IMG/VR virus record: IMGVR_UViG_3300021959_008125
Span: 1 to 64,000 of that record
From: a virus
DNA length: 64,000 bases
Direction: 5' to 3' (one strand)
Position numbers and translations under genes: made by a program. Below the pieces are notes generated by a model. That model searched no databases. It was not told where the DNA came from and was given only the letters and a program-made list of their open reading frames with translations. Shown piece by piece: positions 1 through 64,000 of this stretch. How positions within the stretch are numbered: the first letter of the stretch is position 1; each line of letters starts with the position of its first letter.

Positions 1-1
1 T

Positions 2-1432
2 GGAGCATTACATATTACTGGAGCGAACCTTTTGCTCAATGGTAGCGACATAGGTAATAGAATAACTATACTTGAAAATAGCAATACCGGTTCTTTAATC
101 TTTGGTGATTTACTAATTTGGACAGGATCGGTTGAAGACCGTCTTACAAACCTTTATATCCATAGTCAAAGCTTAAACGACTTTACAAGTTCTTATAATA
201 CTGGTTCATTTACAGGTAGTTTCATAGGAGATGGTTCTGGTTTAACAGGAATAGTATCCTCTTCTTATGCTCTTACTGCATCATTTGTGGAATGGGATAA
301 TGTAGAAAATAAACCTGACGGTATTATATCTAGGTCGGCTCAAATTACCGCTCTTGGATTTATATCTGAAAGTGCATCCGGAGTAAACTACATATCACAA
401 AGTACTTCACAATCTCTTACAGAAATTGAGGTAATAGATTATGATAATAACGTATCAGTAGACTTTACAACAGGAAGATTAAAATTTATCTTTGGCGCTC
501 CAGGAGTACCTTCAGATCTGAGTTTAACCTTAAGTGGGTTTGAAACAGACAGATTTAATAACGTAAATGATAATTACACTATTAATGGTAGTTGGAATAA
601 TCAAGGGTACACACTCATATCTGCTTCTTTATTCACCGGTTCTGTCCTCATAACAGAAGTTGGAACAGGAACAACCCTTTCTAATTCACCTACCACATCA
701 GGTTCTCAAGATTACAGATTAGAATATACAGCTAGTTCACCGTTAGATAGTTCAATATTTACCGGTTCAGTAACAGTAAGCGGCACTTTGTCTAAAGTAG
801 AACCAACAAATCCATCAGTTAGCTATACAGCTACAGTTCAGTTAGGTGCAACTTCTAATCAAATAGAACAAGGAGCGACGGGAAGTATTTCATTTACACC
901 TTCTTACGGAACAGCTAATGGATGGACCCAGACAAGTCTAACCACTGCTCCGCCTTCATCTCCATTTACTACAACAGGCTTTTCAGCAAGTCTTTCGATC
1001 ACTACTACTGCTAACTATGAATCTCCTGCTGGAGATAACATACCGCAGATATTTACCAATAAACAGAGTAATAGAACTTATTCTATTATTAGAAGTGTTA
1101 GATACGGAGCTTTAGCTTCATCTAGTCTTACTCAAAGCGAAATTGAAAATTTAGATGCTTGGGATACAACTTTAGGAGGAAGCGCCGGTACAGTAAATAA
1201 AGGTACTGTTAATCCAAACGGAGATAGTGGAACCTTTAGCTGGTCTGGGGATAAGTATCATTACATAATTTACAATTCAAGTCAAAGCGACTTAACCGAT
1301 ATAACTACAAGCGGATTCGGAGTATTTGGTCAATTTAGTAAATCTACAGTTGGGGACTATACTGTTTATATTACTAACGACTTACAAGCCGGAGGAGCTG
1401 GTACAAGTATAACTTATGATTTAGAAGTTTAA
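2..1432 (+). CDS. Ser/Thr-rich virion structural protein (5'-partial; frame open to window edge)
   Basis: Frame of ORF 32..1432 is open upstream to base 2 (GALHITGANL...). Many TGS/SAS/SSS motifs, VEWDNVENKP fibre motif, beta-rich C-terminus; directly precedes the tail fibre gene. Confidence 0.7.
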   Translation, partial: GALHITGANLLLNGSDIGNRITILENSNTGSLIFGDLLIWTGSVEDRLTNLYIHSQSLNDFTSSYNTGSFTGSFIGDGSGLTGIVSSSYALTASFVEWDNVENKPDGIISRSAQITALGFISESASGVNYISQSTSQSLTEIEVIDYDNNVSVDFTTGRLKFIFGAPGVPSDLSLTLSGFETDRFNNVNDNYTINGSWNNQGYTLISASLFTGSVLITEVGTGTTLSNSPTTSGSQDYRLEYTASSPLDSSIFTGSVTVSGTLSKVEPTNPSVSYTATVQLGATSNQIEQGATGSISFTPSYGTANGWTQTSLTTAPPSSPFTTTGFSASLSITTTANYESPAGDNIPQIFTNKQSNRTYSIIRSVRYGALASSSLTQSEIENLDAWDTTLGGSAGTVNKGTVNPNGDSGTFSWSGDKYHYIIYNSSQSDLTDITTSGFGVFGQFSKSTVGDYTVYITNDLQAGGAGTSITYDLEV

Positions 1433-1435
1433 GAT

Positions 1436-4400
1436 ATGGCGATAGTACTACCTGGCGGCTTTAATATAACGAACAACGAACCAGCAGATGCAAGGTTTTC
1501 CGTTGCAGACTCTTCTGCTCGTTTAGGATTATCTGCCGCCAACGTATATGAAGGTTTATTAGTTTATCAACGTGATAACGATACTCTGTATGTACTGACT
1601 AATGCTAGTGATCCAAGCCAGGCAGGTAACTGGACTGAAGTAGGAGCTCAAGTTGATATTTCTTCACTTAATGCTTTTACTGGTTCGGCAGAGAGTAGAT
1701 TAGATGCTCTTGAATTAGAAACAGGATCTATTGCAACAGAACAGGCATTACAAGATGCTAGATTAGATGCAATTGAAGCAGCTACAGGTTCTTTAACAGA
1801 TTCCGGGATAACCGGCAGTAGTTTAGTAACGGCTTCTGCAACTGGTGATACGATTACGTTTACTAAAGGAGACGGTTCAACTTTCCCTATAACAATCTTT
1901 ACTTCCTCAAGTTTAGGACTAAATACTAAGGTAGGTTTTATACCAACTTCTTCATTCGTTGCTTACAGTCCCGGAGGTAGTACCCAGGCATCTGCTAGTG
2001 TTGAATTTGCAACACCTTTTAGTTCGTCAGATTACCAGGTAGTAGTTCATTACCCAAATGTGCTTGCTACTGGTTCAGTTTTTGACCGGTTAGTTACAGC
2101 TCCCATGATTGCTGTTGTAAATAAAACAACTACAGGATTTGGAGTATTAATAGACACATCTATATCAGTTCTAGCTAATGATAGATCCTTTGACAATGAT
2201 ATTAGTTACATAGCTGTAGCAAACGGAGAAACAGCAGTTACTTCATCTTTTACTTTATTATCTGCAACAGCTTCTTACGTCGAATATGATAATGTAGCAA
2301 ATAAACCGACTTTAGTTTCTTCTAGTGCTCAAGTTGCAAGCTTAACCGGTAGCTTAATTAGTACTGCATCTGCTACTGGGGATACGATAACCTTTACTAA
2401 AGGAGATGGTTCAACTTTTCCTATAACAATCTATACTTCCTCAAGTTTAGGATTAAATACTAAGGTTGGTAATGTGCCTTCTGCTTCTTTTCAAGCAACA
2501 GGTAGTGATAGTTATGCCTCAGTAACATTTGCAACCCCTTTTAGTTCATCAGATTACGGTGTATCTCTCCAACTTGCAAACGCTAATAAAGAGTTATATG
2601 CACAATTAGATGACTTTTCTATTGAAAATAAAACTACTTCTGGGTTTGATATTTGGGCAGATGCCACTATTACAAATTGGAGTAATATACCGGGTTCTAG
2701 TGTAGACTACATAGCGGTAGCAAATGGTGAAACAGCAGTTACTTCTTCATTCACTCTATTATCCGCCACTGCATCTTATGTTGAATATAACAATGTAGCT
2801 AATAAACCAACACTTGTATCATCTAGTAATCAAATAGCTGATATAACTGGAAGTTTAATAACTACTGCTTCTGCTACTGGGGATACAATTACTTTTACTA
2901 AAGGAGATGGTTCGACGTTTCCTATAACAGTATTTAGTTCTTCAAGTTTAGGTCTGAATACTAAGGTAGGTAATGTGCCTTCTGCTTCTTTTCAAGCTAC
3001 TGGGAGTAATGATAGTTTCTTTGACGTAACCTTTGCTACACCATTCAGTTCATCGAATTATAGTGTAGCTTTAACAAATAATGGGCTATTTGGAGATGTT
3101 TATGCTGAAAATAAAACTCCTACAGGATTTAGATTAGTCAGCACGTACACAACAGGAAGTTGGGGTCTTTATCCCGGTTCTAGTGTAGACTACATAGCGG
3201 TAGCAAATGGTGAAACAGCAGTTACTTCATCCTTTACTTTACTATCTGCAACTGCATCGTATGTTGAATATGATAACGTTGCTAATAAACCAACACTTGT
3301 ATCATCTAGTAATCAAATAGCAGATATTACCGGTAGTTTAATTAGTACTGCATCTGCAGCCGGAAGTACTATAACTTTCACAAAAGGAGATGCAAGTACA
3401 TTCGATGTAGTTATTACTACTGCTACAGCTGAGTCAGCCTCACATTTTGCTGAAGGTCTTGTAACAGCATCAAATGATTTCTCAGAAATTACTTTTACGA
3501 AAGATAACGGAGATACATTTACTTTAGATACCACAGGTAATCATATTCATGAACTTGTAAAGAATAAAGAATCTCAAACACTTGTAAAAGGAACACCAGT
3601 ATACGTTTCAGGCTCTACAGGAAATGCTAGCCATGTATATGCAGCATCAGCCTCCAGAGCCGATAGAATGCCTGCAGCATACGTACTAGATGAAGATCTA
3701 GCTTTTGACCAGGAAGGGTATGCTGTTCTTTCAGGATTCATAAATAATGTAAACACCTCTCAATTTGCAGCAGGAGATAGTGTTTATGTAGGAGCATCAG
3801 GAGGGTATACAAATGTAAAACCAACCGGTACAAACTTTATACAAAAATTAGGTAACGTAATTAAAGTAGATGCGGCAAACGGTTCTGGAGTAATCACAGG
3901 AGCCGGTCGTGCTAACGATGTACCTAATATACAAGAAAATTATTTATGGATTGGTAATGCCGACGGTGTAGCAACACCGGTATCAACAGGATCTTTATCC
4001 GGTTCATTTACGCTACTTTCAGACTTTATTGCTGCTTCTAGTTCATTTAGTACTAGGGTATCTACTTTAGAAACTAATGATACTCTACAAGATCTTAGAT
4101 TAGATGCATTAGAACTAGAAACAGGTTCGATCGCCAGTGAGCAGTCTACACAAGATAATAGACTACAAGCTCTAGAAACTAAAACAGGTTCATTAGAGAG
4201 TACTGATACTTTATATGACGGTAGACTAGATAGTTTAGAAACTGAAACTGGTTCTATATCTACCGAACAAACTTTACAAGATAGCAGATTACAGTCTTTA
4301 GAAACTAAGACAGGTTCTTTAGAAAGTACCGATACTTTATACGACGGTAGACTAGATGCTATCGAAGCAGCTACTAGCTCGTATGCTTTAGAAGCTAACA

Positions 4401-6379
4401 TTAGCGGAGCTTTTTCAGCACCAAGTTCTTCTTTTAGTACAAGAATTACAGATTTAGAAGGTGTAGATAATTTATACGACGGTAGACTAGATGCACTTGA
4501 ATTAGAAACAGGATCTATATCTACCGAACAAACTTTACAGGATAGTAGATTACAATCTTTAGAAACTAAATCTGGTTCGTTAGAGAGTACTGATACTCTA
4601 TACGACGGTAGGCTAGATGCTATCGAAGCAGCTACAAGTTCATACTTATTAAACACTACAGATACTCTAACAGGTACTTTAACTGTAACTAACGTTGTAG
4701 ATGCATCTTCAGTTACTATAGCCGATGAACTTAGACATAAAACAGATGAACATACTAAATTAGCATTTGCTAGTGATCAAATTCAATTATACACTTCAGG
4801 CAGCTCTAGAGTAAATGTTACTAATAATAGTGTAAGTAGTTTAGTTAACCTTAATGTTACCAACGATAGTAATCCAACTATTAATATACAGGATACTACT
4901 AATAATAATTACTTACAATTAAAAGCATTAGACAATGCTTCAAAAATAGAATTTACTAATAGCTTAATTTTTGAATCAGGTTCTAGTAATACTGAAATAG
5001 CGAGACTTAGTAACGAAGGACTAAACATGAATAGTTTTAAAATTATTCAAGTACAAGATCCAACTTTAGCACAAGATGCTGCTACTAAAGCATATGTAGA
5101 CAGTACTGTTAATGCAGCAACAGGAAGTGTAGATACACTAGCAGAAGTATTAGCAAATGGGAACACTACCGGAGGAACCAATATATCGGTTTCAGCTAAC
5201 GATGATATTAATTTTTCTTCCACTAGTGAAGCTATATTTAATAATAATCGACTTAGAATTTATGAATCAGGTACAGGAGCTTTTGTTATCCAGTCTGGTT
5301 CTGGAGCTTTAAATTTAAGAGCATCTTCTGTCATACTAGGAGGTTTTGGAGGAGGACCAATGCTACAAGCTACCGAAGGTGGAGCAGTAGTTCTTAGACA
5401 TAATGAAGTACTAAAACTTTCAACATCTACTACAGGTCTTACAGTTTCAGGTAGAATCTCTAGCCTTACAGACCCTACCGCTGCTCAAGATGCTGCTACT
5501 AAAGCATATGTAGATAGTACAGTTAACGGAGCAACAGGTTCTTTCTTACTCAATACTACAGATACGTTAACAGGAGATTTAACTGTAACCGGTAGAATCA
5601 CCGCAGAAGAATTTCATACAGAGTTTATATCTTCTTCAATTATATACAGAAGCGGTTCAACCAAATTTGGAGATACAGCAGATGATTCTCATGACTTTAC
5701 AGGTTCTCTTGCAATCGACGGATCTAGTTTATCAAGAAATATTTTAAAAGTTACAGGTACAACTACTAACCCACTAGCTAGATTTGAAAGTAGTACGAAT
5801 AGATCACATATAGAGTTTGACAACAACACAACCTCAGGTAGTATTGGTGTATTTGCTGCTACAATGTACTTTGATTTAGACCCTGCAGGATCTTTTGGGG
5901 GCCCTGGTGCAATGATATTTGCTATTTCAGGCAGTCAAAAAATGCGAATTGAAAAAACAGGTAATGTCGGTATAGGTACATTAACTCCTGGTGAACTTTT
6001 AACCGTAGGAGGCAATATATCCGGTAGCGGTAATTTAGTCATAGAAGGAAACATTACCGGTTCAGCAGGTCTATTCTCAGGAGATGTAGATGCAAACGAC
6101 TTTATTACAACTTCCGACCGTAGATTAAAAAGCGAAATTACTCCAATTAAAGAAGGATTAGAAACATTAAAACAATTTGTATCATACGAATATATTAAAT
6201 CAGATAGACAGGATGCAGGATTTATAGCCCAGGAAGTACAGCAGGCTATCCCTTATGCAATACAAAGTGGAAGCGGTGGTTATTTAACTATGAGAGATAG
6301 ACCTATCCTGGCACATATGCATAAAGCAATATTAGAGCTAAGTGAAAGATTAGAAGTAATAGAACAAAAAATTAAATAA
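1436..6379 (+). CDS. Long tail fibre / receptor-binding protein with C-terminal intramolecular chaperone (peptidase S74)
   Basis: C-terminal TSDRRLK...GFIAQEV...coiled coil is the S74 signature; DAATKAYVD fibre motifs; GNVGIGT repeat; three lectin-like tandem repeats and heptad repeats. Confidence 0.88.
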   Translation: MAIVLPGGFNITNNEPADARFSVADSSARLGLSAANVYEGLLVYQRDNDTLYVLTNASDPSQAGNWTEVGAQVDISSLNAFTGSAESRLDALELETGSIATEQALQDARLDAIEAATGSLTDSGITGSSLVTASATGDTITFTKGDGSTFPITIFTSSSLGLNTKVGFIPTSSFVAYSPGGSTQASASVEFATPFSSSDYQVVVHYPNVLATGSVFDRLVTAPMIAVVNKTTTGFGVLIDTSISVLANDRSFDNDISYIAVANGETAVTSSFTLLSATASYVEYDNVANKPTLVSSSAQVASLTGSLISTASATGDTITFTKGDGSTFPITIYTSSSLGLNTKVGNVPSASFQATGSDSYASVTFATPFSSSDYGVSLQLANANKELYAQLDDFSIENKTTSGFDIWADATITNWSNIPGSSVDYIAVANGETAVTSSFTLLSATASYVEYNNVANKPTLVSSSNQIADITGSLITTASATGDTITFTKGDGSTFPITVFSSSSLGLNTKVGNVPSASFQATGSNDSFFDVTFATPFSSSNYSVALTNNGLFGDVYAENKTPTGFRLVSTYTTGSWGLYPGSSVDYIAVANGETAVTSSFTLLSATASYVEYDNVANKPTLVSSSNQIADITGSLISTASAAGSTITFTKGDASTFDVVITTATAESASHFAEGLVTASNDFSEITFTKDNGDTFTLDTTGNHIHELVKNKESQTLVKGTPVYVSGSTGNASHVYAASASRADRMPAAYVLDEDLAFDQEGYAVLSGFINNVNTSQFAAGDSVYVGASGGYTNVKPTGTNFIQKLGNVIKVDAANGSGVITGAGRANDVPNIQENYLWIGNADGVATPVSTGSLSGSFTLLSDFIAASSSFSTRVSTLETNDTLQDLRLDALELETGSIASEQSTQDNRLQALETKTGSLESTDTLYDGRLDSLETETGSISTEQTLQDSRLQSLETKTGSLESTDTLYDGRLDAIEAATSSYALEANISGAFSAPSSSFSTRITDLEGVDNLYDGRLDALELETGSISTEQTLQDSRLQSLETKSGSLESTDTLYDGRLDAIEAATSSYLLNTTDTLTGTLTVTNVVDASSVTIADELRHKTDEHTKLAFASDQIQLYTSGSSRVNVTNNSVSSLVNLNVTNDSNPTINIQDTTNNNYLQLKALDNASKIEFTNSLIFESGSSNTEIARLSNEGLNMNSFKIIQVQDPTLAQDAATKAYVDSTVNAATGSVDTLAEVLANGNTTGGTNISVSANDDINFSSTSEAIFNNNRLRIYESGTGAFVIQSGSGALNLRASSVILGGFGGGPMLQATEGGAVVLRHNEVLKLSTSTTGLTVSGRISSLTDPTAAQDAATKAYVDSTVNGATGSFLLNTTDTLTGDLTVTGRITAEEFHTEFISSSIIYRSGSTKFGDTADDSHDFTGSLAIDGSSLSRNILKVTGTTTNPLARFESSTNRSHIEFDNNTTSGSIGVFAATMYFDLDPAGSFGGPGAMIFAISGSQKMRIEKTGNVGIGTLTPGELLTVGGNISGSGNLVIEGNITGSAGLFSGDVDANDFITTSDRRLKSEITPIKEGLETLKQFVSYEYIKSDRQDAGFIAQEVQQAIPYAIQSGSGGYLTMRDRPILAHMHKAILELSERLEVIEQKIK
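1808..3410 (+). repeat. 3 full + 1 partial tandem repeats (178/167/161 aa) in tail fibre; H-type-lectin/gp53-like modules
   Basis: Units start near 1808, 2342, 2843 and 3326 with TAS(A)TGDTITFTKGDGSTF...GLNTKVG...FATPFSSS(D/N)Y...NKT.xGF...YIAVANGETAVTSSFTLLSATASYVEY.NVANKP. Confidence 0.9.
4082..4645 (+). repeat. 21-aa (63-nt) coiled-coil repeats in tail fibre
   Basis: Alternating DGRLD(S/A)LE.ETGSISTEQTLQ / DSRLQSLETKTGSLESTDTLY units, near-identical at DNA level; a related copy lies near 1690-1795. Confidence 0.9.
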
Positions 6380-6382
6380 GTT

Positions 6383-7255
6383 ATGCCAATAGTAGAATCA
6401 GGTTCGTTTAACATGTTTGCAACGAGCAGCAATCCTGATGATAGTATCAGAGGAGCTGTAAAGTCTGTTGGTAGAAACATACTTGATTCTGACTCTTTCG
6501 AAACTATAATAAATAAACTTACTCCTGCTGACGCTAAATTTTTCAGCCCTAGATATGCTAAGGTATCAAATGCAAATGACATAAGGAGTTCTATTTCTAG
6601 TTCTGAACAGTTTAGAGAGTTCCCACATTTAGACTGTCCTTTAGGCATAGATGTTACAGAAGTAAATAATCCTAATTCGTTTAATGTTGAACTAGAAGCT
6701 ATTTTCTTAACAAGTATATCATCAGGAAGTATATCTAGTGGTTCTGGTGGAGGGTTAGTAAAAGATAGGTATTTTAATTTTGAAGTACCAATAAACACTA
6801 TTATAACAAGTACTGCAGATCCCGCTACAAACAGTACTTTTCTAGGATGGGGAACAGATAACGGTACAAACTCAATTTTTACTTCAAGCTTGAGTTTAAC
6901 TTTTGAAGTTTCTTCTAGCGTGGACTATTATGCTTTCTTTAATAATCTAGAAATAAATTCTGCTACTTTCTGTAGCCACAGTTTATTAGCTCCTGCTTTT
7001 GATGTATGTTTTAGTTGTGCTAGTAGTTCCATAAGCTATGGCCCTGTAACTATTTATTACACCGGTTCTCAATCTATTTTAACAGGAGCTGCAGGAGATA
7101 CTGTCTGGTATTTAGACGAGAGTTTATCAGTATCAGCATCAGATGGAAGGTACTACCCTGACGGAGGTGAAGGTTCCGGAGTATTTTATCAAGTTGAAAA
7201 TGGAGTGGTTACACAAATAATAACATGTCCTAACGGAAATACTTTAAATTGTTAA
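6383..7255 (+). CDS. Ser-rich virion protein (InlB B-repeat-like domain + Cys-containing C-terminal module)
   Basis: STADPATNSTFLGWG motif; C-terminal WYLD...DGRYY...YQVENGVV...C; tail-fibre locus. Confidence 0.55.
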   Translation: MPIVESGSFNMFATSSNPDDSIRGAVKSVGRNILDSDSFETIINKLTPADAKFFSPRYAKVSNANDIRSSISSSEQFREFPHLDCPLGIDVTEVNNPNSFNVELEAIFLTSISSGSISSGSGGGLVKDRYFNFEVPINTIITSTADPATNSTFLGWGTDNGTNSIFTSSLSLTFEVSSSVDYYAFFNNLEINSATFCSHSLLAPAFDVCFSCASSSISYGPVTIYYTGSQSILTGAAGDTVWYLDESLSVSASDGRYYPDGGEGSGVFYQVENGVVTQIITCPNGNTLNC

Positions 7256-7258
7256 ACT

Positions 7259-10200
7259 ATGGCAACATTATTTTTTTCTAGTAGCAATTGGACAGATTTT
7301 ACTCCTTTTGGTTTAGACCAAGATAGTTATGGAGGGGATAACAAAAAGTTTAACAGATTAACAACTACTGTAGAGCTCCCTTCCACAGATCACAAAATAG
7401 TTAAAATAAGTATATCCCAAAGTGTATCTCCTGGTTATGATATAGGATATATTACTTTTACTTCCCCCGATGGTAGTGTTTTAAGTACATTAAATGAAAA
7501 TACCAGTGATAATTTATTTACTCCAGTAATAAGTGTAACCGCTGATGACCAAGCTTTATTTACTAATACTAGATGGTTTGAAACTAATTCGTATAATGGA
7601 GTTACTACTGATATACTTGTTAATGTAAACGGACCAGAAAGACTTAAAACTACTTTATTAAATTTACATATCGATATAGGAGCTAATTTAAATTACTCAA
7701 ATGCAAATGAAGAAGTAAATGTTATAATTGATTGTGACTATATTACTCCTGTTAAACATACAGCAGGTTTACACCCTTACTCTCCTTATGATGCTAAGGA
7801 CGGATCATCTACATACCAAACTAAAGTTTGGAGATTAGCTAGCTTAACCCCGGGTACATACTTATATTCTGATGCACTCATGACTAAACCAGCCTTACCG
7901 TATTATTACGGAATCGGCTCTACTGTTTATCAAGTAGGAGAAGAGTTAGATAGAAACTACGGTACTGTCTTAAAAGTCAAAGTAAAACCAAGATTATTTG
8001 CCCAACCTAAGACTGAATATAGATATACAGGCCCTACCAGCAATTGGTATCAAAAAGGAAAAAAAAGAAAAGAGCCTACAACAAAATTAATTAGAAGCGA
8101 ATGGCACGATGATTCATCTTATGATTATTCTCCGATGAATATTGAACCTTTTGTACCTAGTGTAGGAAAAATAAGCAGAACATACGCTAATGCTTCAATA
8201 CCTCAACCGTCAGTATATAGGTACTATGTTACCTCCGATACTACATCTGGTTATAAAGCTGCTGAGAAATGGAGATATTATGACTTAAGCGGGAAAAAAC
8301 ACTATATTATGAACGGTGGGTTTAACGCTTTATACCATCTAGGTCAAGCATATTCTAATAGTTTAACAAGTAGGCTTAATGACGGTAATTACGCAACTTT
8401 TATCGACGGTAATTTAATACAGATATTGATACAAGCTAGTAAATCTTCCGAACAGGTAACCAACGAAGGAGTGTTGATATTCAACAGTATTGTGCTTGCC
8501 ACGGAAATACCTGGTCTTATAGCAACAATCGCAGGAAAAAAAGCTGCAGGAGGTCTTCTAACTAACACAGTTTTTGCAGGTCTTAGCTCACCAGCTGGTA
8601 TTATAATTTCTGTTATAATACTTGTAGTAATTATTGTACTACTTTTAATTAGTATTTTTAAAAAAACTTGGTTAATTGAACCTCTTCCTTCTCTTAAAAA
8701 TGTATTTAGCTCTAGCCCTACTATATCAAATGGTGATAACTTTTATAAAAAAGATAATTTAGCCACAGAAATTGATACTGGAACTTACTACAGTAATGGT
8801 TTGGAGACTTTCCTATATTCTGGAACAGTTTCTGGTAAATCTTATTATTATGTTACAGGATTAGTTGGTTTTGATTATGAAGACGGTAACAAAAAAATAA
8901 TAAGAAGTGATGCCCCACTAGGATTAGGAATAGTATTTGATCAAGTATTTGACAGTACAGAAAATAACGCAGTGTGGGAAAGATTAATAACTTTACCTTA
9001 TGAAGCAGGAAAACCGGTACCGGGTAAGACAGTATCTGCAGCTACAGTATATACTAGCGCAGCTGCAAGTGCTAACGTAAGTTATAATGTAGGAGCGTTT
9101 GAAAGAGTACTTGTAAATTCAGTTGAACTGGAAGAGGGACTTTTAACTAGCTATGTATCACAAGCTGACGCTGACGCTAAAGCAACAATAATGCTATCTG
9201 CTTCTAGAGCTTACATAACTGGTTCTTCAACTCCAGGAGACTTAGAAAACGAATACGTAGTTAGCAGTAGTTTATTTTATTTTACACATACTATAAAGGT
9301 AGAAAACAATCCTAAGATTTTACCTTTATTTTGGACTGGGTCATTGACAGCAGGGACTGATTTATATTATGACGAAGGAGGTAGAAATAAGATATTAAAC
9401 GGATACTATTCAACCGGTAGCGCAGGTGCAAACTACAGAGACTTCTTTTTAGTAGAGAGCGGTAGTATATTAAAATCAGAAGTAATGGCCACAGCAGGTT
9501 CATCTAATACTGTTAGTGGACAACCGGTGGATACTTCTAATTTAGATTTTACTAGCGGGTGGGCTATAAGTGATGAAAGTAAATCGACTGTATATTCTAC
9601 AACTAATAGAGTAATTAATACTCATTTATATGACACAAGTAAACTCTTAGCTAATAATTTAGCTAAAAGAATAATAGTATCCGGTTCTAATAGAGTATCC
9701 GATAGTTCCACTATAAAAGTTTATGCAGGTACAGGTGTTAGCTCAACAGGAAGTTTTAATTCTCAAACTACTGGCTGGTACACAGATATTACTAGATGGG
9801 CACCCGGTCAGCAAAGAGAAGTACTACCAGAGTCGGTCTATTCACAGCCTACTAAAACTCTTACACCGTCTTTTAAAGAGGACTGTACCTGGCAAGAAAA
9901 TGCGAACGAAAGAGGAGTTTACGTCGAGTTCAGATCAGCTTCAGCATTTACAGCACCTCAAAACCCAGTAGACTTAGCTTTTGAAGTTAGGACTGCTACC
10001 GGAGCTGTAGGTACTTATAGAACAACAGTACCTGGGGATAAATCTAGACATTTTGTTCCGATAATTGATGGTAATTTTGAACCTAATCAATATTTTACAA
10101 GTATTACCTTAAGTAAAGTTTTTTCTCCTAATCCAAACAAAGGAGTAAGCATTTACACAGGCTCAGCTATTTTATCTTCTGTATGTTCTGCTCCTGCCGG

Positions 10201-10510
10201 AGGAAGTGAAACAGTATTTATATCACAAGTTAGATATAATTGTGATGATTTATGTTGGCAATCGGGAGATACTTCGTATCTTGTTAATAACAGTTCAGAT
10301 TCAACTGAAACGTATGCTAATATTACTGAAGGTACATACATCACAGATGTAGAAGGAAGTTTGAGCCAAGTGTTTGGATATATTGCTGTAGCAGCATCTT
10401 CAACACAAACTAGTGATACTAGTAATGTTAAAATATTAGAAGTAGATAACTTTGGATTTGTAACAACTATTATAAATTGTTCTGGTGGTGCATGTACAAA
10501 CCCATTATAA
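7259..10510 (+). CDS. Large virion protein with internal hydrophobic helix and DUF5977-like motif
   Basis: 1083 aa, Ser/Thr-rich; AGIIISVIILVVIIVLLLISIF segment; SYVSQADADAKA motif; repeated Y.D...GYYS.G modules. Confidence 0.55.
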   Translation: MATLFFSSSNWTDFTPFGLDQDSYGGDNKKFNRLTTTVELPSTDHKIVKISISQSVSPGYDIGYITFTSPDGSVLSTLNENTSDNLFTPVISVTADDQALFTNTRWFETNSYNGVTTDILVNVNGPERLKTTLLNLHIDIGANLNYSNANEEVNVIIDCDYITPVKHTAGLHPYSPYDAKDGSSTYQTKVWRLASLTPGTYLYSDALMTKPALPYYYGIGSTVYQVGEELDRNYGTVLKVKVKPRLFAQPKTEYRYTGPTSNWYQKGKKRKEPTTKLIRSEWHDDSSYDYSPMNIEPFVPSVGKISRTYANASIPQPSVYRYYVTSDTTSGYKAAEKWRYYDLSGKKHYIMNGGFNALYHLGQAYSNSLTSRLNDGNYATFIDGNLIQILIQASKSSEQVTNEGVLIFNSIVLATEIPGLIATIAGKKAAGGLLTNTVFAGLSSPAGIIISVIILVVIIVLLLISIFKKTWLIEPLPSLKNVFSSSPTISNGDNFYKKDNLATEIDTGTYYSNGLETFLYSGTVSGKSYYYVTGLVGFDYEDGNKKIIRSDAPLGLGIVFDQVFDSTENNAVWERLITLPYEAGKPVPGKTVSAATVYTSAAASANVSYNVGAFERVLVNSVELEEGLLTSYVSQADADAKATIMLSASRAYITGSSTPGDLENEYVVSSSLFYFTHTIKVENNPKILPLFWTGSLTAGTDLYYDEGGRNKILNGYYSTGSAGANYRDFFLVESGSILKSEVMATAGSSNTVSGQPVDTSNLDFTSGWAISDESKSTVYSTTNRVINTHLYDTSKLLANNLAKRIIVSGSNRVSDSSTIKVYAGTGVSSTGSFNSQTTGWYTDITRWAPGQQREVLPESVYSQPTKTLTPSFKEDCTWQENANERGVYVEFRSASAFTAPQNPVDLAFEVRTATGAVGTYRTTVPGDKSRHFVPIIDGNFEPNQYFTSITLSKVFSPNPNKGVSIYTGSAILSSVCSAPAGGSETVFISQVRYNCDDLCWQSGDTSYLVNNSSDSTETYANITEGTYITDVEGSLSQVFGYIAVAASSTQTSDTSNVKILEVDNFGFVTTIINCSGGACTNPL

Positions 10511-10517
10511 AAAGTAA

Positions 10518-11531
10518 ATGGCTAATAGATATTTTTATGTAAGATTATCCGGAGGAGGACTACCAGGTACAGATTACTCTGTATTCTACTCAGGTAGCTC
10601 TTACACAAAAACTTTAGCCAAAAGAGAGTCTAATGATGCAGATGCTGATGATTTAACTTACGACGAGTTAACAACAGCTAATAATGGACAAGGTACTCTT
10701 ATATATACACCAGAATTTATAGATTACATTCTTATAGAAGACAATCAAACAGGATTAGGATGCCCTCCAGCAACTAGCGATATTGGTAATGCAATATATA
10801 CATCATTTGATGCTACTTGGGGAACTTCTCAAGACTGTTGTACATCTGGTTCTAATAACATCCCGGTTTGGCACGATGGTTCAGGAAGTATCCCTCCTGC
10901 TAGGAATCCACAAACACATTTTAAAAGTGGACTTCAATACACTCTTCCTAGTCAAATATTTTTAAATCCTAAGATTACTAAACCTCTTCTTAAAAAAGCA
11001 GGGTATCATAGTCTATCATCAACACGTGGTAATACTAATGATGCTTTTATGAAGATTGACCTGAAAGGTATAGTTATAGAATCCGGTAAATGTAATTTTT
11101 GCTATACATACAGAATAACTAACTTCTCTAATATTTCTGGTACTACGATTGGGTATGACTATACAGATTGTGATACAACAAATCCTGCATCAGATACCTT
11201 AGCTCCTGGGCAGACTATCAATGTATGTTCGTTAACTGAACCTGTACTCACAACTAAAAAAGCGTTCGCTAGGGTTGAAAACTTACAGTACTTTTGTGAC
11301 TGTAATCCATATGATTTAAAATATTCTAACGTATCGGCAGGTGATGCTTGTACAGCAACTAACACTACATATTATATAGATGAACAAACTTTTTGCTCTT
11401 CTACTAACATTTATACAAATTCAAATTGTTCTACTTTAGCCTCTGCGGGATACTACTCTGATGGTAATTTTGTTAGGTACTGGGATGGAACAGCATTTAC
11501 AGATCCATGTTATAGTTGCGGTGCATATTAA
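10518..11531 (+). CDS. Cys-rich virion/decoration protein
   Basis: Many Cys; YTDC...INVCS and IYTNSNC...AGYYSDG...YWDG modules shared with neighbouring genes. Confidence 0.5.
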   Translation: MANRYFYVRLSGGGLPGTDYSVFYSGSSYTKTLAKRESNDADADDLTYDELTTANNGQGTLIYTPEFIDYILIEDNQTGLGCPPATSDIGNAIYTSFDATWGTSQDCCTSGSNNIPVWHDGSGSIPPARNPQTHFKSGLQYTLPSQIFLNPKITKPLLKKAGYHSLSSTRGNTNDAFMKIDLKGIVIESGKCNFCYTYRITNFSNISGTTIGYDYTDCDTTNPASDTLAPGQTINVCSLTEPVLTTKKAFARVENLQYFCDCNPYDLKYSNVSAGDACTATNTTYYIDEQTFCSSTNIYTNSNCSTLASAGYYSDGNFVRYWDGTAFTDPCYSCGAY

Positions 11532-11545
11532 AATAAAAAATAGTT

Positions 11546-12091
11546 ATGAATAAAATTGAAGAAATACTCAAAGCATGGAATATCAGCTTTAGTCCTAATG
11601 AAGCACAAGCTCAACTTGCAGCAGAAAGATTAACTGTATGTGATCTATGCGAATTTAAAGTAACTAATTTAGGATTAAAAAGATGTAAGGTATGTGGATG
11701 CGCACTAAAGGGTAAAGTTTTCTCCCCGGTAAAAGGAGCATGCCCTAAAGGAAAGTGGGATGATATAGATGATAAATATAATTTTAAAGAAGCTCGTAAG
11801 TTTAATACCGGTGGTTATACTTTAAATTTAGACTGGACTTATGAATGGAAAGAAATTTTACAAGAAATTCCTAGTGTTTCTGAAATATCTTTCATACTTT
11901 TAACTATAGTGGATAATAGAGGGACTATGTTAACTACAAGACGGCTTACTTCTATCCCCGTATTAAACGGTGAAATTACAAAAGCAGTTGTAAAAGTAGA
12001 ATCTAACATTAAACCAGTTACTGCTGTGCTATCAATATACGATAGAAGAAAAAAAGAAGTTACTAGAAAGTACTTAGATATAAAAATTTAA
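11546..12091 (+). CDS. Hypothetical protein with N-terminal Cys-rich zinc-finger-like domain
   Basis: R..CDLC...RCKVCGC..K......CPKGKW. Confidence 0.55.
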   Translation: MNKIEEILKAWNISFSPNEAQAQLAAERLTVCDLCEFKVTNLGLKRCKVCGCALKGKVFSPVKGACPKGKWDDIDDKYNFKEARKFNTGGYTLNLDWTYEWKEILQEIPSVSEISFILLTIVDNRGTMLTTRRLTSIPVLNGEITKAVVKVESNIKPVTAVLSIYDRRKKEVTRKYLDIKI

Positions 12092-12093
12092 AA

Positions 12094-12648
12094 ATGGGTT
12101 TTAGTTTAAAAGGAGATTTTGATACAAGTTACGGAAGTGCTACAAATATTTATATTACTATAGGCAGCTTCCACTTTAAAAAATATACAGGTATAGTCTT
12201 TTTTAATTATACTTACTGGATAAACAAAAGCTATGCAGATAAGTACTATATAAAATACGAAGGTCAAGATACAATACCTGAACCTACAGGTAAACTTTCA
12301 GAAAGAATAGTAATTTACCCACAAGATAACAGCCAACCCAGAGACTACATTTTACCTCATGGGTTAGAGTTTTTTCTAGGTGAAGAACAAGAAGTTGAGG
12401 TTCCTAAAATAAATGTAATAGAAAAGAAAGAACAGGTTCCATTTATTACTTTCGATAAAGAAGGTAATGAAATTATATCCTACAGAGAAGAATTAACTAC
12501 TACAGAACAGATTAGTAATGAATCTGTAATAGAAAAAAGAAAAGTTTTAGATCTATCTATGCTTAATAATATTTATTCGTATGGGTATTCTAATATCAAA
12601 AAACATTTATCAAGTGTTTTTAGTGAAGATAGTTTTATAGAAGAATAG
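12094..12648 (+). CDS. Hypothetical phage protein
   Basis: Intact 184-aa ORF, tightly packed in operon. Confidence 0.5.
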   Translation: MGFSLKGDFDTSYGSATNIYITIGSFHFKKYTGIVFFNYTYWINKSYADKYYIKYEGQDTIPEPTGKLSERIVIYPQDNSQPRDYILPHGLEFFLGEEQEVEVPKINVIEKKEQVPFITFDKEGNEIISYREELTTTEQISNESVIEKRKVLDLSMLNNIYSYGYSNIKKHLSSVFSEDSFIEE

Positions 12649-12650
12649 TT

Positions 12651-13520
12651 TTGAATACAGTTTGGGTTTTAGAGAATATTAAGGGAAACCTTAATTCAAA
12701 AGATAATTATGCTAATAGTAAGTTAAACATACTACTACTCCTTGCATCAGTTTACTTATGGAAAAAAAACCATAGACAGGATAAATGTATTTTATATGCT
12801 GATGATTTAACTATAGATATACTATTAAAATTAAAAGTTTTAGACTTTTGGGATTCTATACGTCCTATGCCTACAACAAGGAGAATAGATAAAGAAGTAT
12901 TTTGGGCTTCACCTAAATTGGAAGTTTTAGCACAGCTAGACGAACCAGCTATTCTAATGGATAATGATACCCACGTCTACATCCCTTTGAGAGACTTTTT
13001 AAATAAAGATACTCTATATGTAATGCATTACGAGAACGGAGGTGGATATTATCCTAGTAGTGTGGATAAATACGTAAAACAGTTGACTTTTAAAAGAAGG
13101 TGGGAAACTGATTCTGTAAATGTAGGGTTCTTACACTTACCTGATCCAACTTTTACAAAGAAGTATGCAAATCAGAGTCTAGACATTATGGAAGAATTTA
13201 CCAAAATGGGAGTAAAAAACTCTCTTTATCTTATTTTCAGTGAACAGCTTTTACTAAAGACAATGTTAGAAGAAGAAAAAATAAAATATAAACCACTACT
13301 TTCTACTTACTACAACTGTAGAGAATGGGAATGGGGGGATGATCATCAAGAAGGTATATGGACATTTAAAGATTCGGGTGAATTTGTTAAACATTACGGA
13401 CCTTTGAAAAGAGATATAAAAGATAATAAAGGAAATCTAAATTACGAAAGTGAAATATCGCATTTACTTAATTGTATTAGACTCCCACATTTAGATTTAA
13501 GCATAATACCAGGAAGATAA
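12651..13520 (+). CDS. Putative GT-A nucleotide-sugar transferase (DUF6734-like)
   Basis: FWASPKL...ILMDND (DxD)...NVGFL...FSEQLLL. Confidence 0.6.
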   Translation: MNTVWVLENIKGNLNSKDNYANSKLNILLLLASVYLWKKNHRQDKCILYADDLTIDILLKLKVLDFWDSIRPMPTTRRIDKEVFWASPKLEVLAQLDEPAILMDNDTHVYIPLRDFLNKDTLYVMHYENGGGYYPSSVDKYVKQLTFKRRWETDSVNVGFLHLPDPTFTKKYANQSLDIMEEFTKMGVKNSLYLIFSEQLLLKTMLEEEKIKYKPLLSTYYNCREWEWGDDHQEGIWTFKDSGEFVKHYGPLKRDIKDNKGNLNYESEISHLLNCIRLPHLDLSIIPGR

Positions 13521-14281
13521 TGGGATTATTAGATAAAGAATTTATTAGACAATTTTTAACCAACAACCCTGAAAAAGTTAAAGATGCTGACGGTAAGATA
13601 AATACAGTTTTTAAATCCGTACCTTATAGATGGACTCACGGAGCTACCGACTTTCATTTAGGGGATGGGCTACTTATGTACGCTATTATACAGTTGATGA
13701 GGTATAAGAGTCTAGTATGTTTAGGATCCGGTGGAGGATTTATTCCTCGTATAATGACACAAGCAAGACTTGATCTACACGATCAAGAAATCTTTTCTGG
13801 TGATAAAGACTATAATCACGGTGATATAGGTGTAACATACCTTGTCGATGCAGCTAACGGTGTAGGAGGTAATATAGATTATTTAGAAAAAGATTCTTTC
13901 TTTAGATACCAATTTGCACCAAGATTCATAAAAGAAACAACTGAAAAAGCTTTCTACGATTTTTTCGTAAAACAAGATATTAAGATTGACTTTCTACATA
14001 TAGATGCAGGACATTCTTACGAAGACGTTAAAAGAGACTTTGAACTATATTCGACACTACTATCAGATTATGGAATGATATCAATTCACGATACTGATAA
14101 AAGATACCAAAAAGAATTTATAGTAACGGAAGATGAAAAAGAATACTTCCAAGAATGGGATGGACCAACAAAATTTATACAAGAAATAGGACCTGAATGG
14201 AAACAGTTTAATTTTTTTAATACCGGTATTCATCCTATGAAACCAGCCTCAACAGGATTAACATTATTACAGCGTGCCTAA
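13520..14281 (+). CDS. Class I SAM-dependent methyltransferase (Methyltransf_24-like)
   Basis: VCLGSGGG; IDFLHIDAGHSYEDVKRDF; GMISIHDT. Confidence 0.85.
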   Translation: MGLLDKEFIRQFLTNNPEKVKDADGKINTVFKSVPYRWTHGATDFHLGDGLLMYAIIQLMRYKSLVCLGSGGGFIPRIMTQARLDLHDQEIFSGDKDYNHGDIGVTYLVDAANGVGGNIDYLEKDSFFRYQFAPRFIKETTEKAFYDFFVKQDIKIDFLHIDAGHSYEDVKRDFELYSTLLSDYGMISIHDTDKRYQKEFIVTEDEKEYFQEWDGPTKFIQEIGPEWKQFNFFNTGIHPMKPASTGLTLLQRA

Positions 14282-15104
14282 TTTAGTAACAGTAGTCGGA
14301 GAAAATACGCACATCTTACCTCATATGTTAAAGCATTATGAAGATAAGGTTGATAAGATGTTTGTTGTAGTGTATCGTCAAAAAGATGATGATAAGATAT
14401 TAGAACAAGTTGAAGAGTTAGGTATTACTCCTTTTTGGGTAGTAACAGAACCTAAATATAAGTGGGATAGAGTTACAGATATCTACAATACTATAAAACT
14501 TAGACATCCAAATGAATGGTGGATAGTATCGGACGATGATGAACTTCAATTATATCCGTATGATATAGAAGATATTATAAAGCACTGTGAAAATAAAGGT
14601 TATGACTTTGTAACAGGTGGGTTCTTAGATAGAATAGGCCCTAATGGTACTTTCCCGGAAGTTACTAGAGAGACGGATTTACACAAAGCCTTCCCTTACG
14701 GAGGATTTTTTAGATATCCGATGTCTGGTGCTTGCCCAAATAAAGTGACTTTAATGAAAGGTTATCAATCTATTACTTCTGGACAGCATTATGCTAAATT
14801 TACTGATGGGACTAATAGCTGGGGTACTTCACATCCTAAAAGAATGCCTGTACAAGACTGCTTTACACAAGTACACCACTTTAAATGGGATTCAACTTGT
14901 GTGGATAGAATCAAAAAAGTAGCAGATGTAAAAAAGAAATACGCCTACTCAGAGGAATATGAAAAAATGTATCATGCTATCAAAATGTTTGATTTTAAAA
15001 TTGATATCAATAATCCTGAATTTATGTTTGAGAAATTGCAAAATTTTTCTTATATTGAGTATATAAAATGGAATAAATTAACAGATTTAATAATTAAAGT
15101 ATGA
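14274..15104 (+). CDS. Glycosyltransferase family 2-like (Glyco_tranf_2_4 type)
   Basis: LPHMLKHY; WWIVSDDDEL; GQH; VHHFKW. Confidence 0.75.
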   Translation: MPNLVTVVGENTHILPHMLKHYEDKVDKMFVVVYRQKDDDKILEQVEELGITPFWVVTEPKYKWDRVTDIYNTIKLRHPNEWWIVSDDDELQLYPYDIEDIIKHCENKGYDFVTGGFLDRIGPNGTFPEVTRETDLHKAFPYGGFFRYPMSGACPNKVTLMKGYQSITSGQHYAKFTDGTNSWGTSHPKRMPVQDCFTQVHHFKWDSTCVDRIKKVADVKKKYAYSEEYEKMYHAIKMFDFKIDINNPEFMFEKLQNFSYIEYIKWNKLTDLIIKV

Positions 15105-15301
15105 GCAAAGTTAGTGAATCAAAAGTAGATTCGTTATTGTTAGAAGAGCGAAAAGTAGTAGCTCTTGAAAAAATTGCAACAACATTAGATGCCCTTACTG
15201 TTTGGTTTGAAGAAATCGACAAAGATGAGTGGAGTGAAAGACTTCAATGGTATCTTGCTTTATGGAAAGAAAAGTATATTGGTGACGATGTAGATGTATA
15301 A
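15101..15301 (+). CDS. Small Trp-rich hypothetical protein
   Basis: 66 aa, overlaps both neighbours (translational coupling). Confidence 0.55.
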   Translation: MSKVSESKVDSLLLEERKVVALEKIATTLDALTVWFEEIDKDEWSERLQWYLALWKEKYIGDDVDV

Positions 15302-16706
15302 ACTTGGAGTTATAGTTCCCTACCGTAATAGGGAAAAACAACTACCTGTTTTTATAGATTCAATATCCAAATATCTTCAAGAGCAAGACATACAGTTTGA
15401 GATAATAATTGTCGAGCAAGCTGATGACCTAGACTTTAATAGAGCAAAGCTATTAAATATTGGGTTTTTAAAAGCAGAAAAGCTTGGGTGTGATTATGTC
15501 GTATTTCACGATGTAGACATGATACCTCTACAAGCCGACTATTCTTATTCTAATAAACCTCAACATCTTATCACAGACTTTGATTTACCAGACGGTATTT
15601 CTAGAACTTTATTTGATGAATATTTTGGTGGAGTAACTTTATTTAATACTAAAACATTCAAACGTATTAACGGTTACTCAAATAAGTATTACGGTTGGGG
15701 GTTCGAAGATGATGATCTCTTTCTTAGATGTCAAGAGAATTATGTTAAACTATCAGAGAAAAAATATATTAATAAAACAAAAGACGGATTATCTTTAGAA
15801 TTTAACGGACAGAACAGTTTTGTTACCTGTCCTAATTTTTTTAAACCAGGTAAATCCTATAGTATTTTTCTGACGTTCGAAATTATACCATTCTTATTAG
15901 ACCCAGACAAAGCCTATGATGAGTACAGTATATTTTCTATAGCCGGGTATGATATAGCTCTTAATGTAAATTCTTTTAGAGATATACTATTTCAATTCTG
16001 GAAATCAGATTATAGTTCTATAAGTATAACAAGTAAGGATAAGTATCATCCTTGTTCTCTCAATGTATGTATTGTTATAAATGAAGATTCAAGACCTAAT
16101 AGAGTAGATTTTTATATTAACGGAGAACTACAGGGAGTTAACACTTATGATACATTATTAGATATTTCTTTAAATAAGTACTTCTACTTAGGTGTTGGAG
16201 ATCCAAATAGAGATCTAGTCAATAACTACTTTAAAGGAAATATAGATAGTTTTTGTGTTGTGTCTCAAGCACTAGACTCTAAGCAGATTAAGATAATCTC
16301 GGAAGATAAACATAATAACTACTTTAAACACATTAATCAGAGGTACTTAGAGTGTTACTATGATAGCAAATTTATATCTGATAAAAAGCTTATAGATTTA
16401 AGTAAACATAAAAGACATGGTGTTATTTTTAATTGTAAGCAAATCGAAGTAGCTAGAGACAATGAAGTTTCTATTCCTATTCCAAATAGAAGAAAAGGAC
16501 TATTCAAAGTTTTAGAGCATCAAGAAAACGGATATAAAGACGGGTATTGGGTAAATTGGAACACTAGAGATCACCAGATACAGTACTTTAAACAGTATTT
16601 AGAACAGCGTACCAATTATAGAATAGACGGTTTAACTACTCTAGAATACAAAACAATCTCTGATAGGGATCTAGGTATGTATAGACATTTAAAAGTAGAG
16701 TTATGA
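15294..16706 (+). CDS. GT7 (beta-1,4-galactosyltransferase-like) glycosyltransferase with inserted LamG/ConA-like domain
   Basis: IVPYRNR, FNRAKLLNIG, FHDVD, YFGGV, NGYSN.YYGWGFEDDD; insert FNGQNSFV...YINGEL...FKGNID; GT7 tail H...DGL..LEY. Confidence 0.85.
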   Translation: MYKLGVIVPYRNREKQLPVFIDSISKYLQEQDIQFEIIIVEQADDLDFNRAKLLNIGFLKAEKLGCDYVVFHDVDMIPLQADYSYSNKPQHLITDFDLPDGISRTLFDEYFGGVTLFNTKTFKRINGYSNKYYGWGFEDDDLFLRCQENYVKLSEKKYINKTKDGLSLEFNGQNSFVTCPNFFKPGKSYSIFLTFEIIPFLLDPDKAYDEYSIFSIAGYDIALNVNSFRDILFQFWKSDYSSISITSKDKYHPCSLNVCIVINEDSRPNRVDFYINGELQGVNTYDTLLDISLNKYFYLGVGDPNRDLVNNYFKGNIDSFCVVSQALDSKQIKIISEDKHNNYFKHINQRYLECYYDSKFISDKKLIDLSKHKRHGVIFNCKQIEVARDNEVSIPIPNRRKGLFKVLEHQENGYKDGYWVNWNTRDHQIQYFKQYLEQRTNYRIDGLTTLEYKTISDRDLGMYRHLKVEL

Positions 16707-18100
16707 AATTAGGAGTATGTGTTCCATATAGAAATAGAGCAGCTCATTTAAAAGAGTTTATTCCTAGAGTTGGTAAACATCTTGAGGAACAAGGTATTCA
16801 TTACCATATATACTTTGCTCATCAAGTTGATGATAAACTTTTCAATAGAGGAGCTACTAAAAATATTGCTGCTAAACACGCCTTCGAAGACGGATGTGAC
16901 TACATTGTATGGCATGATATTGATATGATACCAGAAGAAGGCGTAGATTACTCATACCCAGATAAATATCCTATACATCTTGCAACTAGAATATCTCAAA
17001 TGGGATATAGATTAAAGTACCATGAATATTTTGGTGGTGCAGTACTATTCAATAAAGAACACGTAGAAAAAACTAATGGCTACTCAAATGACTATTGGGA
17101 TTGGGGTATGGAAGATGATGATTTATTTTGGAGATGTCATCTTGAAGGATTAACAAATGATACTTACTTACCATATAAAGATAAGGCTAAAGCATATATC
17201 GGTTTTAACGGTAAAGACTCTTGGGCGCAAACTCCTAAGTCTAGAGATTTATTAAAATTTACTTCAAAGACTCATACTATAACAGCACTAGTCAGACCTT
17301 ATCAGCAACCTCAGAAAGTTGATGAGTACCTTATTGGTGGTAAGAATAAAAGATATGTAGAATATCCTATAGTTAGAATGCCCGGTTATGATTACGGTTT
17401 TGCTTTTAATAACTCTAGAGCTTTAACTTTACAGTTTTGGAATAAAGAAAATCAACACAACTACATGTGGTTAAAAAGATACTCAGGACAATGGAGTTAT
17501 ATTACTGCAGTTATAAACCAAGAAACTAAAAAAGCTCATTTTTATTTAAACGGTAGTCAAGTAGATACCAGAGCTGGGCAAGGAAGTCCTTCCCCTCTTA
17601 AGTTTAAAGGAGATCTTAAAAAGTATTTTAACAGTAGTCTATTTCTAGGAACTACGCCTTCTTTACCTGAAGAAGATCCCGGTAAGTACTTTAAAGGAGA
17701 TATAGCAGATGTAGCAGTTTGGGACAGAGCATTATCTGATGAAGAAATTAAAAACTTACATATTGAAAAACCTAACGATAATCTTGTTTATGATTTAAAT
17801 ATTTCGTATCTTAAGATGAAGAACTGTGACCTTAAGACAGAAGTAATTAAGGTACCTAATTCTATTATTCCACATAGAAAGTTAGGTAGGTTTGAATGTC
17901 TACCTCATAAAGATGAAGGATTAGTAAACGGTAAATGGGCAAAAGGAGAAACAACAGCACGTAATGAACGAAGATACGTATTAGAAATGCAAAAAGGTAG
18001 TTGGGATTATAAAAATGACGGTATTAAACAGTTAGAATATAAATTAGTAGATAAGATAAATATTACTCCTAAAGCTACTATGATTAACATAGAACTATGA
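16703..18100 (+). CDS. Second GT7 glycosyltransferase with inserted LamG domain
   Basis: VPYRNR, FNRG, WHDID, YFGGA, NGYSNDYWDWGMEDDD; LamG motifs FYLNG, FKGDIADVAVWDRALSDEEI. Confidence 0.85.
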   Translation: MKLGVCVPYRNRAAHLKEFIPRVGKHLEEQGIHYHIYFAHQVDDKLFNRGATKNIAAKHAFEDGCDYIVWHDIDMIPEEGVDYSYPDKYPIHLATRISQMGYRLKYHEYFGGAVLFNKEHVEKTNGYSNDYWDWGMEDDDLFWRCHLEGLTNDTYLPYKDKAKAYIGFNGKDSWAQTPKSRDLLKFTSKTHTITALVRPYQQPQKVDEYLIGGKNKRYVEYPIVRMPGYDYGFAFNNSRALTLQFWNKENQHNYMWLKRYSGQWSYITAVINQETKKAHFYLNGSQVDTRAGQGSPSPLKFKGDLKKYFNSSLFLGTTPSLPEEDPGKYFKGDIADVAVWDRALSDEEIKNLHIEKPNDNLVYDLNISYLKMKNCDLKTEVIKVPNSIIPHRKLGRFECLPHKDEGLVNGKWAKGETTARNERRYVLEMQKGSWDYKNDGIKQLEYKLVDKINITPKATMINIEL

Positions 18101-19518
18101 AAGAAGATAAAGAAATAAAATTTGATAACCCAGATTACGCTTATACTAAAGGTAAGTTAGATTCGATAAGTTCATGTATGTGTTTAGCTAAATGGACTCA
18201 GTCTACTATACATTTACAGATGGGTAGAACGCATTCATGTCACCACCCTTCTACTCACAAAATACCTCTATCTGAACTGACTAGAAATCCTTCTGCATTA
18301 CATAATACAAGATTTAAAAAGCAGAGAAGAAAAGAAATGATAGATGGAGTAAGACCTAAAGAATGTGATTTCTGCTGGAATGTTGAAGATAATTCACAGC
18401 AATATTCTGATAGAGTTTTTAAATCTAATGAAAGCTGGTCAAGACCTTATTTTGAAGAAATAAAAAATTTAGGTTGGAGAGGAGATTATAATCCTAAGTA
18501 TGTAGAAGTAGCATTCTCTAATGCATGTAACTTTAAATGTTCTTACTGTGGACCTTCTTTTTCTTCTACTTGGGTTCAAGAGGCTAAAAAATTCGGTCCA
18601 TACCCAACTGATGACAGCTTCAATGATTTAGAGTATTTAAAGTCAACCGGTCAAATGCCGATACATCATACAGAACATAACCCTTATGTCGAAGCATTTT
18701 GGAAATGGTGGCCGGATTTATATAGAGATTTACATACTTTTAGAATTACTGGTGGTGAACCTCTTTTATCTAAAGACACATGGAAAATTTTAGATTTTAT
18801 TTTAGAACAAAAAGATCCTAATAATAACCTAAACTTAGCTATTAACTCTAATTTAGGAATACCAGACGACTTAGTAGATAAACTAATAGATAAGATTCAA
18901 AGAATTACCGAAGAAGACAGAGTACGAGAATTTATTATATTTACATCTGTGGAAGCTTGGGGAGAACAAGCTGAATATATTAGAAACGGATTAGAATTTA
19001 ACAGATTTTGGGATAATTTAAATAAAATATTAACTAAATGCCCTAGAGTTACTGTAACAGTAATGTCTACTTTCAATGCATTATCAGTACCTTCTTATAA
19101 AAAACTAGCTCAAGGTATATATGGCCTTAAAAAAGAATACGCTTCCACAGATAGGTACTGGGTATCTGCTGTATTTTTAGATTCTTCTTACTTGAGACAC
19201 CCGTCTCATCAAACATTACAAATATTAGAAGATAAATGGCACCCAGTGTTATTAGATACCTGTCAGTACATAGACTTTTTAGGGATACCTAAATTCGATA
19301 ATAGGCTAGTAGGATTCTCAGATGTTGAAGTTCAAAAAATTAAACGTTCTTATGATTGGATGATATCTAAATTTAAAGATCCTGAAAAAATTATGAAACA
19401 GAGATCTAATTTTGGTAGATATTTTAGAGCGCATGATGAAAGGAGAGGAACAGATTTTTGTAAAACATTCCCTGAACTTGCTGATTTTTATAATCAATGT
19501 CTAACTATAAGATATTAA
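18097..19518 (+). CDS. Radical SAM protein with N-terminal twitch/SPASM-like domain
   Basis: CLAKW...HSCH...CDFCW N-terminal cluster; CNFKCSYC; GGEPL. Confidence 0.88.
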   Translation: MKEDKEIKFDNPDYAYTKGKLDSISSCMCLAKWTQSTIHLQMGRTHSCHHPSTHKIPLSELTRNPSALHNTRFKKQRRKEMIDGVRPKECDFCWNVEDNSQQYSDRVFKSNESWSRPYFEEIKNLGWRGDYNPKYVEVAFSNACNFKCSYCGPSFSSTWVQEAKKFGPYPTDDSFNDLEYLKSTGQMPIHHTEHNPYVEAFWKWWPDLYRDLHTFRITGGEPLLSKDTWKILDFILEQKDPNNNLNLAINSNLGIPDDLVDKLIDKIQRITEEDRVREFIIFTSVEAWGEQAEYIRNGLEFNRFWDNLNKILTKCPRVTVTVMSTFNALSVPSYKKLAQGIYGLKKEYASTDRYWVSAVFLDSSYLRHPSHQTLQILEDKWHPVLLDTCQYIDFLGIPKFDNRLVGFSDVEVQKIKRSYDWMISKFKDPEKIMKQRSNFGRYFRAHDERRGTDFCKTFPELADFYNQCLTIRY

Positions 19519-19519
19519 T

Positions 19520-20275
19520 ATGAAAATAGATAAAAATAATACTTTTTTATTTCACAATGTGGATAGACATGGTTTAATTTTTAATCATGTTAGAGATATG
19601 ATTGTAGGGGAATTTACACTTTTGATAGAGTTTAAACCTGATATTGAACACATTAGAGAAAAACTTAACACAGAACCTAACTACCAGCAATGTATAGTCG
19701 GTAAAAACGGTAAACACACAGGACTTTTTATATGTGCTTATGATATAGATGGGGAACCTCATTTAAATTTAGAGTACCAATGGTGGCAAAATCCATTATG
19801 GGAGCAAAATCAAAACCCTGAAGAAGACGAATTTAAAAATGTTATAGTGCCAATTAAAGTAGATGTCGACAGCACTTATAGAGTTATTGTTCAAAAGACT
19901 AAAAAAGAAATATCTGTTGAATGTAATTTAAATAAAAAATCATTAGAGTTTGACAGTATTATTGATTATTCTAACTCGCTTATGTGGTTAGGAGCAGCGA
20001 ACAGGTTAAACGACACACCAGACATTGAAGACCCCTATAATAACATTTTTACAGGAGAGATATTAAAAATGCATCTTCAAGAAAAATCAATAGAGCACGA
20101 ACATATAAAATTATTTTTTGATGATTATAATAAATTTTTAGATTTAAAATTAGATGTTAAAAAAAATAAAGTATTTTTTACTTCTGACTTTAGTAACATT
20201 ACTCCGTATAAGATTTTAGATCAATCAGGAAATGGTAATCACCCTATAATTTTTAGATTAGAATGGCTGCTGTAA
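19520..20275 (+). CDS. Stand-alone LamG/ConA-like domain protein
   Basis: IVGKNGKHTGL, MWLGAAN, FTGEI, ILDQSGNGNHP. Confidence 0.6.
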   Translation: MKIDKNNTFLFHNVDRHGLIFNHVRDMIVGEFTLLIEFKPDIEHIREKLNTEPNYQQCIVGKNGKHTGLFICAYDIDGEPHLNLEYQWWQNPLWEQNQNPEEDEFKNVIVPIKVDVDSTYRVIVQKTKKEISVECNLNKKSLEFDSIIDYSNSLMWLGAANRLNDTPDIEDPYNNIFTGEILKMHLQEKSIEHEHIKLFFDDYNKFLDLKLDVKKNKVFFTSDFSNITPYKILDQSGNGNHPIIFRLEWLL

Positions 20276-21132
20276 GTTTTAATACTTTATACTGTAACGG
20301 GGATAGTTGGACAGCAGGTGATATTGTTGACCCAGAGCTATTTGGGGACAATTTAGCTAAAGTTAATGATCCTCTAAACAAACCTTACAGGCTACCTAGA
20401 GTGTGGCCTCATAAATTAGCAAAAAAGTTAGGAGTAGAATGTATTAATAATGCCCATGCTGGAGCGTCTAACGATAGAATAGTTCGTTCTACTATAAATG
20501 ATGTGACTGAGCTACTTAATACAAAAAAACCAGAAGAAATATTCGCAATTATAGGATGGTCTTCTCCTGAAAGAAAAGATTTTTATTATAAAGCAGATAA
20601 AAACAATTCTGAATATTGGTTCTGTGTTTATCCTGCTGAATTTAGACACTGGAATGATGATAATAAAGATTTAAATGACTTTTTTAAGCTGTATATTAAT
20701 AGGTTTTGGAACAAAGAAGAGTATCTATCTAGACATTGCTTAAATGTTTTATCTTTACACCATTTTTTAAAAAGTAAAAACATTAAACATTTTTTCTTCG
20801 ATTGCTTTTATGAAGATAAAGAAGGAGTAATAGACGAAAATACCCACCAGCTTTATGAACAACCTTCTCTTCAGAATAATTTGAAAGCTTTCTATACTAA
20901 TACCCCTAAAAAAAAGTTAGAGAGACTAGACATACAGCATTCTTTACAAGAGGTAGTAGAGTTATATAAAAAACTTTATCCTAATGAAACTTTTTTAGAG
21001 TACATAAGAGAGTTAGAAAAAAATAAATTTAAACCTTTTGAATTAGTAGACTACCATCCTACAGAATTTGGACATGATTTTTGGTCTAACTATTTATATA
21101 ATTTTTTAAAATGCTCAAAACAGTTAATTTAA
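20263..21132 (+). CDS. SGNH/GDSL hydrolase-like protein (possible O-acyl esterase/transferase)
   Basis: NGDSWTAG (block I), GASNDRI, IGWS, DYHP (block V). Confidence 0.75.
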   Translation: MAAVSFNTLYCNGDSWTAGDIVDPELFGDNLAKVNDPLNKPYRLPRVWPHKLAKKLGVECINNAHAGASNDRIVRSTINDVTELLNTKKPEEIFAIIGWSSPERKDFYYKADKNNSEYWFCVYPAEFRHWNDDNKDLNDFFKLYINRFWNKEEYLSRHCLNVLSLHHFLKSKNIKHFFFDCFYEDKEGVIDENTHQLYEQPSLQNNLKAFYTNTPKKKLERLDIQHSLQEVVELYKKLYPNETFLEYIRELEKNKFKPFELVDYHPTEFGHDFWSNYLYNFLKCSKQLI

Positions 21133-22418
21133 CAGATAAGTTTAATCAAACAAGTTTACACGCACCTGACAGAGATATTTTAGATTTATATAAGAATATT
21201 TCTGAAATAACAGAAATCGACGACAGTGGACACACAATTACACGACCACTGTTTTCTCATTCTGATATGGGCTCTTTTCTAAATATAGAATCTGTAAGTA
21301 TAGATAATTTTAAATGGGATAGACCTTTCATTTATAGTGTGATTCTCCACCACCATATTGCATTAGCCGCTAAACATCTAAACATTATCCCTAAAAAAAT
21401 ACAACAGGAAATAAGAAATGAAAACTGTAAGTTAATACTTGACGATTTAATGGAAGGAGATAATCCTACTGATTTTTTTAAAGAACTACATATTAGTATA
21501 GAAAAGTTAAAACTAAAAGGTAAACAAATATACTACATTACTAATAATCTATATGCTGAAGATGTATATAAACAATGGTACCTTAAATTTAATCCAAAAC
21601 AAAAAATAAATGTGATAAGTTTTCCTTATGATATCTTTAAAGTAAGGTTTTTAAAGGAACGAAACCATTTACCTAAGTCAGTAAATATAGATGAGCTTAT
21701 AACATACAGAGAAAAGAATATACAAAATATACGTACTTTCCTCCAGGTTAATAGAACTACTCGCCCTGAACGTAACTTATATATGCTCTATATTAATAAA
21801 AATAATCTGTACGATAAATTTAAATTAAGTTTTCATAAGTATAATACTGATTATAGATTCACAGAGCATGTATCAGAGTTATTTAAAGATATATTACAAA
21901 CAGAAAATATAGAAAACCTTATTTCTAAAGTTCCATTCGACATAGACGAAACAGATAAAACAAACCACGGTCCTCCTGGGTTTAAACCAGGATATTTTAA
22001 CGCAGATCTACCATATAACCCAGTTCATTACACGAATACTTTTATAAGTACAGTTATGTGTGCCTTTCCGTTTGTAGAAAACGCATGTCATCTGCACGAT
22101 TCAACTTATAATCCTATATACTGCGGTCATCCTGTTATTCAATTTGGACCCTACAGACATTTACAAAAGTTAAAAGAACTAGGATTTAAAACTTTCGATC
22201 GATGGTGGGATGAAAGTTATGATAATATTGAAGACGGATGGGAAAGATTAAATGCTGTATTCGATATTATAAAACAGATTTCTAAACTCTCTAATAAAGA
22301 TTTATTAAAAATGAATAGAGAAATGAAAGATATACTCATTCATAACTCAGAGTTAATAAACAATTTTGACGTAGAAAAACACCTTGTAAAACGAATTTTT
22401 GATGAAACAGTTTTATAG
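21111..22418 (+). CDS. Putative GT-B-like glycosyltransferase (phage 'GFKTF...DESYD' family)
   Basis: NR..RPER; PI..GHP; LKELGFKTFDRWWDESYD. Confidence 0.5.
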   Translation: MLKTVNLTDKFNQTSLHAPDRDILDLYKNISEITEIDDSGHTITRPLFSHSDMGSFLNIESVSIDNFKWDRPFIYSVILHHHIALAAKHLNIIPKKIQQEIRNENCKLILDDLMEGDNPTDFFKELHISIEKLKLKGKQIYYITNNLYAEDVYKQWYLKFNPKQKINVISFPYDIFKVRFLKERNHLPKSVNIDELITYREKNIQNIRTFLQVNRTTRPERNLYMLYINKNNLYDKFKLSFHKYNTDYRFTEHVSELFKDILQTENIENLISKVPFDIDETDKTNHGPPGFKPGYFNADLPYNPVHYTNTFISTVMCAFPFVENACHLHDSTYNPIYCGHPVIQFGPYRHLQKLKELGFKTFDRWWDESYDNIEDGWERLNAVFDIIKQISKLSNKDLLKMNREMKDILIHNSELINNFDVEKHLVKRIFDETVL

Positions 22419-22818
22419 AAACTACACCATTATTAACTTTTTTAAAAAACCAATTTTAGAAAAGTACGAAAACATTAAAGTACATAATAATGCTAATGAA
22501 AATACTCTATTTGAAATTAAAAACTATGAAATAGACAATCACTTTTTATACAAAGGACATATACTTTTGTTTGGAAAGTTGATTTATCCTATAGAAGATA
22601 TACTAAAACATTCGTTATCGAGATTTAATTTATATGCCAACCACAGTTCATTGAACACAGTAAATCATTCTACAGTAGATCGTTCTGTAGTATACTGCAG
22701 TTCTTGGGTGCTTCCATTTATTTTTCATAATATGGAAAGTAATAAATCTCTATACGAAGCTTGTATAAGACATAGAATACAGGTAGAAACATTTGATAAA
22801 ATTTCTATACTATTATGA
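22402..22818 (+). CDS. Hypothetical protein
   Basis: Intact ORF overlapping both neighbours. Confidence 0.45.
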   Translation: MKQFYRNYTIINFFKKPILEKYENIKVHNNANENTLFEIKNYEIDNHFLYKGHILLFGKLIYPIEDILKHSLSRFNLYANHSSLNTVNHSTVDRSVVYCSSWVLPFIFHNMESNKSLYEACIRHRIQVETFDKISILL

Positions 22819-23615
22819 GAATAGCAGTACTATTAAGCGGTCAAGTAAGAGATTGGATGGTCTGTAGAGATAACCAAAAGTTCTTTTGGACTTCCTGTAC
22901 CCAAAAAGACCCTCAAGTAGACTACTTTATACATACATGGGATTATAGTCAAGATAGAACAGGAGTTACAAAACCTTATCAAAACAGAAATATATCTGAA
23001 CAAGAATTTGAAGAAATTTTAGATTTTTACCAACCAAAAAAGTATATTATAGAGAGCAAACCTAGTAAAGATGTATTTTATGATGACCACTGGTGTAACT
23101 TATTTTATAGTTTCGTTAAGTCTTTACAGTTTAAAAGAGAGTATGAATTAGAAAATAATTTTAAATACGATGTAGTTGTTAAATCGAGATTCGATTTAGC
23201 TTTCGATCCAAGATACCATTTCAGGATACCGGTACTTTTTAACAATTGCCTCTATACTACCCACGGAGGTCCTATGGAAATGGAATGCGGTATGTTTAAT
23301 TTTAACGACTGTGTATTTCTAGGCAATTCTTATTCTATGGATTTACTTATTAACATCTACCATTATCGTCAGTTTCTTATAAGAACATTTGAACAAAAAG
23401 ATTCTCTAACAGATAATCGAAACAGGCCCGGTCACCCATACGGTCCTGGTACTTTAATGCATGAATACTTCAGAGATTATGGAATAACACCTATGTTTAA
23501 TATGGGTTGGCAAGAAACTATAATTAAAGCAGGTCATCCAGAAGGACTTAATTTATTTAAACCTGAGGAGTTTGATATTATGGAAAAGTATTTTAGAGAC
23601 TGGTATCTTAATTAA
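22815..23615 (+). CDS. Putative glycosyltransferase-like protein (IAV..SGQ.R / YD....R.D family, paralog 1)
   Basis: RIAVLLSGQVR; FIHTW; YDVVVKSRFDL; NDCVFLG. Confidence 0.6.
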   Translation: MRIAVLLSGQVRDWMVCRDNQKFFWTSCTQKDPQVDYFIHTWDYSQDRTGVTKPYQNRNISEQEFEEILDFYQPKKYIIESKPSKDVFYDDHWCNLFYSFVKSLQFKREYELENNFKYDVVVKSRFDLAFDPRYHFRIPVLFNNCLYTTHGGPMEMECGMFNFNDCVFLGNSYSMDLLINIYHYRQFLIRTFEQKDSLTDNRNRPGHPYGPGTLMHEYFRDYGITPMFNMGWQETIIKAGHPEGLNLFKPEEFDIMEKYFRDWYLN

Positions 23616-23616
23616 T

Positions 23617-24552
23617 ATGAAAAAAAAGATTGCTTTTTACTGCTGTACTAATGGATTAGGGCATTTTAAACGAGTTAATGAAATAGCAAAATATTTAACT
23701 GACCTGTTTAAAATTACCATCTATTGTAACCAAGTACAGGCAGAAAAAATTGGGAAGCTTGATACCGTAGAGTATATTTTTTACTCTCAAGACAATATAA
23801 AATGGAATTTAGTTACTCAAGGCCATGGAAAAAAAGCAATAGATACCTATTTTAACTGGCTACAGCAATACGGTCCAACAGTTAAACAGTATGATATAGT
23901 AGTTTCGGATAATTTAGTAGGATTATGTGATTATGGAAATGTACTTCTAATGGGTTCATTTTTTTGGAAAGACGTTTTTAATTCATATATAGGTGAAAAC
24001 CTACTCAGTAAAGTTGATGAACGAATACTTTCTGAGAAACAACCTGTAATTTGTACAAATAAGTATGTTGAAACACAATCAATTAAAGAATATCCATTTA
24101 AATTTCAATCAGGATTTGGATGTGAACAGCAGCTTAAAGTAGCGAGTGAGACTAAACATACAATTATACAGTATCCTAGTTTACCTTATTTAGAAAAGTA
24201 TAATACATATCTAGATAAATTATTTAGTATACAGGAACTTGGATGTACGAAAAATTTATCGTATATTTATGATACTCGTATAATCGCAAGACCTGGAGTT
24301 GGTACTATTACTCATTGTGTAGAATATAGAATTCCTTTAATTGCTTTGTACAGTAATAAAGATTCTGCAGAAATTATAGAACTAGCTCATATAGTTGAAG
24401 AATTAAAAATAGGGTACAAACAGAATATAGAGGAATCTTTAGATATGACTAAAATTAAGATGTTGAGATCAAATACAAATTTTTGTTATGTAGATCCACC
24501 TTTCGAACTAAACGGATACAGTAAAATTGCAAATTATATAAAAAAATTATGA
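23617..24552 (+). CDS. GT-B glycosyltransferase (GT28/MJ1255-like)
   Basis: NGLGHFKR; VVSD; ARPGVGTI...PLI. ATG at 23617 preferred over the track's TTG at 23572. Confidence 0.65.
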   Translation: MKKKIAFYCCTNGLGHFKRVNEIAKYLTDLFKITIYCNQVQAEKIGKLDTVEYIFYSQDNIKWNLVTQGHGKKAIDTYFNWLQQYGPTVKQYDIVVSDNLVGLCDYGNVLLMGSFFWKDVFNSYIGENLLSKVDERILSEKQPVICTNKYVETQSIKEYPFKFQSGFGCEQQLKVASETKHTIIQYPSLPYLEKYNTYLDKLFSIQELGCTKNLSYIYDTRIIARPGVGTITHCVEYRIPLIALYSNKDSAEIIELAHIVEELKIGYKQNIEESLDMTKIKMLRSNTNFCYVDPPFELNGYSKIANYIKKL

Positions 24553-25319
24553 AAATAGGTATTATAGGAAAAGGAGTCGTCGGCACGGCTATCAAAAAAG
24601 GTTTTGAGAAAATTAAACACGAAGTAAGTTATCATGATATTAAACATGATACTAAAATACAAGATGTATTAAATACTGAAATTATTTATATCTGTGTTGG
24701 TACCCCATCGGATAACGAAGGTAATTGTAATATTTCTGCAGTTATTTCTGTGGTAAAAGAATTAAGTGAATTAGAATACAGAGGAATAGTAGCAATTAAA
24801 TCTACTGTTAAACCAGGTACTACTTTAAAACTCAAAGAAAAACACCCAGAACTAACTTTATGTTTTGTACCTGAATTTTTAAGAGAAAGGTGTGCCTATG
24901 AAGACTTTGTGTATAATAATAGTGTTTTAGTGGTTGGTACAGATAATGTTGATGTTTATAAAAAGATAGTTAAATCTCATGGTGTTTTACCTACACATAA
25001 GTTACAGTTATCTATACCTGAAGCAGAATTAATGAAGTATTTCTCTAATACGTATAAAGCGATGAGAATAACTTTTGCTAATTCTTTTTACAGGCTTGCT
25101 AAACATTTTGGTGCTAATTACGATGCAATTAAAGATGCTTTTTTATTCCATGCAGTAGAAGAAGGACATTACTTAAGAGTTAATAAAGACTTTGGGTACG
25201 GGTATGGCGGAATGTGTTTACCTAAAGATACTAAAGCGATGAAAAAATTAGTAGAAGAGGAAGGACTAGACTTAGGTATATTTAAGTTTATCGATGAAGA
25301 GAATGATAAATTTGTATGA
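24549..25319 (+). CDS. ugd: UDP-glucose/GDP-mannose dehydrogenase family, lacking C-terminal domain
   Basis: GIIGKGVVG; KSTV.PG; PEFLRE; AELMKY..N; GYGGMCLPKD. Confidence 0.88.
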   Translation: MKIGIIGKGVVGTAIKKGFEKIKHEVSYHDIKHDTKIQDVLNTEIIYICVGTPSDNEGNCNISAVISVVKELSELEYRGIVAIKSTVKPGTTLKLKEKHPELTLCFVPEFLRERCAYEDFVYNNSVLVVGTDNVDVYKKIVKSHGVLPTHKLQLSIPEAELMKYFSNTYKAMRITFANSFYRLAKHFGANYDAIKDAFLFHAVEEGHYLRVNKDFGYGYGGMCLPKDTKAMKKLVEEEGLDLGIFKFIDEENDKFV

Positions 25320-26173
25320 AAATAATTTCTGGAGAAGCTATTCAAGATTTATGTGGAGTAAGTATAAGTAAGCAAGAACATAAACCTTTTGAGAGTAGTA
25401 ATCAAATAGATTCTATAGATATAGATAATTTTGATTTTGAAAATTTTGACAACCCTTATAAAGTATATGTAAACAGTTCTCTCATTAATCGAGTAAAGCC
25501 AAAGTTAATTGAATCGAAACTATATGAAAAACTTTCTAAGTTTCAAAACCCTTTCGACCTTATACTACATAACTCAGATGACTCTTTTAATGATGCACAT
25601 CTAAACTTTTTCAATTTACCTAAAGTTAAAAGAATATTTTCACAAAATGTCAACACTACTAATAGTAAGTTGATTCCTTTACCAATAGGTCTAGCAAACA
25701 GTTTTTGGAAGTGGGGCGATAAAGAGTACTTTAAAACAGAATTAAAAGAGCTTATTCCAAAAACTAAATTTATTCACTTTAACTTTACTGTTTATGATGG
25801 CGGGGTAAGAGATGAATATAGACCTCAATGTTATGAAGCTGCTATAAGTAAAGGGTTAGAAACTACACCCAGCTTTGAATTTAAAGAATATGTAAAAGAG
25901 TTAAAAAAATACAAATACAGCTTAAGCCCTGAAGGTAATGGAATAGATTGTTATAGAATGTGGGAATGTTTGTACCTTAAAGTTATACCTATATGCCATA
26001 GAAACATTTTAACTGAGTATTTTTCTAAGATTTTTCCTATAGTATTAGTAGACGATTGGAATGATTTAGATATAAACTACTTAGAAGAAAATTATGAAAA
26101 ACTTTCTAATTGGAAAAATTACTACTTGTTAGACTTAGATCTATATCTTAAACATATAAATTTTTATGATTAA
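25316..26173 (+). CDS. Exostosin-like (GT47) glycosyltransferase
   Basis: LHNSD; PIGL; YSLSPEGNGIDCYRMWECLYL.VIPI. Confidence 0.7.
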   Translation: MKIISGEAIQDLCGVSISKQEHKPFESSNQIDSIDIDNFDFENFDNPYKVYVNSSLINRVKPKLIESKLYEKLSKFQNPFDLILHNSDDSFNDAHLNFFNLPKVKRIFSQNVNTTNSKLIPLPIGLANSFWKWGDKEYFKTELKELIPKTKFIHFNFTVYDGGVRDEYRPQCYEAAISKGLETTPSFEFKEYVKELKKYKYSLSPEGNGIDCYRMWECLYLKVIPICHRNILTEYFSKIFPIVLVDDWNDLDINYLEENYEKLSNWKNYYLLDLDLYLKHINFYD

Positions 26174-26801
26174 CCATATTAATAAGTTTATTTTTTTACA
26201 TATTCCTAAAACAGGAGGAATGTCTATTGGACAAACTCTATACAATTTGATGGGAGTAACTAAAAAATATGACGGATTTAGAATACATCATGATGAATTT
26301 AATGAAGATATATTTAGAGATTACTTTGTTTTTACTTTTGTCCGAAATCCCTGGGATAGGTTATACTCCCAATATAAATTTAGACCTTTTCTTAAAGAAC
26401 ATAATTTTGAATACGCAGTTAATAATTTAGAAGATTTATTTGAACAAGAATTAGGCGGTATACCTGATAGTGCTAAGTACACTTTGAACACTCCTATTCA
26501 AACAGTATCAGATGGTTCCGGTGAATTCATACATTTAGCTAGTCAAGTAGAATTCCTTCAAGGAAAATTTAGTCAAAATGTTGATAGATTACCTTTTATA
26601 AATTTTATAGGTAGATTTGAAAATTTACAAGAAGATTTTAATTATGTGTGCAGTAAGATAGGAATACCACAAACACAGCTCTTACATATGAACAGAGGAA
26701 ACTCAAGTACACCTTATAAAGATATTTATAATAAAGAGTTAGTAGAAAAAACCAGAAAAAAATTTTCTGACGATATAAGTTATTTTAATTATGAGTTTTG
26801 A
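26166..26801 (+). CDS. Sulfotransferase family 2 (carbohydrate sulfotransferase-like)
   Basis: FLHIPKTGG (5'-PSB); FTFVRNPWDRLYS (3'-PB); FIGRFENL. Confidence 0.88.
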   Translation: MINHINKFIFLHIPKTGGMSIGQTLYNLMGVTKKYDGFRIHHDEFNEDIFRDYFVFTFVRNPWDRLYSQYKFRPFLKEHNFEYAVNNLEDLFEQELGGIPDSAKYTLNTPIQTVSDGSGEFIHLASQVEFLQGKFSQNVDRLPFINFIGRFENLQEDFNYVCSKIGIPQTQLLHMNRGNSSTPYKDIYNKELVEKTRKKFSDDISYFNYEF

Positions 26802-27606
26802 TAATCTTTATTTTAATAAAGTACACTATTACTTTGATACTTTTTCTCACTTAGAAAATTTTGATATTATACCGTATCAAAAAGTCGTAGACCTGTATTT
26901 AAAGAATCATACTACGTTAAAAAAAAGTAACCAAAGTTTTGGTGAAAACGAACGTCCATTAAATTCTAAAGTAGATAAGTTAGACAGAAAAGGATTTTGG
27001 TTTGGTTTTGCCCCTATGTACTTTGAGGTTGATAAGTACGTTCAGACTAAAGCTGATGTAATATCTATGGATATGGTTGGAGTTGGAGAAACTTGGGATA
27101 ATTTTATTTATTTAACTATTCCCGGAGAATTAATTAATAAGTTTATGAATAGTGTGCATGATAATGAGGACTTGACCCTTGCTAAACAATTTATAGACGA
27201 GGTTGAGAAAAAGGACCCTAACTGGGAAACCGAATACTACCTAGAACTACAATCAGAATACGATAAAAGATATAATGAACATTCAGAATATACTGATTAT
27301 TTTGAGACTCATAAGGTTCTGAAGTGGAGACAAGATATAAGCTTTGAACAATATCAGTCAATTAAACAAAACGGACTTATATACCCAATCTGTTATAATA
27401 ACTCAGAAGAAATCTTTGACAGAGGTACCCACCGCGCAGTTTTTCTAGCTAAAAGTAAAAGTGATGTACCTGTTTTTATACAGTTCCCTATAGATAAACC
27501 TTTAAATATGCAAATACATACTCCACCTCACTTTAGAGGATCAAAATTATTAATTGATTTAGATATACATAAAAAAAATATGGAGTTTAAATTTAAAGAT
27601 AGTTAA
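26791..27606 (+). CDS. Hypothetical protein with ParB/Srx-like C-terminal motif
   Basis: SIKQNGL.YPI...RGTHR. Confidence 0.45.
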   Translation: MSFDNLYFNKVHYYFDTFSHLENFDIIPYQKVVDLYLKNHTTLKKSNQSFGENERPLNSKVDKLDRKGFWFGFAPMYFEVDKYVQTKADVISMDMVGVGETWDNFIYLTIPGELINKFMNSVHDNEDLTLAKQFIDEVEKKDPNWETEYYLELQSEYDKRYNEHSEYTDYFETHKVLKWRQDISFEQYQSIKQNGLIYPICYNNSEEIFDRGTHRAVFLAKSKSDVPVFIQFPIDKPLNMQIHTPPHFRGSKLLIDLDIHKKNMEFKFKDS

Positions 27607-27607
27607 A

Positions 27608-28423
27608 ATGATACATATAATTACTTCCCACCATAATACTGAAGAGTTCATACTCCCTCAGATTCATTTTTTAAAGCAAAATTTAAAACAAGAGTATAAA
27701 ATATGGGCGTATTTTGACCCTGAGGATAAAAGTAAGATAAAAAAGTATAAAGACTATTTCTATTTTTTAGAGTATCCACCTTCTTTAATACAGATAATAA
27801 AACAAGGAGGTACAAGTAAAGATATAACATATAAAAACGAACCAGGTAGTTTAGATGCACATTACTTAAAACTAGACCACCTTACAAGTAAAGTAATTAC
27901 CGACGAAAATACAGATGATAATGATATTTTATTATTTTTAGACGGAGATTCTTTTCCTATCGCACCTATCGACGATTTTATAGAAGAAAAGCTCAAAAGA
28001 TATGAATTATGTGCTATTCAAAGATTAGAAAATGGATTTGATCTACAACCTCATGGTTCTTTTACTTTGACTACTGTAAAGCTTTTCAAAAGAATTAAAC
28101 CATCTTGGGCTCCTGGCTTTAGCTGGGTAAATGATTTTCTATCAGTAAGATCAGATGTAGGTGGTGAAATACTTCGTAAATTAATAGAACATAGAGTCGA
28201 CTGGTTTCCATTAAGAAGATCTAACAAACAAAATATACACCCAGTCTGCTTTGGAGTTTACGATGATCTTATTTATCACCACGGTGCAGGGTTTAGAGGT
28301 AAAATTGATGGATTTACTCTTAAACATAGACCTAACCAGAATACAGAAGAAATGTACGAGCAAGCAAGAATACTAGAAGATAGAATGAGTAAATTAGAAA
28401 CTTTTTATGATGTATTACTATGA
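27608..28423 (+). CDS. Putative GT-A glycosyltransferase
   Basis: LLFLDGDSFPI (DxD); DVGG; YHHG. Confidence 0.55.
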   Translation: MIHIITSHHNTEEFILPQIHFLKQNLKQEYKIWAYFDPEDKSKIKKYKDYFYFLEYPPSLIQIIKQGGTSKDITYKNEPGSLDAHYLKLDHLTSKVITDENTDDNDILLFLDGDSFPIAPIDDFIEEKLKRYELCAIQRLENGFDLQPHGSFTLTTVKLFKRIKPSWAPGFSWVNDFLSVRSDVGGEILRKLIEHRVDWFPLRRSNKQNIHPVCFGVYDDLIYHHGAGFRGKIDGFTLKHRPNQNTEEMYEQARILEDRMSKLETFYDVLL

Positions 28424-29094
28424 AAAAATTAGCAGTTTTAATTCACGCTCGTAGAGAAAGCACACGAGTACCTGACAAACATCTTAGACCTTTAGACTCG
28501 GCTGGATCATGTATGTTAGACATAGCTCTAAAAAATATAAGGGATTTAAAAAACGTCAACGAAAAATGGTTAGCAGCATGGGATGCAGATATAAAAGACA
28601 GGTATATACCAGGAGTTTCGATATTACATAGAGAAAGAGCATCTGTCGCACCTGGCAACTGTCACCACTCAATAATGTATAAACACTTAGAAGAAGTAAA
28701 ATCGGATTATATATGTAATTATAATCCATGCCAACCTTTTTTGGATGTTAGCAAAGTTCAAGAAGTCATAGATTGGTTTATATCTAGTAACTATGAAAGT
28801 GCTATAACAGTAAAAAAAGTAAGAAACTTTTTCTGGTACGATAATCTTAAACCAATTAACTTTAAACAAAAAGATAGATTATCAACTACTGCTGGTCCTT
28901 GGGTTTATGAAGCTACACATTCTTTAGTATTTTATAGAAAAGATTATATGTTGAACAATTGGGAATTATTTTCTAATGCAGAAAACGATCCTCATCCGTA
29001 TGTAATTGACTGGCCAGAAGAAGAGCTTGTGGATGTTGATACTGAGTTAGACTTTAAATTAGTAAAAACTTTATATAATGAAGTACATAATTGA
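28420..29094 (+). CDS. neuA: CMP-nonulosonate (acylneuraminate) cytidylyltransferase-like
   Basis: IHARRESTRVPDKHLR; NPCQPFL; VDVDTELDF. Confidence 0.8.
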   Translation: MKKLAVLIHARRESTRVPDKHLRPLDSAGSCMLDIALKNIRDLKNVNEKWLAAWDADIKDRYIPGVSILHRERASVAPGNCHHSIMYKHLEEVKSDYICNYNPCQPFLDVSKVQEVIDWFISSNYESAITVKKVRNFFWYDNLKPINFKQKDRLSTTAGPWVYEATHSLVFYRKDYMLNNWELFSNAENDPHPYVIDWPEEELVDVDTELDFKLVKTLYNEVHN

Positions 29095-29377
29095 TATAGA
29101 CAATACAATTTGTAAAGAGGAGGGACCTGTTATAGATAGAAGACCATACCTAGATAGAATAGAAAAAATTAATCAACTCTATGATGACGGTCATATTATT
29201 ATATTCTATACAGCAAGAGGAAATAAAAGCGGAAGAGGGGAAGCATATTATAGACCGATAACTGAAGCTCAATTAGAGAATTGGGGGTGTAAGTATCACC
29301 ATTTATTCTTTAAGCCTTTTGATGGTGATATATTTATAGATGATAGGAGTATTCATCCAAATGAATTTTTCAAGTAA
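29078..29377 (+). CDS. Cap-less HAD phosphatase (capsule-biosynthesis type)
   Basis: DIDNT; YTARG; K; FIDDR. Confidence 0.8.
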   Translation: MKYIIDIDNTICKEEGPVIDRRPYLDRIEKINQLYDDGHIIIFYTARGNKSGRGEAYYRPITEAQLENWGCKYHHLFFKPFDGDIFIDDRSIHPNEFFK

Positions 29378-30102
29378 TGAAACAGTTTTTTAATTTAGTT
29401 GTACCGATGGCCGGAAGAGGCTCAAGATTTACCGAACAAGGTTACACAGATTCAAAACCTTTTATCGATGTAAATGGAAAACCAATGATTCAAAGAGTCA
29501 TTGAGAACCTTAACTTTGAATTCAATCCAGATTTTAAGACTATAATTCTTTGTCAAAAATCAGATTATGAAAGATATGATTTTTCTATCTTTAAAGAGAT
29601 TATAGGACATAATAATATAGAAATTATTCAAGTCGACGGTATTACCGAAGGTGCAGCATGTACTTTGTTATTAGCAAAAGAATTCATTGATAGCGACGTT
29701 CCTATGTTATCATTTAACACTGATCAAATGATTGACTACGATGTTAACGGTACGTTCTTTAAAATGCAAAATTTTGACGGAGGTATACCTTGCTTTAAAG
29801 GAGATAGCACAGACTGGTCTTATGCTAAGACAGATGAAGTGGGATATGTAACTGAAGTAGCAGAAAAGAAAGTCATTTCAAATGATGCTACCGCAGGATA
29901 CTACTACTGGGCTAAAGGTTCTGATTTTGTTAAGTACGCAGAAGAAATGATTGCAGCTAACGATAGAGTAAATAATGAATTCTACGTAGCTCCAGTCTAT
30001 AATTATGCAATTAAAGATGGTAAAAAGATCTGCATTACATATGTAGATAAGGTATACGAATTAGGTACACCTTACTATTTAAAGAAGTTTTTAAATGGAT
30101 AA
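29377..30102 (+). CDS. Sugar-phosphate nucleotidyltransferase
   Basis: PMAGRGSRF; KPFI; EFYVAPVYN; LGTP. Confidence 0.82.
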   Translation: MKQFFNLVVPMAGRGSRFTEQGYTDSKPFIDVNGKPMIQRVIENLNFEFNPDFKTIILCQKSDYERYDFSIFKEIIGHNNIEIIQVDGITEGAACTLLLAKEFIDSDVPMLSFNTDQMIDYDVNGTFFKMQNFDGGIPCFKGDSTDWSYAKTDEVGYVTEVAEKKVISNDATAGYYYWAKGSDFVKYAEEMIAANDRVNNEFYVAPVYNYAIKDGKKICITYVDKVYELGTPYYLKKFLNG

Positions 30103-30748
30103 AAAAAGAGTTGCTATTTGCTTTTTTGGTCAGGTTAGAACTTTTAGAGTTTTAGATGAACTGTATAAAACTTTGAGTAGTGATAAGTTTGATGTAGATT
30201 ATTTTATAAGCACTTGGGATGATTTCAACGATAAATTTAAGTTTAATTTTTGCACAAAAAAAGAGTTCATCAAACCAGATATTATAAAATTTAAAAATAA
30301 TACGGATAGAGCAGCATATACTCTTTTTAGAGTAAATAATTTAAAATCAAGATTTGAAATAGATAATAACTTTATATACGACTGTGTGGTATGGACAAGA
30401 TCAGAAATTCTTTTTAAAGAAGATAGTTTAATAAATTTATTAGAAGATAAAATTTTTAACTGTGAAGATTACGAAATCAATACTTTGAGTAGTATAAAAG
30501 TAAATAAACAGAAAATTCCACATCTTCCTTTAGACTATTTCTACTTAGGTTCATCATTAGCTTTTGATCTTTACTCTACTGGATGGAAATCTTACTTTAA
30601 AAGTAAAAAGAAACCCTATGTAGGTCAAACTTACGGTGGTCATACCTTCCATCCTCATTGTATTTTAAAAAATAACTTAAAATTGAATGAAGTAAATATT
30701 CCTAACAAGTTTTTATTTAATCAAACAAAACAGAGAGAGATAAAGTAA
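30095..30748 (+). CDS. Putative glycosyltransferase-like protein (paralog 2)
   Basis: RVAICFFGQVR; FISTW; YDCVVWTRSE; DYFYLG. Confidence 0.55.
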   Translation: MDKKRVAICFFGQVRTFRVLDELYKTLSSDKFDVDYFISTWDDFNDKFKFNFCTKKEFIKPDIIKFKNNTDRAAYTLFRVNNLKSRFEIDNNFIYDCVVWTRSEILFKEDSLINLLEDKIFNCEDYEINTLSSIKVNKQKIPHLPLDYFYLGSSLAFDLYSTGWKSYFKSKKKPYVGQTYGGHTFHPHCILKNNLKLNEVNIPNKFLFNQTKQREIK

Positions 30749-31683
30749 TGAAACCATTAACATATATAAATCTAGAAACTACTAATTACTGTAATTTAGA
30801 TTGTTCTTTTTGTGATAGATCTAATGTTATTCACAGACTAGAACATATGTCTGTTGAAAGATTTATTCACATAATGGAAAAACTTAAACATCATCCTTTA
30901 GATAGAGCAAAACTTATGGGTCTCGGCGAACCATACCTTAATCCTAAATTTGATGTATTATGTAGAATATTTAAAGAATATTTTCCTAAAACTACTCTCA
31001 TTGTTGCCACTAATTGCCAGTACCCTATTAAAGAAGGGAGTAAGATGAGAGCTAGATTGCAAGAAACAATGAAATATATAGATCTTTTATACTTAAGTAT
31101 CGACGGTTATGAAGAAAGTTATGAAAGAGATAGATCACCAGCTAAATGGTCAAGGTTATTAGAATTTTTAGATAATTTTAAAAATATAGATAAACATAAA
31201 TGTAAGGTCACTTGTAATTATGTAGTTAACCCTCATAATATTAACGACATACAGACTTTGTACGATAATATAATAGTACCTAACAATATAGAAGAATTAA
31301 GATTAAATATAGCTCAAGAGTGGGCAGAAGATAAAACTATGGTCGGGGGATACACGAAAGAACAGCTATCTTATCTTAAAGAAAATTGGTCGGAAAATAT
31401 TAAAGGGATCCCCTACTGGGATTACGATCAATGTGTTTGGGTAAGAGAGTCTTCTTATATTACTGTAGACGGCGGGGTAGAAATGTGCTGTATGAATTCC
31501 TCTGTGAAAAAATTTGGCAATATACTCGATGATGATATTGATAATATAAGACAGTCGGAAAGATTCCAAGCAGTTAAAAAAGGATGTGATACTAACAACC
31601 CTACTTCACACTGTGTTAACTGTAGTTATAAAGAACTAAATAAAACTCTTAATTATTTAATAGGAGATGAAAAAACACCTTAA
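30748..31683 (+). CDS. Radical SAM/SPASM domain protein
   Basis: CNLDCSFC; GLGEP; C-terminal C.W...G.V.MCC...GN...C..C. Confidence 0.88.
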   Translation: MKPLTYINLETTNYCNLDCSFCDRSNVIHRLEHMSVERFIHIMEKLKHHPLDRAKLMGLGEPYLNPKFDVLCRIFKEYFPKTTLIVATNCQYPIKEGSKMRARLQETMKYIDLLYLSIDGYEESYERDRSPAKWSRLLEFLDNFKNIDKHKCKVTCNYVVNPHNINDIQTLYDNIIVPNNIEELRLNIAQEWAEDKTMVGGYTKEQLSYLKENWSENIKGIPYWDYDQCVWVRESSYITVDGGVEMCCMNSSVKKFGNILDDDIDNIRQSERFQAVKKGCDTNNPTSHCVNCSYKELNKTLNYLIGDEKTP

Positions 31684-32668
31684 TAGTATTTATAGAAAGA
31701 CTAACCAAGAAGATAAATCTAAATATGAGTACGTCCTTACTCAAAATGAGAGAAATCATTCTATAGATTCGGATTTGTTAAATAAGTTTTTTAACTCCCT
31801 TAATCAAAAAGACATATGTTTTTATCCAAACACAGAAAACCTCAAAAGTAAAATAAGCAAATATTTTAATATTGGGCAAAGTAATTTACTTCTTACACCC
31901 GGTTCTTCTTTCTCTATAAAGACTATTTTTGAAACATTTGACGTAAAAGATAAAAACGTAATTACATCAGACTACTTTTTTCCTATGTATCAAGTTTACA
32001 GTGATTTATATCAGTGTACTCTTAAAAAAGCTAAATATTGTGGAATGAAGCTTCGTACAACAGATTTGATTAATTTGATTGATAGAAATACTAAGTTTAT
32101 TATTTTAGCTAATCCAAATTCTCCATTAGGAGATACCTACAATCTTACCGATATTTTAGAACTTTTAAATACCGGTATTTATGTTGTAATAGATGAAGCC
32201 TATATTGAATTTACAGATCAACCGTCTGTTGTTTCTTTAGTAGATAAACACAAAAACCTAATAGTCACAAAAACTTTTTCTAAGGCTTACGGAGCAGCAG
32301 GCTGTAGAACTGGTTTTTTAGTAAGCTGTGAAGAAAATATAGAAATACTTTCCAAATTCAGGTTGATGTATGAAATAAATTCCATAGGCGTAAAGTATAC
32401 TGAATTTATTTTAGATAATATAGATTATTTTAATTCGTATATAGAAGAAACTAAAGACAATAAAAAATTTTTAGTAAATAAACTTAAAAGTAAAGATTTT
32501 GAAATTATAGATACTGATGCAAGCTGGTTCTTTTTAAAACGGTATGGCAATATAGATAATCTTAAGTACTTTAACGACTTAGGTATCAGCCTAAGAACAC
32601 TTATATTACCTAACGGTCACGAATATATAAAATTTAACTATGATTTAAAGTTAAAAAATCTGTTTTGA
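31667..32668 (+). CDS. PLP-dependent class I/II aminotransferase (HisC/CobD-like)
   Basis: NPNSPLG; IDEAY; KTFSKAYGAAGCRTG. Confidence 0.85.
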   Translation: MKKHLNSIYRKTNQEDKSKYEYVLTQNERNHSIDSDLLNKFFNSLNQKDICFYPNTENLKSKISKYFNIGQSNLLLTPGSSFSIKTIFETFDVKDKNVITSDYFFPMYQVYSDLYQCTLKKAKYCGMKLRTTDLINLIDRNTKFIILANPNSPLGDTYNLTDILELLNTGIYVVIDEAYIEFTDQPSVVSLVDKHKNLIVTKTFSKAYGAAGCRTGFLVSCEENIEILSKFRLMYEINSIGVKYTEFILDNIDYFNSYIEETKDNKKFLVNKLKSKDFEIIDTDASWFFLKRYGNIDNLKYFNDLGISLRTLILPNGHEYIKFNYDLKLKNLF

Positions 32669-34029
32669 AAGTTATATTAAATCAAGGTAGTAAAAAAATA
32701 CTTAGAGAGGTATTTGAAGAAAATAACATATATCATTTTTCAGATTACCCTTATCAAGCTTTATGTGCTGACGCTAGTGTAAGGGACTTTGAAAAAGAAA
32801 TGGTTAATTTAAAATGGCTATTTGACCAAGATGGCTTTTATAATAGATTACCTCACTTTAGAACTTTTCAAAATAGATTAATAGAATTTAAATCGACTGC
32901 AGATTACTTACACAGCTTGAGACAGAGGTTGAATATTACTCATGAACTCATAGAATGTAATTTTAAATCTAATTTACCGGTACATATAAGTATAGTTCCT
33001 AGAGAAGATAAAGAAGAGTATACTTTAGATTTAACTAATATAGAATCTTTAAAGCAATTTACTTTTATTATACACCCTGGTCAGACAAGAGCCCAAGGAG
33101 CAGTATTTTTTAGAAAATCTTTAAAAAACGTAATGTTATATTCTCTTAAAAAATATAACATAAAAGTAAGTACTAATCTAGCATGTGAACAAATTACACA
33201 AATAGGTAGACTATTAGATTTTTATATACCCTATTCAAAAGACGGTTCTGATATATCTAATGAATCGTTCGTATATGAATTTTATATACCGCATATAAGA
33301 ATAAAAGAACACGTTCACGGTAAAAAAGCTAGTGTTAAAATTTTAAAAGCTGATTCTATACGCTCAGAAAATAATAGTGTCCATCCAAGCAGTTGGTATA
33401 TTACTAAAAGTTTTACAAGTTCTAATAAATTTTTTAATATACTGTTTAATAATAAATTCAAAATATATACTACTAATTTACAATTAGCTAAGGCTAATCA
33501 ATGTAAGGTTTTTAATAAAAATATATCCAAATTTTTAGGTACTGCTGATCCTAATTTAATTAGCAGGTTTATATACTACTTTAGAATTAATAGTATAGAA
33601 AGTTACAATCAACCTAGCACATGGATGAAAAATGCAAGAGTAGAAAATAGATACGACCTATTTAACTTAGAGTTAAATGAATTAGAGAAAGTATTTATGA
33701 AGAATGAAAGAGAGATAGAGAACGAGTTAGTGGAACAACAACAGCAAATATTTCCTTCAAAGGAATATATAGAATGCAAACAGAATTTTGAATTAACATC
33801 GATACCTAAATTAAATAAATTTAGAGGCTTCAGTATATTTAATAGACTCGATAAATATGTACCGACTATAGACTATTACGAGTTATTATTCTGTATCCCT
33901 GCTAATGTCACTATGAGTAAAAATAAAACTGAAAGCTTAGTAATAATTAATAATGAACATCCTTACTGGCAAACAGGTAATAACTACTCAGAGTTTATAA
34001 TAAACGATGATTTCTTAACAAGAATATGA
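32665..34029 (+). CDS. Hypothetical protein
   Basis: 454-aa ORF, TTG start overlapping upstream stop; HPGQTR motif. Confidence 0.5.
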   Translation: MKVILNQGSKKILREVFEENNIYHFSDYPYQALCADASVRDFEKEMVNLKWLFDQDGFYNRLPHFRTFQNRLIEFKSTADYLHSLRQRLNITHELIECNFKSNLPVHISIVPREDKEEYTLDLTNIESLKQFTFIIHPGQTRAQGAVFFRKSLKNVMLYSLKKYNIKVSTNLACEQITQIGRLLDFYIPYSKDGSDISNESFVYEFYIPHIRIKEHVHGKKASVKILKADSIRSENNSVHPSSWYITKSFTSSNKFFNILFNNKFKIYTTNLQLAKANQCKVFNKNISKFLGTADPNLISRFIYYFRINSIESYNQPSTWMKNARVENRYDLFNLELNELEKVFMKNEREIENELVEQQQQIFPSKEYIECKQNFELTSIPKLNKFRGFSIFNRLDKYVPTIDYYELLFCIPANVTMSKNKTESLVIINNEHPYWQTGNNYSEFIINDDFLTRI

Positions 34030-34832
34030 AGACTATAGGATTTTACACACCTTACAAACATCTACCAAATTTTAAAGAGTTTGTTGAATCTAAATTTATT
34101 TGTAGAGAACTAACAGGACCGATTCCGGAAGATGTAGATTATCTTTTTTGTGCACCAAACTATGCTAGATTTACAATCACAGATAAACATATAGAAGGAA
34201 CAGGAGTCAAAGCTATACTAACCCCGTCAACAGGCCGTAATCACATCGATGTTACATCTATACCTGTTTACGATATATTTCGAAGTAAAATATTAAAAGA
34301 GATTTACTCAACAGCTGAACATAACCTTTACCTTTGCTTACAAGTAGTTAGACAAGTTCCTCCTATTATAGAACTTAGAGATTTAACTTTAGGTATTATG
34401 GGATATGGACGTTTAGGTAAGATGCTAAAAAGAATAGCTAAACCTTTATTTAAAGAAGTCCTAGTGATGGATATAAATAAAACAGATGAAAGCTTCTATG
34501 ACAAAGTAGATATGTTAAGCATTAATATCAACCTTACCCCAGAAAATGAAAATATAATAAATGCTAATTTTATAGGTAAATTTAAAAAAAGTATCTATAT
34601 TGTAAATACAGCAAGAGGTGAAGTAGTTGATGAATCAGAATTAGTCAGACAAATTAATTTTGGAAAAGTAAAAGGATATGCAACCGATGTAGTTAAAGAA
34701 GAACATACAGCTAGTAGATCCTTTCTTACTATTATAGATCACCCTAAAATTTTCATTACACCTCATGTTGGCGGAACAGCATTATCAGCACAAGAAAAAG
34801 CCTATAGAGAAATTTTAAATAGCATATTATGA
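34026..34832 (+). CDS. D-isomer-specific 2-hydroxyacid dehydrogenase (SerA-like)
   Basis: STAEH; GIMGYGRLG; VNTARG; ITPHVGG. Confidence 0.85.
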   Translation: MKTIGFYTPYKHLPNFKEFVESKFICRELTGPIPEDVDYLFCAPNYARFTITDKHIEGTGVKAILTPSTGRNHIDVTSIPVYDIFRSKILKEIYSTAEHNLYLCLQVVRQVPPIIELRDLTLGIMGYGRLGKMLKRIAKPLFKEVLVMDINKTDESFYDKVDMLSININLTPENENIINANFIGKFKKSIYIVNTARGEVVDESELVRQINFGKVKGYATDVVKEEHTASRSFLTIIDHPKIFITPHVGGTALSAQEKAYREILNSIL

Positions 34833-35341
34833 AAGCACATTGGTCTCAATTTACTAAATATACTGATGTATTTAAATACATTCAAAAGTATAAACCTAAG
34901 TTAATTGTGGAGTATGGAGGCGGGCAGAGTACATTTTATATTAATCAATTACTAGATGAATTAGATTATGGCGGTAGAGTAGTAGCTTTTGAGTCAGAAA
35001 AGGAATGGATGAATGATCATATCGAAAAAGGATTTAATCGACACGGTAGTATACACTTAGTCCCTATTACCATGCAATGTAACATTAAAGGGCATTTAAG
35101 GTACGAACACTCTTTAGAAGGATTAGAAAAAGTAGATTTTATAATTTTGGACGGACCTGATTACAAAACTTACCCTGTTGTAGGAGGTACCCCAAGTAAT
35201 TTAACAACGAATATAGATGATTTAGTAGAGATTAAGGGAGAACCTATACCGTATTTTATAGACGGAAGAAGCGGGTGCGTAAACTACTACAGAGCCAAAT
35301 ACCCTACAGAATATCACATAAAACAGTTAACTAGAGAATGA
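34829..35341 (+). CDS. Class I SAM-dependent methyltransferase
   Basis: IVEYGGGQST; FES; DFIILDGP. Confidence 0.75.
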   Translation: MKAHWSQFTKYTDVFKYIQKYKPKLIVEYGGGQSTFYINQLLDELDYGGRVVAFESEKEWMNDHIEKGFNRHGSIHLVPITMQCNIKGHLRYEHSLEGLEKVDFIILDGPDYKTYPVVGGTPSNLTTNIDDLVEIKGEPIPYFIDGRSGCVNYYRAKYPTEYHIKQLTRE

Positions 35342-36171
35342 GAATTATCGCTGAACTTTGCCAAAACCATAATGGCAATCTAGATATATTAGAGCAGATG
35401 GTAAAGGCAGCATCTGAAAGCTGTGATATTGTAAAAATTCAAACCATACTTGCCGATAGTTTATCCAAAAGAGAACAGTATGAAAGCTTTAGACCTTATG
35501 AAGGTGAATATAAAAGACTAAAAGGATTAGAACTATCAGAAGAAGACGAAAAATTCTTTATAGATAAATGTAGAGAGTACGGTGTTGAACCTATGACTAC
35601 TCTATTTTCAAAAAATCAGATAGAAAGATTTAATCGCTTGGGATATAAAAAGCTCAAGATATCTGGGTATTCTATGAGAGCGTTTGATTACGGGAAAGCA
35701 TTAAAAGATATTGAGTTTGATGAACTATTCTTTTCTAATTCAAGTATGAGTCATCCTGAAATGAAGCGAACAGTCATTAATCTTAAGCAGATGGGTATTA
35801 AATTTACTATGCTACAGTGTACTTGCATATACCCTACACCGTTAGAAAAAGCTATGCTTCAAAATATTCCTTTCTTAAAACAAGAACTAGCATTAGATAG
35901 TATAGGTTATAGTGATCATTCTAATCCTTATGAAGATGGGTTATTGATACCTAAGTTAGCTATATTTTCTGGAGCTGATATATTAGAGAGACATTTTACT
36001 ATATTAGATGAAAAAGATACTAGAGACGGTAAAGTATCTATAACTCCTGAGATGGCTAAAGAACTTAAAGAATTTAGCCTTAGAGTACCTTTCCAGCAAT
36101 ACTGGAGATTAAATGAATTTAACGAAGAACAAAAATTTAACCATGAATACTACAGAGGAAGGTTCGTATAA
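35338..36171 (+). CDS. neuB: N-acetylneuraminate/nonulosonate synthase (NeuB family), no C-terminal SAF domain
   Basis: IIAELCQNHNG; KIQ; C...YP; GYSDHS; LERHFT. Confidence 0.88.
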   Translation: MRIIAELCQNHNGNLDILEQMVKAASESCDIVKIQTILADSLSKREQYESFRPYEGEYKRLKGLELSEEDEKFFIDKCREYGVEPMTTLFSKNQIERFNRLGYKKLKISGYSMRAFDYGKALKDIEFDELFFSNSSMSHPEMKRTVINLKQMGIKFTMLQCTCIYPTPLEKAMLQNIPFLKQELALDSIGYSDHSNPYEDGLLIPKLAIFSGADILERHFTILDEKDTRDGKVSITPEMAKELKEFSLRVPFQQYWRLNEFNEEQKFNHEYYRGRFV

Positions 36172-36397
36172 GATACCTGCAGAAGACCTAGAAAGAATTA
36201 ATAAATTTTTAAAAAATAAAGAGTTATTAAAGAATGAACTAGGTATTATAAAACTATCCCAATTAGAATTGGAAGAAAGAGAAAATAACGCTAAGCTGTT
36301 TAGAAAAGAGCTTTTAAAAGAAGAAAGTGAAATATCTAAAAAATACGGTAATGGGGTGTTGAATACTGATGAAGGAACCTTTGCTCCTAATAGTTAA
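36143..36397 (+). CDS. Small coiled-coil phage protein
   Basis: ELG...LE...KKYGNGVLN.DEGTF; start uncertain (36113 or 36143). Confidence 0.5.
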   Translation: MNTTEEGSYKIPAEDLERINKFLKNKELLKNELGIIKLSQLELEERENNAKLFRKELLKEESEISKKYGNGVLNTDEGTFAPNS

Positions 36398-36416
36398 GTT
36401 TGCCTCTTTTTATACA

Positions 36417-36481
36417 TATTTATATATACGAATTCTACACTTAAGTGGCAAATAGTTTTCGGTACTTTATTCATATTTATA
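36417..36481 (+). promoter_or_regulatory. Two TATTTATA motifs (putative late promoter) upstream of tail sheath
   Basis: TATTTATA at 36417-36424 and 36474-36481; the motif recurs in other intergenic gaps before structural genes. Confidence 0.55.
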
Positions 36482-36510
36482 ATAGATAAAACACTTTAAC
36501 ATAAATTAAC

Positions 36511-38289
36511 ATGGCAGAAACTTTACTCTCTCCCGGTGTATTAGCAAGAGAAAATGATATCTCAGCTATTGCTCCTCTACCAGTTGAAGCCGGCGCTGCA
36601 ATTATTGGACCAGCCGTTAAAGGTCCAGTAGAAGAACCTACCTTAGTAACATCTTATGGTCAGTATCAAAGAATCTTTGGTACTACTTTCGAATCTGGAT
36701 CTACTAAACAGGAGTTTATTACTTCTATTGCTGCAAAATCTTACTTTAATCAAGGAGGAAATTCTCTATTAGTAACCAGAGTAGTTAGCGGTTCATTCTC
36801 ACAAGCTCAAAACACAGCAATTTCAGCAGCAACAGGATCGATCACTACTGCACCATTTAGTTTAAAAACTATTGGTAAAGGTGTGATTTACAACAATACT
36901 TCTGGTTCTGTTTACAATTCAGGATCACTATTAGATGAAAACTCAGATGGTTCGTTAAAATCAGGTTCAGCAGATAACCTTAGATGGGAGATCTCTAACA
37001 TTAATAATGCAAAAGGAACTTTCAGTCTTTTAGTACGAAGAGGAGATGATAGCACTAAGCAAAAAATTATATTAGAAACGTTTAACGATTTATCTTTAGA
37101 TCCTAACTCAGGAAATTATATTGAGAGAGTAATTGGTAATCAATATAAAACTAAGTCAACAGATGGAGATGTAACATATATCGATACTGTAGGCGAGTAT
37201 CCAAACAGATCTAACTACGTTTACGTAAGTGGAGTAAATAAACTACTAAACTATGTAGGAACTGATGGAATAACTATAGGTTCTAACGCTGACGGTCCTT
37301 ACTCTAGCTCACTACCTTCAGTACAGTCTGGTTCATTCTATGGTGCTACTGGAAAACTTGTAAATAACATATCAGGAAGTGGTGCAGTGGATAACTACTT
37401 TAAAGATATCGATAATATCGGTAGTCAAGGAGTACCAGCAACAGTTTATGCTGATTCTATCTCAATCTTAGAGAATAAAGATGAATATGTATTTAACATT
37501 ATTTCAGCACCTGGATTATTATACGACTTTGGAAGTCATAAAATTCAATTAGATTCAATTATTTCCTTAGCAGAAACAAGAGGAGATTGTATCGCAGTAA
37601 TTGATTTAGAGCAGCATGGAGCTACAGTATCTAATACAACTGCAGCAGCAGCAACAGTAAATAGTTCTTATGCAGCTTCTTACTGGCCATGGTTACAAAC
37701 TCAATCAGCTACAGGAAGAAACGTATGGGTTCCAGCTTCAACAGTAATTCCAGGAGTATACGCATTCTCAGACGGAGTATCAGCTCCATGGTTTGCTCCA
37801 GCAGGTCTTACTAGAGGAGGTATTCCTAACGTAATTCAAGCAGAAAGAAAATTAACAAGAGGTCAAAGAGATACTCTATATGCAGCTAATGTTAACCCAA
37901 TCGCTACATTCCCAGGAAGTGGAATTTCAGTATTCGGTCAGAAAACATTACAGAAACAAGGTACTGCCTTAGATAGAGTAAATGTAAGAAGATTGTTAAT
38001 CGACCTTAAGAAATTTATTGGAGATGTTTCTCAAACATTAGTATTCGAACAAAATACTACTTTAACACGAAACAGCTTCTTAGCAAGAGTTAATCCTTAC
38101 TTAGATTCAGTAGTACAAAGACAAGGTCTTTATGCTTACAGAGTAGTAATGGACGATACTAATAACACAGCAGACGTGATCGATAGAAACTATTTAGTAG
38201 GTCAGATTTATATCCAACCAGCTAAAACAGTTGAATTCATTGTACTAGATTTTACAATCGAACCAACAGGAGCTACTTTTACGGCATAA
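36511..38289 (+). CDS. Contractile tail sheath protein
   Basis: SPGV..RE.D; GP..KGP; YWPW; PWFAPAG..RG; NPI; FGQKT; RVNVRRL; I.IQP....EFI. Confidence 0.95.
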   Translation: MAETLLSPGVLARENDISAIAPLPVEAGAAIIGPAVKGPVEEPTLVTSYGQYQRIFGTTFESGSTKQEFITSIAAKSYFNQGGNSLLVTRVVSGSFSQAQNTAISAATGSITTAPFSLKTIGKGVIYNNTSGSVYNSGSLLDENSDGSLKSGSADNLRWEISNINNAKGTFSLLVRRGDDSTKQKIILETFNDLSLDPNSGNYIERVIGNQYKTKSTDGDVTYIDTVGEYPNRSNYVYVSGVNKLLNYVGTDGITIGSNADGPYSSSLPSVQSGSFYGATGKLVNNISGSGAVDNYFKDIDNIGSQGVPATVYADSISILENKDEYVFNIISAPGLLYDFGSHKIQLDSIISLAETRGDCIAVIDLEQHGATVSNTTAAAATVNSSYAASYWPWLQTQSATGRNVWVPASTVIPGVYAFSDGVSAPWFAPAGLTRGGIPNVIQAERKLTRGQRDTLYAANVNPIATFPGSGISVFGQKTLQKQGTALDRVNVRRLLIDLKKFIGDVSQTLVFEQNTTLTRNSFLARVNPYLDSVVQRQGLYAYRVVMDDTNNTADVIDRNYLVGQIYIQPAKTVEFIVLDFTIEPTGATFTA

Positions 38290-38302
38290 TTTAATAACAA
38301 GA

Positions 38303-38310
38303 TATTTATA
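38303..38310 (+). promoter_or_regulatory. TATTTATA putative late promoter
   Basis: Intergenic, 16 nt before tail tube ATG. Confidence 0.55.
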
Positions 38311-38326
38311 ATAAAGCAAATATAAA

Positions 38327-38812
38327 ATGGCAGTATTAGATCCTAACGAAATAATGTTTAGAGCTTTTGAGCCCAAAGTTCAGAACAGATTCATAATGAT
38401 TGTAGATGGTATTCCATCATTTATGATTAAAGGTGTTTCTGCTCCATCTTTTGAGGACGAAGAAGTAAAACTAGACCACATCAACACATATAGAAAAATT
38501 AGAGGTAAAAGAGAGTGGCAGAATATGGACATGACTTTATATGATCCAATCACACCTTCTGGAGCTCAAGCAGTAATGGATTGGGCTAGACTTTCTTACG
38601 AATCTGTAACCGGTAGAGCTGGATACTCTGACTTCTATAAAAAAGATATTACTTTAAATATCTTAGGGCCTGTAGGAGATATCGTATCTGAGTGGGTGAT
38701 TAAAGGAGCATTTATTACTTCTATGTCACAAGGTAGTTTTGATTGGGGTACTTCTGATGCAACTGAGTTAACTATTTCAGTAGCGATGGATTACTGCATC
38801 TTGAATTACTAA
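38327..38812 (+). CDS. Tail tube protein (T4 gp19-like)
   Basis: Follows sheath; NRF; G..EW..MTLYD; YKKDI.L..L...G...SEW...GAF. Confidence 0.9.
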   Translation: MAVLDPNEIMFRAFEPKVQNRFIMIVDGIPSFMIKGVSAPSFEDEEVKLDHINTYRKIRGKREWQNMDMTLYDPITPSGAQAVMDWARLSYESVTGRAGYSDFYKKDITLNILGPVGDIVSEWVIKGAFITSMSQGSFDWGTSDATELTISVAMDYCILNY

Positions 38813-38832
38813 GATAAATAATATAGTATACT

Positions 38833-38858
38833 AAAGCCCGGTTAATCCGGGTTTTTTT
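38833..38858 (+). terminator. Rho-independent terminator
   Basis: AAAGCCCGG-TTAAT-CCGGGTTTT followed by T run, after tail tube. Confidence 0.85.
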
Positions 38859-38862
38859 ATTT

Positions 38863-39609
38863 ATGAAAATAGCAGTTATAATAATAGGTCGTATAGAAGA
38901 GCAGTACCAACAACTAAACTTACAGTTACTGCAAGGATGTGATATCTTTATTCACTCAGATATCGAAAATCAACAATTAGCCCTTCAATATAATCCTAAA
39001 TTTTTAAAGCTTACAGATTCTACCTATTTAAATCAAACCGTAGAGCTTTTTATAGAACAATATTCTCATTTAATAGATAAAGTAAGAGAAGAAACTGACC
39101 AAGAAAAACCCTTCAGGCATAATTTTGAAAGAATAGTTCAATGGAAAAGATTAAATGAAGTATTGATTGAAAATAAATTTGAAGAATACGATTATATTCT
39201 TAAATGGAGAGTAGATCTTAATAAATTTAATATTGATACTGAACTTTCAGAAATAATTAAAAAGTATAAAACGGTTAAAAACTATATTTCAAGTATTGAG
39301 TTGAATAAAAGTTGTATATATACCTATAAAGATTTTTTATTTTTATTTGTTCCATCAAAGAGCTATGCTGTAGACGTATATAATAATATAGAAGACTATA
39401 TTGGTGTAAAAGAAGATAAATTTACGTACGATATTGATATTCTAGAGCAGTGCGACACTGAAGGAAAGTTTAAATGTGCAAATTTTACATGGTTAACTCC
39501 TAAAAATAAACTATTTTCTCATGTATTTACTAGTGAGACTGCTATGATTATACATTGTTTAGTAAATAAAGTACCTTTAAAAAACATTTTCAAAGGGTTG
39601 TATTCATAA
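38863..39609 (+). CDS. Putative glycosyltransferase-like protein (paralog 3) inserted in tail module
   Basis: KIAVIIIGRI; IFIHS; YDYILKWRVDL; KDFLF. Confidence 0.5.
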   Translation: MKIAVIIIGRIEEQYQQLNLQLLQGCDIFIHSDIENQQLALQYNPKFLKLTDSTYLNQTVELFIEQYSHLIDKVREETDQEKPFRHNFERIVQWKRLNEVLIENKFEEYDYILKWRVDLNKFNIDTELSEIIKKYKTVKNYISSIELNKSCIYTYKDFLFLFVPSKSYAVDVYNNIEDYIGVKEDKFTYDIDILEQCDTEGKFKCANFTWLTPKNKLFSHVFTSETAMIIHCLVNKVPLKNIFKGLYS

Positions 39610-39630
39610 TTTTTTATTCATATATTTATA
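39598..39630 (+). promoter_or_regulatory. Overlapping host-type (TTG-N20-TATATTTA) and TATTTATA promoter motifs
   Basis: TTG 39598-39600, TATATT 39621-39626, TATTTATA 39623-39630. Confidence 0.55.
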
Positions 39631-39657
39631 TGAAAGACTAGTTTTATAATAAAATTT

Positions 39658-40395
39658 ATGGCAACAGAAAACAAATTTCCAACAGAGATTGTAGAATTAC
39701 CTTCAAAAGGACTTCTTTATCCTAAAGAATCTCCTTTATCTTCTGGTACAGTTGAGATGAAGTATATGACTGCAAAGGAAGAAGATATTCTTACTAATCA
39801 AAATTACATTCAAAACGGTACTGTTATTGATAAACTTTTACAGGAACTTATTGTAGATAAAAAAGTTAATTATGGAGACTTATTAACTGGAGATAAAAAT
39901 GCATTATTGGTAGCTGCTAGAATCCTTGGGTACGGTAAAGATTATCAATTTAATTATGCCGGGGATACCGTTACAGTTGATCTTGCTGAGCTTGATAATA
40001 AGACGTTAAATGAAGAACTTTTTAAAGAAGGTAAAAACCAATTTAGCTTTAAATGTCCTACAACAGGAACTCTTCTTACATTCAAACTTTTATGTCACTC
40101 TGACGATGTTAAAATAGATAACGAAGTAAAAGGACTTAAAAAGATTAATAAAAATGCTTCTCCTGAATTATCCACAAGACTTAAACATATGATCACCTCA
40201 GTTGACGGTAATGAAGAGTCTAAAGAAATAAGAGATTTCGTAGATAATAGATTTTTAGCTAGAGATTCTAGAGAACTTAGAAAGTATATAGCAGAAATTC
40301 AACCAGATGTAGATCTTAAATTTTACCCGGACAATGGGCCGGAGGAAGGAGTGGAGGTCCCTATCGGGATCAACTTTTTTTGGCCTGACGCCTGA
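39658..40395 (+). CDS. Tail/baseplate-hub assembly chaperone (T4 gp26-like)
   Basis: VELPSKG..Y; MTAKEED.L; GD..ALL..AR...YG; ends FFWPDA; upstream of tape measure. Confidence 0.8.
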   Translation: MATENKFPTEIVELPSKGLLYPKESPLSSGTVEMKYMTAKEEDILTNQNYIQNGTVIDKLLQELIVDKKVNYGDLLTGDKNALLVAARILGYGKDYQFNYAGDTVTVDLAELDNKTLNEELFKEGKNQFSFKCPTTGTLLTFKLLCHSDDVKIDNEVKGLKKINKNASPELSTRLKHMITSVDGNEESKEIRDFVDNRFLARDSRELRKYIAEIQPDVDLKFYPDNGPEEGVEVPIGINFFWPDA

Positions 40396-40642
40396 GTATA
40401 GATTAGACGTATTTAACGTCATACATAACATAGTATTTCACGGAAAAGGTGGCTTTGACTGGCATACAGTATATAATATGCCTATATGGCTGAGAAACTT
40501 TACCTACAGGAACATACAAGAATTTTATCAAAAAGAGAAAGAAGCTTACGAAAAAGCACAAGGTAAATCTCAATTAAAAGGAAATCAACCAAAAGGTCCT
40601 GCAATTCGTACACCTTCTTATAATACAAAGGCTCGCAAATAG
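40334..40642 (+). CDS. Tail chaperone C-terminal extension (gp51/gpT-like), probably made by frameshift
   Basis: FFGLTPEYR...GGFDWHTVYNMPIWLR; lies in +1 frame and lacks a convincing own start. Confidence 0.65.
   Translation: MGRRKEWRSLSGSTFFGLTPEYRLDVFNVIHNIVFHGKGGFDWHTVYNMPIWLRNFTYRNIQEFYQKEKEAYEKAQGKSQLKGNQPKGPAIRTPSYNTKARK
40375..40381 (+). other. Candidate programmed frameshift site (T7 run)
   Basis: AAC TTT TTT TGG (0 frame) vs ACT TTT TTT GGC (+1 frame, continues into the downstream ORF). Confidence 0.6.
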
Positions 40643-40650
40643 TGGGCCTT
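40628..40650 (+). terminator. Hairpin/terminator-like element
   Basis: AAGGCTCGC-AAATA-GTGGGCCTT spanning the stop codon. Confidence 0.5.
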
Positions 40651-40653
40651 TCC

Positions 40654-40661
40654 TATTTATA
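40654..40661 (+). promoter_or_regulatory. TATTTATA putative late promoter
   Basis: Intergenic, before tape measure GTG. Confidence 0.55.
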
Positions 40662-40677
40662 TAAAATATAACCACAC

Positions 40678-42930
40678 GTGGATCCAAAAATACAAGAACT
40701 TTTAAACGCACTAGACGCAGCTGGAAAAAGCACTGCATCGTTTCGTAATGAGTACGAAAGATTAAAAAAAGAAGGTCAGGAAGTTAATTCCTTGATGAAT
40801 ACTATGGAGTCTACTCTTAAAGGAGCTCAAGCAGAAGCTAGAGGACTAGGAGATGGTTTTAGAGATGTTAGGGATATACTACGAGAATCTTTAGCAGAGT
40901 TAAAGGAGACTGAAACTGCAATAAAACAAGGTACTAAAGCTTACCGTAACTTAACCAGTGTTGTCACATCTTTAGCACAAGAAGAAGAAGGAATATATAC
41001 CTATTCGGTAAAGCAACTTGAAACATACGATAAAAGAGCTAAATCTGCATTATCTGAACAAAAACTTGCAGCCGAAAGATTAGCGAGAGAAAAAATAGGG
41101 TTAAACTTTTCTGGTGAATTAAATGAGCAAACGATAGATAGGTTAAAATTCTTAGGTAAGATAAACGATGAAGAAGAGGCTTTATTAAGAGCAGCAGCAA
41201 ATGGTTTTGATATAGAAGAAGAATCAGTAAGATTAATCGAAAAACGTTTAAAAAGAGAAAAAGCACTCGTAAAAACTTTCGGACTAGCAGGAGCAGCATT
41301 AGAAGGAGCTACTAAAATAGCTAATAAGTTCGGAATGAGCCATATCTCAGAAGAACTCAACGATATAAACTCTCAGCTTAAAGATGAAATGCGTGCTGAA
41401 ATAAAAGCAAACGGAGATGAATCTTTAGGATTTGGTAGAAAGTTTGCCTATGCAGGTAGAGCCATAGGAAAAACTGCTGTTGCTATAGGAAAAGGAATGA
41501 TGGATCCTTTGTTTATAATTGGAAAGATATTTAATTCTTTTCTTAATATAAATAAAGAAGCAGTAAACCTTAGCAGATTAGTAGGCCGTTCAAATGTAAG
41601 TTTTAATAATTTAAACAGTAGCCTCGCTACAACTGTGGAACTCTTACAAGAAGCTGCAGAATTTACAAGACAGACAGGATTAGCAGCAACTTCTATATTT
41701 TCAAATGATCAGCTGGCTAATATTGCTGAATCTAAAAAACTACTAGGATTGTCTGCCGAACAGGCCGGCAACTTAGCCTTATTCTCAAACCAGACAGGAG
41801 ATAGTATTACTCAATTCGAAGATGGATTAGTAGACGGTATAAAAGCAGCTAATAAATTAGGTAAATCAGCTGTTGCACCCGGTGTTGCTTTACAGGATGC
41901 TTTATCAGCTGCCAAAGGCATTGCTTTATCTCTAGGTAATAATCCTAAATTATTAGGTCAAGCAGCAACAGCAGCACGTGCATTAGGTTTAGAACTATCT
42001 AGAGTTGATGATATTGCTGAAGGGTTGTTAGACTTTGAATCTTCTATACAGAATGAATTAGAGGCACAGCTTTTAACCGGAGGCCGTATAAATTTAGCAA
42101 AAGCTAGAGAATTAGCATTAAATAACGATTTAGCCGGCCTATCAGCAGAATTAGCTAAAAACGGAGCATCAGCAGCTGAATTTGCTAATATGAATCGTAT
42201 TGCGCAGACTTCATTAGCTAAGGCTTTAGGTATGTCTAGAGATGAATTAGCTAACATGCTTATTCTACAAGATACCCAAGGTAACTTAACAGATGAACAA
42301 AGACAAAAGATACTAGGAGTAACTAAAGAACAACTAAAATCCTTAGATATACAGCAAAGCATAAATGACTCTATTACTAAAATGTCAGAAGCTTTAGCTG
42401 GCCCTTTAGCATCTTTAGCACAGTTAATAAGCCATGCAACGATATTAAAAGGCATTATAGGTGGTATTGCTACTATTATAGGAATTAATATGGTTACTGG
42501 ATTAATACAAAATTTGAAGTATTTAGGCAGAGTACTAAAACTTTCTAAAGGAATAGCAATTGCTGAAGCAGCTATAGCATCTGTAAGAGCTTTATCAAAT
42601 CCTTTTCTAGCTATTGCTGGAATAGCAGCTGCAGCCGCAGTAGCAGGTGCTGCAGGGTACTATATCGGTAAAGCAAAACAAACAGGAGACTTACAAATTA
42701 ATCCTAATGGCGGACCAGTAGTAATGTCCCCAAGAGAAGGAGGCTTATATCAAGGAACTAAAAATGACGCCTTAATGATGGCACCTCCAGGTGCTATGGG
42801 TGGATCAAATGCCGAGTTAATAGCAGAAATTAGAGCATTAAGAACTGTGGTAGAAAAAGGAGGAGACGTAGTAATGGACGGTTCTAAAGTAGGGCAAGTT
42901 ATTACAATGAATTCATATAAATTATCATAA
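40678..42930 (+). CDS. Tail tape measure protein
   Basis: 750-aa helical Ala/Leu-rich; LLDFESSI..ELEAQLLTG..INL.KAR; hydrophobic C-terminal helices; follows chaperone pair. Confidence 0.85.
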   Translation: MDPKIQELLNALDAAGKSTASFRNEYERLKKEGQEVNSLMNTMESTLKGAQAEARGLGDGFRDVRDILRESLAELKETETAIKQGTKAYRNLTSVVTSLAQEEEGIYTYSVKQLETYDKRAKSALSEQKLAAERLAREKIGLNFSGELNEQTIDRLKFLGKINDEEEALLRAAANGFDIEEESVRLIEKRLKREKALVKTFGLAGAALEGATKIANKFGMSHISEELNDINSQLKDEMRAEIKANGDESLGFGRKFAYAGRAIGKTAVAIGKGMMDPLFIIGKIFNSFLNINKEAVNLSRLVGRSNVSFNNLNSSLATTVELLQEAAEFTRQTGLAATSIFSNDQLANIAESKKLLGLSAEQAGNLALFSNQTGDSITQFEDGLVDGIKAANKLGKSAVAPGVALQDALSAAKGIALSLGNNPKLLGQAATAARALGLELSRVDDIAEGLLDFESSIQNELEAQLLTGGRINLAKARELALNNDLAGLSAELAKNGASAAEFANMNRIAQTSLAKALGMSRDELANMLILQDTQGNLTDEQRQKILGVTKEQLKSLDIQQSINDSITKMSEALAGPLASLAQLISHATILKGIIGGIATIIGINMVTGLIQNLKYLGRVLKLSKGIAIAEAAIASVRALSNPFLAIAGIAAAAAVAGAAGYYIGKAKQTGDLQINPNGGPVVMSPREGGLYQGTKNDALMMAPPGAMGGSNAELIAEIRALRTVVEKGGDVVMDGSKVGQVITMNSYKLS

Positions 42931-42931
42931 C

Positions 42932-42939
42932 TATTTATA
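42932..42939 (+). promoter_or_regulatory. TATTTATA putative late promoter
   Basis: Intergenic, 10 nt before ATG 42950. Confidence 0.55.
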
Positions 42940-42949
42940 AATAAACAAT

Positions 42950-43147
42950 ATGGGAATTTTAAAAAACCAATTACAAGGAAGTAACTTAGGATTTAAAGGA
43001 AACACTCCTGCAAAAAGAGAAGGAGCATTACCTACCTCAAACCTACACGCAATCAGTAAAGGACAGGTATCTTCACCTTCTTTCAACTCAAAGCACGACC
43101 TGGACGGACTTACCCCAGACAAATACTCTGATAACAAACCTCAATAA
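42950..43147 (+). CDS. Small tail-associated protein
   Basis: 65 aa, DLDG.TP.KY.DN.P; own promoter motif. Confidence 0.55.
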   Translation: MGILKNQLQGSNLGFKGNTPAKREGALPTSNLHAISKGQVSSPSFNSKHDLDGLTPDKYSDNKPQ

Positions 43148-43150
43148 TAG

Positions 43151-44659
43151 ATGGGCATAATCCAGAACTTTAAGGAAGGTAAGATGGATGGACTGCGTTC
43201 ACTTAAAAACAGTGAATTCGGTACAAAGGATCTATATATAAGTAAAGATCTTCCTCCGTCTAATCCGTTAAACTCATCTGGATTTTCTTACAATGGAATA
43301 AACTCTAGAACTAACGATTTAGGGAGAATTGCAAAACTTATTGCAGATAAACCCGGCTTTAAGTATATTAGTAATATTAATCTACTTAACCAGGTAGATA
43401 CATCTGCTAAGATTCAGAGATCTGGCAATCAAAAAGGACAATTTGATTTAAAGACTTTTGGTAACAAAGTTAAGGAAGGAATTATTTCTGGGCTAGTTAA
43501 TACTGCTTTACAGGTCGGCACAGTTTTAGCTCAAGTTCCTGTAAATGGAACAGGGCTACATTTTATAAACGGACTTTCTCCGTCAGGATATCTCCAGACA
43601 GGAGCACCTAGAACTTCCGGTTTAGGTCAGTTTTTAGAATCACAGGGTATAGGCGGAGGAGTCAACGGAGCAAAAAGTGTACTGAATGGAATGCCTGTTC
43701 CTACCGACGTTGAACAAAGACTTGAAAGTATACTAGCTGATCAAGGTTCTTCAACTAACAATATTAGTGATAGAACTATTAAACCTAAAATTGAAAACAA
43801 ATACCTTGTAGATGATTTTTCTAAAGGAGCTACTACAACTACCTATAATGTTTCTGGAGTTAGTATCGAAAACAAATTCAAAAAAACTCAATCAGGAAAT
43901 AACCATACTTCAGCCGACTATATAAACGGTCTAGCAGAACAAACTAATTCTATTTTAGGAGATGACGACGACATTATACCTTTTGAATTTCATAGATTAG
44001 GTATAGAAAAAGAAGATAATGGAATTTTTCTATACTTTAGAGCGTTTTTAGATAGTTTTAACGATAACTACTTAGGTGAATGGTCTGGCACACGTTATAT
44101 AGGTAGAGCAGAGCAGTTCTATACATATCAAGGATTTAACAGAGAGATTCAATTTAGTTTTAAAATTGCAGCTTTTAGTAAAGTCGAGATTAATCCTCTT
44201 TATAGAAAGTTAAATTTATTAGCCGGAACAACAGCACCATCTTATAATGCCAATAAAGATTTTATGAGAGGAACATTAACTTCGATTACAATTGGAGATT
44301 ATTTAGTAGCTCAAAAAGGATTTATAAGTAACATAGCATTAAGTTGGGAAAAAGGGTATCCATGGGAAATCACAACCGGAGACACAGAAGAAAAAGGAAA
44401 CGTAAAACCTGAATCAAGATTAAGAGTTCCTCATATACTAAATGTTGATGTATCATTTACACCTATACATGAATTTAATGTTAAAACAGATTTAGAATTA
44501 AGTACTAACGATAAGTATATTGGGGGGTCTAATACTTTAAAAAATATACCTATAGAACAGATAAGAAGACCGAGAACAGAACCTACTGAGGAACAGACTC
44601 AAAATTTTGATCAATTTTCCGGAGAACAAGGATTTGGAACTTTAGGTAGCGGATTTTAA
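43151..44659 (+). CDS. Baseplate/tail-tube initiator-like protein
   Basis: FRAFL..F.D.Y...W....YIGRAE.FYTY.GF.R.I.FSF; ITIGDY. Confidence 0.7.
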   Translation: MGIIQNFKEGKMDGLRSLKNSEFGTKDLYISKDLPPSNPLNSSGFSYNGINSRTNDLGRIAKLIADKPGFKYISNINLLNQVDTSAKIQRSGNQKGQFDLKTFGNKVKEGIISGLVNTALQVGTVLAQVPVNGTGLHFINGLSPSGYLQTGAPRTSGLGQFLESQGIGGGVNGAKSVLNGMPVPTDVEQRLESILADQGSSTNNISDRTIKPKIENKYLVDDFSKGATTTTYNVSGVSIENKFKKTQSGNNHTSADYINGLAEQTNSILGDDDDIIPFEFHRLGIEKEDNGIFLYFRAFLDSFNDNYLGEWSGTRYIGRAEQFYTYQGFNREIQFSFKIAAFSKVEINPLYRKLNLLAGTTAPSYNANKDFMRGTLTSITIGDYLVAQKGFISNIALSWEKGYPWEITTGDTEEKGNVKPESRLRVPHILNVDVSFTPIHEFNVKTDLELSTNDKYIGGSNTLKNIPIEQIRRPRTEPTEEQTQNFDQFSGEQGFGTLGSGF

Positions 44660-44661
44660 AA

Positions 44662-44973
44662 ATGGCAGATAGATACAAAACTATACAGCAATTTAAAGAT
44701 GATTTAGGTAGAAGATACTACACTAACCCTATCTACCCTGATGTACCTGTTACTGAAAATGATACTTACGTTATAACAACAGCAGGAGATAGGTACGATT
44801 TACTAGCACAGCAATTTTATGGTGATAGTACATTATGGTGGGTAATTGCATCAGCTAATGTAGACGTATCTAAAACTGACGGAATGGCAACAACTCCCGG
44901 TATTCAATTAAGAATACCTGCTAACGCTCAACAGGTAGTGTTTAACTATCAAGAGGTAAATGAAAAAAGGTAA
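44662..44973 (+). CDS. LysM-like baseplate protein (gp53/tail X-like)
   Basis: GDRYDLLAQQFYGD..LWWVIASAN; G.QLRIP. Confidence 0.82.
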   Translation: MADRYKTIQQFKDDLGRRYYTNPIYPDVPVTENDTYVITTAGDRYDLLAQQFYGDSTLWWVIASANVDVSKTDGMATTPGIQLRIPANAQQVVFNYQEVNEKR

Positions 44974-47144
44974 TGGCAGAGACATTCGGTTCCGGTATAA
45001 GTACAAAGATTACTGATCAATTAAAAGCTAGAACTAAGCTTTTTTCTGATAGAAAAGATCCTAAGCAATTACAGGTTATAAATTCTAACAGTGCTTGGAT
45101 TAAAGTACGTTCAAGTGTCAATATAGCAGGTGATAATTCTAAAGCAAAACAATTTATTCTTTCCAATAGCGGAAATAAAGAAGGAATAGGAGACACCAAT
45201 ACTTCTTTATACAAAGCTGATAATAGGTTAGGATTTAGACCAGCTCCTGGAATAACAGGTTTCAAAGTAACATCAAAAAATACCTACGGTACACTACAGG
45301 AAGCTACTGTAAATTTTAATGTTTGGACACTAAAGGATTTAGAGGACGCCGAAAAGCTATTCTTTAGACCTGGGTATAGTGTTTTAGTAGAATGGGGCCA
45401 CAGTGCATACATTACTAGTGACGGTACTTCTAATATAAAATTTACTAATAGGGAAGCAGTACTTGATGATAATAAGTGGTTTCAAAGCAGTACGTATGGG
45501 GCAATAGAAAAACTAATAGCTAAAAAACGAGATAACTACTACGGTAATTATGAAGGTTTTTTAGGGTTAATAGTAAATTTTTCTTGGTCTTATAGATCAG
45601 ATGGAGGTTATGATTGCTCAATAAAAGTAGTCTCAAAAAATGTTGTATTAGAATCTATTGCTATAGGAAAAGGAACTGATTTAGTAAAGTCTGAAGAAAA
45701 TGCTAATAAAAAAGTTGGTCAATTAGATTCTAAAATCCGAAAAAGTCCATTTCATGTTTATTACTTAGGATTAGAGGGATTTTATAGAATAGAAAATGAA
45801 GGTAAAACTGGAGTTCAGGCACTAGGAGGCGGAATCTTAGTAGATTCAGGAGAAGGAGAAAAAATTGTAACAGATGCTCTTTACTACAATTTAAAGGCAG
45901 CCTTAGGGCAGAAATATAAAGATTCTGTAAAGTTTTACATTAATACTACAGACTTCACTGTCTTTAGATTAAAAATATCTAAAAGTAATGAATCACACCT
46001 TGATTATTCAAAAAATAACGTTATACACTATGTTCCTTTGAGTTCTGTATTAGAGATATATAATAATCATATTTGTATTAAAGATAAAAATAACAAAGAA
46101 GTACTTATTCCTTTTGACTTAGAATCTGAAGAAAAATTTTTTACTTTTGGCGGACATTATAGTGCACTTCCTCATGAAGTTTTAATGCGAACAATTCCGT
46201 CGGTTCCTAAAAATAGTATACTCCCCCCACCGTTTGACTATGAGGGTTTTCGTGTATTTAACTTTCAACCTAATAATACTTTTGATACTAATCCCTTATT
46301 AATAAATAATATTTATGTTTCTACAAGAGTTATTTTAGAAGAAGTAGATAAAGTAATTGAAAGTAATTCAGAGGGAGTAGGAGTTTTAGAAGCTATTGAA
46401 GGTATATTATCAAGAATTGAAAGAGCATACGGTGGAGTAAACGAGTTTGACATAGTAAATGCCGATGATAATTCTTCTATGAAAATAGTAGATAGAAAAA
46501 ACCTAGACCCAACAAAAGCTAAATCTCTTTCAACAAGATTAGATGTAACCGGGCTTGGCTCGACAGTAGTAGATTTATCGGTCAGCAGCGGAATTACCTC
46601 AGACATAGCTTCTCAAATAGCTGTAGCAGCGCAAGCTCCTAGTAATTCTACAGATGACAATGTAGCTAATTTACTTAGATGGAATAAAAACTTGACTGAC
46701 AGACATTTAGAGAAAAAAAATACTACAGACGATAGTCTATCAGATCCAGAACCAGAAGCTAGCGAAGCATTTAAACTGAATCAACTCTGGAAAGCAGTTA
46801 ATGAAAAGAACAAAGATTCAAGTTCAAACTCATGGACGTTTGAGGAATGGGAAAATTTATACCAACAAACTTCTTCACATATTCAAGAACTAGCACAGTT
46901 ACCTTATATAGTAGGAGATGAATTTGAAGAAGCTGTACCTGGAGTAGTTCCTGTAGAACTTTCACTTAAAATGTTAGGTCTAGGAGGATTTAAAGTAGGA
47001 ACTACTTTTAAATTACAGAAAGGTATTTTACCGGCTAAATATGATGAATTTGGATATATTATTACAGGTGTCGAGCATGAAATAGCATCTGATAACAAAT
47101 GGTATACTAATATTAACACACAATTTTTCGTTCTTAAAAAATAA
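44973..47144 (+). CDS. Baseplate hub-like protein
   Basis: RPAPGIT; FFRPGYSVLVEWG; NFSW...DGGYDC; ITGVEHEI...W.T. Confidence 0.65.
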   Translation: MAETFGSGISTKITDQLKARTKLFSDRKDPKQLQVINSNSAWIKVRSSVNIAGDNSKAKQFILSNSGNKEGIGDTNTSLYKADNRLGFRPAPGITGFKVTSKNTYGTLQEATVNFNVWTLKDLEDAEKLFFRPGYSVLVEWGHSAYITSDGTSNIKFTNREAVLDDNKWFQSSTYGAIEKLIAKKRDNYYGNYEGFLGLIVNFSWSYRSDGGYDCSIKVVSKNVVLESIAIGKGTDLVKSEENANKKVGQLDSKIRKSPFHVYYLGLEGFYRIENEGKTGVQALGGGILVDSGEGEKIVTDALYYNLKAALGQKYKDSVKFYINTTDFTVFRLKISKSNESHLDYSKNNVIHYVPLSSVLEIYNNHICIKDKNNKEVLIPFDLESEEKFFTFGGHYSALPHEVLMRTIPSVPKNSILPPPFDYEGFRVFNFQPNNTFDTNPLLINNIYVSTRVILEEVDKVIESNSEGVGVLEAIEGILSRIERAYGGVNEFDIVNADDNSSMKIVDRKNLDPTKAKSLSTRLDVTGLGSTVVDLSVSSGITSDIASQIAVAAQAPSNSTDDNVANLLRWNKNLTDRHLEKKNTTDDSLSDPEPEASEAFKLNQLWKAVNEKNKDSSSNSWTFEEWENLYQQTSSHIQELAQLPYIVGDEFEEAVPGVVPVELSLKMLGLGGFKVGTTFKLQKGILPAKYDEFGYIITGVEHEIASDNKWYTNINTQFFVLKK

Positions 47145-47668
47145 TGTACTTACCTAAATCTAAATATAGAATATTAAATAAAGTTGACGGAAAGTTAATT
47201 GATCCTGAAACTAAAGAAGAGTATACCGGTACCTTTATTAAGGATTATAAAGAAAGGTACTACAAAGGTTCAATACCAAAACGTACCCCAGAGCCGTTAG
47301 AATTTATCCCTAACAATGCTCCTATAAGCATTTCAGAGTTTGTGTTCAAAAACGACTATGTGGAACCGACTGAAAAAGATTATAAAAGAAAATTCTACTT
47401 AAGGTACTTTATTCAAGATACAAGAGATAGAAAAATAGTAGAAGTAAAAGTAGATTCTTTTACTCAAGCAATAAGAAATCCGGTATTGTATAGAAAACCT
47501 TTAAGGATAGAGTGGGAACTAAGTCAACCACTAGAAGATACTGTTTTCAAAGGATTCAAATACGAAGGATCTCGTACAAAAAATATTAAAACTACCGAAA
47601 GAGCTGAAGAAATCCTACCGGGAATCACTGAACAGCATCTTTCTGACCCTGCACAGTTTGTAAAATAA
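47144..47668 (+). CDS. Hypothetical tail-associated protein
   Basis: MYLPKSK; PTEKDY...RYF; coupled to hub gene. Confidence 0.5.
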   Translation: MYLPKSKYRILNKVDGKLIDPETKEEYTGTFIKDYKERYYKGSIPKRTPEPLEFIPNNAPISISEFVFKNDYVEPTEKDYKRKFYLRYFIQDTRDRKIVEVKVDSFTQAIRNPVLYRKPLRIEWELSQPLEDTVFKGFKYEGSRTKNIKTTERAEEILPGITEQHLSDPAQFVK

Positions 47669-47685
47669 ACTTTTTATCTTATATT
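47658..47685 (+). promoter_or_regulatory. Bacteroidota-type promoter (TTG-N19-TATATT)
   Basis: TTTG 47657-47660, TATATT 47680-47685, before polymerase. Confidence 0.55.
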
Positions 47686-47703
47686 ACTTAAAAGGTTATA
47701 TAA

Positions 47704-49029
47704 GTGTTTTATATAGTAGAGACAGAAATCCAATTAGAAAAGTTAGAAAGACTAGGACGCCTAGGAGGTTATGTAGATATTATATCTTCTAATAATAACT
47801 TCCATCCAAAGCTTACCTCTACTATTGCTATATATCTCAGACCTACAAATAGTAAGCATGGATTTATTATTCCTATAAATCACGATGAAGGAATTAATAC
47901 AGCTAAAGAACGTGTCTCTAAGATACTTAATGCCTACAAACCACTTTATACCTTAGATAAGAAAAACCTTCTGTATCACTTTAATATACAGGATAGTATA
48001 GATTTATCTTTACTTTATGCTATGACTAATTATAGCAAATTAGAGTATTCTAGAGAAAACTCCTCTTTAAACTTTTTCTATAATAAGTTTTCTAAACATA
48101 CAAACATTAATCAGCTTATTCCTATAACAAAATTGTATGAATCTTGTGAAAAAGTATACGAGTCTGTAAAAGAATTCTTAAATTTAACTATACCTGATAA
48201 GTTTGACTTTTATAATAAGACTGCAACTAATGTATTTTTTCTTTTAGAGCAGTCAGGATTAGGAATACACTATGAGGCTTTCAATAAAATGTTTAATCCT
48301 AGAGATCCTTTATACAATATAAAAGACAATATAACTTATTCGTCATATAATCTATACAATGCTACATCTAGACCTACTAATGCTTTCAATTCTGTTAATT
48401 ATGCTGCTATCCCCAAGACAGAAGAGCATAGAAAATGTTTTAGGCCCCAAAACGACTTTTTTGTTGAGCTGGACTTTGACGGTTATCACCTTCGGTTACT
48501 TTGTGATCAGATTGACTTTGATATTCCTTCTGATTCTGCTCATAAATATTTAGCACAAATTTACTTTAATAAAGAAGAGATTAATGAAGAAGAATACCAA
48601 GAAGCAAAACAAACTAACTTTCACGCAATTTATGGCAAAATACCAGAGAAGTGGGCGAGCCTTGAAATCTTTTGCAGAATTAATTCGTATATCCGAGAGC
48701 TTTGGAGACAATATGAAAATGACGGAAAAGTCTTGGCTCCTATTAGTGGAAAACCATTTACAAGGGGATTACGAGACATGAATCCTCAAAAGCTGATGAA
48801 CTATATCATGCAATCGCTTGAAACCTCAAGAAATATTCTTATATTAAAAGATGTACTTAGGTACTTAAAAGATAAAAAAACTAAGGTAGCTCTTTATACC
48901 TACGATGCGATTTTATTCGACTTTTCAAAAGAGGACGGTAAAGAAACATTACAAAAACTTAAGGAGATAATGGAATCCGGTGGAAAATACCCAGTAAAAT
49001 TTAAACACTCCAGGGATTTACGTTTATAG
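47704..49029 (+). CDS. polA: Divergent compact family A DNA polymerase
   Basis: TSRP.N; motif A LDFDGYHLRL; motif B KQTNFHAIYG; NY..QS; motif C TYDA. Confidence 0.75.
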   Translation: MFYIVETEIQLEKLERLGRLGGYVDIISSNNNFHPKLTSTIAIYLRPTNSKHGFIIPINHDEGINTAKERVSKILNAYKPLYTLDKKNLLYHFNIQDSIDLSLLYAMTNYSKLEYSRENSSLNFFYNKFSKHTNINQLIPITKLYESCEKVYESVKEFLNLTIPDKFDFYNKTATNVFFLLEQSGLGIHYEAFNKMFNPRDPLYNIKDNITYSSYNLYNATSRPTNAFNSVNYAAIPKTEEHRKCFRPQNDFFVELDFDGYHLRLLCDQIDFDIPSDSAHKYLAQIYFNKEEINEEEYQEAKQTNFHAIYGKIPEKWASLEIFCRINSYIRELWRQYENDGKVLAPISGKPFTRGLRDMNPQKLMNYIMQSLETSRNILILKDVLRYLKDKKTKVALYTYDAILFDFSKEDGKETLQKLKEIMESGGKYPVKFKHSRDLRL

Positions 49030-49048
49030 AACTAAAAAGATATTTATA

Positions 49049-49507
49049 ATGAACGAAATAGTTACTAAACCGAGGTTTGATTACGACATAGAACCTTTTC
49101 AGTTTAACGAAGATATGAGCAATAAGCTTTTTTGCACCTTTGCTACAGAAAATACTCTAGATTCAGTACTAGAGGAAATTCAGGAAAGGTATAAAATTAT
49201 TTACAACAAAATTTTTGTCCTTTACTCTAAAAGTCAAGATGAGTATATTTGTACTTATAATGTAGACTTTGGAAATGTAGGAGCATTTTTAGATAATACT
49301 ATTCTCGTCCACAGAAAAAAAGAATCTAACACACTCTATACAATTAATGCCCTTAATACTCTAATTAAAGAGTTAAACGGAGGGCAATTAGACACATCTT
49401 ATAGAGTTAACTGGCCTGATTACAGAAACTGTATACTACTAACCAAAGGACCAGAACTCAAGAGAGTAAATACAAAACTTTTCCGTATTGTAGAGTTGGA
49501 TCGTTAA
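49049..49507 (+). CDS. Hypothetical phage protein
   Basis: KLFCTF; HRKKESNTLYTINALN; true start may be 49115 (TATTTATA at 49041-49048). Confidence 0.6.
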   Translation: MNEIVTKPRFDYDIEPFQFNEDMSNKLFCTFATENTLDSVLEEIQERYKIIYNKIFVLYSKSQDEYICTYNVDFGNVGAFLDNTILVHRKKESNTLYTINALNTLIKELNGGQLDTSYRVNWPDYRNCILLTKGPELKRVNTKLFRIVELDR

Positions 49508-49524
49508 GATCTTTTTCTTATATT
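49496..49524 (+). promoter_or_regulatory. Bacteroidota-type promoter (TTG-N20-TATATT)
   Basis: TTG 49496-49498, TATATT 49519-49524, before SSB. Confidence 0.6.
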
Positions 49525-49553
49525 AAAATAAAACGTTATAATAAATTAGTTAT

Positions 49554-50336
49554 ATGGATTTAAATGCGATTAAGGCTAAACTAGATGCCTTGAACAACAA
49601 CGGTCAGCAAAGAGAAAAGACTGACTATTCAACAATTTTTTGGAAACCTGAATTAGGTAAGCAAACGATTAGAATCGTTCCTTCTGCCTATGATCCTGCT
49701 TTCCCGTTTAAGGAATTAAAATTCCATTACGGAGTAGGAAAGTACCCGATGGTTGCTTTATCAAACTTTGGTAAGCAAGACCCAATCGAAGAGTTCGTAA
49801 AAGAACTAAGAAAAACTAACGATAAAGATAACTGGTCTTTATCAGGTAAACTCAACCCTAAAACTAGAATCTTTGCTCCTGTAGTAGTTAGAGGAGAAGA
49901 AGATAAAGGAGTTAGATTATGGGGATTCGGTATTACTATCTATAAAGCATTACTTGCTTTGGCAGAAGATGAGGATATCGGAGACTTTACAGACGTTATT
50001 AACGGATGGGATATGGTAGTAGAGCAGGTACAAGGTAACCCTTACCCTGAGACTACTGTTCGTATTAAACCTAAACAGACTCCATTATCAGATAATAATG
50101 ATTTAGTTGATAAATGGTTAAAGGAACAACCTAATCCGGTAGAAGTACATACTCAATATGATTATGACTTTATTAAAAAGCAATTACAGAACTATCTTAA
50201 CCCTGGATCAGGAGACGATTCATCAGATACTCCAGCAGCAGCACCTGCACCTAAGCAATCTGACTTTACGTTAGAAACTGCTACTGAAGGTAATAAAGAT
50301 ACTGTATCAAAATTTGACGATTTATTTAATGAGTAA
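49554..50336 (+). CDS. Single-stranded DNA-binding protein (T4 gp32-like)
   Basis: FWKP..G...IRIVP; DPI; VRLWGFG; G.D; acidic C-terminal FDDLF. Confidence 0.8.
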   Translation: MDLNAIKAKLDALNNNGQQREKTDYSTIFWKPELGKQTIRIVPSAYDPAFPFKELKFHYGVGKYPMVALSNFGKQDPIEEFVKELRKTNDKDNWSLSGKLNPKTRIFAPVVVRGEEDKGVRLWGFGITIYKALLALAEDEDIGDFTDVINGWDMVVEQVQGNPYPETTVRIKPKQTPLSDNNDLVDKWLKEQPNPVEVHTQYDYDFIKKQLQNYLNPGSGDDSSDTPAAAPAPKQSDFTLETATEGNKDTVSKFDDLFNE

Positions 50337-51406
50337 TGGCTAAGAAAAAAGAGACACAACAAAAAGCTGCAGCAGCAGTACAGAAGTCTTTTAATCTTAG
50401 CAACTTCAAAAAGAAGAAAGGTTATTCAAATGCATCTGTTAAGTTTAAAGAGCAAGGATGGATTCCCCTATCTAAAGCCTTTCAAGATATTACTTCCCTG
50501 CCTGGTATCCCAACCGGGCACATCACTCTGTTGAGAGGACATAGTGATACAGGCAAGACAACTGCCTTGTTAGAAGCTGCGGTGAATGCTCAAAAAATGG
50601 GCATTCTCCCTGTCTTCATTATAACTGAGATGAAGTGGTCTTGGGAACACGCTAAAGAGATGGGTCTTCAATTCGATGAAGTAAAAGATAAAGACGGTAA
50701 CGTATTAGATTACGAAGGCCATTTCCTTTATGCTGATAGAGGTCAACTGAATACTATTGAAGATGTAGCAGTTTATATTGCAGACCTTATGGATGAGCAA
50801 TCCAAAGGAAATTTACCTTTTGATATGTGTTTTTTCTGGGACAGTATTGGCTCAGTACCCTGTGATCTTTCGGTTAGATCAAATAAAAACAACAACGAAT
50901 GGAATGCTGGAGCAATGTCTACTCAGTTTGGTAATAACTTAAATCAAAAGATTCTTCTATCTAGAAAAGAAAACTCTCCTTATACCAATACTATGGTGGC
51001 TATCAATAAGGTTTGGACTATGAAACCTGAATCACCGATGGGTATGCCTAAGTTACAAAATAAAGGAGGTATGTCTATGTGGTATGATGCTACGTTAGTG
51101 ATTACTTTCGGTAATATTACTAACCCAGGTACATCAAAGATAAAAGCTATCAAGAACGGACTTCAGGTTGAATTTGCTAAACGTACAAACGTACAGATAG
51201 AGAAGAACCATATTGGTGGAGTTCAATCTAGAGGAAGAGTAGTTATGACCTCACATGGTTTTATACCTGATGATAAACGTGCAATCGATAAATATAAAGA
51301 CGAGCATAAAGATCACTGGTTGAAATTAGTCGGTAGTCTAGACTTTGACCTAATAGAAGAAGGAGATTTAGAAGAAGATAATATTACTCCTAATCTATTA
51401 GATTAA
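50336..51406 (+). CDS. recA: RecA/UvsX-like recombinase
   Basis: GIP.G; Walker A GHSDTGKT; FFWDSIGS; KGG; KNH. Confidence 0.85.
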   Translation: MAKKKETQQKAAAAVQKSFNLSNFKKKKGYSNASVKFKEQGWIPLSKAFQDITSLPGIPTGHITLLRGHSDTGKTTALLEAAVNAQKMGILPVFIITEMKWSWEHAKEMGLQFDEVKDKDGNVLDYEGHFLYADRGQLNTIEDVAVYIADLMDEQSKGNLPFDMCFFWDSIGSVPCDLSVRSNKNNNEWNAGAMSTQFGNNLNQKILLSRKENSPYTNTMVAINKVWTMKPESPMGMPKLQNKGGMSMWYDATLVITFGNITNPGTSKIKAIKNGLQVEFAKRTNVQIEKNHIGGVQSRGRVVMTSHGFIPDDKRAIDKYKDEHKDHWLKLVGSLDFDLIEEGDLEEDNITPNLLD

Positions 51407-52419
51407 TGGCATACGACGATATTCTAAAAAATCTTAAAGAAACCCCACCCCGAGCTCTTAATGATCATATCTTGATCATAGATGCGATGAATACCTTAAT
51501 CAGGTCATTCTCGCTGCTCAAGGCGATGAATCCATCAGGCACCCATGTTGGCGGTCTGGTGGGTTTCCTTCGCTCGCTAGGGTACGTAACCCGCATCTTT
51601 GACCCGACAAGGGTCATTGTTGTGTGGGACGGTAAAGGTGGTGCCGGAAATAGAAAGAATATCGATCCGAATTATAAAGCACAGAGAGCTACAGCTCGAA
51701 TAACTCACTGGGGTTTATACGATACCAGAGAAGAAGAACAAGAAGCTTTAATCGGACAATTATATAGAACCCAGGATTATCTTGAATGTCTACCTATACA
51801 TCAGATGGGGTTAGAAAAACTTGAAGCTGATGATATCATAGCATATCTAGCTAATAGAGCATCCAATGCCGGTAAAAAAGTAACTATAGTATCATCAGAT
51901 AAAGATTTTTTACAGCTAGTTAATGGTAATATCGAAGTATATGCTCCGGTTAAAAAGAAAACTTTTACAAAAGATAATATATTTGAAGAATTAAAAGTTC
52001 TTCCAGTAAATTATAATATAGTAAAAGCTCTACTTGGAGATAATTCTGATAACTTATTAGGAGTCAAGGGATTAGGGATAAAGACTATAGTATCTGAATT
52101 TCCTAAGCTACTTACCGAGGTATCTGATTTAGATTATGTTTTCAAAACTGCTGAAGAAAAACTTGAAGGCAAAAAAATCTTTGCTAAAATTATTCATAAC
52201 TGGGATAGAGTTGAGACTAATTTCAAGTTAATGGACTTACATGAAACTACTTTAGATGAGAAAGAGATAGAATATGTTGAGTCCATTATGAAAGAAAATA
52301 TACCTGGACTCCAAACAGGAGCATTCTTGCATCTTATGGACCAAGATAAGATAGAAGGTATTACTAAGAATACCGAAGGCTGGTTAGAAACATTCCGAGC
52401 TTTAACTACTGTAAAATGA
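51406..52419 (+). CDS. 5'-3' exonuclease / flap endonuclease (T4 RNase H-like)
   Basis: IIDAMN; VWDG; YKAQR; EADDII; SSDKDFLQL; LLGD.SDN..GVKG.G.KT. Confidence 0.92.
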   Translation: MAYDDILKNLKETPPRALNDHILIIDAMNTLIRSFSLLKAMNPSGTHVGGLVGFLRSLGYVTRIFDPTRVIVVWDGKGGAGNRKNIDPNYKAQRATARITHWGLYDTREEEQEALIGQLYRTQDYLECLPIHQMGLEKLEADDIIAYLANRASNAGKKVTIVSSDKDFLQLVNGNIEVYAPVKKKTFTKDNIFEELKVLPVNYNIVKALLGDNSDNLLGVKGLGIKTIVSEFPKLLTEVSDLDYVFKTAEEKLEGKKIFAKIIHNWDRVETNFKLMDLHETTLDEKEIEYVESIMKENIPGLQTGAFLHLMDQDKIEGITKNTEGWLETFRALTTVK

Positions 52420-52991
52420 ACACAGGTATACTAAAGTTAAGTTTTAACTTAGATTGGAAAAATATAAAACCTATAGCTGAAAAACTTATAGAAAGAAGTA
52501 GACGTGATAGTTTAGAGGTAAATACCGATAATACTATGTTTAACAGAGAACAACCAACACACCTACTTCCAGAACTAAGGTCTTTTTATACTTTTTTAAA
52601 ACCTCATTACTTAAATTTAGCTTATAATATTCTCAAATATCCAAAAGATCTTGAATTAGTAGTCTTACATTCTTGGTTTAACAGGTATAATGATAATGGC
52701 TACATTAAGACTCATGATCATGCAGGAGCAATTATTAGTAGTGCTCTATATTTAGAAGTACCTGAAAATAGTGGAGATCTTTTATTTAGAGATCCGTACT
52801 ACGACTTTAAGAAAAACTACAGTACAAGTTCATCTGAAGATTGGCTTTGGGAAAAAGCTAATGTAAAAGTAAACGACCTTTTTATTTTTGATGCAGCAAT
52901 TTCACATAGAAGTGAACCAAATAAAAGTGGAAAAGAAAGGTGGGTATTAGGTACTAATATTGGAATAAAACCTAAAAAAACATTATTATGA
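52416..52991 (+). CDS. 2OG-Fe(II) oxygenase
   Basis: SWFN; HDH; S.ALYL; F.DP; H...N...R. Confidence 0.8.
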   Translation: MNTGILKLSFNLDWKNIKPIAEKLIERSRRDSLEVNTDNTMFNREQPTHLLPELRSFYTFLKPHYLNLAYNILKYPKDLELVVLHSWFNRYNDNGYIKTHDHAGAIISSALYLEVPENSGDLLFRDPYYDFKKNYSTSSSEDWLWEKANVKVNDLFIFDAAISHRSEPNKSGKERWVLGTNIGIKPKKTLL

Positions 52992-53386
52992 GAAAAGGAG
53001 TTATAGCAGGAAATTTTGATGTAATTCACCCAGGATATATAAAGATGTTTAAGGAATGTAAAGATAATTGTGATGAATTTATTATCCTTTTACACTCTGA
53101 TCCTTCTATAGAACGCCCTCATAAACTTAAACCTATCCTGTCAGTAGAAGAAAGAGACGAAATGCTTATGTCAATAAAGTATATTGATAATGTATTTACT
53201 TATACTTATGAAAGAGAGCTTTTAGAGCTTTTAAAAATAGTAAATCCTCAAGTTAGGTTTTTAGGTGATGATTATAAAGATAAACCATTTACTGGTTATG
53301 ATTTAAAAATACCTATTCATTATTTGAATAGAGACCACGGGTGGTCAACTACAAAATTTAAAAAATTAATTGCTCAATCGATTTAA
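52988..53386 (+). CDS. Cytidylyltransferase (TagD/glycerol-3-phosphate CT-like)
   Basis: GNFDVIHPGY; KP; ER; G.DY; R..GWSTT. Confidence 0.82.
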   Translation: MRKGVIAGNFDVIHPGYIKMFKECKDNCDEFIILLHSDPSIERPHKLKPILSVEERDEMLMSIKYIDNVFTYTYERELLELLKIVNPQVRFLGDDYKDKPFTGYDLKIPIHYLNRDHGWSTTKFKKLIAQSI

Positions 53387-53398
53387 TTTTCTTATATT
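53370..53398 (+). promoter_or_regulatory. Bacteroidota-type promoter (TTG-N20-TATATTTA)
   Basis: TTG 53370-53372, TATATT 53393-53398, before helicase. Confidence 0.6.
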
Positions 53399-53415
53399 TA
53401 AACAAAGGTTACTGA

Positions 53416-54756
53416 ATGACATTAAAGAGTTTACAACAATACGGGAAGGGGTTCCAACTAAAAGTTTTAGGATCATTACTCACAGATAAAAAGTTCTTAC
53501 TTAACGTAAGAGACGTTTTACACGATAATTATTTTGATGCTGATTCACATAAGTGGATCATAGGTCAGATATGTTCTTATTTTGATAAGTACCATACTAA
53601 TGTTACTATGGACGTTCTTAAAGTAGAGCTTCAAAAACTCGAAAACGAAGTCCTTCAAGTAGCATTAAAAGAAGAGTTAAGAAACTCTTATCAAGCCTCT
53701 CAAGACGATTTAGAATACGTTCAAGAAGAGTTTACTACTTTCTGTAAGAATCAAGAAATGAAAAACGCCATACTTAACTCAGCCGATCTTCTTAAAGAAG
53801 GAGATTTCGATGGTATTAGAAACCAGGTCGAAAAAGCAATGAAAGCGGGTATGGATAAAAATATCGGACATGAATATAATAAAGACGTTGAAACGAGATA
53901 TCGTACGGATTACCGTCCTACTATTCCTAGTCCTTGGAGCATACTTAATGACGGTATCCAAGGCGGGTTTGGTCCCGGAGATCTTGCAATTGTGTTTGGT
54001 AATCCTGGTGGCGGTAAAAGCTGGACTATGGTTGCTATTGCTGCTCATGCAGTTAAACTTGGATACAAAGTCAACTACTATACACTCGAATTGGGAGAGG
54101 ATTATGTTGGTAAGCGTTTTGATTGCTACTTTACTGGCTATTCTATAGATGAAGTAAATAAACATAGAAAAGAAGTACAGACGTACGTCGACAATCTAAA
54201 AGGTAAGCTTATAGTAAAAGAATATGCTCCTAAGTCAGCGACGGTAAATACCATAAAGTCACACGTACAAAAGTGTGTTGACATGGAACATAAACCAGAC
54301 CTTATTATTATTGACTACGTTGATTATTTAAGAGCACCTTCTAGAGGTAAATCGTTTGAAAGGAAAGATGAGATTGATGATGTATTTATCGCAACCAAAG
54401 GATTAGCTAAAGAATTAAAAATACCTATTTTGACACCATCACAGGTTAATAGAATGGGAGCTAAAGATTCTGTAATTGAAGGAGATAAGGCAGCCGGATC
54501 TTATGATAAGATGATGGTGGCTGATATCTGTCTATCTCTTTCAAGACAGAAAGAAGATAAAGTTTTAGGTACCGGTAGAGTTCACGTGATGAAAAATCGA
54601 TATGGTCAAGATGGTATGACTTATAATGTAAAAATGGATACTAATAACGGACATATAGAGTTTTTAGAAAAAGCAGATGCTAGAGATTTGATACCAGAAG
54701 AAGATTCTAAACCTAAATTTAATTTATCTCGCGAACAAATGGAAAAATTATTATAA
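53416..54756 (+). CDS. dnaB: Replicative DNA helicase (DnaB/gp41-like)
   Basis: Walker A GNPGGGKS; TLEL; IIIDYVD; SQVNR; KNRYG. Confidence 0.92.
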   Translation: MTLKSLQQYGKGFQLKVLGSLLTDKKFLLNVRDVLHDNYFDADSHKWIIGQICSYFDKYHTNVTMDVLKVELQKLENEVLQVALKEELRNSYQASQDDLEYVQEEFTTFCKNQEMKNAILNSADLLKEGDFDGIRNQVEKAMKAGMDKNIGHEYNKDVETRYRTDYRPTIPSPWSILNDGIQGGFGPGDLAIVFGNPGGGKSWTMVAIAAHAVKLGYKVNYYTLELGEDYVGKRFDCYFTGYSIDEVNKHRKEVQTYVDNLKGKLIVKEYAPKSATVNTIKSHVQKCVDMEHKPDLIIIDYVDYLRAPSRGKSFERKDEIDDVFIATKGLAKELKIPILTPSQVNRMGAKDSVIEGDKAAGSYDKMMVADICLSLSRQKEDKVLGTGRVHVMKNRYGQDGMTYNVKMDTNNGHIEFLEKADARDLIPEEDSKPKFNLSREQMEKLL

Positions 54757-54761
54757 AAATA

Positions 54762-54794
54762 TTGCATGAAAGTGGAATATATATTATATTTATT
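54762..54794 (+). promoter_or_regulatory. Bacteroidota-type promoter overlapping TATTTATT
   Basis: TTG 54762-54764, TATATTTA from 54785. Confidence 0.55.
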
Positions 54795-54797
54795 AAC

Positions 54798-54830
54798 ACG
54801 TCCCCAAGAAAACCTCAAGGGGATGTTTTT
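54798..54830 (+). terminator. GC-rich hairpin + T run in nrdB leader (terminator or 5' stabiliser)
   Basis: ACGTCCCC (54798-54805) / GGGGATGT (54819-54826), then TTTT. Confidence 0.5.
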
Positions 54831-54861
54831 GTCTAATCACCTTACAAATATATAAAGATAT

Positions 54862-55839
54862 ATGAGTTTACTAGAAGAAAGAGTAGTGTACAAACCTTTT
54901 GAATACCCACAAGCATTTGATTACTGGTTAAAACAACAACAAGCTCACTGGTTACATACAGAAGTACCGATGGCACAAGATGTTACTGATTGGAAATCTA
55001 ATATGAAAGATCATGAAAAGAACGTTGTCGGTCAAATTTTAAAAGGGTTTGCACAAACAGAAACTATAGTAAACGACTATTGGTCTACACTCGTAACTAA
55101 ATGGTTCAGAAAACCAGAAGTTATTATGATGGGTACGACTTTAGGGTCTTCAGAAACTATTCATGCTGAAGCTTATTCATTATTAAACGAGCAATTAGGA
55201 TTAGACAATTTTGCTGAATTTTTAGAAGATGAAACTACAGCAGCTAAGATAGAGTCATTGATGGCTGTTAGAGATAATCACGATGGTACACCTAACTGGC
55301 ATGAAAGAGCTAAGTCACTAGCGATTTTTTCCGCGTTTACAGAAGGTGTGAACCTATTCTCTTCTTTTGCTGTTTTACTATCTTATAAAATGAGAAACCT
55401 ACTTAAAGGTGTAGGTCAAATTGTAGAATGGTCTGTAAGAGATGAATCTTTACACTCTGAAGCAGGCTGTTGGTTATTTAGAACTCTTATGAAAGAGCAT
55501 CCTGAATTTAAAACTCCAGAACTTATTCAAGAAATTGAAGAAGCAGCTAAGTTAGCTCTTCAATTAGAATTCGATTTTATCGATAAAGTATTCGAAATGG
55601 GAGATTTAGAAAATTTAGGTAAAGAAGAACTTAAAAATTTCATCAGACATAGAGTTAATACTAAAATGGCTGACCTTGGGTTAGAACCTATCATCCCAGC
55701 TTCTGATATCGATAAAGGTGCATTAAAAACTATGAAATGGTTTGATGCAGTTATCGCAGGTAAACAACAAACAGATTTCTTTGCCAATAGAGTGACCAAC
55801 TATAGCAAAGGACATATGGACTGGTCATCAGCATTTTAA
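54862..55839 (+). CDS. nrdB: Ribonucleotide reductase class I beta subunit
   Basis: ETIHAEAY; TEGV.LFSSF; RDESLH; DFF..RV..Y. Confidence 0.95.
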   Translation: MSLLEERVVYKPFEYPQAFDYWLKQQQAHWLHTEVPMAQDVTDWKSNMKDHEKNVVGQILKGFAQTETIVNDYWSTLVTKWFRKPEVIMMGTTLGSSETIHAEAYSLLNEQLGLDNFAEFLEDETTAAKIESLMAVRDNHDGTPNWHERAKSLAIFSAFTEGVNLFSSFAVLLSYKMRNLLKGVGQIVEWSVRDESLHSEAGCWLFRTLMKEHPEFKTPELIQEIEEAAKLALQLEFDFIDKVFEMGDLENLGKEELKNFIRHRVNTKMADLGLEPIIPASDIDKGALKTMKWFDAVIAGKQQTDFFANRVTNYSKGHMDWSSAF

Positions 55840-55846
55840 TTATTTT

Positions 55847-57562
55847 ATGAGTATAGTAGTAGATACTTCCAACTGGGAGGCCGGTAAGGATTATCCTGAA
55901 TGGATGAATGAGGTTTCTCTTGCAACAATATCAAAAGGGTATTTAATGCCCGATGAAACACCTAAAAAAGCATACCGTAGAGTAGCAGATACTATAGCAA
56001 ATAGATTAGACCGTCCAGATCTAGCTAATAAATTCTTTCGGTATATGTGGAAAGGTTGGCTAAATCTAGCTTCACCAGTTCTATCTAATACAGGAACAGA
56101 TCGTGGCTTACCTATTTCTTGTTTTGGTATAGATACTCCTGACTCTATTAGAGGAATTGGTCTTACAAACGCTGAGTTAATGAGATTAACATCATTAGGA
56201 GGTGGTGTAGGCATCGGATTATCTAAAGTCAGAGGTAGAGGTCAAAAAATCGGTAAAGATGACATGGGACAATCAGAAGGCATCGTTCCATGGGCTAAAA
56301 TCTACGATTCAACAATCATAGCAACTAATCAAGGGGCAGTAAGAAGAGGAGCAGCTTCTGTCAACTTAGATATAAACCACCCAGACATAGAAGAATTTCT
56401 ACAGATTAGAAGACCAAAGGGAGATCCTAACAGACAATGTCTAAATCTACACCAGTGTGTTGTAGTAGACGATGCATTCATGCAAAAGTTAGAGCATAGA
56501 GACCCTGAAGCAATGAAATTATGGGTAGAAATATTAAAATCAAGGGTAGAAACAGGTGAACCTTACATTATGTTTAAGGATAACGTAAATAACGCTAATC
56601 CTCCAGCATACAAAAAGAATAACCTAGATGTTTCAATGACAAATATTTGCTCAGAGATCACTTTACACACAGATGAAGAGCATAGCTTTATTTGCTGTCT
56701 GTCATCTGTTAACCTTACTAAATGGCATGAATGGCGCAACACAGATCTTATAGAAACCGCAATATATTTTTTAGATGGAGTGTTAGAAGAGTTCTTAGCA
56801 AAAACTTCTGGAAGGGAGTCACTGGTAAGAGCCCACAGATCCGCTAAAAAAGGTAGAGCAATCGGTCTAGGTGTGTTAGGATGGCATACTCTACTGCAGA
56901 ACGAAAGAATCCCTTTCGCTTCTATTGCAGCTACATCTTTAACACACCAGATCTTCTCTGATATTAGAAATAAGGCGGAAGCTGCTTCAAGAAAGCTAGC
57001 AGATGAATATGGAGAACCTGTATGGTGTAGAGGAACCGGTATGAGAAACAGCCACTTACTTGCTATTGCACCAACTGTATCTAACAGTACTATATCAGGA
57101 GGAGTATCAGCAGGTATTGAACCTGTTCCTGCTAACGTCTACACGTTTAATTCCGCTAAAGGAACGTTTATTAGAAAGAATCAAGCACTTGTAGATTATT
57201 TAGAAGAAAGAGGAGCAAATACTGAAGAAGTTTGGGATCAAATTATGAAAGATAGAGGTTCAATTGCAAATCTACCTGAAGATGTAATGCCGGCAGAAGA
57301 TAAACCTATCTTTTTAACATTTGCAGAAATAAATCAGCTACAACTTGTAGAACAAGCTGCAGCAAGACAAAAGTATATAGACCAGACTCAATCACTTAAT
57401 TTAGCCTTCGATCCAACTGATAGTCCTAAGTTTATTAATGAAGTTCATCAAACAGCTTGGAGATTAGGAGTTAAAACCTTATATTATTTAAGAACAGATT
57501 CAGTAATTAATGGAGATATAGGAAGTAGAACGTCTACTGATTGTTTATCTTGTGATGGGTAA
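55847..57562 (+). CDS. nrdA: Ribonucleotide reductase class I alpha subunit (no ATP cone)
   Basis: SPVLSN; ISCF; GGVG; TNICSEI; CCLSS; IAPT; KTLYY; C-terminal CLSC. Confidence 0.95.
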   Translation: MSIVVDTSNWEAGKDYPEWMNEVSLATISKGYLMPDETPKKAYRRVADTIANRLDRPDLANKFFRYMWKGWLNLASPVLSNTGTDRGLPISCFGIDTPDSIRGIGLTNAELMRLTSLGGGVGIGLSKVRGRGQKIGKDDMGQSEGIVPWAKIYDSTIIATNQGAVRRGAASVNLDINHPDIEEFLQIRRPKGDPNRQCLNLHQCVVVDDAFMQKLEHRDPEAMKLWVEILKSRVETGEPYIMFKDNVNNANPPAYKKNNLDVSMTNICSEITLHTDEEHSFICCLSSVNLTKWHEWRNTDLIETAIYFLDGVLEEFLAKTSGRESLVRAHRSAKKGRAIGLGVLGWHTLLQNERIPFASIAATSLTHQIFSDIRNKAEAASRKLADEYGEPVWCRGTGMRNSHLLAIAPTVSNSTISGGVSAGIEPVPANVYTFNSAKGTFIRKNQALVDYLEERGANTEEVWDQIMKDRGSIANLPEDVMPAEDKPIFLTFAEINQLQLVEQAAARQKYIDQTQSLNLAFDPTDSPKFINEVHQTAWRLGVKTLYYLRTDSVINGDIGSRTSTDCLSCDG

Positions 57563-57563
57563 C

Positions 57564-57571
57564 TATTTATA
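57564..57571 (+). promoter_or_regulatory. TATTTATA putative late promoter
   Basis: Fills the 12-nt gap before the Ser/Thr-rich gene. Confidence 0.55.
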
Positions 57572-57574
57572 TAT

Positions 57575-58501
57575 ATGCCAAGAAAGTATACATTAACAGC
57601 AACATCTTTAGGAGTAGATACAGATATAGTTGATATTTACCATACCTCTGTAACTGCAGGGAATTTATTAACATCTAGCATCTCAGCTTCAAGTCTGTTG
57701 ACCGGTGTAGAGTTAATAGTTAATGACAATACTTCATCATTTATTGTAGTTAATTCTAGTACTGCTTGTTCTGGTTCTTCCGGCAGCGTGGATGAAGGTG
57801 TGTATGAACCTAATACAAGATTTTTTGAATTAATTGTTGCCGATACTAACGCAGTGGCAGCCGGGTCCGGTACAGGTTCTATTTCTATTAGTTCTCCGAC
57901 ATCGGCAGGCCCTTCATCAACTTCCCTTACCCAAACAGTCGATTTTGATGCAGCTTCAACTTTTACTACCACTGCAACAGGTAATTCTAATTATGATTTT
58001 ACTGGGTGGTATACTTCTAGTTTAACATCATCTGGTGCATTAATATCTACTAATGCTACTTTAAACATTACTGAAAACGCTTATACTCATAGTTTAAGAG
58101 AAGACAGATTTTATGCTGTATTTTCTTACAATCCACCAGCAACTAACTGGAGTGTGACTGGTTCACTTACTTCGGGTTTTGTTACTTCTTGGAAAGTTAT
58201 ATACGACTATGGAGGAGTATTTAATGTAGTACATGATTTAGATAGCGGGGGTAATAATTTAGAAGATGACAGGATTTCTGGTAATGCTTCAACTGTAGAT
58301 ATTACTGTTTATAAGGTAACTAATGCAGGTGTGGCCCAAGATGCAGGTAATGTAAGCGCTAGAGTTATTGGAGGTTCAGTACAACAGGATATATTCAACA
58401 CAAATGATAATATAGGTTCTGGTAATCCCTTTACGTATACTCTTAACATTTCTCCATTCCAACCTGGTGCACAAGTTGAAGTAATAATAGAAGAAGGATA
58501 G
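57575..58501 (+). CDS. Ser/Thr-rich putative virion decoration protein (InlB B-repeat-like)
   Basis: TATGNSNYDFTGWY; many S/T-x-S motifs; late-type motif upstream. Confidence 0.55.
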   Translation: MPRKYTLTATSLGVDTDIVDIYHTSVTAGNLLTSSISASSLLTGVELIVNDNTSSFIVVNSSTACSGSSGSVDEGVYEPNTRFFELIVADTNAVAAGSGTGSISISSPTSAGPSSTSLTQTVDFDAASTFTTTATGNSNYDFTGWYTSSLTSSGALISTNATLNITENAYTHSLREDRFYAVFSYNPPATNWSVTGSLTSGFVTSWKVIYDYGGVFNVVHDLDSGGNNLEDDRISGNASTVDITVYKVTNAGVAQDAGNVSARVIGGSVQQDIFNTNDNIGSGNPFTYTLNISPFQPGAQVEVIIEEG

Positions 58502-58530
58502 TTGTTTTTTACGTATAATTTTCTTATATT
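58502..58530 (+). promoter_or_regulatory. Bacteroidota-type promoter (TTG-N20-TATATT)
   Basis: TTG 58502-58504, TATATT 58525-58530. Confidence 0.6.
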
Positions 58531-58548
58531 ATATATAAAATAAGTTAT

Positions 58549-58686
58549 ATGTCAAAAAATTCAAGCAAACAAAATCTTAACCAGTTGATAGAGTGGCTAG
58601 CGGCCAATAAAAACGTTAAGAAGGTATACAAAGAAGGAGGAAAAGTAAAATTTAATGCACCTCACTTTAACAAAAGAAGAAAATGA
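58549..58686 (+). CDS. Small basic protein (45 aa; not in ORF track)
   Basis: MSKNSSKQNLNQLIEWLAANKNVKKVYKEGGKVKFNAPHFNKRRK; follows promoter; ATGA overlap with thioredoxin. Confidence 0.6.
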   Translation: MSKNSSKQNLNQLIEWLAANKNVKKVYKEGGKVKFNAPHFNKRRK

Positions 58687-58943
58687 AAAAGTTAATAAAA
58701 TTTTATGCTGCATGGTGTGCTCCATGTAGAAGTTATGCAAATACCTGGGATGAAGTAACTCCTGATTATGCAGATCAAATCGAACTTCATAATATCGATA
58801 TTGATAAAGATACAACAGGTCTAGCTAATGAATACCAAGTAAGAAGTATTCCTACAACAGTTTTAGTTAGAGAAGACGGGTCAACTGTTAAAAAAGTAGG
58901 AGCTTTATCTAAAGAAGATTTAACCGAACTAATTTTATCATAA
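58683..58943 (+). CDS. trxA: Thioredoxin
   Basis: FYA.WCAPC; V.SIPT. Confidence 0.92.
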   Translation: MKKLIKFYAAWCAPCRSYANTWDEVTPDYADQIELHNIDIDKDTTGLANEYQVRSIPTTVLVREDGSTVKKVGALSKEDLTELILS

Positions 58944-59240
58944 ATGTTACGTAAACCAGATTCAATCCCTGCAGGGGATACAATTATCGAAGATCCAGCA
59001 ATGGAACCATTTTTTATTACTAAATCACAGACAGGTGGATATACTGTTTATGAAAGAGTAACAAAAGGAGAGAACAATACTAATTATATTAAAACTGTAA
59101 GTTACCCTTCAAACTTTGGTGCAGCATTAAAAACTGTATCTTTAGAGCTATTAAATGAAGGAGGAAAAGTTTATAATATAAAAAGTTATGTAGAACGTTG
59201 GGAAGAAATAAAAAATTCCTTAACTTCTGTATTAGAATAG
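58944..59240 (+). CDS. Hypothetical phage protein
   Basis: IEDP.MEPFFI; intact ORF. Confidence 0.55.
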   Translation: MLRKPDSIPAGDTIIEDPAMEPFFITKSQTGGYTVYERVTKGENNTNYIKTVSYPSNFGAALKTVSLELLNEGGKVYNIKSYVERWEEIKNSLTSVLE

Positions 59241-59273
59241 CGTTTGCCTATACGCTTAATAATACCTGGCAAA
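59239..59273 (+). ncRNA. Candidate cis-regulatory H-type pseudoknot in queC leader
   Basis: P1 AGCGT(59239-43)/ACGCT(59252-56); P2 TTGCC(59244-48)/GGCAA(59268-72); A-rich L3. Confidence 0.5.
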
Positions 59274-59292
59274 TTTTATTAATTATTTTATC

Positions 59293-60111
59293 ATGGCAAA
59301 AAATGTCGTAGTTAGTCTTTCAGGAGGGATGGACTCCTCTACTCTTTTACTTAGATGTTTATCTGAGTATGACAATGTAACAGCTTTATCTTTTGATTAC
59401 GGTCAAAAGCATAGAGTAGAACTTGAAAGAGCACAGTCTTTAGTAGATTATATTAATGAAAATTGTACTGACGAAAATTGTTTCGGCGGATGCAGAGTTA
59501 ACTATCAAGTAATTAAGTTAGATGGCTTAGTTAATCTTTTAAACTCTAACCTTGTAGAAGGTGGAGAAGATGTACCGGAAGGTCATTATGAAGAAGATAA
59601 CATGAAAGCAACAGTTGTACCTAATAGAAATAAAATCTTTGCTTCTATCACGCAAGCTGTAGCTTTATCAGCAGCTAATGCTAACGGTTTAGATACCGAT
59701 ATTGCTTTAGGAATTCATGCCGGTGATCATGCTATCTATCCAGACTGTAGACAAGAGTTTAGAGATGCAGACGATAATGCATTTAGAATCGGTAACTGGG
59801 ATGCAGAAAAAGTAGGTTATTTTACTCCTTACTTAGATACTGATAAATTAGGAATTTTAAAAGATGGACAAAAATTGGTTAAAGAGTTGGGAATTGAGTT
59901 TAATGAAGTTTACAAACGTACTAATACTTCCTATAAGCCTTTTCCTAGCGGGAATAGTGATTATAAGTCCGCTTCATCTGTTGAGCGAATCGAGGCGTTT
60001 ATCAACCTCGGTGTGGATGACCCTGTTCAATACGAGGATGAAACTGGACCGGTTGACTATTCAGTTGCGAAATCTCATGTTGAAAAGCTTTTAGCAGAAC
60101 ACGCAGCATGA
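59293..60111 (+). CDS. queC: 7-cyano-7-deazaguanine synthase QueC
   Basis: SLSGGMDS; YGQKH..E; VPNRN; HAGD...YPDCR. Confidence 0.92.
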   Translation: MAKNVVVSLSGGMDSSTLLLRCLSEYDNVTALSFDYGQKHRVELERAQSLVDYINENCTDENCFGGCRVNYQVIKLDGLVNLLNSNLVEGGEDVPEGHYEEDNMKATVVPNRNKIFASITQAVALSAANANGLDTDIALGIHAGDHAIYPDCRQEFRDADDNAFRIGNWDAEKVGYFTPYLDTDKLGILKDGQKLVKELGIEFNEVYKRTNTSYKPFPSGNSDYKSASSVERIEAFINLGVDDPVQYEDETGPVDYSVAKSHVEKLLAEHAA

Positions 60112-60443
60112 AAAAGTTAATTTTATTATTTTCTCTTATGGTAGGTTCTCTTGCTTTCGGGCAAGAGGATGTACCTTTTGAGGTATACGGAATTTGGCAG
60201 AGCGTAGATAATGAGTTTTTACGAGTCTACAGAACAGAAGATGGAAAAGCTGCTTTTCAAAGAGTAAGCGGTAGATCTATAAAAGCTATGGGAATAATTG
60301 AATTTGTTGACGGTGAAATGCATATCACCAGAGGAGATAAAAAAGATGAATATTCTTTAGCTTATTTTTTAGGTAATGATAATATGGTAATTGCTAAGCC
60401 TAATTCTAACCAAGCATGGTTATGGAGTAAGGTAGGTAGTTAA
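60108..60443 (+). CDS. Small secreted/periplasmic protein
   Basis: Signal peptide MKKLILLFSLMVGSLAFG|Q; G.W lipocalin-like start. Confidence 0.65.
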   Translation: MKKLILLFSLMVGSLAFGQEDVPFEVYGIWQSVDNEFLRVYRTEDGKAAFQRVSGRSIKAMGIIEFVDGEMHITRGDKKDEYSLAYFLGNDNMVIAKPNSNQAWLWSKVGS

Positions 60444-60448
60444 CTACA

Positions 60449-60520
60449 GGCCCCTTCGTCTATCGGTTAGGACGTTAGGTTTTCATCCTAGAAAGAGGAG
60501 TTCGATTCTCCTAGGGGCTA
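60449..60520 (+). tRNA. tRNA-Glu (TTC), CCA not encoded
   Basis: Acceptor GGCCCCT/AGGGGCT; anticodon arm TTAGG-TTTTCAT-CCTAG; T arm AGGAG-TTCGATT-CTCCT. Confidence 0.95.
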
Positions 60521-60533
60521 CAAATAACTTTCT

Positions 60534-61121
60534 ATGAAAATTCTCTTATTATGTGAACCCAGATCAGGCTCTACTAGATTAGGGAACTGGTTTGGTTTAA
60601 ATAATGATTTTGATGTTAGGTATGAATCGGCAGCTTGGGATAGCCCTTGGTGGTACGGTCCTAAACCAGAGAATAATATTTTAAGAGACGGGTATAAACA
60701 TTTAGTACTTAAAGAAGTTTTTTATGGGAGATCTAGTCAAATTAAAACCAATTGGGTCGACTATATGGATTATGTAGATAAGACGATATTTCTATACCGT
60801 GAAAATGAAGAAGATCAAATCATATCCTGGAATCATGCTCAGGTGACTGGTAACTTCTGCGGTCAATATCCTGCGAACACTGTTGAGCTTGTACCGGATA
60901 ACGTAAATTACTTTAAAAAAATCAAAAAGAATTTTGAAGATTTTAGAGAAGAGCACAAAAATAGAGCATTGAATATATCTTATGAAGATTTGTATTATAG
61001 AAATAAAATTCATATTTTAAAAGAGTACTTAGGATTAGATAAAGAATTGAATTATACGTTTCCTATTGGGGTTCGATACCGTTATGAAAAGAAAAAACAA
61101 GATCCTAAAAAGTTAATATGA
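60534..61121 (+). CDS. Sulfotransferase (Stf0/P-loop type)
   Basis: EPRSGST; LYR.N...Q..SW; ISYEDL. Confidence 0.75.
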   Translation: MKILLLCEPRSGSTRLGNWFGLNNDFDVRYESAAWDSPWWYGPKPENNILRDGYKHLVLKEVFYGRSSQIKTNWVDYMDYVDKTIFLYRENEEDQIISWNHAQVTGNFCGQYPANTVELVPDNVNYFKKIKKNFEDFREEHKNRALNISYEDLYYRNKIHILKEYLGLDKELNYTFPIGVRYRYEKKKQDPKKLI

Positions 61122-61579
61122 TATACTGGTTTACAGGACAGCCGGCACACGGTAAAACGGTTTTAGCAAACATGTTAAAACAGCATCTTCCTAATGCTTT
61201 TAGGATAGATGGAGATGAGATGAGAGAACTCTTTACTAATAAAGATTACTCTATTAATGGCAGAGTAGTTAATGTAGGTACAGCTCAAAAGATAGCACAC
61301 TATCTTCATAATCAAGGAGAAGATGTAATTGTATCTTTAGTTGCACCTTACATAGATCAAAGAGAAGATTTTAAAAAATTACTTGGTGATAATATAGTAG
61401 AGATATATGTACATACATCAGAACCTAGGGAACGAGATCACTTTAGAGCGATAGCTTATGTTGCTCCTCAGGAAAATTTTATCGATATTGATACTACTGA
61501 CGATACCCCTGAAGAATCTTTTGAAAAGATAATTGTTGCTATAAATAAAAAATGGAAAAAAAGAACACATACTTCGTAG
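61118..61579 (+). CDS. cysC: Adenylyl-sulfate (APS) kinase
   Basis: WFTG.P..GKT; IDGD.MR; YS..GR..NV; VS.VAPY; Y.AP. Confidence 0.88.
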   Translation: MIYWFTGQPAHGKTVLANMLKQHLPNAFRIDGDEMRELFTNKDYSINGRVVNVGTAQKIAHYLHNQGEDVIVSLVAPYIDQREDFKKLLGDNIVEIYVHTSEPRERDHFRAIAYVAPQENFIDIDTTDDTPEESFEKIIVAINKKWKKRTHTS

Positions 61580-61893
61580 ATATAGACGGGACTATTTTTG
61601 TCTATAGAAAATTTGAAACTTATGAGAGTTCCGAAGCTCAAGTTATAAAATCTACAAAACAATTTCTACAGCAGAAAAAAGATGAAGGCCACTGTATAGT
61701 TTTAACTACAGCTAGACCAAATTACCTAAGATTACATACTGAATATGAATTAGAAATAAATAATATTCCTTATGACCAATTAGTTATGGGCATAGAAAGA
61801 GGACCAAGGTATTTAATTAATGATATGGACCCTAATAATCCCGGAGAACGAGCAATTGCGATAAACTTACATAGGGATATAGGAATCAAATGA
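61552..61893 (+). CDS. HAD-family phosphatase
   Basis: FVDIDGT; TTAR; LIND. Confidence 0.8.
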   Translation: MEKKNTYFVDIDGTIFVYRKFETYESSEAQVIKSTKQFLQQKKDEGHCIVLTTARPNYLRLHTEYELEINNIPYDQLVMGIERGPRYLINDMDPNNPGERAIAINLHRDIGIK

Positions 61894-62624
61894 TTAATAT
61901 AGGTGTCTGCATCTCAGGAGAGTTTAAGAACTACAACCTTACCAATCAATTATTTCAAACATGGAATAGTTTATTTTCAGACGTTAATTTTAAATTTTTT
62001 TATTACGCATCAGGAAATTTAACAGATATACCTACAAATATTTCTTGGACGAAAGGCAGCAATACAGTTTCTTACGCACATAGTCTACAGGAAGTACATA
62101 AATGTAGAGCTTCTTATAAAAATTTTGATATAATTATACAGACTAGACCTGATGTAATAATTTTTAAATATACTTTAGATTATATTAGAGACTTAGTAGT
62201 GAACGGATACGATTCTAACACGTTATTTGTAGGAAAAGGTCTTTATGAAGAAGGAGACGTTAAGTATTTGTTAGATGATAATGTAAGTTTCGGTAGTAGT
62301 GAAATGATGGATAAGTATTCTAAAATGTATCAATATGGATTTATAGAAAATAAATTTTCTAAAAACCAATTAGGACCCCATAGAATAAATGCTGCATGTT
62401 TGGACTTTAATGATATTTCTGTTAAAACGACCGGGTTATTTAGTTTCCTTATTAGAGATAAAAAACTTTTCAAAAACAATATTACGTTATTAGAAAAAGG
62501 ATATATAACACCTGAAATTTTAGAAGAAGAATTGAACAACAGCCCTCAAACTTTTTTGACAAAGTATAAAAATGTTGGAGAATGGTTGGAGTTTACATTA
62601 AATAATTCATATATTACTAAATAA
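61890..62624 (+). CDS. Putative glycosyltransferase-like protein (paralog 4)
   Basis: IGVCISGE; FDIIIQTRPDV; DD...FG; GPH. Confidence 0.55.
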   Translation: MINIGVCISGEFKNYNLTNQLFQTWNSLFSDVNFKFFYYASGNLTDIPTNISWTKGSNTVSYAHSLQEVHKCRASYKNFDIIIQTRPDVIIFKYTLDYIRDLVVNGYDSNTLFVGKGLYEEGDVKYLLDDNVSFGSSEMMDKYSKMYQYGFIENKFSKNQLGPHRINAACLDFNDISVKTTGLFSFLIRDKKLFKNNITLLEKGYITPEILEEELNNSPQTFLTKYKNVGEWLEFTLNNSYITK

Positions 62625-62631
62625 AGCTACT

Positions 62632-63033
62632 ATGGCAGAAATAAAAGCAAAGGCAGATAAAGAAAGTTCATCATCAGAAGTAAAGTATTCATTCTTTGCT
62701 GGTAGATGGCAACCACTACACAAAGGACACCTTTGGTTAATCAACGAAAGATTAAAAGAAGGTTATAATGTATGGTTAGGAATTAGAGATGTTAAACCTG
62801 ACGAAAAAAATCCTTGGACTGCTCAGGAAATCTTAGAAATGGTAAAAGAAGGAGAGTTAAAAGAACTCATTGAAGCTGGTAAAGTTTTACCTACTATTAT
62901 TCCAGATATTGAATCTATTAACTACGGTAGAGGAGTTGGTTACGATATAATAGAACATATTCCACCTAAAGAAATAGGAGATATATCAGCTACCTCTATT
63001 AGAGAACAAATGAAAAAAGATGGTAAGTTATAA
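62632..63033 (+). CDS. HxGH nucleotidyltransferase (candidate minimal ATP sulfurylase)
   Basis: GRWQPLHKGH; NPW; YGRGVGY; ISATSIR. Confidence 0.75.
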   Translation: MAEIKAKADKESSSSEVKYSFFAGRWQPLHKGHLWLINERLKEGYNVWLGIRDVKPDEKNPWTAQEILEMVKEGELKELIEAGKVLPTIIPDIESINYGRGVGYDIIEHIPPKEIGDISATSIREQMKKDGKL

Positions 63034-63226
63034 AAGACATATAGCAAAAACTATTTCATGGAGAATCATAGGTACTTTAGATACTATGATACTTTCTGCT
63101 ATTATAACTGGTAGTTGGAAAATAGGGCTCACCATAGGAGGTATAGAAGTTATTACTAAAATGGTACTTTACTTTTTGCATGAAAGAGCATGGTATAAGT
63201 TTTCTAAATTTGGACTAAAAAAATGA
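63020..63226 (+). CDS. DUF2061-like small membrane protein
   Basis: RHIAKTISWR..GT..T; E...K..LYF.HER.W. Confidence 0.8.
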   Translation: MVSYKRHIAKTISWRIIGTLDTMILSAIITGSWKIGLTIGGIEVITKMVLYFLHERAWYKFSKFGLKK

Positions 63227-64000
63227 TACAATTAGGTATATCAGCATTCTATCACGACGCTGCAGCATGTATCGTAAAAGACGGTGTAGTAATTGCAGCT
63301 GCAGAGGAAGAAAGGTTTACTGAAATTAAACACGATAGCTCTTTTCCGATAAATGCTATTAAATGGTGTTTAGAATACACAAATTTTAAAATTCAGCATA
63401 TTGATGAAGTATGTTGGTATGAAAACCCAGAAACTAAAAAAGATAGGGTACTTAAAATATTTAAAAAACGACCTTTTCGTACATTTTTACTCAAAAGAAA
63501 ATTTCTAAAAGAATTTGAAGTTAATAACCCAAAGGTACTTTTAGAAGAAATCGGGTATAAAGGTAAGATTGTATTTACAGAACATCACTTATCACATGCA
63601 GCATTTAGTTTTTTAACTAGCCAATATGATGAAGCTGCTATTTTAACTGTGGATGGTGTTGGGGAGTGGGAAACTATTACTATTTCACATGGTGACGGTA
63701 CTAAAATCGAGAAAAAATTATCTATAGATTTTCCTAATTCTCTTGGAATGCTTTACTCTACTATAACAGCATATTTAGGGTTTAAACCTAACGAAGGTGA
63801 ATATAAAGTTATGGGGTTAGCACCTTATGGTGATCCTACAAACTATTTTAGCAAATTAGATAAAATTTTCACACATACTACCAATAAATTTTGGATAAAA
63901 CAGAAATACTTTACTTGGGAATATTCCGATAAAGTAATGTTTAATAAAAAATTCTTTAACTTACTTAAACTACCCCCTCGGCTACCGGAAGATGAACTTA
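63223..64000 (+). CDS. Carbamoyltransferase (NodU/CmcH family), 3'-partial; not in ORF track
   Basis: MIQLGISAFYHDAAA...AAAEEERF...KHD..FP; EHHLSHAA; TVDGVGE; SLG..Y; GEYKVMGLAPYG. Confidence 0.92.
   Translation, partial: MIQLGISAFYHDAAACIVKDGVVIAAAEEERFTEIKHDSSFPINAIKWCLEYTNFKIQHIDEVCWYENPETKKDRVLKIFKKRPFRTFLLKRKFLKEFEVNNPKVLLEEIGYKGKIVFTEHHLSHAAFSFLTSQYDEAAILTVDGVGEWETITISHGDGTKIEKKLSIDFPNSLGMLYSTITAYLGFKPNEGEYKVMGLAPYGDPTNYFSKLDKIFTHTTNKFWIKQKYFTWEYSDKVMFNKKFFNLLKLPPRLPEDEL

Follow-up and report, generated by a model that had tools for sequence, protein, structure and literature searches.

Excess of a Ser/Thr-Gly-Ser tripeptide in tail fibres and sheath of an Immutovirus-like phage: a possible acceptor site for cytoplasmic O-glycosylation

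The outer tail fibres and the tail sheath of an Immutovirus-like, Flavobacterium-type myophage contain the tripeptide [S/T]-G-S five to six times more often than expected, and among relatives of this phage, motif-rich fibres come and go together with an island of genes for soluble, sugar-building enzymes. We propose that the tripeptide is a surface tag under selection, and that it most likely serves as acceptor site for a cytoplasmic O-glycosylation by soluble phage enzymes, an interpretation that we draw from sequence patterns and hold tentatively, with a probability a little short of even. To our knowledge, nearly all experimental evidence for sugar coats of phage particles is from mycobacteriophages, and we know of no glycosylation sequon for any phage; a literature search on glycosylation of phage fibres or sheaths and on a TGS or SGS sequon gave nothing relevant. 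The analysed window, i.e. the whole stretch of DNA considered here, comprises 64,000 nucleotides of a contig of 86 kb.

Excess and specificity of the tripeptide

Expected counts are means over 1000 shuffles, with each protein shuffled separately. Pooled over 11 S/T/G-rich proteins (Table 1), 85 [S/T]GS were observed and 15.3 expected (Poisson p ~6e-35), which confirms that the excess exceeds composition, a check that an earlier, sequence-only reading of this DNA had called for. That reading had counted about 30 motifs by hand in the long tail fibre, close to the 32 that are present, and the recurrence it described in the ORFs starting at 2, 6383, 7259, 10518 and 57575 is above the shuffled expectation in every case. 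The tail tube, the tape measure and the replication enzymes contain no [S/T]GS, as it had stated, and the same holds for all 30 island ORFs (11546-36397), including the 25 larger ones; as the summed expectation is small for the tube, the tape measure and the island ORFs, their zeros alone have little weight. Stray single motifs in ORFs 40334 and 60534 had been overlooked. The accompanying idea of a modification coating the virion was too broad, since the family of the major capsid protein, which is exposed, has no more motifs than chance predicts (4 vs 4.3). An avoidance of the motif in non-virion proteins was considered and dropped: totals of homologues looked depleted (7 vs 31.6 for the GT7-LamG family, 0 vs 6.4 for the tube), but with one representative per family the non-virion proteins have 37 vs 43-47 motifs, or 4 vs 7 per genome, and the depletion is not significant.

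The long tail fibre matches the PHROG "long tail fiber distal subunit" and has a C-terminal Peptidase_S74 intramolecular chaperone (PF13884 at aa 1560-1608). The truncated ORF in front of it is without a Pfam or PHROG match, and its homologues lie upstream of the same island at two other loci (13 vs 2.6 motifs in L147, 15 vs 2.7 in L152). The orphan ORF at 57575 has no significant family match and no signal peptide. In at least 10 fibre families that are unrelated by BLAST, the motif is in 3-7x excess.

TGS (45 vs 7.4) and SGS (40 vs 7.9) are the sole common tripeptides in excess in the 11 proteins, and TGT, SGT, TGN, NGS and AGS occur at about 1x expectation. Judged by excess, position 3 rejects T, N, D and A, and position 1 rejects N, D and A, and the motif is thus more specific than a generic Gly turn. 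The order of the residues matters as well, as the same three residues in permuted order occur 4 times less often (85 vs 21). The additional elevation of [S/T]-A-S, also proposed earlier, is real though weaker, with SAS at 17 vs 3 and 8 for its permutations and TAS at 13 vs a mean of 6, and SSS and TSS are at about 2x. About 40 different 9-mers encode the motif, which rules out a DNA-level motif, and since synonymous codons vary, selection acts on the protein. The usual context is hydrophobic-x-[S/T]-G-S-hydrophobic in turns and loops, with hydrophobic residues enriched at -2 (43 of 85) and +3 (46 of 85); D or E is found within 4 residues in 43 of the 85 motifs, and acidic neighbours are not prominent. 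That the motif differs from the sequon of the Bacteroidota host holds true: D[ST][AILVMT] is at chance in the enriched proteins (39 vs 35.7 expected), at whose N-termini no signal peptides were found.

Table 1. Features of the contig that are relevant to the tripeptide, with observed and expected [S/T]GS counts
Feature	Coordinates	Strand	[S/T]GS, observed vs expected	Remarks
S/T/G-rich fibre-like ORF, 476 aa	2..1432	+	8 vs 2.2	5'-truncated
Long tail fibre, 1647 aa	1436..6379	+	32 vs 4.65 (z 12.9)	
S/T/G-rich ORF, 290 aa	6383..7255	+	4 vs 0.9	without family match
Fibre or spike-like ORF, 1083 aa	7259..10510	+	7 vs 2.0	without family match
S/T/G-rich ORF, 337 aa	10518..11531	+	3 vs 0.5	
Island, conserved core	12094..19518	+		184-aa ORF of no known family, DUF6734, Methyltransf_24, GT2, two GT7 enzymes with LamG, radical SAM enzyme (Pfam)
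Island, variable part	19520..36171	+		DUF6071, short UDP-glucose dehydrogenase, Sulfotransfer_2, CMP-sugar synthetase, NTP transferase, radical SAM/SPASM, aminotransferase, 2-hydroxyacid dehydrogenase, NeuB (Pfam)
Tail sheath, 592 aa	36511..38289	+	8 vs 1.0 (z 7.3)	
S/T/G-rich orphan ORF, 308 aa	57575..58501	+	4 vs 1.1	among replication genes
Four further enriched ORFs	65697-72321		19 vs 2.9	same contig, past the window

A glycan island inherited with motif-rich fibres

The island separates the baseplate/fibre genes from the sheath gene. The gene order of its core is the same in the relative G005 and in 40 IMG/VR loci, and the gene content of its variable part differs among relatives. The ORFs at 15294-16706 and 16703-18100 match PF13733 and PF02709 (Glyco_transf_7N and 7C) with E-values of 1e-16 to 5e-23. 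In the AF2 model of the latter (pLDDT 84.6), a GT7 domain is combined with a pentraxin/LamG fold, and the best PDB matches of the GT7 domain in Foldseek are beta4GalT7 and beta4GalT1 (rmsd 1.6-2.6 A, 31-37% identity), with 36-37% identity over about 150 residues in the case of beta4GalT7. Both ORFs belong to GT7 in the sense of CAZy, with the 7N/7C domains and a GT-A fold that superposes on beta4GalT. As modelled, the GT7 domain resembles sugar-elongating enzymes that act on sugar acceptors and not on protein. An initiating protein glycosyltransferase was not recognised in the island; its proteins have no GT14 (Branch) or Xylo_C domain, an RXYLT1_C match at 25316-26173 is weak and below threshold, and sequence searches of the PDB with the GT2 and DUF6734 proteins gave no matches. 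There are no transmembrane-like segments in the 30 island ORFs (highest Kyte-Doolittle 19-residue mean 1.57), and the island therefore contains no flippase, polymerase or oligosaccharyltransferase, so that any glycan would have to be assembled on a soluble acceptor within the cytoplasm.

The motif trait is lineage-dependent, being present in the isolate immuto and several uncultured relatives, and absent from T4 and from the relative G001. G005 and G001 have backbone proteins that are 97-100% identical, and they differ by one 20.8-kb insertion in G005 that contains five motif-rich ORFs (35 vs 7.2) together with a homologous island core. In G001, which lacks this insertion, there is no motif excess anywhere (18 vs 25), and the sheath is without the motif. 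As this single indel holds both, fibres and island constitute one cassette, and because the fibres are co-inherited with a sugar-building island, the tripeptide is plausibly a sugar-attachment tag. The G005 sheath is motif-poor despite the island. At 56 loci, the S/T/G-rich ORFs upstream of GT7-LamG contain 442 vs 176 motifs, with a ratio of 1.5 or less at 24 of these loci. The motif is also present in immuto (complete genome), G002 and G003, in which a profile search found no GT7-LamG; BLAST searches with the island proteins gave no match in immuto at E < 1e-5, and gp169 of immuto was rejected as a hidden GT7-LamG, since its likeness is limited to the GT-A motif and the profile search is negative. 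A comparison of phages with and without the glycan cluster, which had been suggested as a check, thus has a divided outcome: G005 and G001 differ accordingly, as do the ORFs upstream of GT7-LamG in sum, but immuto, G002 and G003 as well as the 24 loci do not conform.

The motif excess is no general trait of fibres and sheaths in myoviruses, as T4 structural proteins have 7 [S/T]GS vs 10.9 expected and the G001 and G002 fibres show no excess; within the same clade, an S/T/G-rich G002 fibre has 0 vs 4.9 and the likewise S/T/G-rich fibre family 131 has 0 vs 10.3. A gene whose presence tracks the motif trait was not found in these comparisons: the anchoring of the loci confounds the association of families with loci, and the only family common to motif-positive genomes and absent from G001 is a chain-linked group of common NAD-dependent epimerases.

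Sheath sites and rival explanations

The sheath is 63% identical to that of immuto, its fold matches T4 gp18 and other sheaths (Foldseek, E-values down to 1e-22), and a tube homologue is encoded directly downstream; fold and synteny are those of a T4-type sheath. Its motifs are at aa 62, 93, 108, 131, 137, 151, 273 and 288, with none in aa 301-592, just as the sequence-only reading had it when it assigned them to the first ~290 residues and not to the C-terminal core. The AF2 model has S62-G63-S64 as the two-residue turn of a hairpin, site 273 within a strand and the six others in loops. The proposed mapping onto a model thus found the motifs mostly in loops, which, like the hairpin at site 62, would agree with a structural role. 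Between 54 and 63 of 83 relatives retain sites 62, 93, 151 and 273, and the excess in the sheath is carried by five conserved SGS columns, whereas the other ~97 occurrences, spread over 34 columns, look like permuted controls. Each conserved site is lost in some relatives, in many combinations, and one sequence is without any. At sites 62, 151 and 273, for which variants were tabulated, relatives retain the central Gly more often than the Ser beside it. That sites can be lost and that Gly is kept over Ser suggests that the Ser residues are selected for something besides the fold. The motif count of the sheath correlates weakly with the excess in neighbouring ORFs (rho 0.27, p 0.05).

The main rival of the acceptor-site reading is an unmodified structural motif, which we regard as unlikely but as deserving serious attention. 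[S/T]-G-S would then be a tight beta-hairpin turn (type II', with Gly first and Ser second) or a short loop in beta-rich fibre repeats and sheath insertion domains that has spread by descent, duplication and cassette exchange, and the island would serve another target, e.g. host surface polysaccharide. Gly followed by Ser is the textbook preference of type II' turns, the hydrophobic residues at -2 and +3 fit such a turn, and the hairpin and loops of the sheath model are in line with it. A structural role could explain the five conserved SGS positions that make up most of the sheath excess, and Gly is the most conserved residue at the three tabulated sites. Moreover, phages whose glycan clusters differ and are not homologous have the motif in common, and one phage with glycosyltransferases lacks it. 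In the fibre, 9 of the 32 motifs are copies within internal repeats, but internal duplication alone is ruled out by the 23 contexts that remain independent after the repeats are collapsed. A generic Gly turn, however, would be expected to raise G-N, G-T and G-D as well and to tolerate N, D or T before Gly, and all of these are at chance. The excess is found in the unrelated fibre families and in the sheath, and not in other S/T/G-rich fibres of the clade or in T4, the repeated loss of sheath sites implies that the fold does not require the motif, and motif-rich fibres and island are gained and lost as a unit. If structural, the motif would still be useful, as it would mark these fibre and sheath domains very specifically.

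It is also conceivable, but in our view rather improbable, that the motif is a real modification tag read by something else, such as a host enzyme or a GT4-GT4-x-GT2 cluster, or used for a non-sugar modification (phosphorylation, acylation). The conserved GT4-GT4-x-GT2 core is shared by immuto, G002 and G003, i.e. by phages that have the motif without GT7-LamG, and its region lies outside our contig, which has 86 kb as compared to the 160 kb of immuto. In addition, the conserved SGS sites of the sheath are clade-wide, while the island beside the sheath gene is hypervariable. Yet G001 has this core too, with its GT4, GT4 and GT2 genes (58-67% identity to immuto), and shows neither a motif excess nor a motif in its sheath, the cassette that distinguishes G005 from G001 speaks for the GT7-LamG island, and no kinase or acyltransferase candidate was seen. 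Finally, a composition or low-complexity artefact, in which S/T/G-rich proteins would yield the tripeptide by chance or by simple repeats, would agree with the S/T/G content of 24-39% in every enriched protein, but is refuted and has a negligible probability, as shuffles give 5-7 times fewer motifs per protein, permuted orders are rarer, equally S/T/G-rich fibres of G001, G002 and T4 show no excess, and the fibre contexts are largely independent.

Proposed mechanism and known systems

The acceptor-site claim thus stands in part. It agrees with an excess that is tripeptide-specific, confined to fibre-like proteins and the outer sheath, and linked to a cassette with a soluble island; against it are the lack of a recognised initiating O-glycosyltransferase, the motif-positive relatives without GT7-LamG, the glycosyltransferase genes of G001 in a genome free of motif excess, the 24 GT7-LamG loci with a ratio of 1.5 or less, and the concentration of the sheath signal in five SGS columns. 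We infer the sugar attachment, the residue concerned, the initiating enzyme and the identity of the glycan as follows. The island would make activated sugars, including a nonulosonic acid via NeuB and CMP-sugar synthetase, and a uronic acid via UDP-glucose dehydrogenase. A candidate initiating transferase, possibly the highly conserved GT2 at 14274-15104 or the DUF6734 protein, would then put the first sugar on the motif Ser/Thr of folded fibres and sheath before lysis, the two beta4GalT7-like GT7-LamG enzymes may extend the glycan, and methyltransferases, radical SAM enzymes and the sulfotransferase may tailor it. Motif-rich fibres and island are passed on as a single exchangeable unit, with baseplate/fibre genes on one side and the sheath gene on the other. 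A more far-reaching idea, which is speculative and has a low probability, is that an aquatic phage clade exchanges cassettes of fibres plus decorating enzymes and thereby acquires a proteoglycan- or mucin-like fibre coat, with glycan "serotypes" arising by swapping: O-linked sugar would be attached in the cytoplasm to [S/T]-G-S in exposed turns, homologues of animal beta4GalT7 that carry their own lectin domain would lengthen the glycan, and methyl, sulfate and nonulosonic acid groups would cap or tailor it.

Should [S/T]-G-S denote sites of attachment, sequence would suffice to tell which virion proteins are glycosylated in aquatic phages that are very abundant as a group, with more than 598 IMG/VR relatives for the sheath and 259 for GT7-LamG. 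This would explain the hypervariable 10-25 kb glycan islands beside fibre genes, and would open questions of host range, of protection from grazers or enzymes, and of the stickiness of particles in the sea. The idea is directly testable, because the cultured Flavobacterium phage immuto (host Flavobacterium sp. LMO8) has the same motif pattern; proteomic data for immuto or its relatives were not found in the literature.

How does the proposed system compare to known ones? With the general O-glycosylation of Bacteroidota, the phylum of the likely host, it would share a three-residue Ser/Thr sequon, there D-(S/T)-(A/I/L/V/M/T), and nonulosonic acids can form the ends of host glycans. Glycosylation in the host takes place in the periplasm with lipid-linked glycans, whereas the phage proteins have no signal peptide and the island encodes no membrane proteins; neither a sequon of exported proteins nor flippase and oligosaccharyltransferase were found. 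GtfA/GtfB carry out cytoplasmic O-glycosylation of Ser in S-x-S repeats (S-A-S, S-V-S) of serine-rich repeat adhesins, which is reminiscent of the weaker [S/T]-A-S component of the phage motif. These are GT4 enzymes acting on long low-complexity repeats that are exported by an accessory Sec system, whereas the phage motifs are scattered in folded proteins, and a GtfA/B-like pair was not found in the island. Polypeptide GalNAc-transferases (GT27) also combine a GT-A catalytic domain with a lectin-like domain, which guides dense Ser/Thr glycosylation, but the fold search ranks beta4GalT7 and beta4GalT1 first, and the lectin-like domain of the phage enzymes is of the pentraxin/LamG and not of the ricin type.

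The linkage region of animal proteoglycans is made by xylosyltransferase and then beta4GalT7. Similarities are the candidate Ser next to Gly, the GT7 domain closest to beta4GalT7, and the UDP-glucose dehydrogenase and Sulfotransfer_2 enzymes of the island, in which no GT14 xylosyltransferase, GlcAT-I or polymerase was found. Unlike the Ser-Gly sites of proteoglycans, the phage motif needs Ser after Gly, accepts Thr before it and lacks prominent acidic neighbours, and unlike the animal enzymes, the phage GT7 enzymes include a LamG domain. In the mycobacteriophages Che8, Corndog and Myrna, virions are O-glycosylated by phage-encoded glycosyltransferases, with glycans detected by mass spectrometry on C-terminal extensions of capsid and tail tube subunits (Freeman et al. 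2023, as summarised in PMC12619734), a precedent for the present proposal. By comparison, the candidate sites of our phage are internal tripeptides of fibres and outer sheath, capsid and tube are not enriched, and the enzymes are GT7-LamG, GT2 and a nonulosonic acid pathway. What the two would have in common, by the same summary, are soluble phage glycosyltransferases encoded near structural genes, here a GT2 and two GT7-LamG between fibre and sheath genes, a modification that we propose to be cytoplasmic also in our phage, and a presumed function as surface shield.

Distribution of the [ST]GS motif

Occurrences of TGS and SGS (together [ST]GS) were compared with 1000 shuffles per ORF, each ORF serving as its own baseline, and the recurrence that the sequence-only reading had described for the long tail fibre and five further ORFs is borne out, as all of them exceed their shuffles (see table), and the eight sheath motifs do lie within the first ~290 residues. 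Pooled over the enriched proteins, the excess persists after this control for composition (85 observed versus 15.3 expected, p ~6e-35; TGS 45 versus 7.4, SGS 40 versus 7.9). In the same proteins TGT, SGT, TGN, NGS and AGS are at chance level, and permuted orders of the [ST]GS residues are about four times rarer than [ST]GS itself. Collapsing the internal repeats of the fibre leaves 23 independent motif contexts, and the codons at the sites vary widely, which argues for selection at the protein level. The TAS, SAS and SSS noted alongside are a weaker signal, with [ST]AS enriched about two- to three-fold only. The motif is indeed missing from tube, tape measure and replication proteins, as from the 25 larger island ORFs, but expected counts there are so small that these zeros weigh little alone.

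Layout of the window and [ST]GS counts (observed versus expected)
Feature	Position	Strand	[ST]GS	Remark
S/T/G-rich fibre genes	2-11531	+		
ORF 2-1432	2-1432		8 vs 2.2	
Long tail fibre	1436-6379		32 vs 4.65	z 12.9
ORF 6383	6383		4 vs 0.9	
ORF 7259	7259		7 vs 2.0	
ORF 10518	10518		3 vs 0.5	
Glycan island	11546-36171	+		~24 kb
Sheath	36511-38289	+	8 vs 1.0	z 7.3; all eight at aa 62-290; then tube, hub, tape measure
Replication and 7-deazaguanine genes		+		last in the layout, after sheath, tube, hub and tape measure
ORF 57575	57575		4 vs 1.1	

Every large ORF of the window is on the plus strand. The window covers the first 64 kb of a virus contig of 85,865 bases, on which four further enriched ORFs follow at 65697-72321, one of them with a match to a 'virion structural protein' family of PHROG. 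A Peptidase_S74 intramolecular chaperone domain forms the end of the long tail fibre (window 6115-6259, fibre aa 1560-1608); endosialidase-type fibres with this domain cleave off their own C-terminus once trimerised.

The nearest cultured relative, Flavobacterium phage vB_FspM_immuto (NC_055915, 160 kb), has a conserved gene order (identities: sheath 63%, tube 75%, replication proteins 60-83%) and the same motif pattern, with 26 versus 5.9 in the spike, 7 versus 1.2 in the sheath and 12 versus 1.3 in a 373-aa protein. Among 80 sheath relatives in IMG/VR the total is 377 versus 74, and a 3-7x excess is seen in at least ten fibre families without mutual BLAST similarity across the loci fetched; other S/T/G-rich families in these loci have none. 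Nor is there an excess in T4 fibres, baseplate, sheath and capsid (7 versus 10.9), or anywhere in G001, a 122-kb uncultured contig of the same clade (18 versus 25). The original observation is borne out and holds for a large phage clade as well, and the excess is a trait of a lineage, not a general one.

The major capsid family carries the motif at chance (4 versus 4.3); there is therefore no coat over the whole virion, and the earlier wording of a system coating it was too broad. The difference from the Bacteroidota host sequon stands, as D-(S/T)-(A/I/L/V/M/T) is not enriched in the motif-rich proteins and these have no signal peptide. In G002, another uncultured relative, the sheath has nine [ST]GS and the S/T/G-rich fibre (G002:C1:1-6645, 2214 aa) none versus 4.9 expected, which could be motif avoidance in a receptor-binding fibre or merely another fibre type. 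An IMG/VR locus has two tandem sheath genes (L066:1680-3398 and L066:3438-5147), 54% and 52% identical to the window sheath, with 5-6 [ST]GS each. An apparent avoidance of [ST]GS in enzymes arose from homologue counting and was non-significant with one representative per family.

The glycan island and its link to the motif

Pfam matches in the island, which lies between fibre and sheath genes, are DUF6734, a methyltransferase, a GT2, two paralogous GT7 with a LamG domain (GT7-LamG), two radical SAM enzymes, DUF6071, a short UDP-glucose dehydrogenase, a sulfotransferase, a CMP-sugar synthetase, a nucleotidyltransferase, an aminotransferase, a 2-hydroxyacid dehydrogenase and NeuB. The left part (an unknown 184-aa ORF, DUF6734, methyltransferase, GT2, both GT7-LamG, radical SAM) keeps its order in the uncultured contig G005 and 40 IMG/VR loci, and the right part is variable. 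None of 30 island ORFs has a transmembrane-like segment, which argues that the glycan is not made on a membrane lipid for export; judged by these predicted products, its assembly must take place in the cytoplasm, with a soluble molecule as acceptor.

The GT7-LamG ORFs (15294-16706 and 16703-18100) are 33% identical to each other, each with a pentraxin/LamG-like domain, and have at least 259 relatives in IMG/VR, the largest of their contigs being 287 kb. For ORF 16703-18100 the AF2 model (pLDDT 84.6), which also holds a pentraxin/LamG fold, best matches animal beta4GalT7 and beta4GalT1 (rmsd 1.6-2.6 A); identity in the catalytic part of the two enzymes is 31-37%, an unusually high value between phage and animal proteins. 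These animal enzymes transfer onto sugars, not protein, and no initiating protein transferase was recognised in the island. The UDP-glucose dehydrogenase ORF (24549-25319) has 256 aa versus about 386-389 aa in relatives, with Pfam matches limited to the central domain and a portion of the NAD-binding domain, and it may be a truncated or split gene. A weak RXYLT1_C-like match, a Sulfotransfer_2 enzyme, the CMP-sugar synthetase and an IspD-like cytidylyltransferase are neighbours at 25316-30102, a group that may indicate a glycan with ribitol-phosphate or xylose, or a sulfated one.

The strongest evidence for a motif-island link comes from a natural experiment: in G005 and G001 the backbone proteins are 97-100% identical on both sides of the sheath, and the two are told apart by one 20.8-kb insertion in G005, immediately upstream of the sheath gene (G005:C1:31713-52491 versus G001:C1:78099-79013), which brings five S/T/G-rich ORFs (35 motifs versus 7.2) followed by the island core, its named genes 51-74% identical to those of the window; G001 lacks both. 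Motif-rich fibres and island are therefore one cassette, as in the window. At 56 loci the S/T/G-rich ORFs upstream of GT7-LamG hold 442 motifs in total versus 176, but 24 of these loci show no excess, and the G005 sheath is motif-poor. In motif-bearing immuto, G002 and G003 a profile search, too, detected no GT7-LamG; they carry another cluster (GT4-GT4-x-GT2), the core of which is also present in G001, where the motif is not in excess. No gene was found whose presence tracks the motif trait, and the link is not clean. This second, unrelated core (GT4, GT4, a 150-aa ORF, GT2; NC_055915 49172-53029, G001:C1:10949-14769) is 36-67% identical in all four large relatives covering the region, short of which the window contig ends.

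Acceptor site or structural turn

What, then, is the motif for? The first proposal, a glycosylation sequon on which the adjacent cassette enzymes act, we hold tentatively and at slightly below even chances: excess, specificity and cassette linkage speak for it, and the failure to recognise an initiating transferase, the imperfect link and a possible role in turns against it. A structural turn motif is the main rival, less probable than the sequon: the pair Gly-Ser is typical of type II' turns, hydrophobic residues are in excess at -2 and +3, and most of the sheath-family excess comes from five conserved SGS columns (window-sheath positions 62, 93, 151 and 273, and one aligned to 265, where the window sheath lacks the motif). 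The other ~97 occurrences, in 34 columns, resemble permuted controls. Mapping the motifs on the AlphaFold sheath model (pLDDT 74) placed S62-G63-S64 in a two-residue hairpin turn and most of the other sites in loops, in keeping with the structural reading. Against turns, the compatible variants G-N, G-T, G-D, or N/D before Gly are not enriched, losses of every conserved site recur throughout the tree (one sequence lacks all five), and at sites 62, 151 and 273, where variants were tabulated, Gly is retained in more sequences than the flanking Ser. Quite improbable is a tag on which other enzymes act, or which bears a different modification.

Comparison with known glycosylation systems

Our literature search found no report on fibre or sheath glycosylation, nor on an [ST]GS motif. 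The nearest precedent is virion glycosylation in mycobacteriophages, for which, to our knowledge, no sequon is known. Their glycans, as summarised in PMC12619734, are attached to capsid and tube proteins at C-terminal tails, whereas the motif described here is in fibre and sheath. The xylosyltransferase that defines the animal proteoglycan linkage pathway is absent from the island by Pfam, but the likeness to that pathway includes a Ser beside Gly, beta4GalT7, UDP-glucose dehydrogenase and a sulfotransferase.

Follow-up and report, generated by a model that had tools for sequence, protein, structure and literature searches.

Ten RNA hairpin islands flagged in the core genes of a marine Flavobacteriia phage are not one system. 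Those that rise above chance probably represent the upper tail of a tendency of the phage message to fold shortly after the start codon, together with selected hairpins, the clearest of which lies in the exonuclease gene exo; the other six islands would be chance structures. The exo hairpin is the strongest element of all and the sole one that is deeply conserved, and comparison of related sequences suggests that it is a well-supported intragenic RNA hairpin, previously undescribed. No hidden code runs through all the core genes, and the analysis parts signal from noise in a large-looking claim.

Ten islands in the window

The stretch of DNA analysed, referred to as the window, comprises 64,000 nt of the IMG/VR record IMGVR_UViG_3300021959_008125. 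An initial annotation of this window had proposed that GC-elevated multi-hairpin structures form a second layer of information in the core genes. Folding of the window recovered the stems of all ten islands named:

40324–40398, + strand: island 1, where a baseplate-hub-like ORF (39658–40395) overlaps the following ORF in the +1 frame
42121–42201, + strand: tape measure (TMP) island, unsupported (z −1.8; mean −0.5 in 20 relatives)
43527–43627, + strand: baseplate-gene island, marginal (z −2.5; −1.9 on codon permutation; six weak matches in relatives)
48698–48830, + strand: polA island, unsupported (z −0.9; mean +0.2 in relatives)
49694–49925, + strand: ssb island, made up of the flagged 49694–49807 and a better-conserved adjoining part, 49776–49925
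50494–50647, + strand: recA island, over the Walker A region, conserved in the window's clade only
51444–51628, + strand: whole exo island, multi-hairpin, 51% GC, beginning 38 nt past the exo start codon
53907–54066, + strand: helicase island, over Walker A, unsupported (z −0.5; mean −0.7 in relatives)
56864–56953, + strand: nrdA long hairpin, with arms of roughly 20 nt and 33 pairs, lineage-specific
59952–60062, + strand: queC 3' island, unsupported (z −2.2; mean −0.5 in relatives)

The annotation of Flavobacterium phage immuto bears out the names polA, ssb, recA, exo, helicase, nrdA and queC, but the supposed tail chaperone at island 1 matches the baseplate-hub family phrog_150. Scored exactly against 300 dinucleotide shuffles per island, four of the ten lay far below chance (exo −5.6, nrdA −5.4, ssb −4.6 and recA −4.2), whereas six were no better than chance (z −0.5 to −2.5). 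Codon-permutation shuffles divided the ten islands in the same way. For calibration, a block-shuffled copy of the window was put through the identical scan, in which 0.6–1.4% of scanned segments had z < −3, 0–7 loci fell below −4 and the minima were −3.9 to −7.1. Because the null scan yields such values, hairpins picked by eye with z above about −3 carry no weight. In a comparison set of about 60 related IMG/VR phage contigs, stability was retained only by the exo (mean z −4.0) and recA (−3.4) islands and in part by ssb (−1.7).

The initial observation is thus partly confirmed and its interpretation partly supported. A layer through all core genes is not supported: the TMP, tail/hub, polA, helicase and queC 3' islands have z near background and are unconserved in relatives, an outcome that the initial annotation had set as a refutation, and the baseplate island reaches z −2.5. 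What stands is that part of the replication module carries selected structure on the sense strand, at the level of the mRNA; this is clear in exo and present in recA and ssb within the window's clade. The six unsupported islands would be ordinary chance local hairpins of a 64-kb AT-rich sequence, made easier to sight by the GC of Gly, Pro and Ala codons.

The reported rise in synonymous GC holds for exo (GC3 0.57 in the island, 0.28 in the gene), recA (0.49 and 0.31) and ssb (0.41 and 0.26) but not for the helicase island, where GC sits in codon positions 1 and 2 (GC1/GC2/GC3 0.60/0.53/0.26) and comes from Gly/Pro/Ala codons. At the exo island GC3 is 0.42 in relatives, against 0.25–0.28 for the gene. 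At polA, GC3 is raised in both the window and relatives although the island is unstructured, so codon choice at conserved residues may account for some of the GC3 signal. Synonymous-site constraint was not found in any island, with observed/expected synonymous diversity of 0.9–1.3 throughout (exo 0.99, recA 0.99, ssb 1.14, nrdA 1.01). Off-frame ORFs, with which several islands had been said to coincide, were not consistently open: inside helicase, 27 of 40 relatives have an open + strand ORF (53870–54148) and 5 of 40 an open − strand ORF. An overlapping-gene reading was rejected on this inconsistency and on the lack of synonymous constraint, and the helicase ORFs look like a by-product of a stop-codon-poor stretch.

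A binding site for a common regulator found no backing either, as the islands share no sequence or structure motif. Comparison of repeats and motifs across the islands revealed no repeat family linking them, and a covariance model of the exo hairpin gave 73 bits for the hairpin itself and no score above 11 bits anywhere else in the window. Rfam 15 at the gathering threshold matched no island, only a tRNA at 60449–60520; at E ≤ 1 over 49.0–60.5 kb the sole match, at 58131 on the − strand, was to DnaX and due to chance. When relatives were fitted to the structure of the window, pairing came to 72–90% for every island, a measure that does not discriminate because the unconserved nrdA island also reaches that range.

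The exo hairpin and the recA, ssb, nrdA and queC elements

Within the exo island two hairpins stand out, and two stretches unflagged in the initial annotation also carry structure:

51461–51479, + strand: small exo hairpin, 7 bp, ATGATCA / TGATCAT over N-D-H-I-L-I-I, with two covarying pairs
51522–51574, + strand: central exo hairpin in the 5'-3' exonuclease (FEN-like) gene, 53 nt, 21 bp with five G-U pairs
56072–56270, + strand: nrdA 5' stretch, structure conserved in relatives
59323–59442, + strand: queC 5' stretch, 30 nt past the queC start

The whole exo island had z ≤ −2.1 in all 22 relatives. Real sequences were 6.8–8.7 kcal/mol more stable than column-shuffled chimeras (background −0.8 ± 1.2), and synonymous-codon permutation gave z −3.9 as the family mean and −5.8 in the window (background −0.75 ± 0.94). 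The central hairpin, which encodes K-A-M-N-P-S-G-T-H-V-G-G-L-V-G-F-L-R in a stem of 5+13+3 bp, scored −4.7 on the + strand and −1.8 on the − strand in the window, and −3.5 and −0.4 in phage immuto, although the window and the immuto clade share 63% nucleotide identity here. Altogether 86 distinct sequences from the two clades fold into it. Protein-preserving synonymous resampling of the hairpin gave z −2.8 to −6.5 in the window's clade and −2.7 to −3.4 in the immuto clade; with GC matched as well, z was −2.3 to −3.1. The protein itself dictates part of the stem, because the codons for Asn-Pro are complementary to those for Gly-Phe.

Some compensatory change was also visible. In the alignment of the central hairpin 80.3% of cells paired, compared with 75.9 ± 0.4% in shuffles and 26–54% with slid partners, and pair 17–39 covaries (CG in 45 sequences, AU in 23). 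Cells changed on both sides numbered 60 against 26.5 ± 3.5 in shuffles. For the 185-nt structure of the whole island 93.8% of cells pair against 92.7% in shuffles, only three pairs covary, and 36 cells changed on both sides against 13 ± 4; both of these shuffle-based counts overstate significance because the sequences are related. Two of the covarying pairs lie in the small hairpin, 51462–51478 (UA in 28, CG in 14, UG in 4) and 51465–51475 (UA in 23, CG in 14, UG in 9), at sites that changed 9–12 times each on the tree. Summed over these two pairs and 51485–51516, all three chosen post hoc, tree-independent contrasts were concordant in about 10.7 cases and discordant in 1. The RNAalifold consensus is weak (−7.9 kcal/mol over 53 sequences, −5.0 over 86) because the lower stem lies in different registers among lineages. 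Formal covariation in the exo structure is modest. APC-corrected mutual information over whole genes was discarded as a covariation test, its top pairs being within-codon (Ser, Arg and Leu families) or effects of the two clades. A terminator scan also picked out a terminator-like hairpin at 51600–51616 within the island, the stem of which is not retained in most relatives.

Marine and estuarine metagenomes very commonly contain the phage group that carries the exo hairpin: IMG/VR yielded more than 300 relatives (256 in one search and 68 in another), and the group occurs in many sequencing runs. In one salt-marsh metatranscriptome, assembled RNA contigs, in which RNA ends are not visible, of relatives at about 88–90% cover ssb, recA and exo to about 51.8 kb; there were none at 51.86–52.9 kb, and a part without cover counts as no evidence.

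The recA patch is supported within the window's clade. In relatives its mean z was −3.4 and its median −4.2, column shuffling cost 4.5–5.3 kcal/mol and synonymous permutation gave z −2.1 to −2.5; covariation was looked for across relatives and none was found. The ssb island retained less structure (18% of relatives below −3), with family z −1.9 to −2.2, synonymous permutation z −2.1 at 49776 and 29 cells changed on both sides against 14 in shuffles. Neither structure is conserved in the immuto clade (recA −0.95 and ssb −0.6 in immuto). The G-U pairs on the + strand had been taken to point to mRNA. A strand bias of this kind is borne out by the exo hairpin and by the recA family (+ strand −2.2 to −2.6, − strand −0.4 to −0.5). 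The whole exo island also scored on the antisense strand (z −4.5 in the window, −2.7 as family mean).

The nrdA 5' stretch and the queC 5' stretch are supported as further sense-strand structure under selection. For nrdA the family mean z was −3.2 and −2.6, column shuffling cost 5.4 and 4.4 kcal/mol, and synonymous permutation gave z −1.7. Apart from exo, recA and, in part, ssb, only this stretch (scored over 56072–56296) proved more stable in real sequences than in column-shuffled chimeras. The queC stretch had z −2.75 in the window and −2.0 in immuto, with a family mean of −2.5 on the + strand and −1.0 on the − strand.

The long nrdA hairpin at 56864–56953 has a different history. Its mean z in relatives was −0.7; it was absent from 21 of 22, retained only by the nearest (contig L057, −3.1), and column shuffling changed nothing. 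It is a possibility worth keeping, though short of probable, that for this hairpin only a recent lineage-specific event made a long inverted repeat, through quasi-palindrome templated mutation or fresh positive selection. Such an event would fit a protein that equals the family consensus despite 15 synonymous differences between the window and that consensus, a hairpin confined to the window and L057, and a z of −6.2 against the family's codon choices, but one such extreme in 64 kb is within chance reach of the null scans. That the nrdA differences favour pairing is a circular argument, because the structure was defined on the window itself.

Folding after the start codon and its possible roles

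Sense-strand folding in the replication module (47.7–60.2 kb) had a mean z of −0.61 (p 1.6e-4), compared with −0.15 both for the antisense strand and for the window outside the module. This excess is mild overall and concentrated in a few patches of conserved enzymes. Aligned on start codons, segments from −60 to +60 had a mean z of +0.13 (41 genes), those from +40 to +160 nt −1.02 ± 0.20 (42 genes), and those at +400 and +560 −0.13 to −0.20. The downstream peak differed from mid-gene in a paired test (p 9e-5), was more negative on the sense than on the antisense strand (p 0.004) and was also present in 33 non-replication genes (p 0.002); the family profile across relatives followed the same trend. 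The last 120 nt before the next start codon were structured (mean z −0.66), in segments that mix gene ends with intergenic spacers.

In the reading that we favour as probable, the start-codon region is kept open while the sense strand just downstream folds more tightly than composition or protein demands, in a zone that would span about +40 to +160 nt in all genes and reach about +450 nt in genes of replication and nucleotide metabolism. Synonymous codons in this zone, including the rare GC-ending GGC, CTG, GTG and CGC, would be picked so that particular hairpins form, and the exo hairpin would have been maintained across two phage clades through wobble-compatible and compensatory changes. We infer that the folds act in the mRNA. 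There they may prevent long-range pairing of the AU-rich initiation region, which has no Shine-Dalgarno sequence, delay the leading ribosomes or set them further apart, and protect the 5' portion of the transcript from degradation. Since exo is the third gene of the ssb-recA-exo unit, a hairpin near its beginning may in addition lower exo output relative to ssb and recA. Its function is directly testable because a cultured relative, phage immuto, keeps the hairpin.

That nothing is selected, and that all ten islands are chance structures made visible by GC, ancestrally inherited and held by protein conservation alone, appears improbable. Six islands do behave in this way, null-scan minima reach −3.9 to −7.1, synonymous diversity is normal, the exo stem is partly protein-imposed, and shuffling 3' partners among sequences barely lowers pairing (92.7% against 93.8%). 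Yet nulls with the protein fixed were beaten (family z −3.9; −2.3 to −6.5 in the two clades), same-column chimeras of the exo island were 7–9 kcal/mol weaker, the exo hairpin survives 63% nucleotide identity with compensatory changes on the sense strand only, and the positional profile holds over 42 genes. An unlikely but coherent alternative makes the exo and long nrdA hairpins specific processing or binding sites, either RNase III substrates or operators for a phage protein, possibly the exonuclease itself, that set half-life or translation. Both are long duplexes, of 21 bp and about 33 bp, almost unbroken apart from small internal loops, which is the anatomy of an RNase III site, and the exo hairpin stands out as a discrete unit from less conserved surroundings. 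This is offset by the lack of a motif common to the islands, by an exo hairpin model that matches only itself, by the lack of an Rfam match and by the loss of the nrdA hairpin in 21 of 22 relatives. Single elements may serve in RNase III processing or translational pausing.

We give little credence to a wider autogenous post-transcriptional circuit in which the exo hairpin would serve as an operator, as would the patches of recA and ssb that are conserved at clade level, each replication or recombination protein recognising a patch on its own message; the structure-specific FEN-like exonuclease, for example, might bind or cut its own mRNA hairpin. If true, such a circuit would govern the ratio of SSB, RecA and Exo to one another in an abundant group of marine Flavobacteriia phages. 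Some phage origins lie within genes, and it is comparably doubtful, indeed very unlikely, that the structures act in single-stranded DNA as priming or origin signals or as cruciforms within replication genes. The antisense score of the whole exo island and its place in the replication module agree with a role in DNA, whereas the central exo hairpin and the recA and queC elements are strongly sense-specific because of their G-U pairs, and the trend downstream of 42 start codons suggests a role in translation or in the mRNA. An origin here was rejected, since cumulative GC skew has no turning point in this region and no iterons or repeats were found. Shielding of conserved mRNA segments from RNA-targeting CRISPR (Cas13) is scarcely credible: some structured patches do overlie conserved protein motifs, but equally conserved motifs (helicase Walker A, polA) are unstructured, and structure tracks distance from the start codon, not protein conservation. 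Message folding after the start codon, with the exo hairpin as its clearest selected element, is the reading that we carry forward.

Comparison with known systems

The exo hairpin resembles the RNase III hairpins of T7 and lambda in its duplex of about 20 bp, its small internal loop and its position on the sense strand of a polycistronic phage message. The T7 and lambda sites are intercistronic or in leaders and have recognisable common features, whereas the islands here lie in coding sequence and share nothing.

Island 1 is better read, from its sequence, as a conserved candidate +1 recoding site than as a significant hairpin. Its fold reached z −1.45 in the window and a mean of −0.32 in 25 relatives, so that in these sequences no stable stimulatory RNA structure was found. 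The island contains a run of seven T (40375–40381); the motif TTT[C/T]TTTGGCCTGAC is retained in 78 of 81 sequences, and the downstream ORF, identified in 77 relatives, is in the +1 frame in every one of them. In a prfB-type +1 frameshift site, too, the zero frame ends just after a conserved U-rich shift motif (CUU U / UUU U), with a purine-rich GGAGG-like run upstream and an ORF in +1 downstream. Unlike prfB, island 1 has no stop codon at the shift position, its purine run lies about 20–35 nt upstream instead of 3 nt, and its predicted stem is not thermodynamically significant. One report (PMC7797042) states that Bacteroidota ribosomes do not use Shine-Dalgarno pairing, which counts against the likeness to prfB.

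The start-proximal folding profile itself is already described for cellular genomes, where Peeri and Tuller (2020) found a peak of strong folding 30–70 nt after the start in 45% of the species analysed (PMC7063772). For Flavobacterium, a further study describes initiation tuned by mRNA structure without Shine-Dalgarno pairing (PMC6847099). As in the published profile (PMC7063772; PMC2816680), folding here is weak over the start codon, peaks downstream and shows a mild excess over coding sequence; synonymous codon choice underlies all of this, with codon-preserving shuffles as the reference. The present case differs in that the genome is a phage and not cellular, the zone extends in one gene module as far as about +450 nt, the elements in recA, ssb and nrdA sit beyond the 30–70 nt peak, and the final 120 nt ahead of the next start codon show structure where the published profile has weak folding. 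The published effect is a statistical average, whereas single hairpins here are conserved as discrete structures over deep divergence. The start-proximal profile of cellular genomes thus holds in a phage whose Bacteroidota host initiates without Shine-Dalgarno pairing.

Hairpin islands against chance and across relatives

The stems of all ten hairpin islands that the initial annotation had picked by eye, named here after their host genes, can be drawn. Measured against 300 dinucleotide shuffles each, the ssb, recA, exo (5'-3' exonuclease) and nrdA islands stood out and the other six did not; codon-permutation shuffles agreed with this picture.

Hairpin islands (+ strand), with z against dinucleotide shuffles in the window and mean z in relatives
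exo, 51444-51628: window -5.6; relatives -4.0 (z <= -2.1 in 22/22)
nrdA, 56864-56953: window -5.4; relatives -0.7
ssb, 49694-49807: window -4.6; relatives -1.7
recA, 50494-50647: window -4.2; relatives -3.4
baseplate, 43527-43627: window -2.5
queC, 59952-60062: window -2.2; relatives -0.5
TMP, 42121-42201: window -1.8; relatives -0.5
hub overlap (island 1), 40324-40398: window -1.45
polA, 48698-48830: window -0.9; relatives +0.2
helicase, 53907-54066: window -0.5; relatives -0.7

A regression-based z was also computed across the whole window at 120-nt steps and calibrated on copies shuffled in 60-nt blocks. In these copies z fell below -3 in 0.6-1.4% of windows and below -4 at 0-7 loci, with minima of -3.9 to -7.1, compared with 2.0% of windows and 12 loci on the real + strand. 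The whole-window excess is thus modest, and its extreme tail lies within the range of the null replicates. Nor are the structures copies of one element: the islands have no repeat in common and no Rfam match, and a covariance model built on the exo hairpin scored 73 bits on itself and 11 bits on its next match. Raised synonymous GC held for exo, recA and ssb (GC3); the GC of the helicase island sits in codon positions 1 and 2, and in polA GC3 is raised with structure absent.

ORFs on the + strand cover about 96% of the window. Over 81% of its length, the stretch at 49.5-57.5 kb aligns with 72.5% identity to Flavobacterium phage vB_FspM_immuto (immuto), a 160-kb myovirus that infects Flavobacterium sp. 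LMO8 and whose annotation backs the names polA, ssb, recA, 5'-3' exonuclease, DnaB-type helicase, NrdB, NrdA and QueC. The supposed tail chaperone ORF (39658-40395) matched a baseplate-hub family instead (phrog_150, E 5e-9); no PHROG match at E<=1e-3 came up for TMP, the baseplate gene or the 441-aa polA. From the hundreds of relatives in IMG/VR we used the best 80 of 256 matches to the exo region (protein identity 77-92%), 64 loci of the immuto clade and 80 loci around the hub-like gene, and built codon alignments of ten genes from related loci.

Several features of this region were noted alongside. Between exo and the helicase gene lie a 2OG-Fe(II) oxygenase-like gene (52416-52991) and a cytidylyltransferase-like gene (52988-53386); since full-length oxygenase matches occur in only 2/81 loci (80 from IMG/VR plus immuto), the oxygenase looks like a variable cassette. 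An AT-rich motif, TTTTCTTATAT(T), is common to 49513-49532 and 53387-53406, shortly before ssb and the helicase gene, and a similar stretch, TTTCTTATATTATATATAAA, lies at 58520-58539; this may be a promoter motif delimiting an ssb-recA-exo-... unit. Sequencing runs from estuary and marine metagenomes, dated 2018 and 2023, contain up to 91% of the words sampled from 49500-53400, so the phage or very close kin recur in such waters, and one salt-marsh metatranscriptome contains contigs of ~88-90% relatives.

In relatives, the thermodynamic stability of the orthologous segments is retained for the exo and recA islands and in part for ssb, but not for nrdA, helicase, queC, polA or TMP. We further computed an unbiased folding profile over 12 diverse relatives, and a column shuffle in which codons were swapped within alignment columns, keeping column make-up and breaking within-sequence combinations.

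Peaks of the family profile and folding lost on column shuffle
exo: peak 51466, z -3.55; loss 6.8-8.7 kcal/mol
nrdA: peak 56087, z -3.18; loss 4.4-5.4 kcal/mol (56072-56296)
recA: peak 50540, z -2.63; loss 4.5-5.3 kcal/mol
queC: peak 59323, z -2.54
ssb: peak 49791, z -2.22; loss 3-4 kcal/mol
background: loss 0.8+-1.2 kcal/mol
flagged nrdA island: no change

Two stretches of family-conserved excess folding fall outside the flagged islands, at nrdA 56072-56270 (near the gene's 5' end) and queC 59323-59442 (30 nt into the gene). When synonymous codons were permuted within 150-nt windows, with protein and local codon set fixed, the excess survived at exo 51481-51630 (family mean z -3.9; the window itself -5.8), recA (-2.1 to -2.5) and ssb (-2.1) against a background of -0.75+-0.94, and the flagged nrdA island came close to background. 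The protein at that nrdA hairpin is the family consensus, from which the window differs at 15 synonymous positions, and the hairpin is shared only with the nearest relative; it is a lineage-specific oddity. Constraint on synonymous sites did not appear: in the codon alignments synonymous diversity was lowered in no island (observed/expected 0.9-1.3).

The stem of island 1 is not significant in the window or in relatives. The last part of the baseplate-hub-like ORF carries TTT[C/T]TTTGGCCTGAC (40360-40398; relatives L146-L225), conserved at the nucleotide level in 78/81 sequences, with a purine-rich GGAGG-like run ~20-35 nt upstream. The following ORF (40334-40642 in the window) could be located in 77 relatives and uses the +1 frame in every one of them. 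Island 1 is better taken as a candidate +1 recoding site than as a significant hairpin. The off-frame ORFs said to coincide with islands are inconsistently open among relatives. One of them, a 92-codon +1-frame ORF within the helicase gene (53870-54148), is open in 27/40 (the window and 39 relatives) and has no synonymous constraint, so it probably arises incidentally from the scarcity of stop codons in a conserved stretch.

Synonymous choice maintains a hairpin in exo over deep divergence

A single hairpin forms the core of the exo island.

51522-51574, + strand: exo hairpin, 53 nt, 5+13+3 bp including 5 G-U pairs

The same fold is found in 86 distinct sequences. Among them is the immuto clade, with 63% identity at this site and z -3.5 in sense versus -0.4 in antisense. 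Pairing holds for 80.3% of cells in the alignment of all 86, compared with 75.9+-0.4 for partner shuffles and 26-54% for slid partners; pair 17-39 is C-G in 45 sequences and A-U in 23, and pair 4-54 occurs as four pair types. The protein itself dictates some of the stem, because codons for Asn-Pro are complementary to those for Gly-Phe. Resampling of synonymous codons from family usage, with the protein kept, nevertheless shows that synonymous sites contribute beyond this part (window clade, z -2.8 to -6.5; immuto clade, -2.7 to -3.4; GC-matched, -2.3 to -3.1).

Covariation gave a mixed answer. In a smaller hairpin at 51461-51479, two covarying pairs (U-A/C-G) each link a synonymous site with an Ile/Val site, and every one of these sites changed 9-12 times on the tree; when both pairs and 51485-51516 are taken together, independent contrasts went ~10.7 the same way versus 1 opposite. 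The 185-nt exo structure as a whole paired at 93.8% versus 92.7% in shuffles, with three covarying pairs only, and recA had no covarying pairs. Mutual information was rejected as a covariation signal, codon-family and clade effects dominating it. Given this modest covariation, and recA and ssb being unstructured in immuto, we regard the exo hairpin with good confidence as a selected structure and rate those of recA and ssb as clade-level.

In some related IMG/VR loci (L034 and, with similar spacing, L002, L025, L046 and L047), ~460-600 extra bases lie between recA and exo. In L034 they hold a 197-aa ORF (9406-9999) that matches no Pfam family. The exo hairpin adjoins the insertion in all five loci and is therefore independent of the recA-exo overlap.

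Sense-strand folding after start codons and in the replication module

In the replication and nucleotide module (47.7-60.2 kb), 4.9% of sense-strand windows fell below -3, compared with 1.0-1.6% elsewhere. Exact shuffles on non-overlapping windows gave the module a mean sense z of -0.61 (n=75, p 1.6e-4) and put 14.7% of its windows below -2, compared with -0.15 and 2.7% outside it (Mann-Whitney p 0.019). The antisense mean within the module was -0.15, and this asymmetry, like that of the exo hairpin in immuto, supports, for part of the module, the mRNA-level structure proposed initially.

The conserved patches all lie early in their genes, and the family profile averages -0.8 to -1.0 up to 330 nt and -0.2 to -0.4 beyond. 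Exact z for the 42 window genes longer than 700 nt followed the same course.

Mean z of 120-nt windows by start relative to the start codon
-60 (across the start codon): +0.13
0: -0.68
+40: -1.02+-0.20
+120, replication genes: -1.23
+120, other genes: -0.17
+400: -0.13
+560: -0.20

The +40 window differed from zero (one-sample p 1e-5), from mid-gene (paired p 9e-5) and from its antisense value of -0.49 (paired p 0.004). Sense-strand folding thus exceeds what composition and protein require, chiefly downstream of start codons and within the replication module. In the replication genes the folded zone extends from +40 to about +450.

Possible roles of the folds

The folds could insulate the initiation region, which stays open, set the pace of the first ribosomes and make the 5' part of the message more stable; the hairpin in exo might also reduce the output of that gene relative to ssb and recA. 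In hosts of this phage group, initiation proceeds without Shine-Dalgarno pairing and is tuned by mRNA structure (PMC6847099). It is possible that the exo hairpin acts as a putative RNase III processing site or protein-binding site. A role at the DNA level is unlikely because the folding is strand-asymmetric, and shielding from Cas13 finds no support. The initial observation is partly confirmed and its interpretation partly supported.

The positional profile of this phage is that of cellular genomes, in which folding peaks strongly 30-70 nt past the start (Peeri & Tuller 2020, PMC7063772). The general phenomenon is already known, and the exo hairpin is a new case of it.
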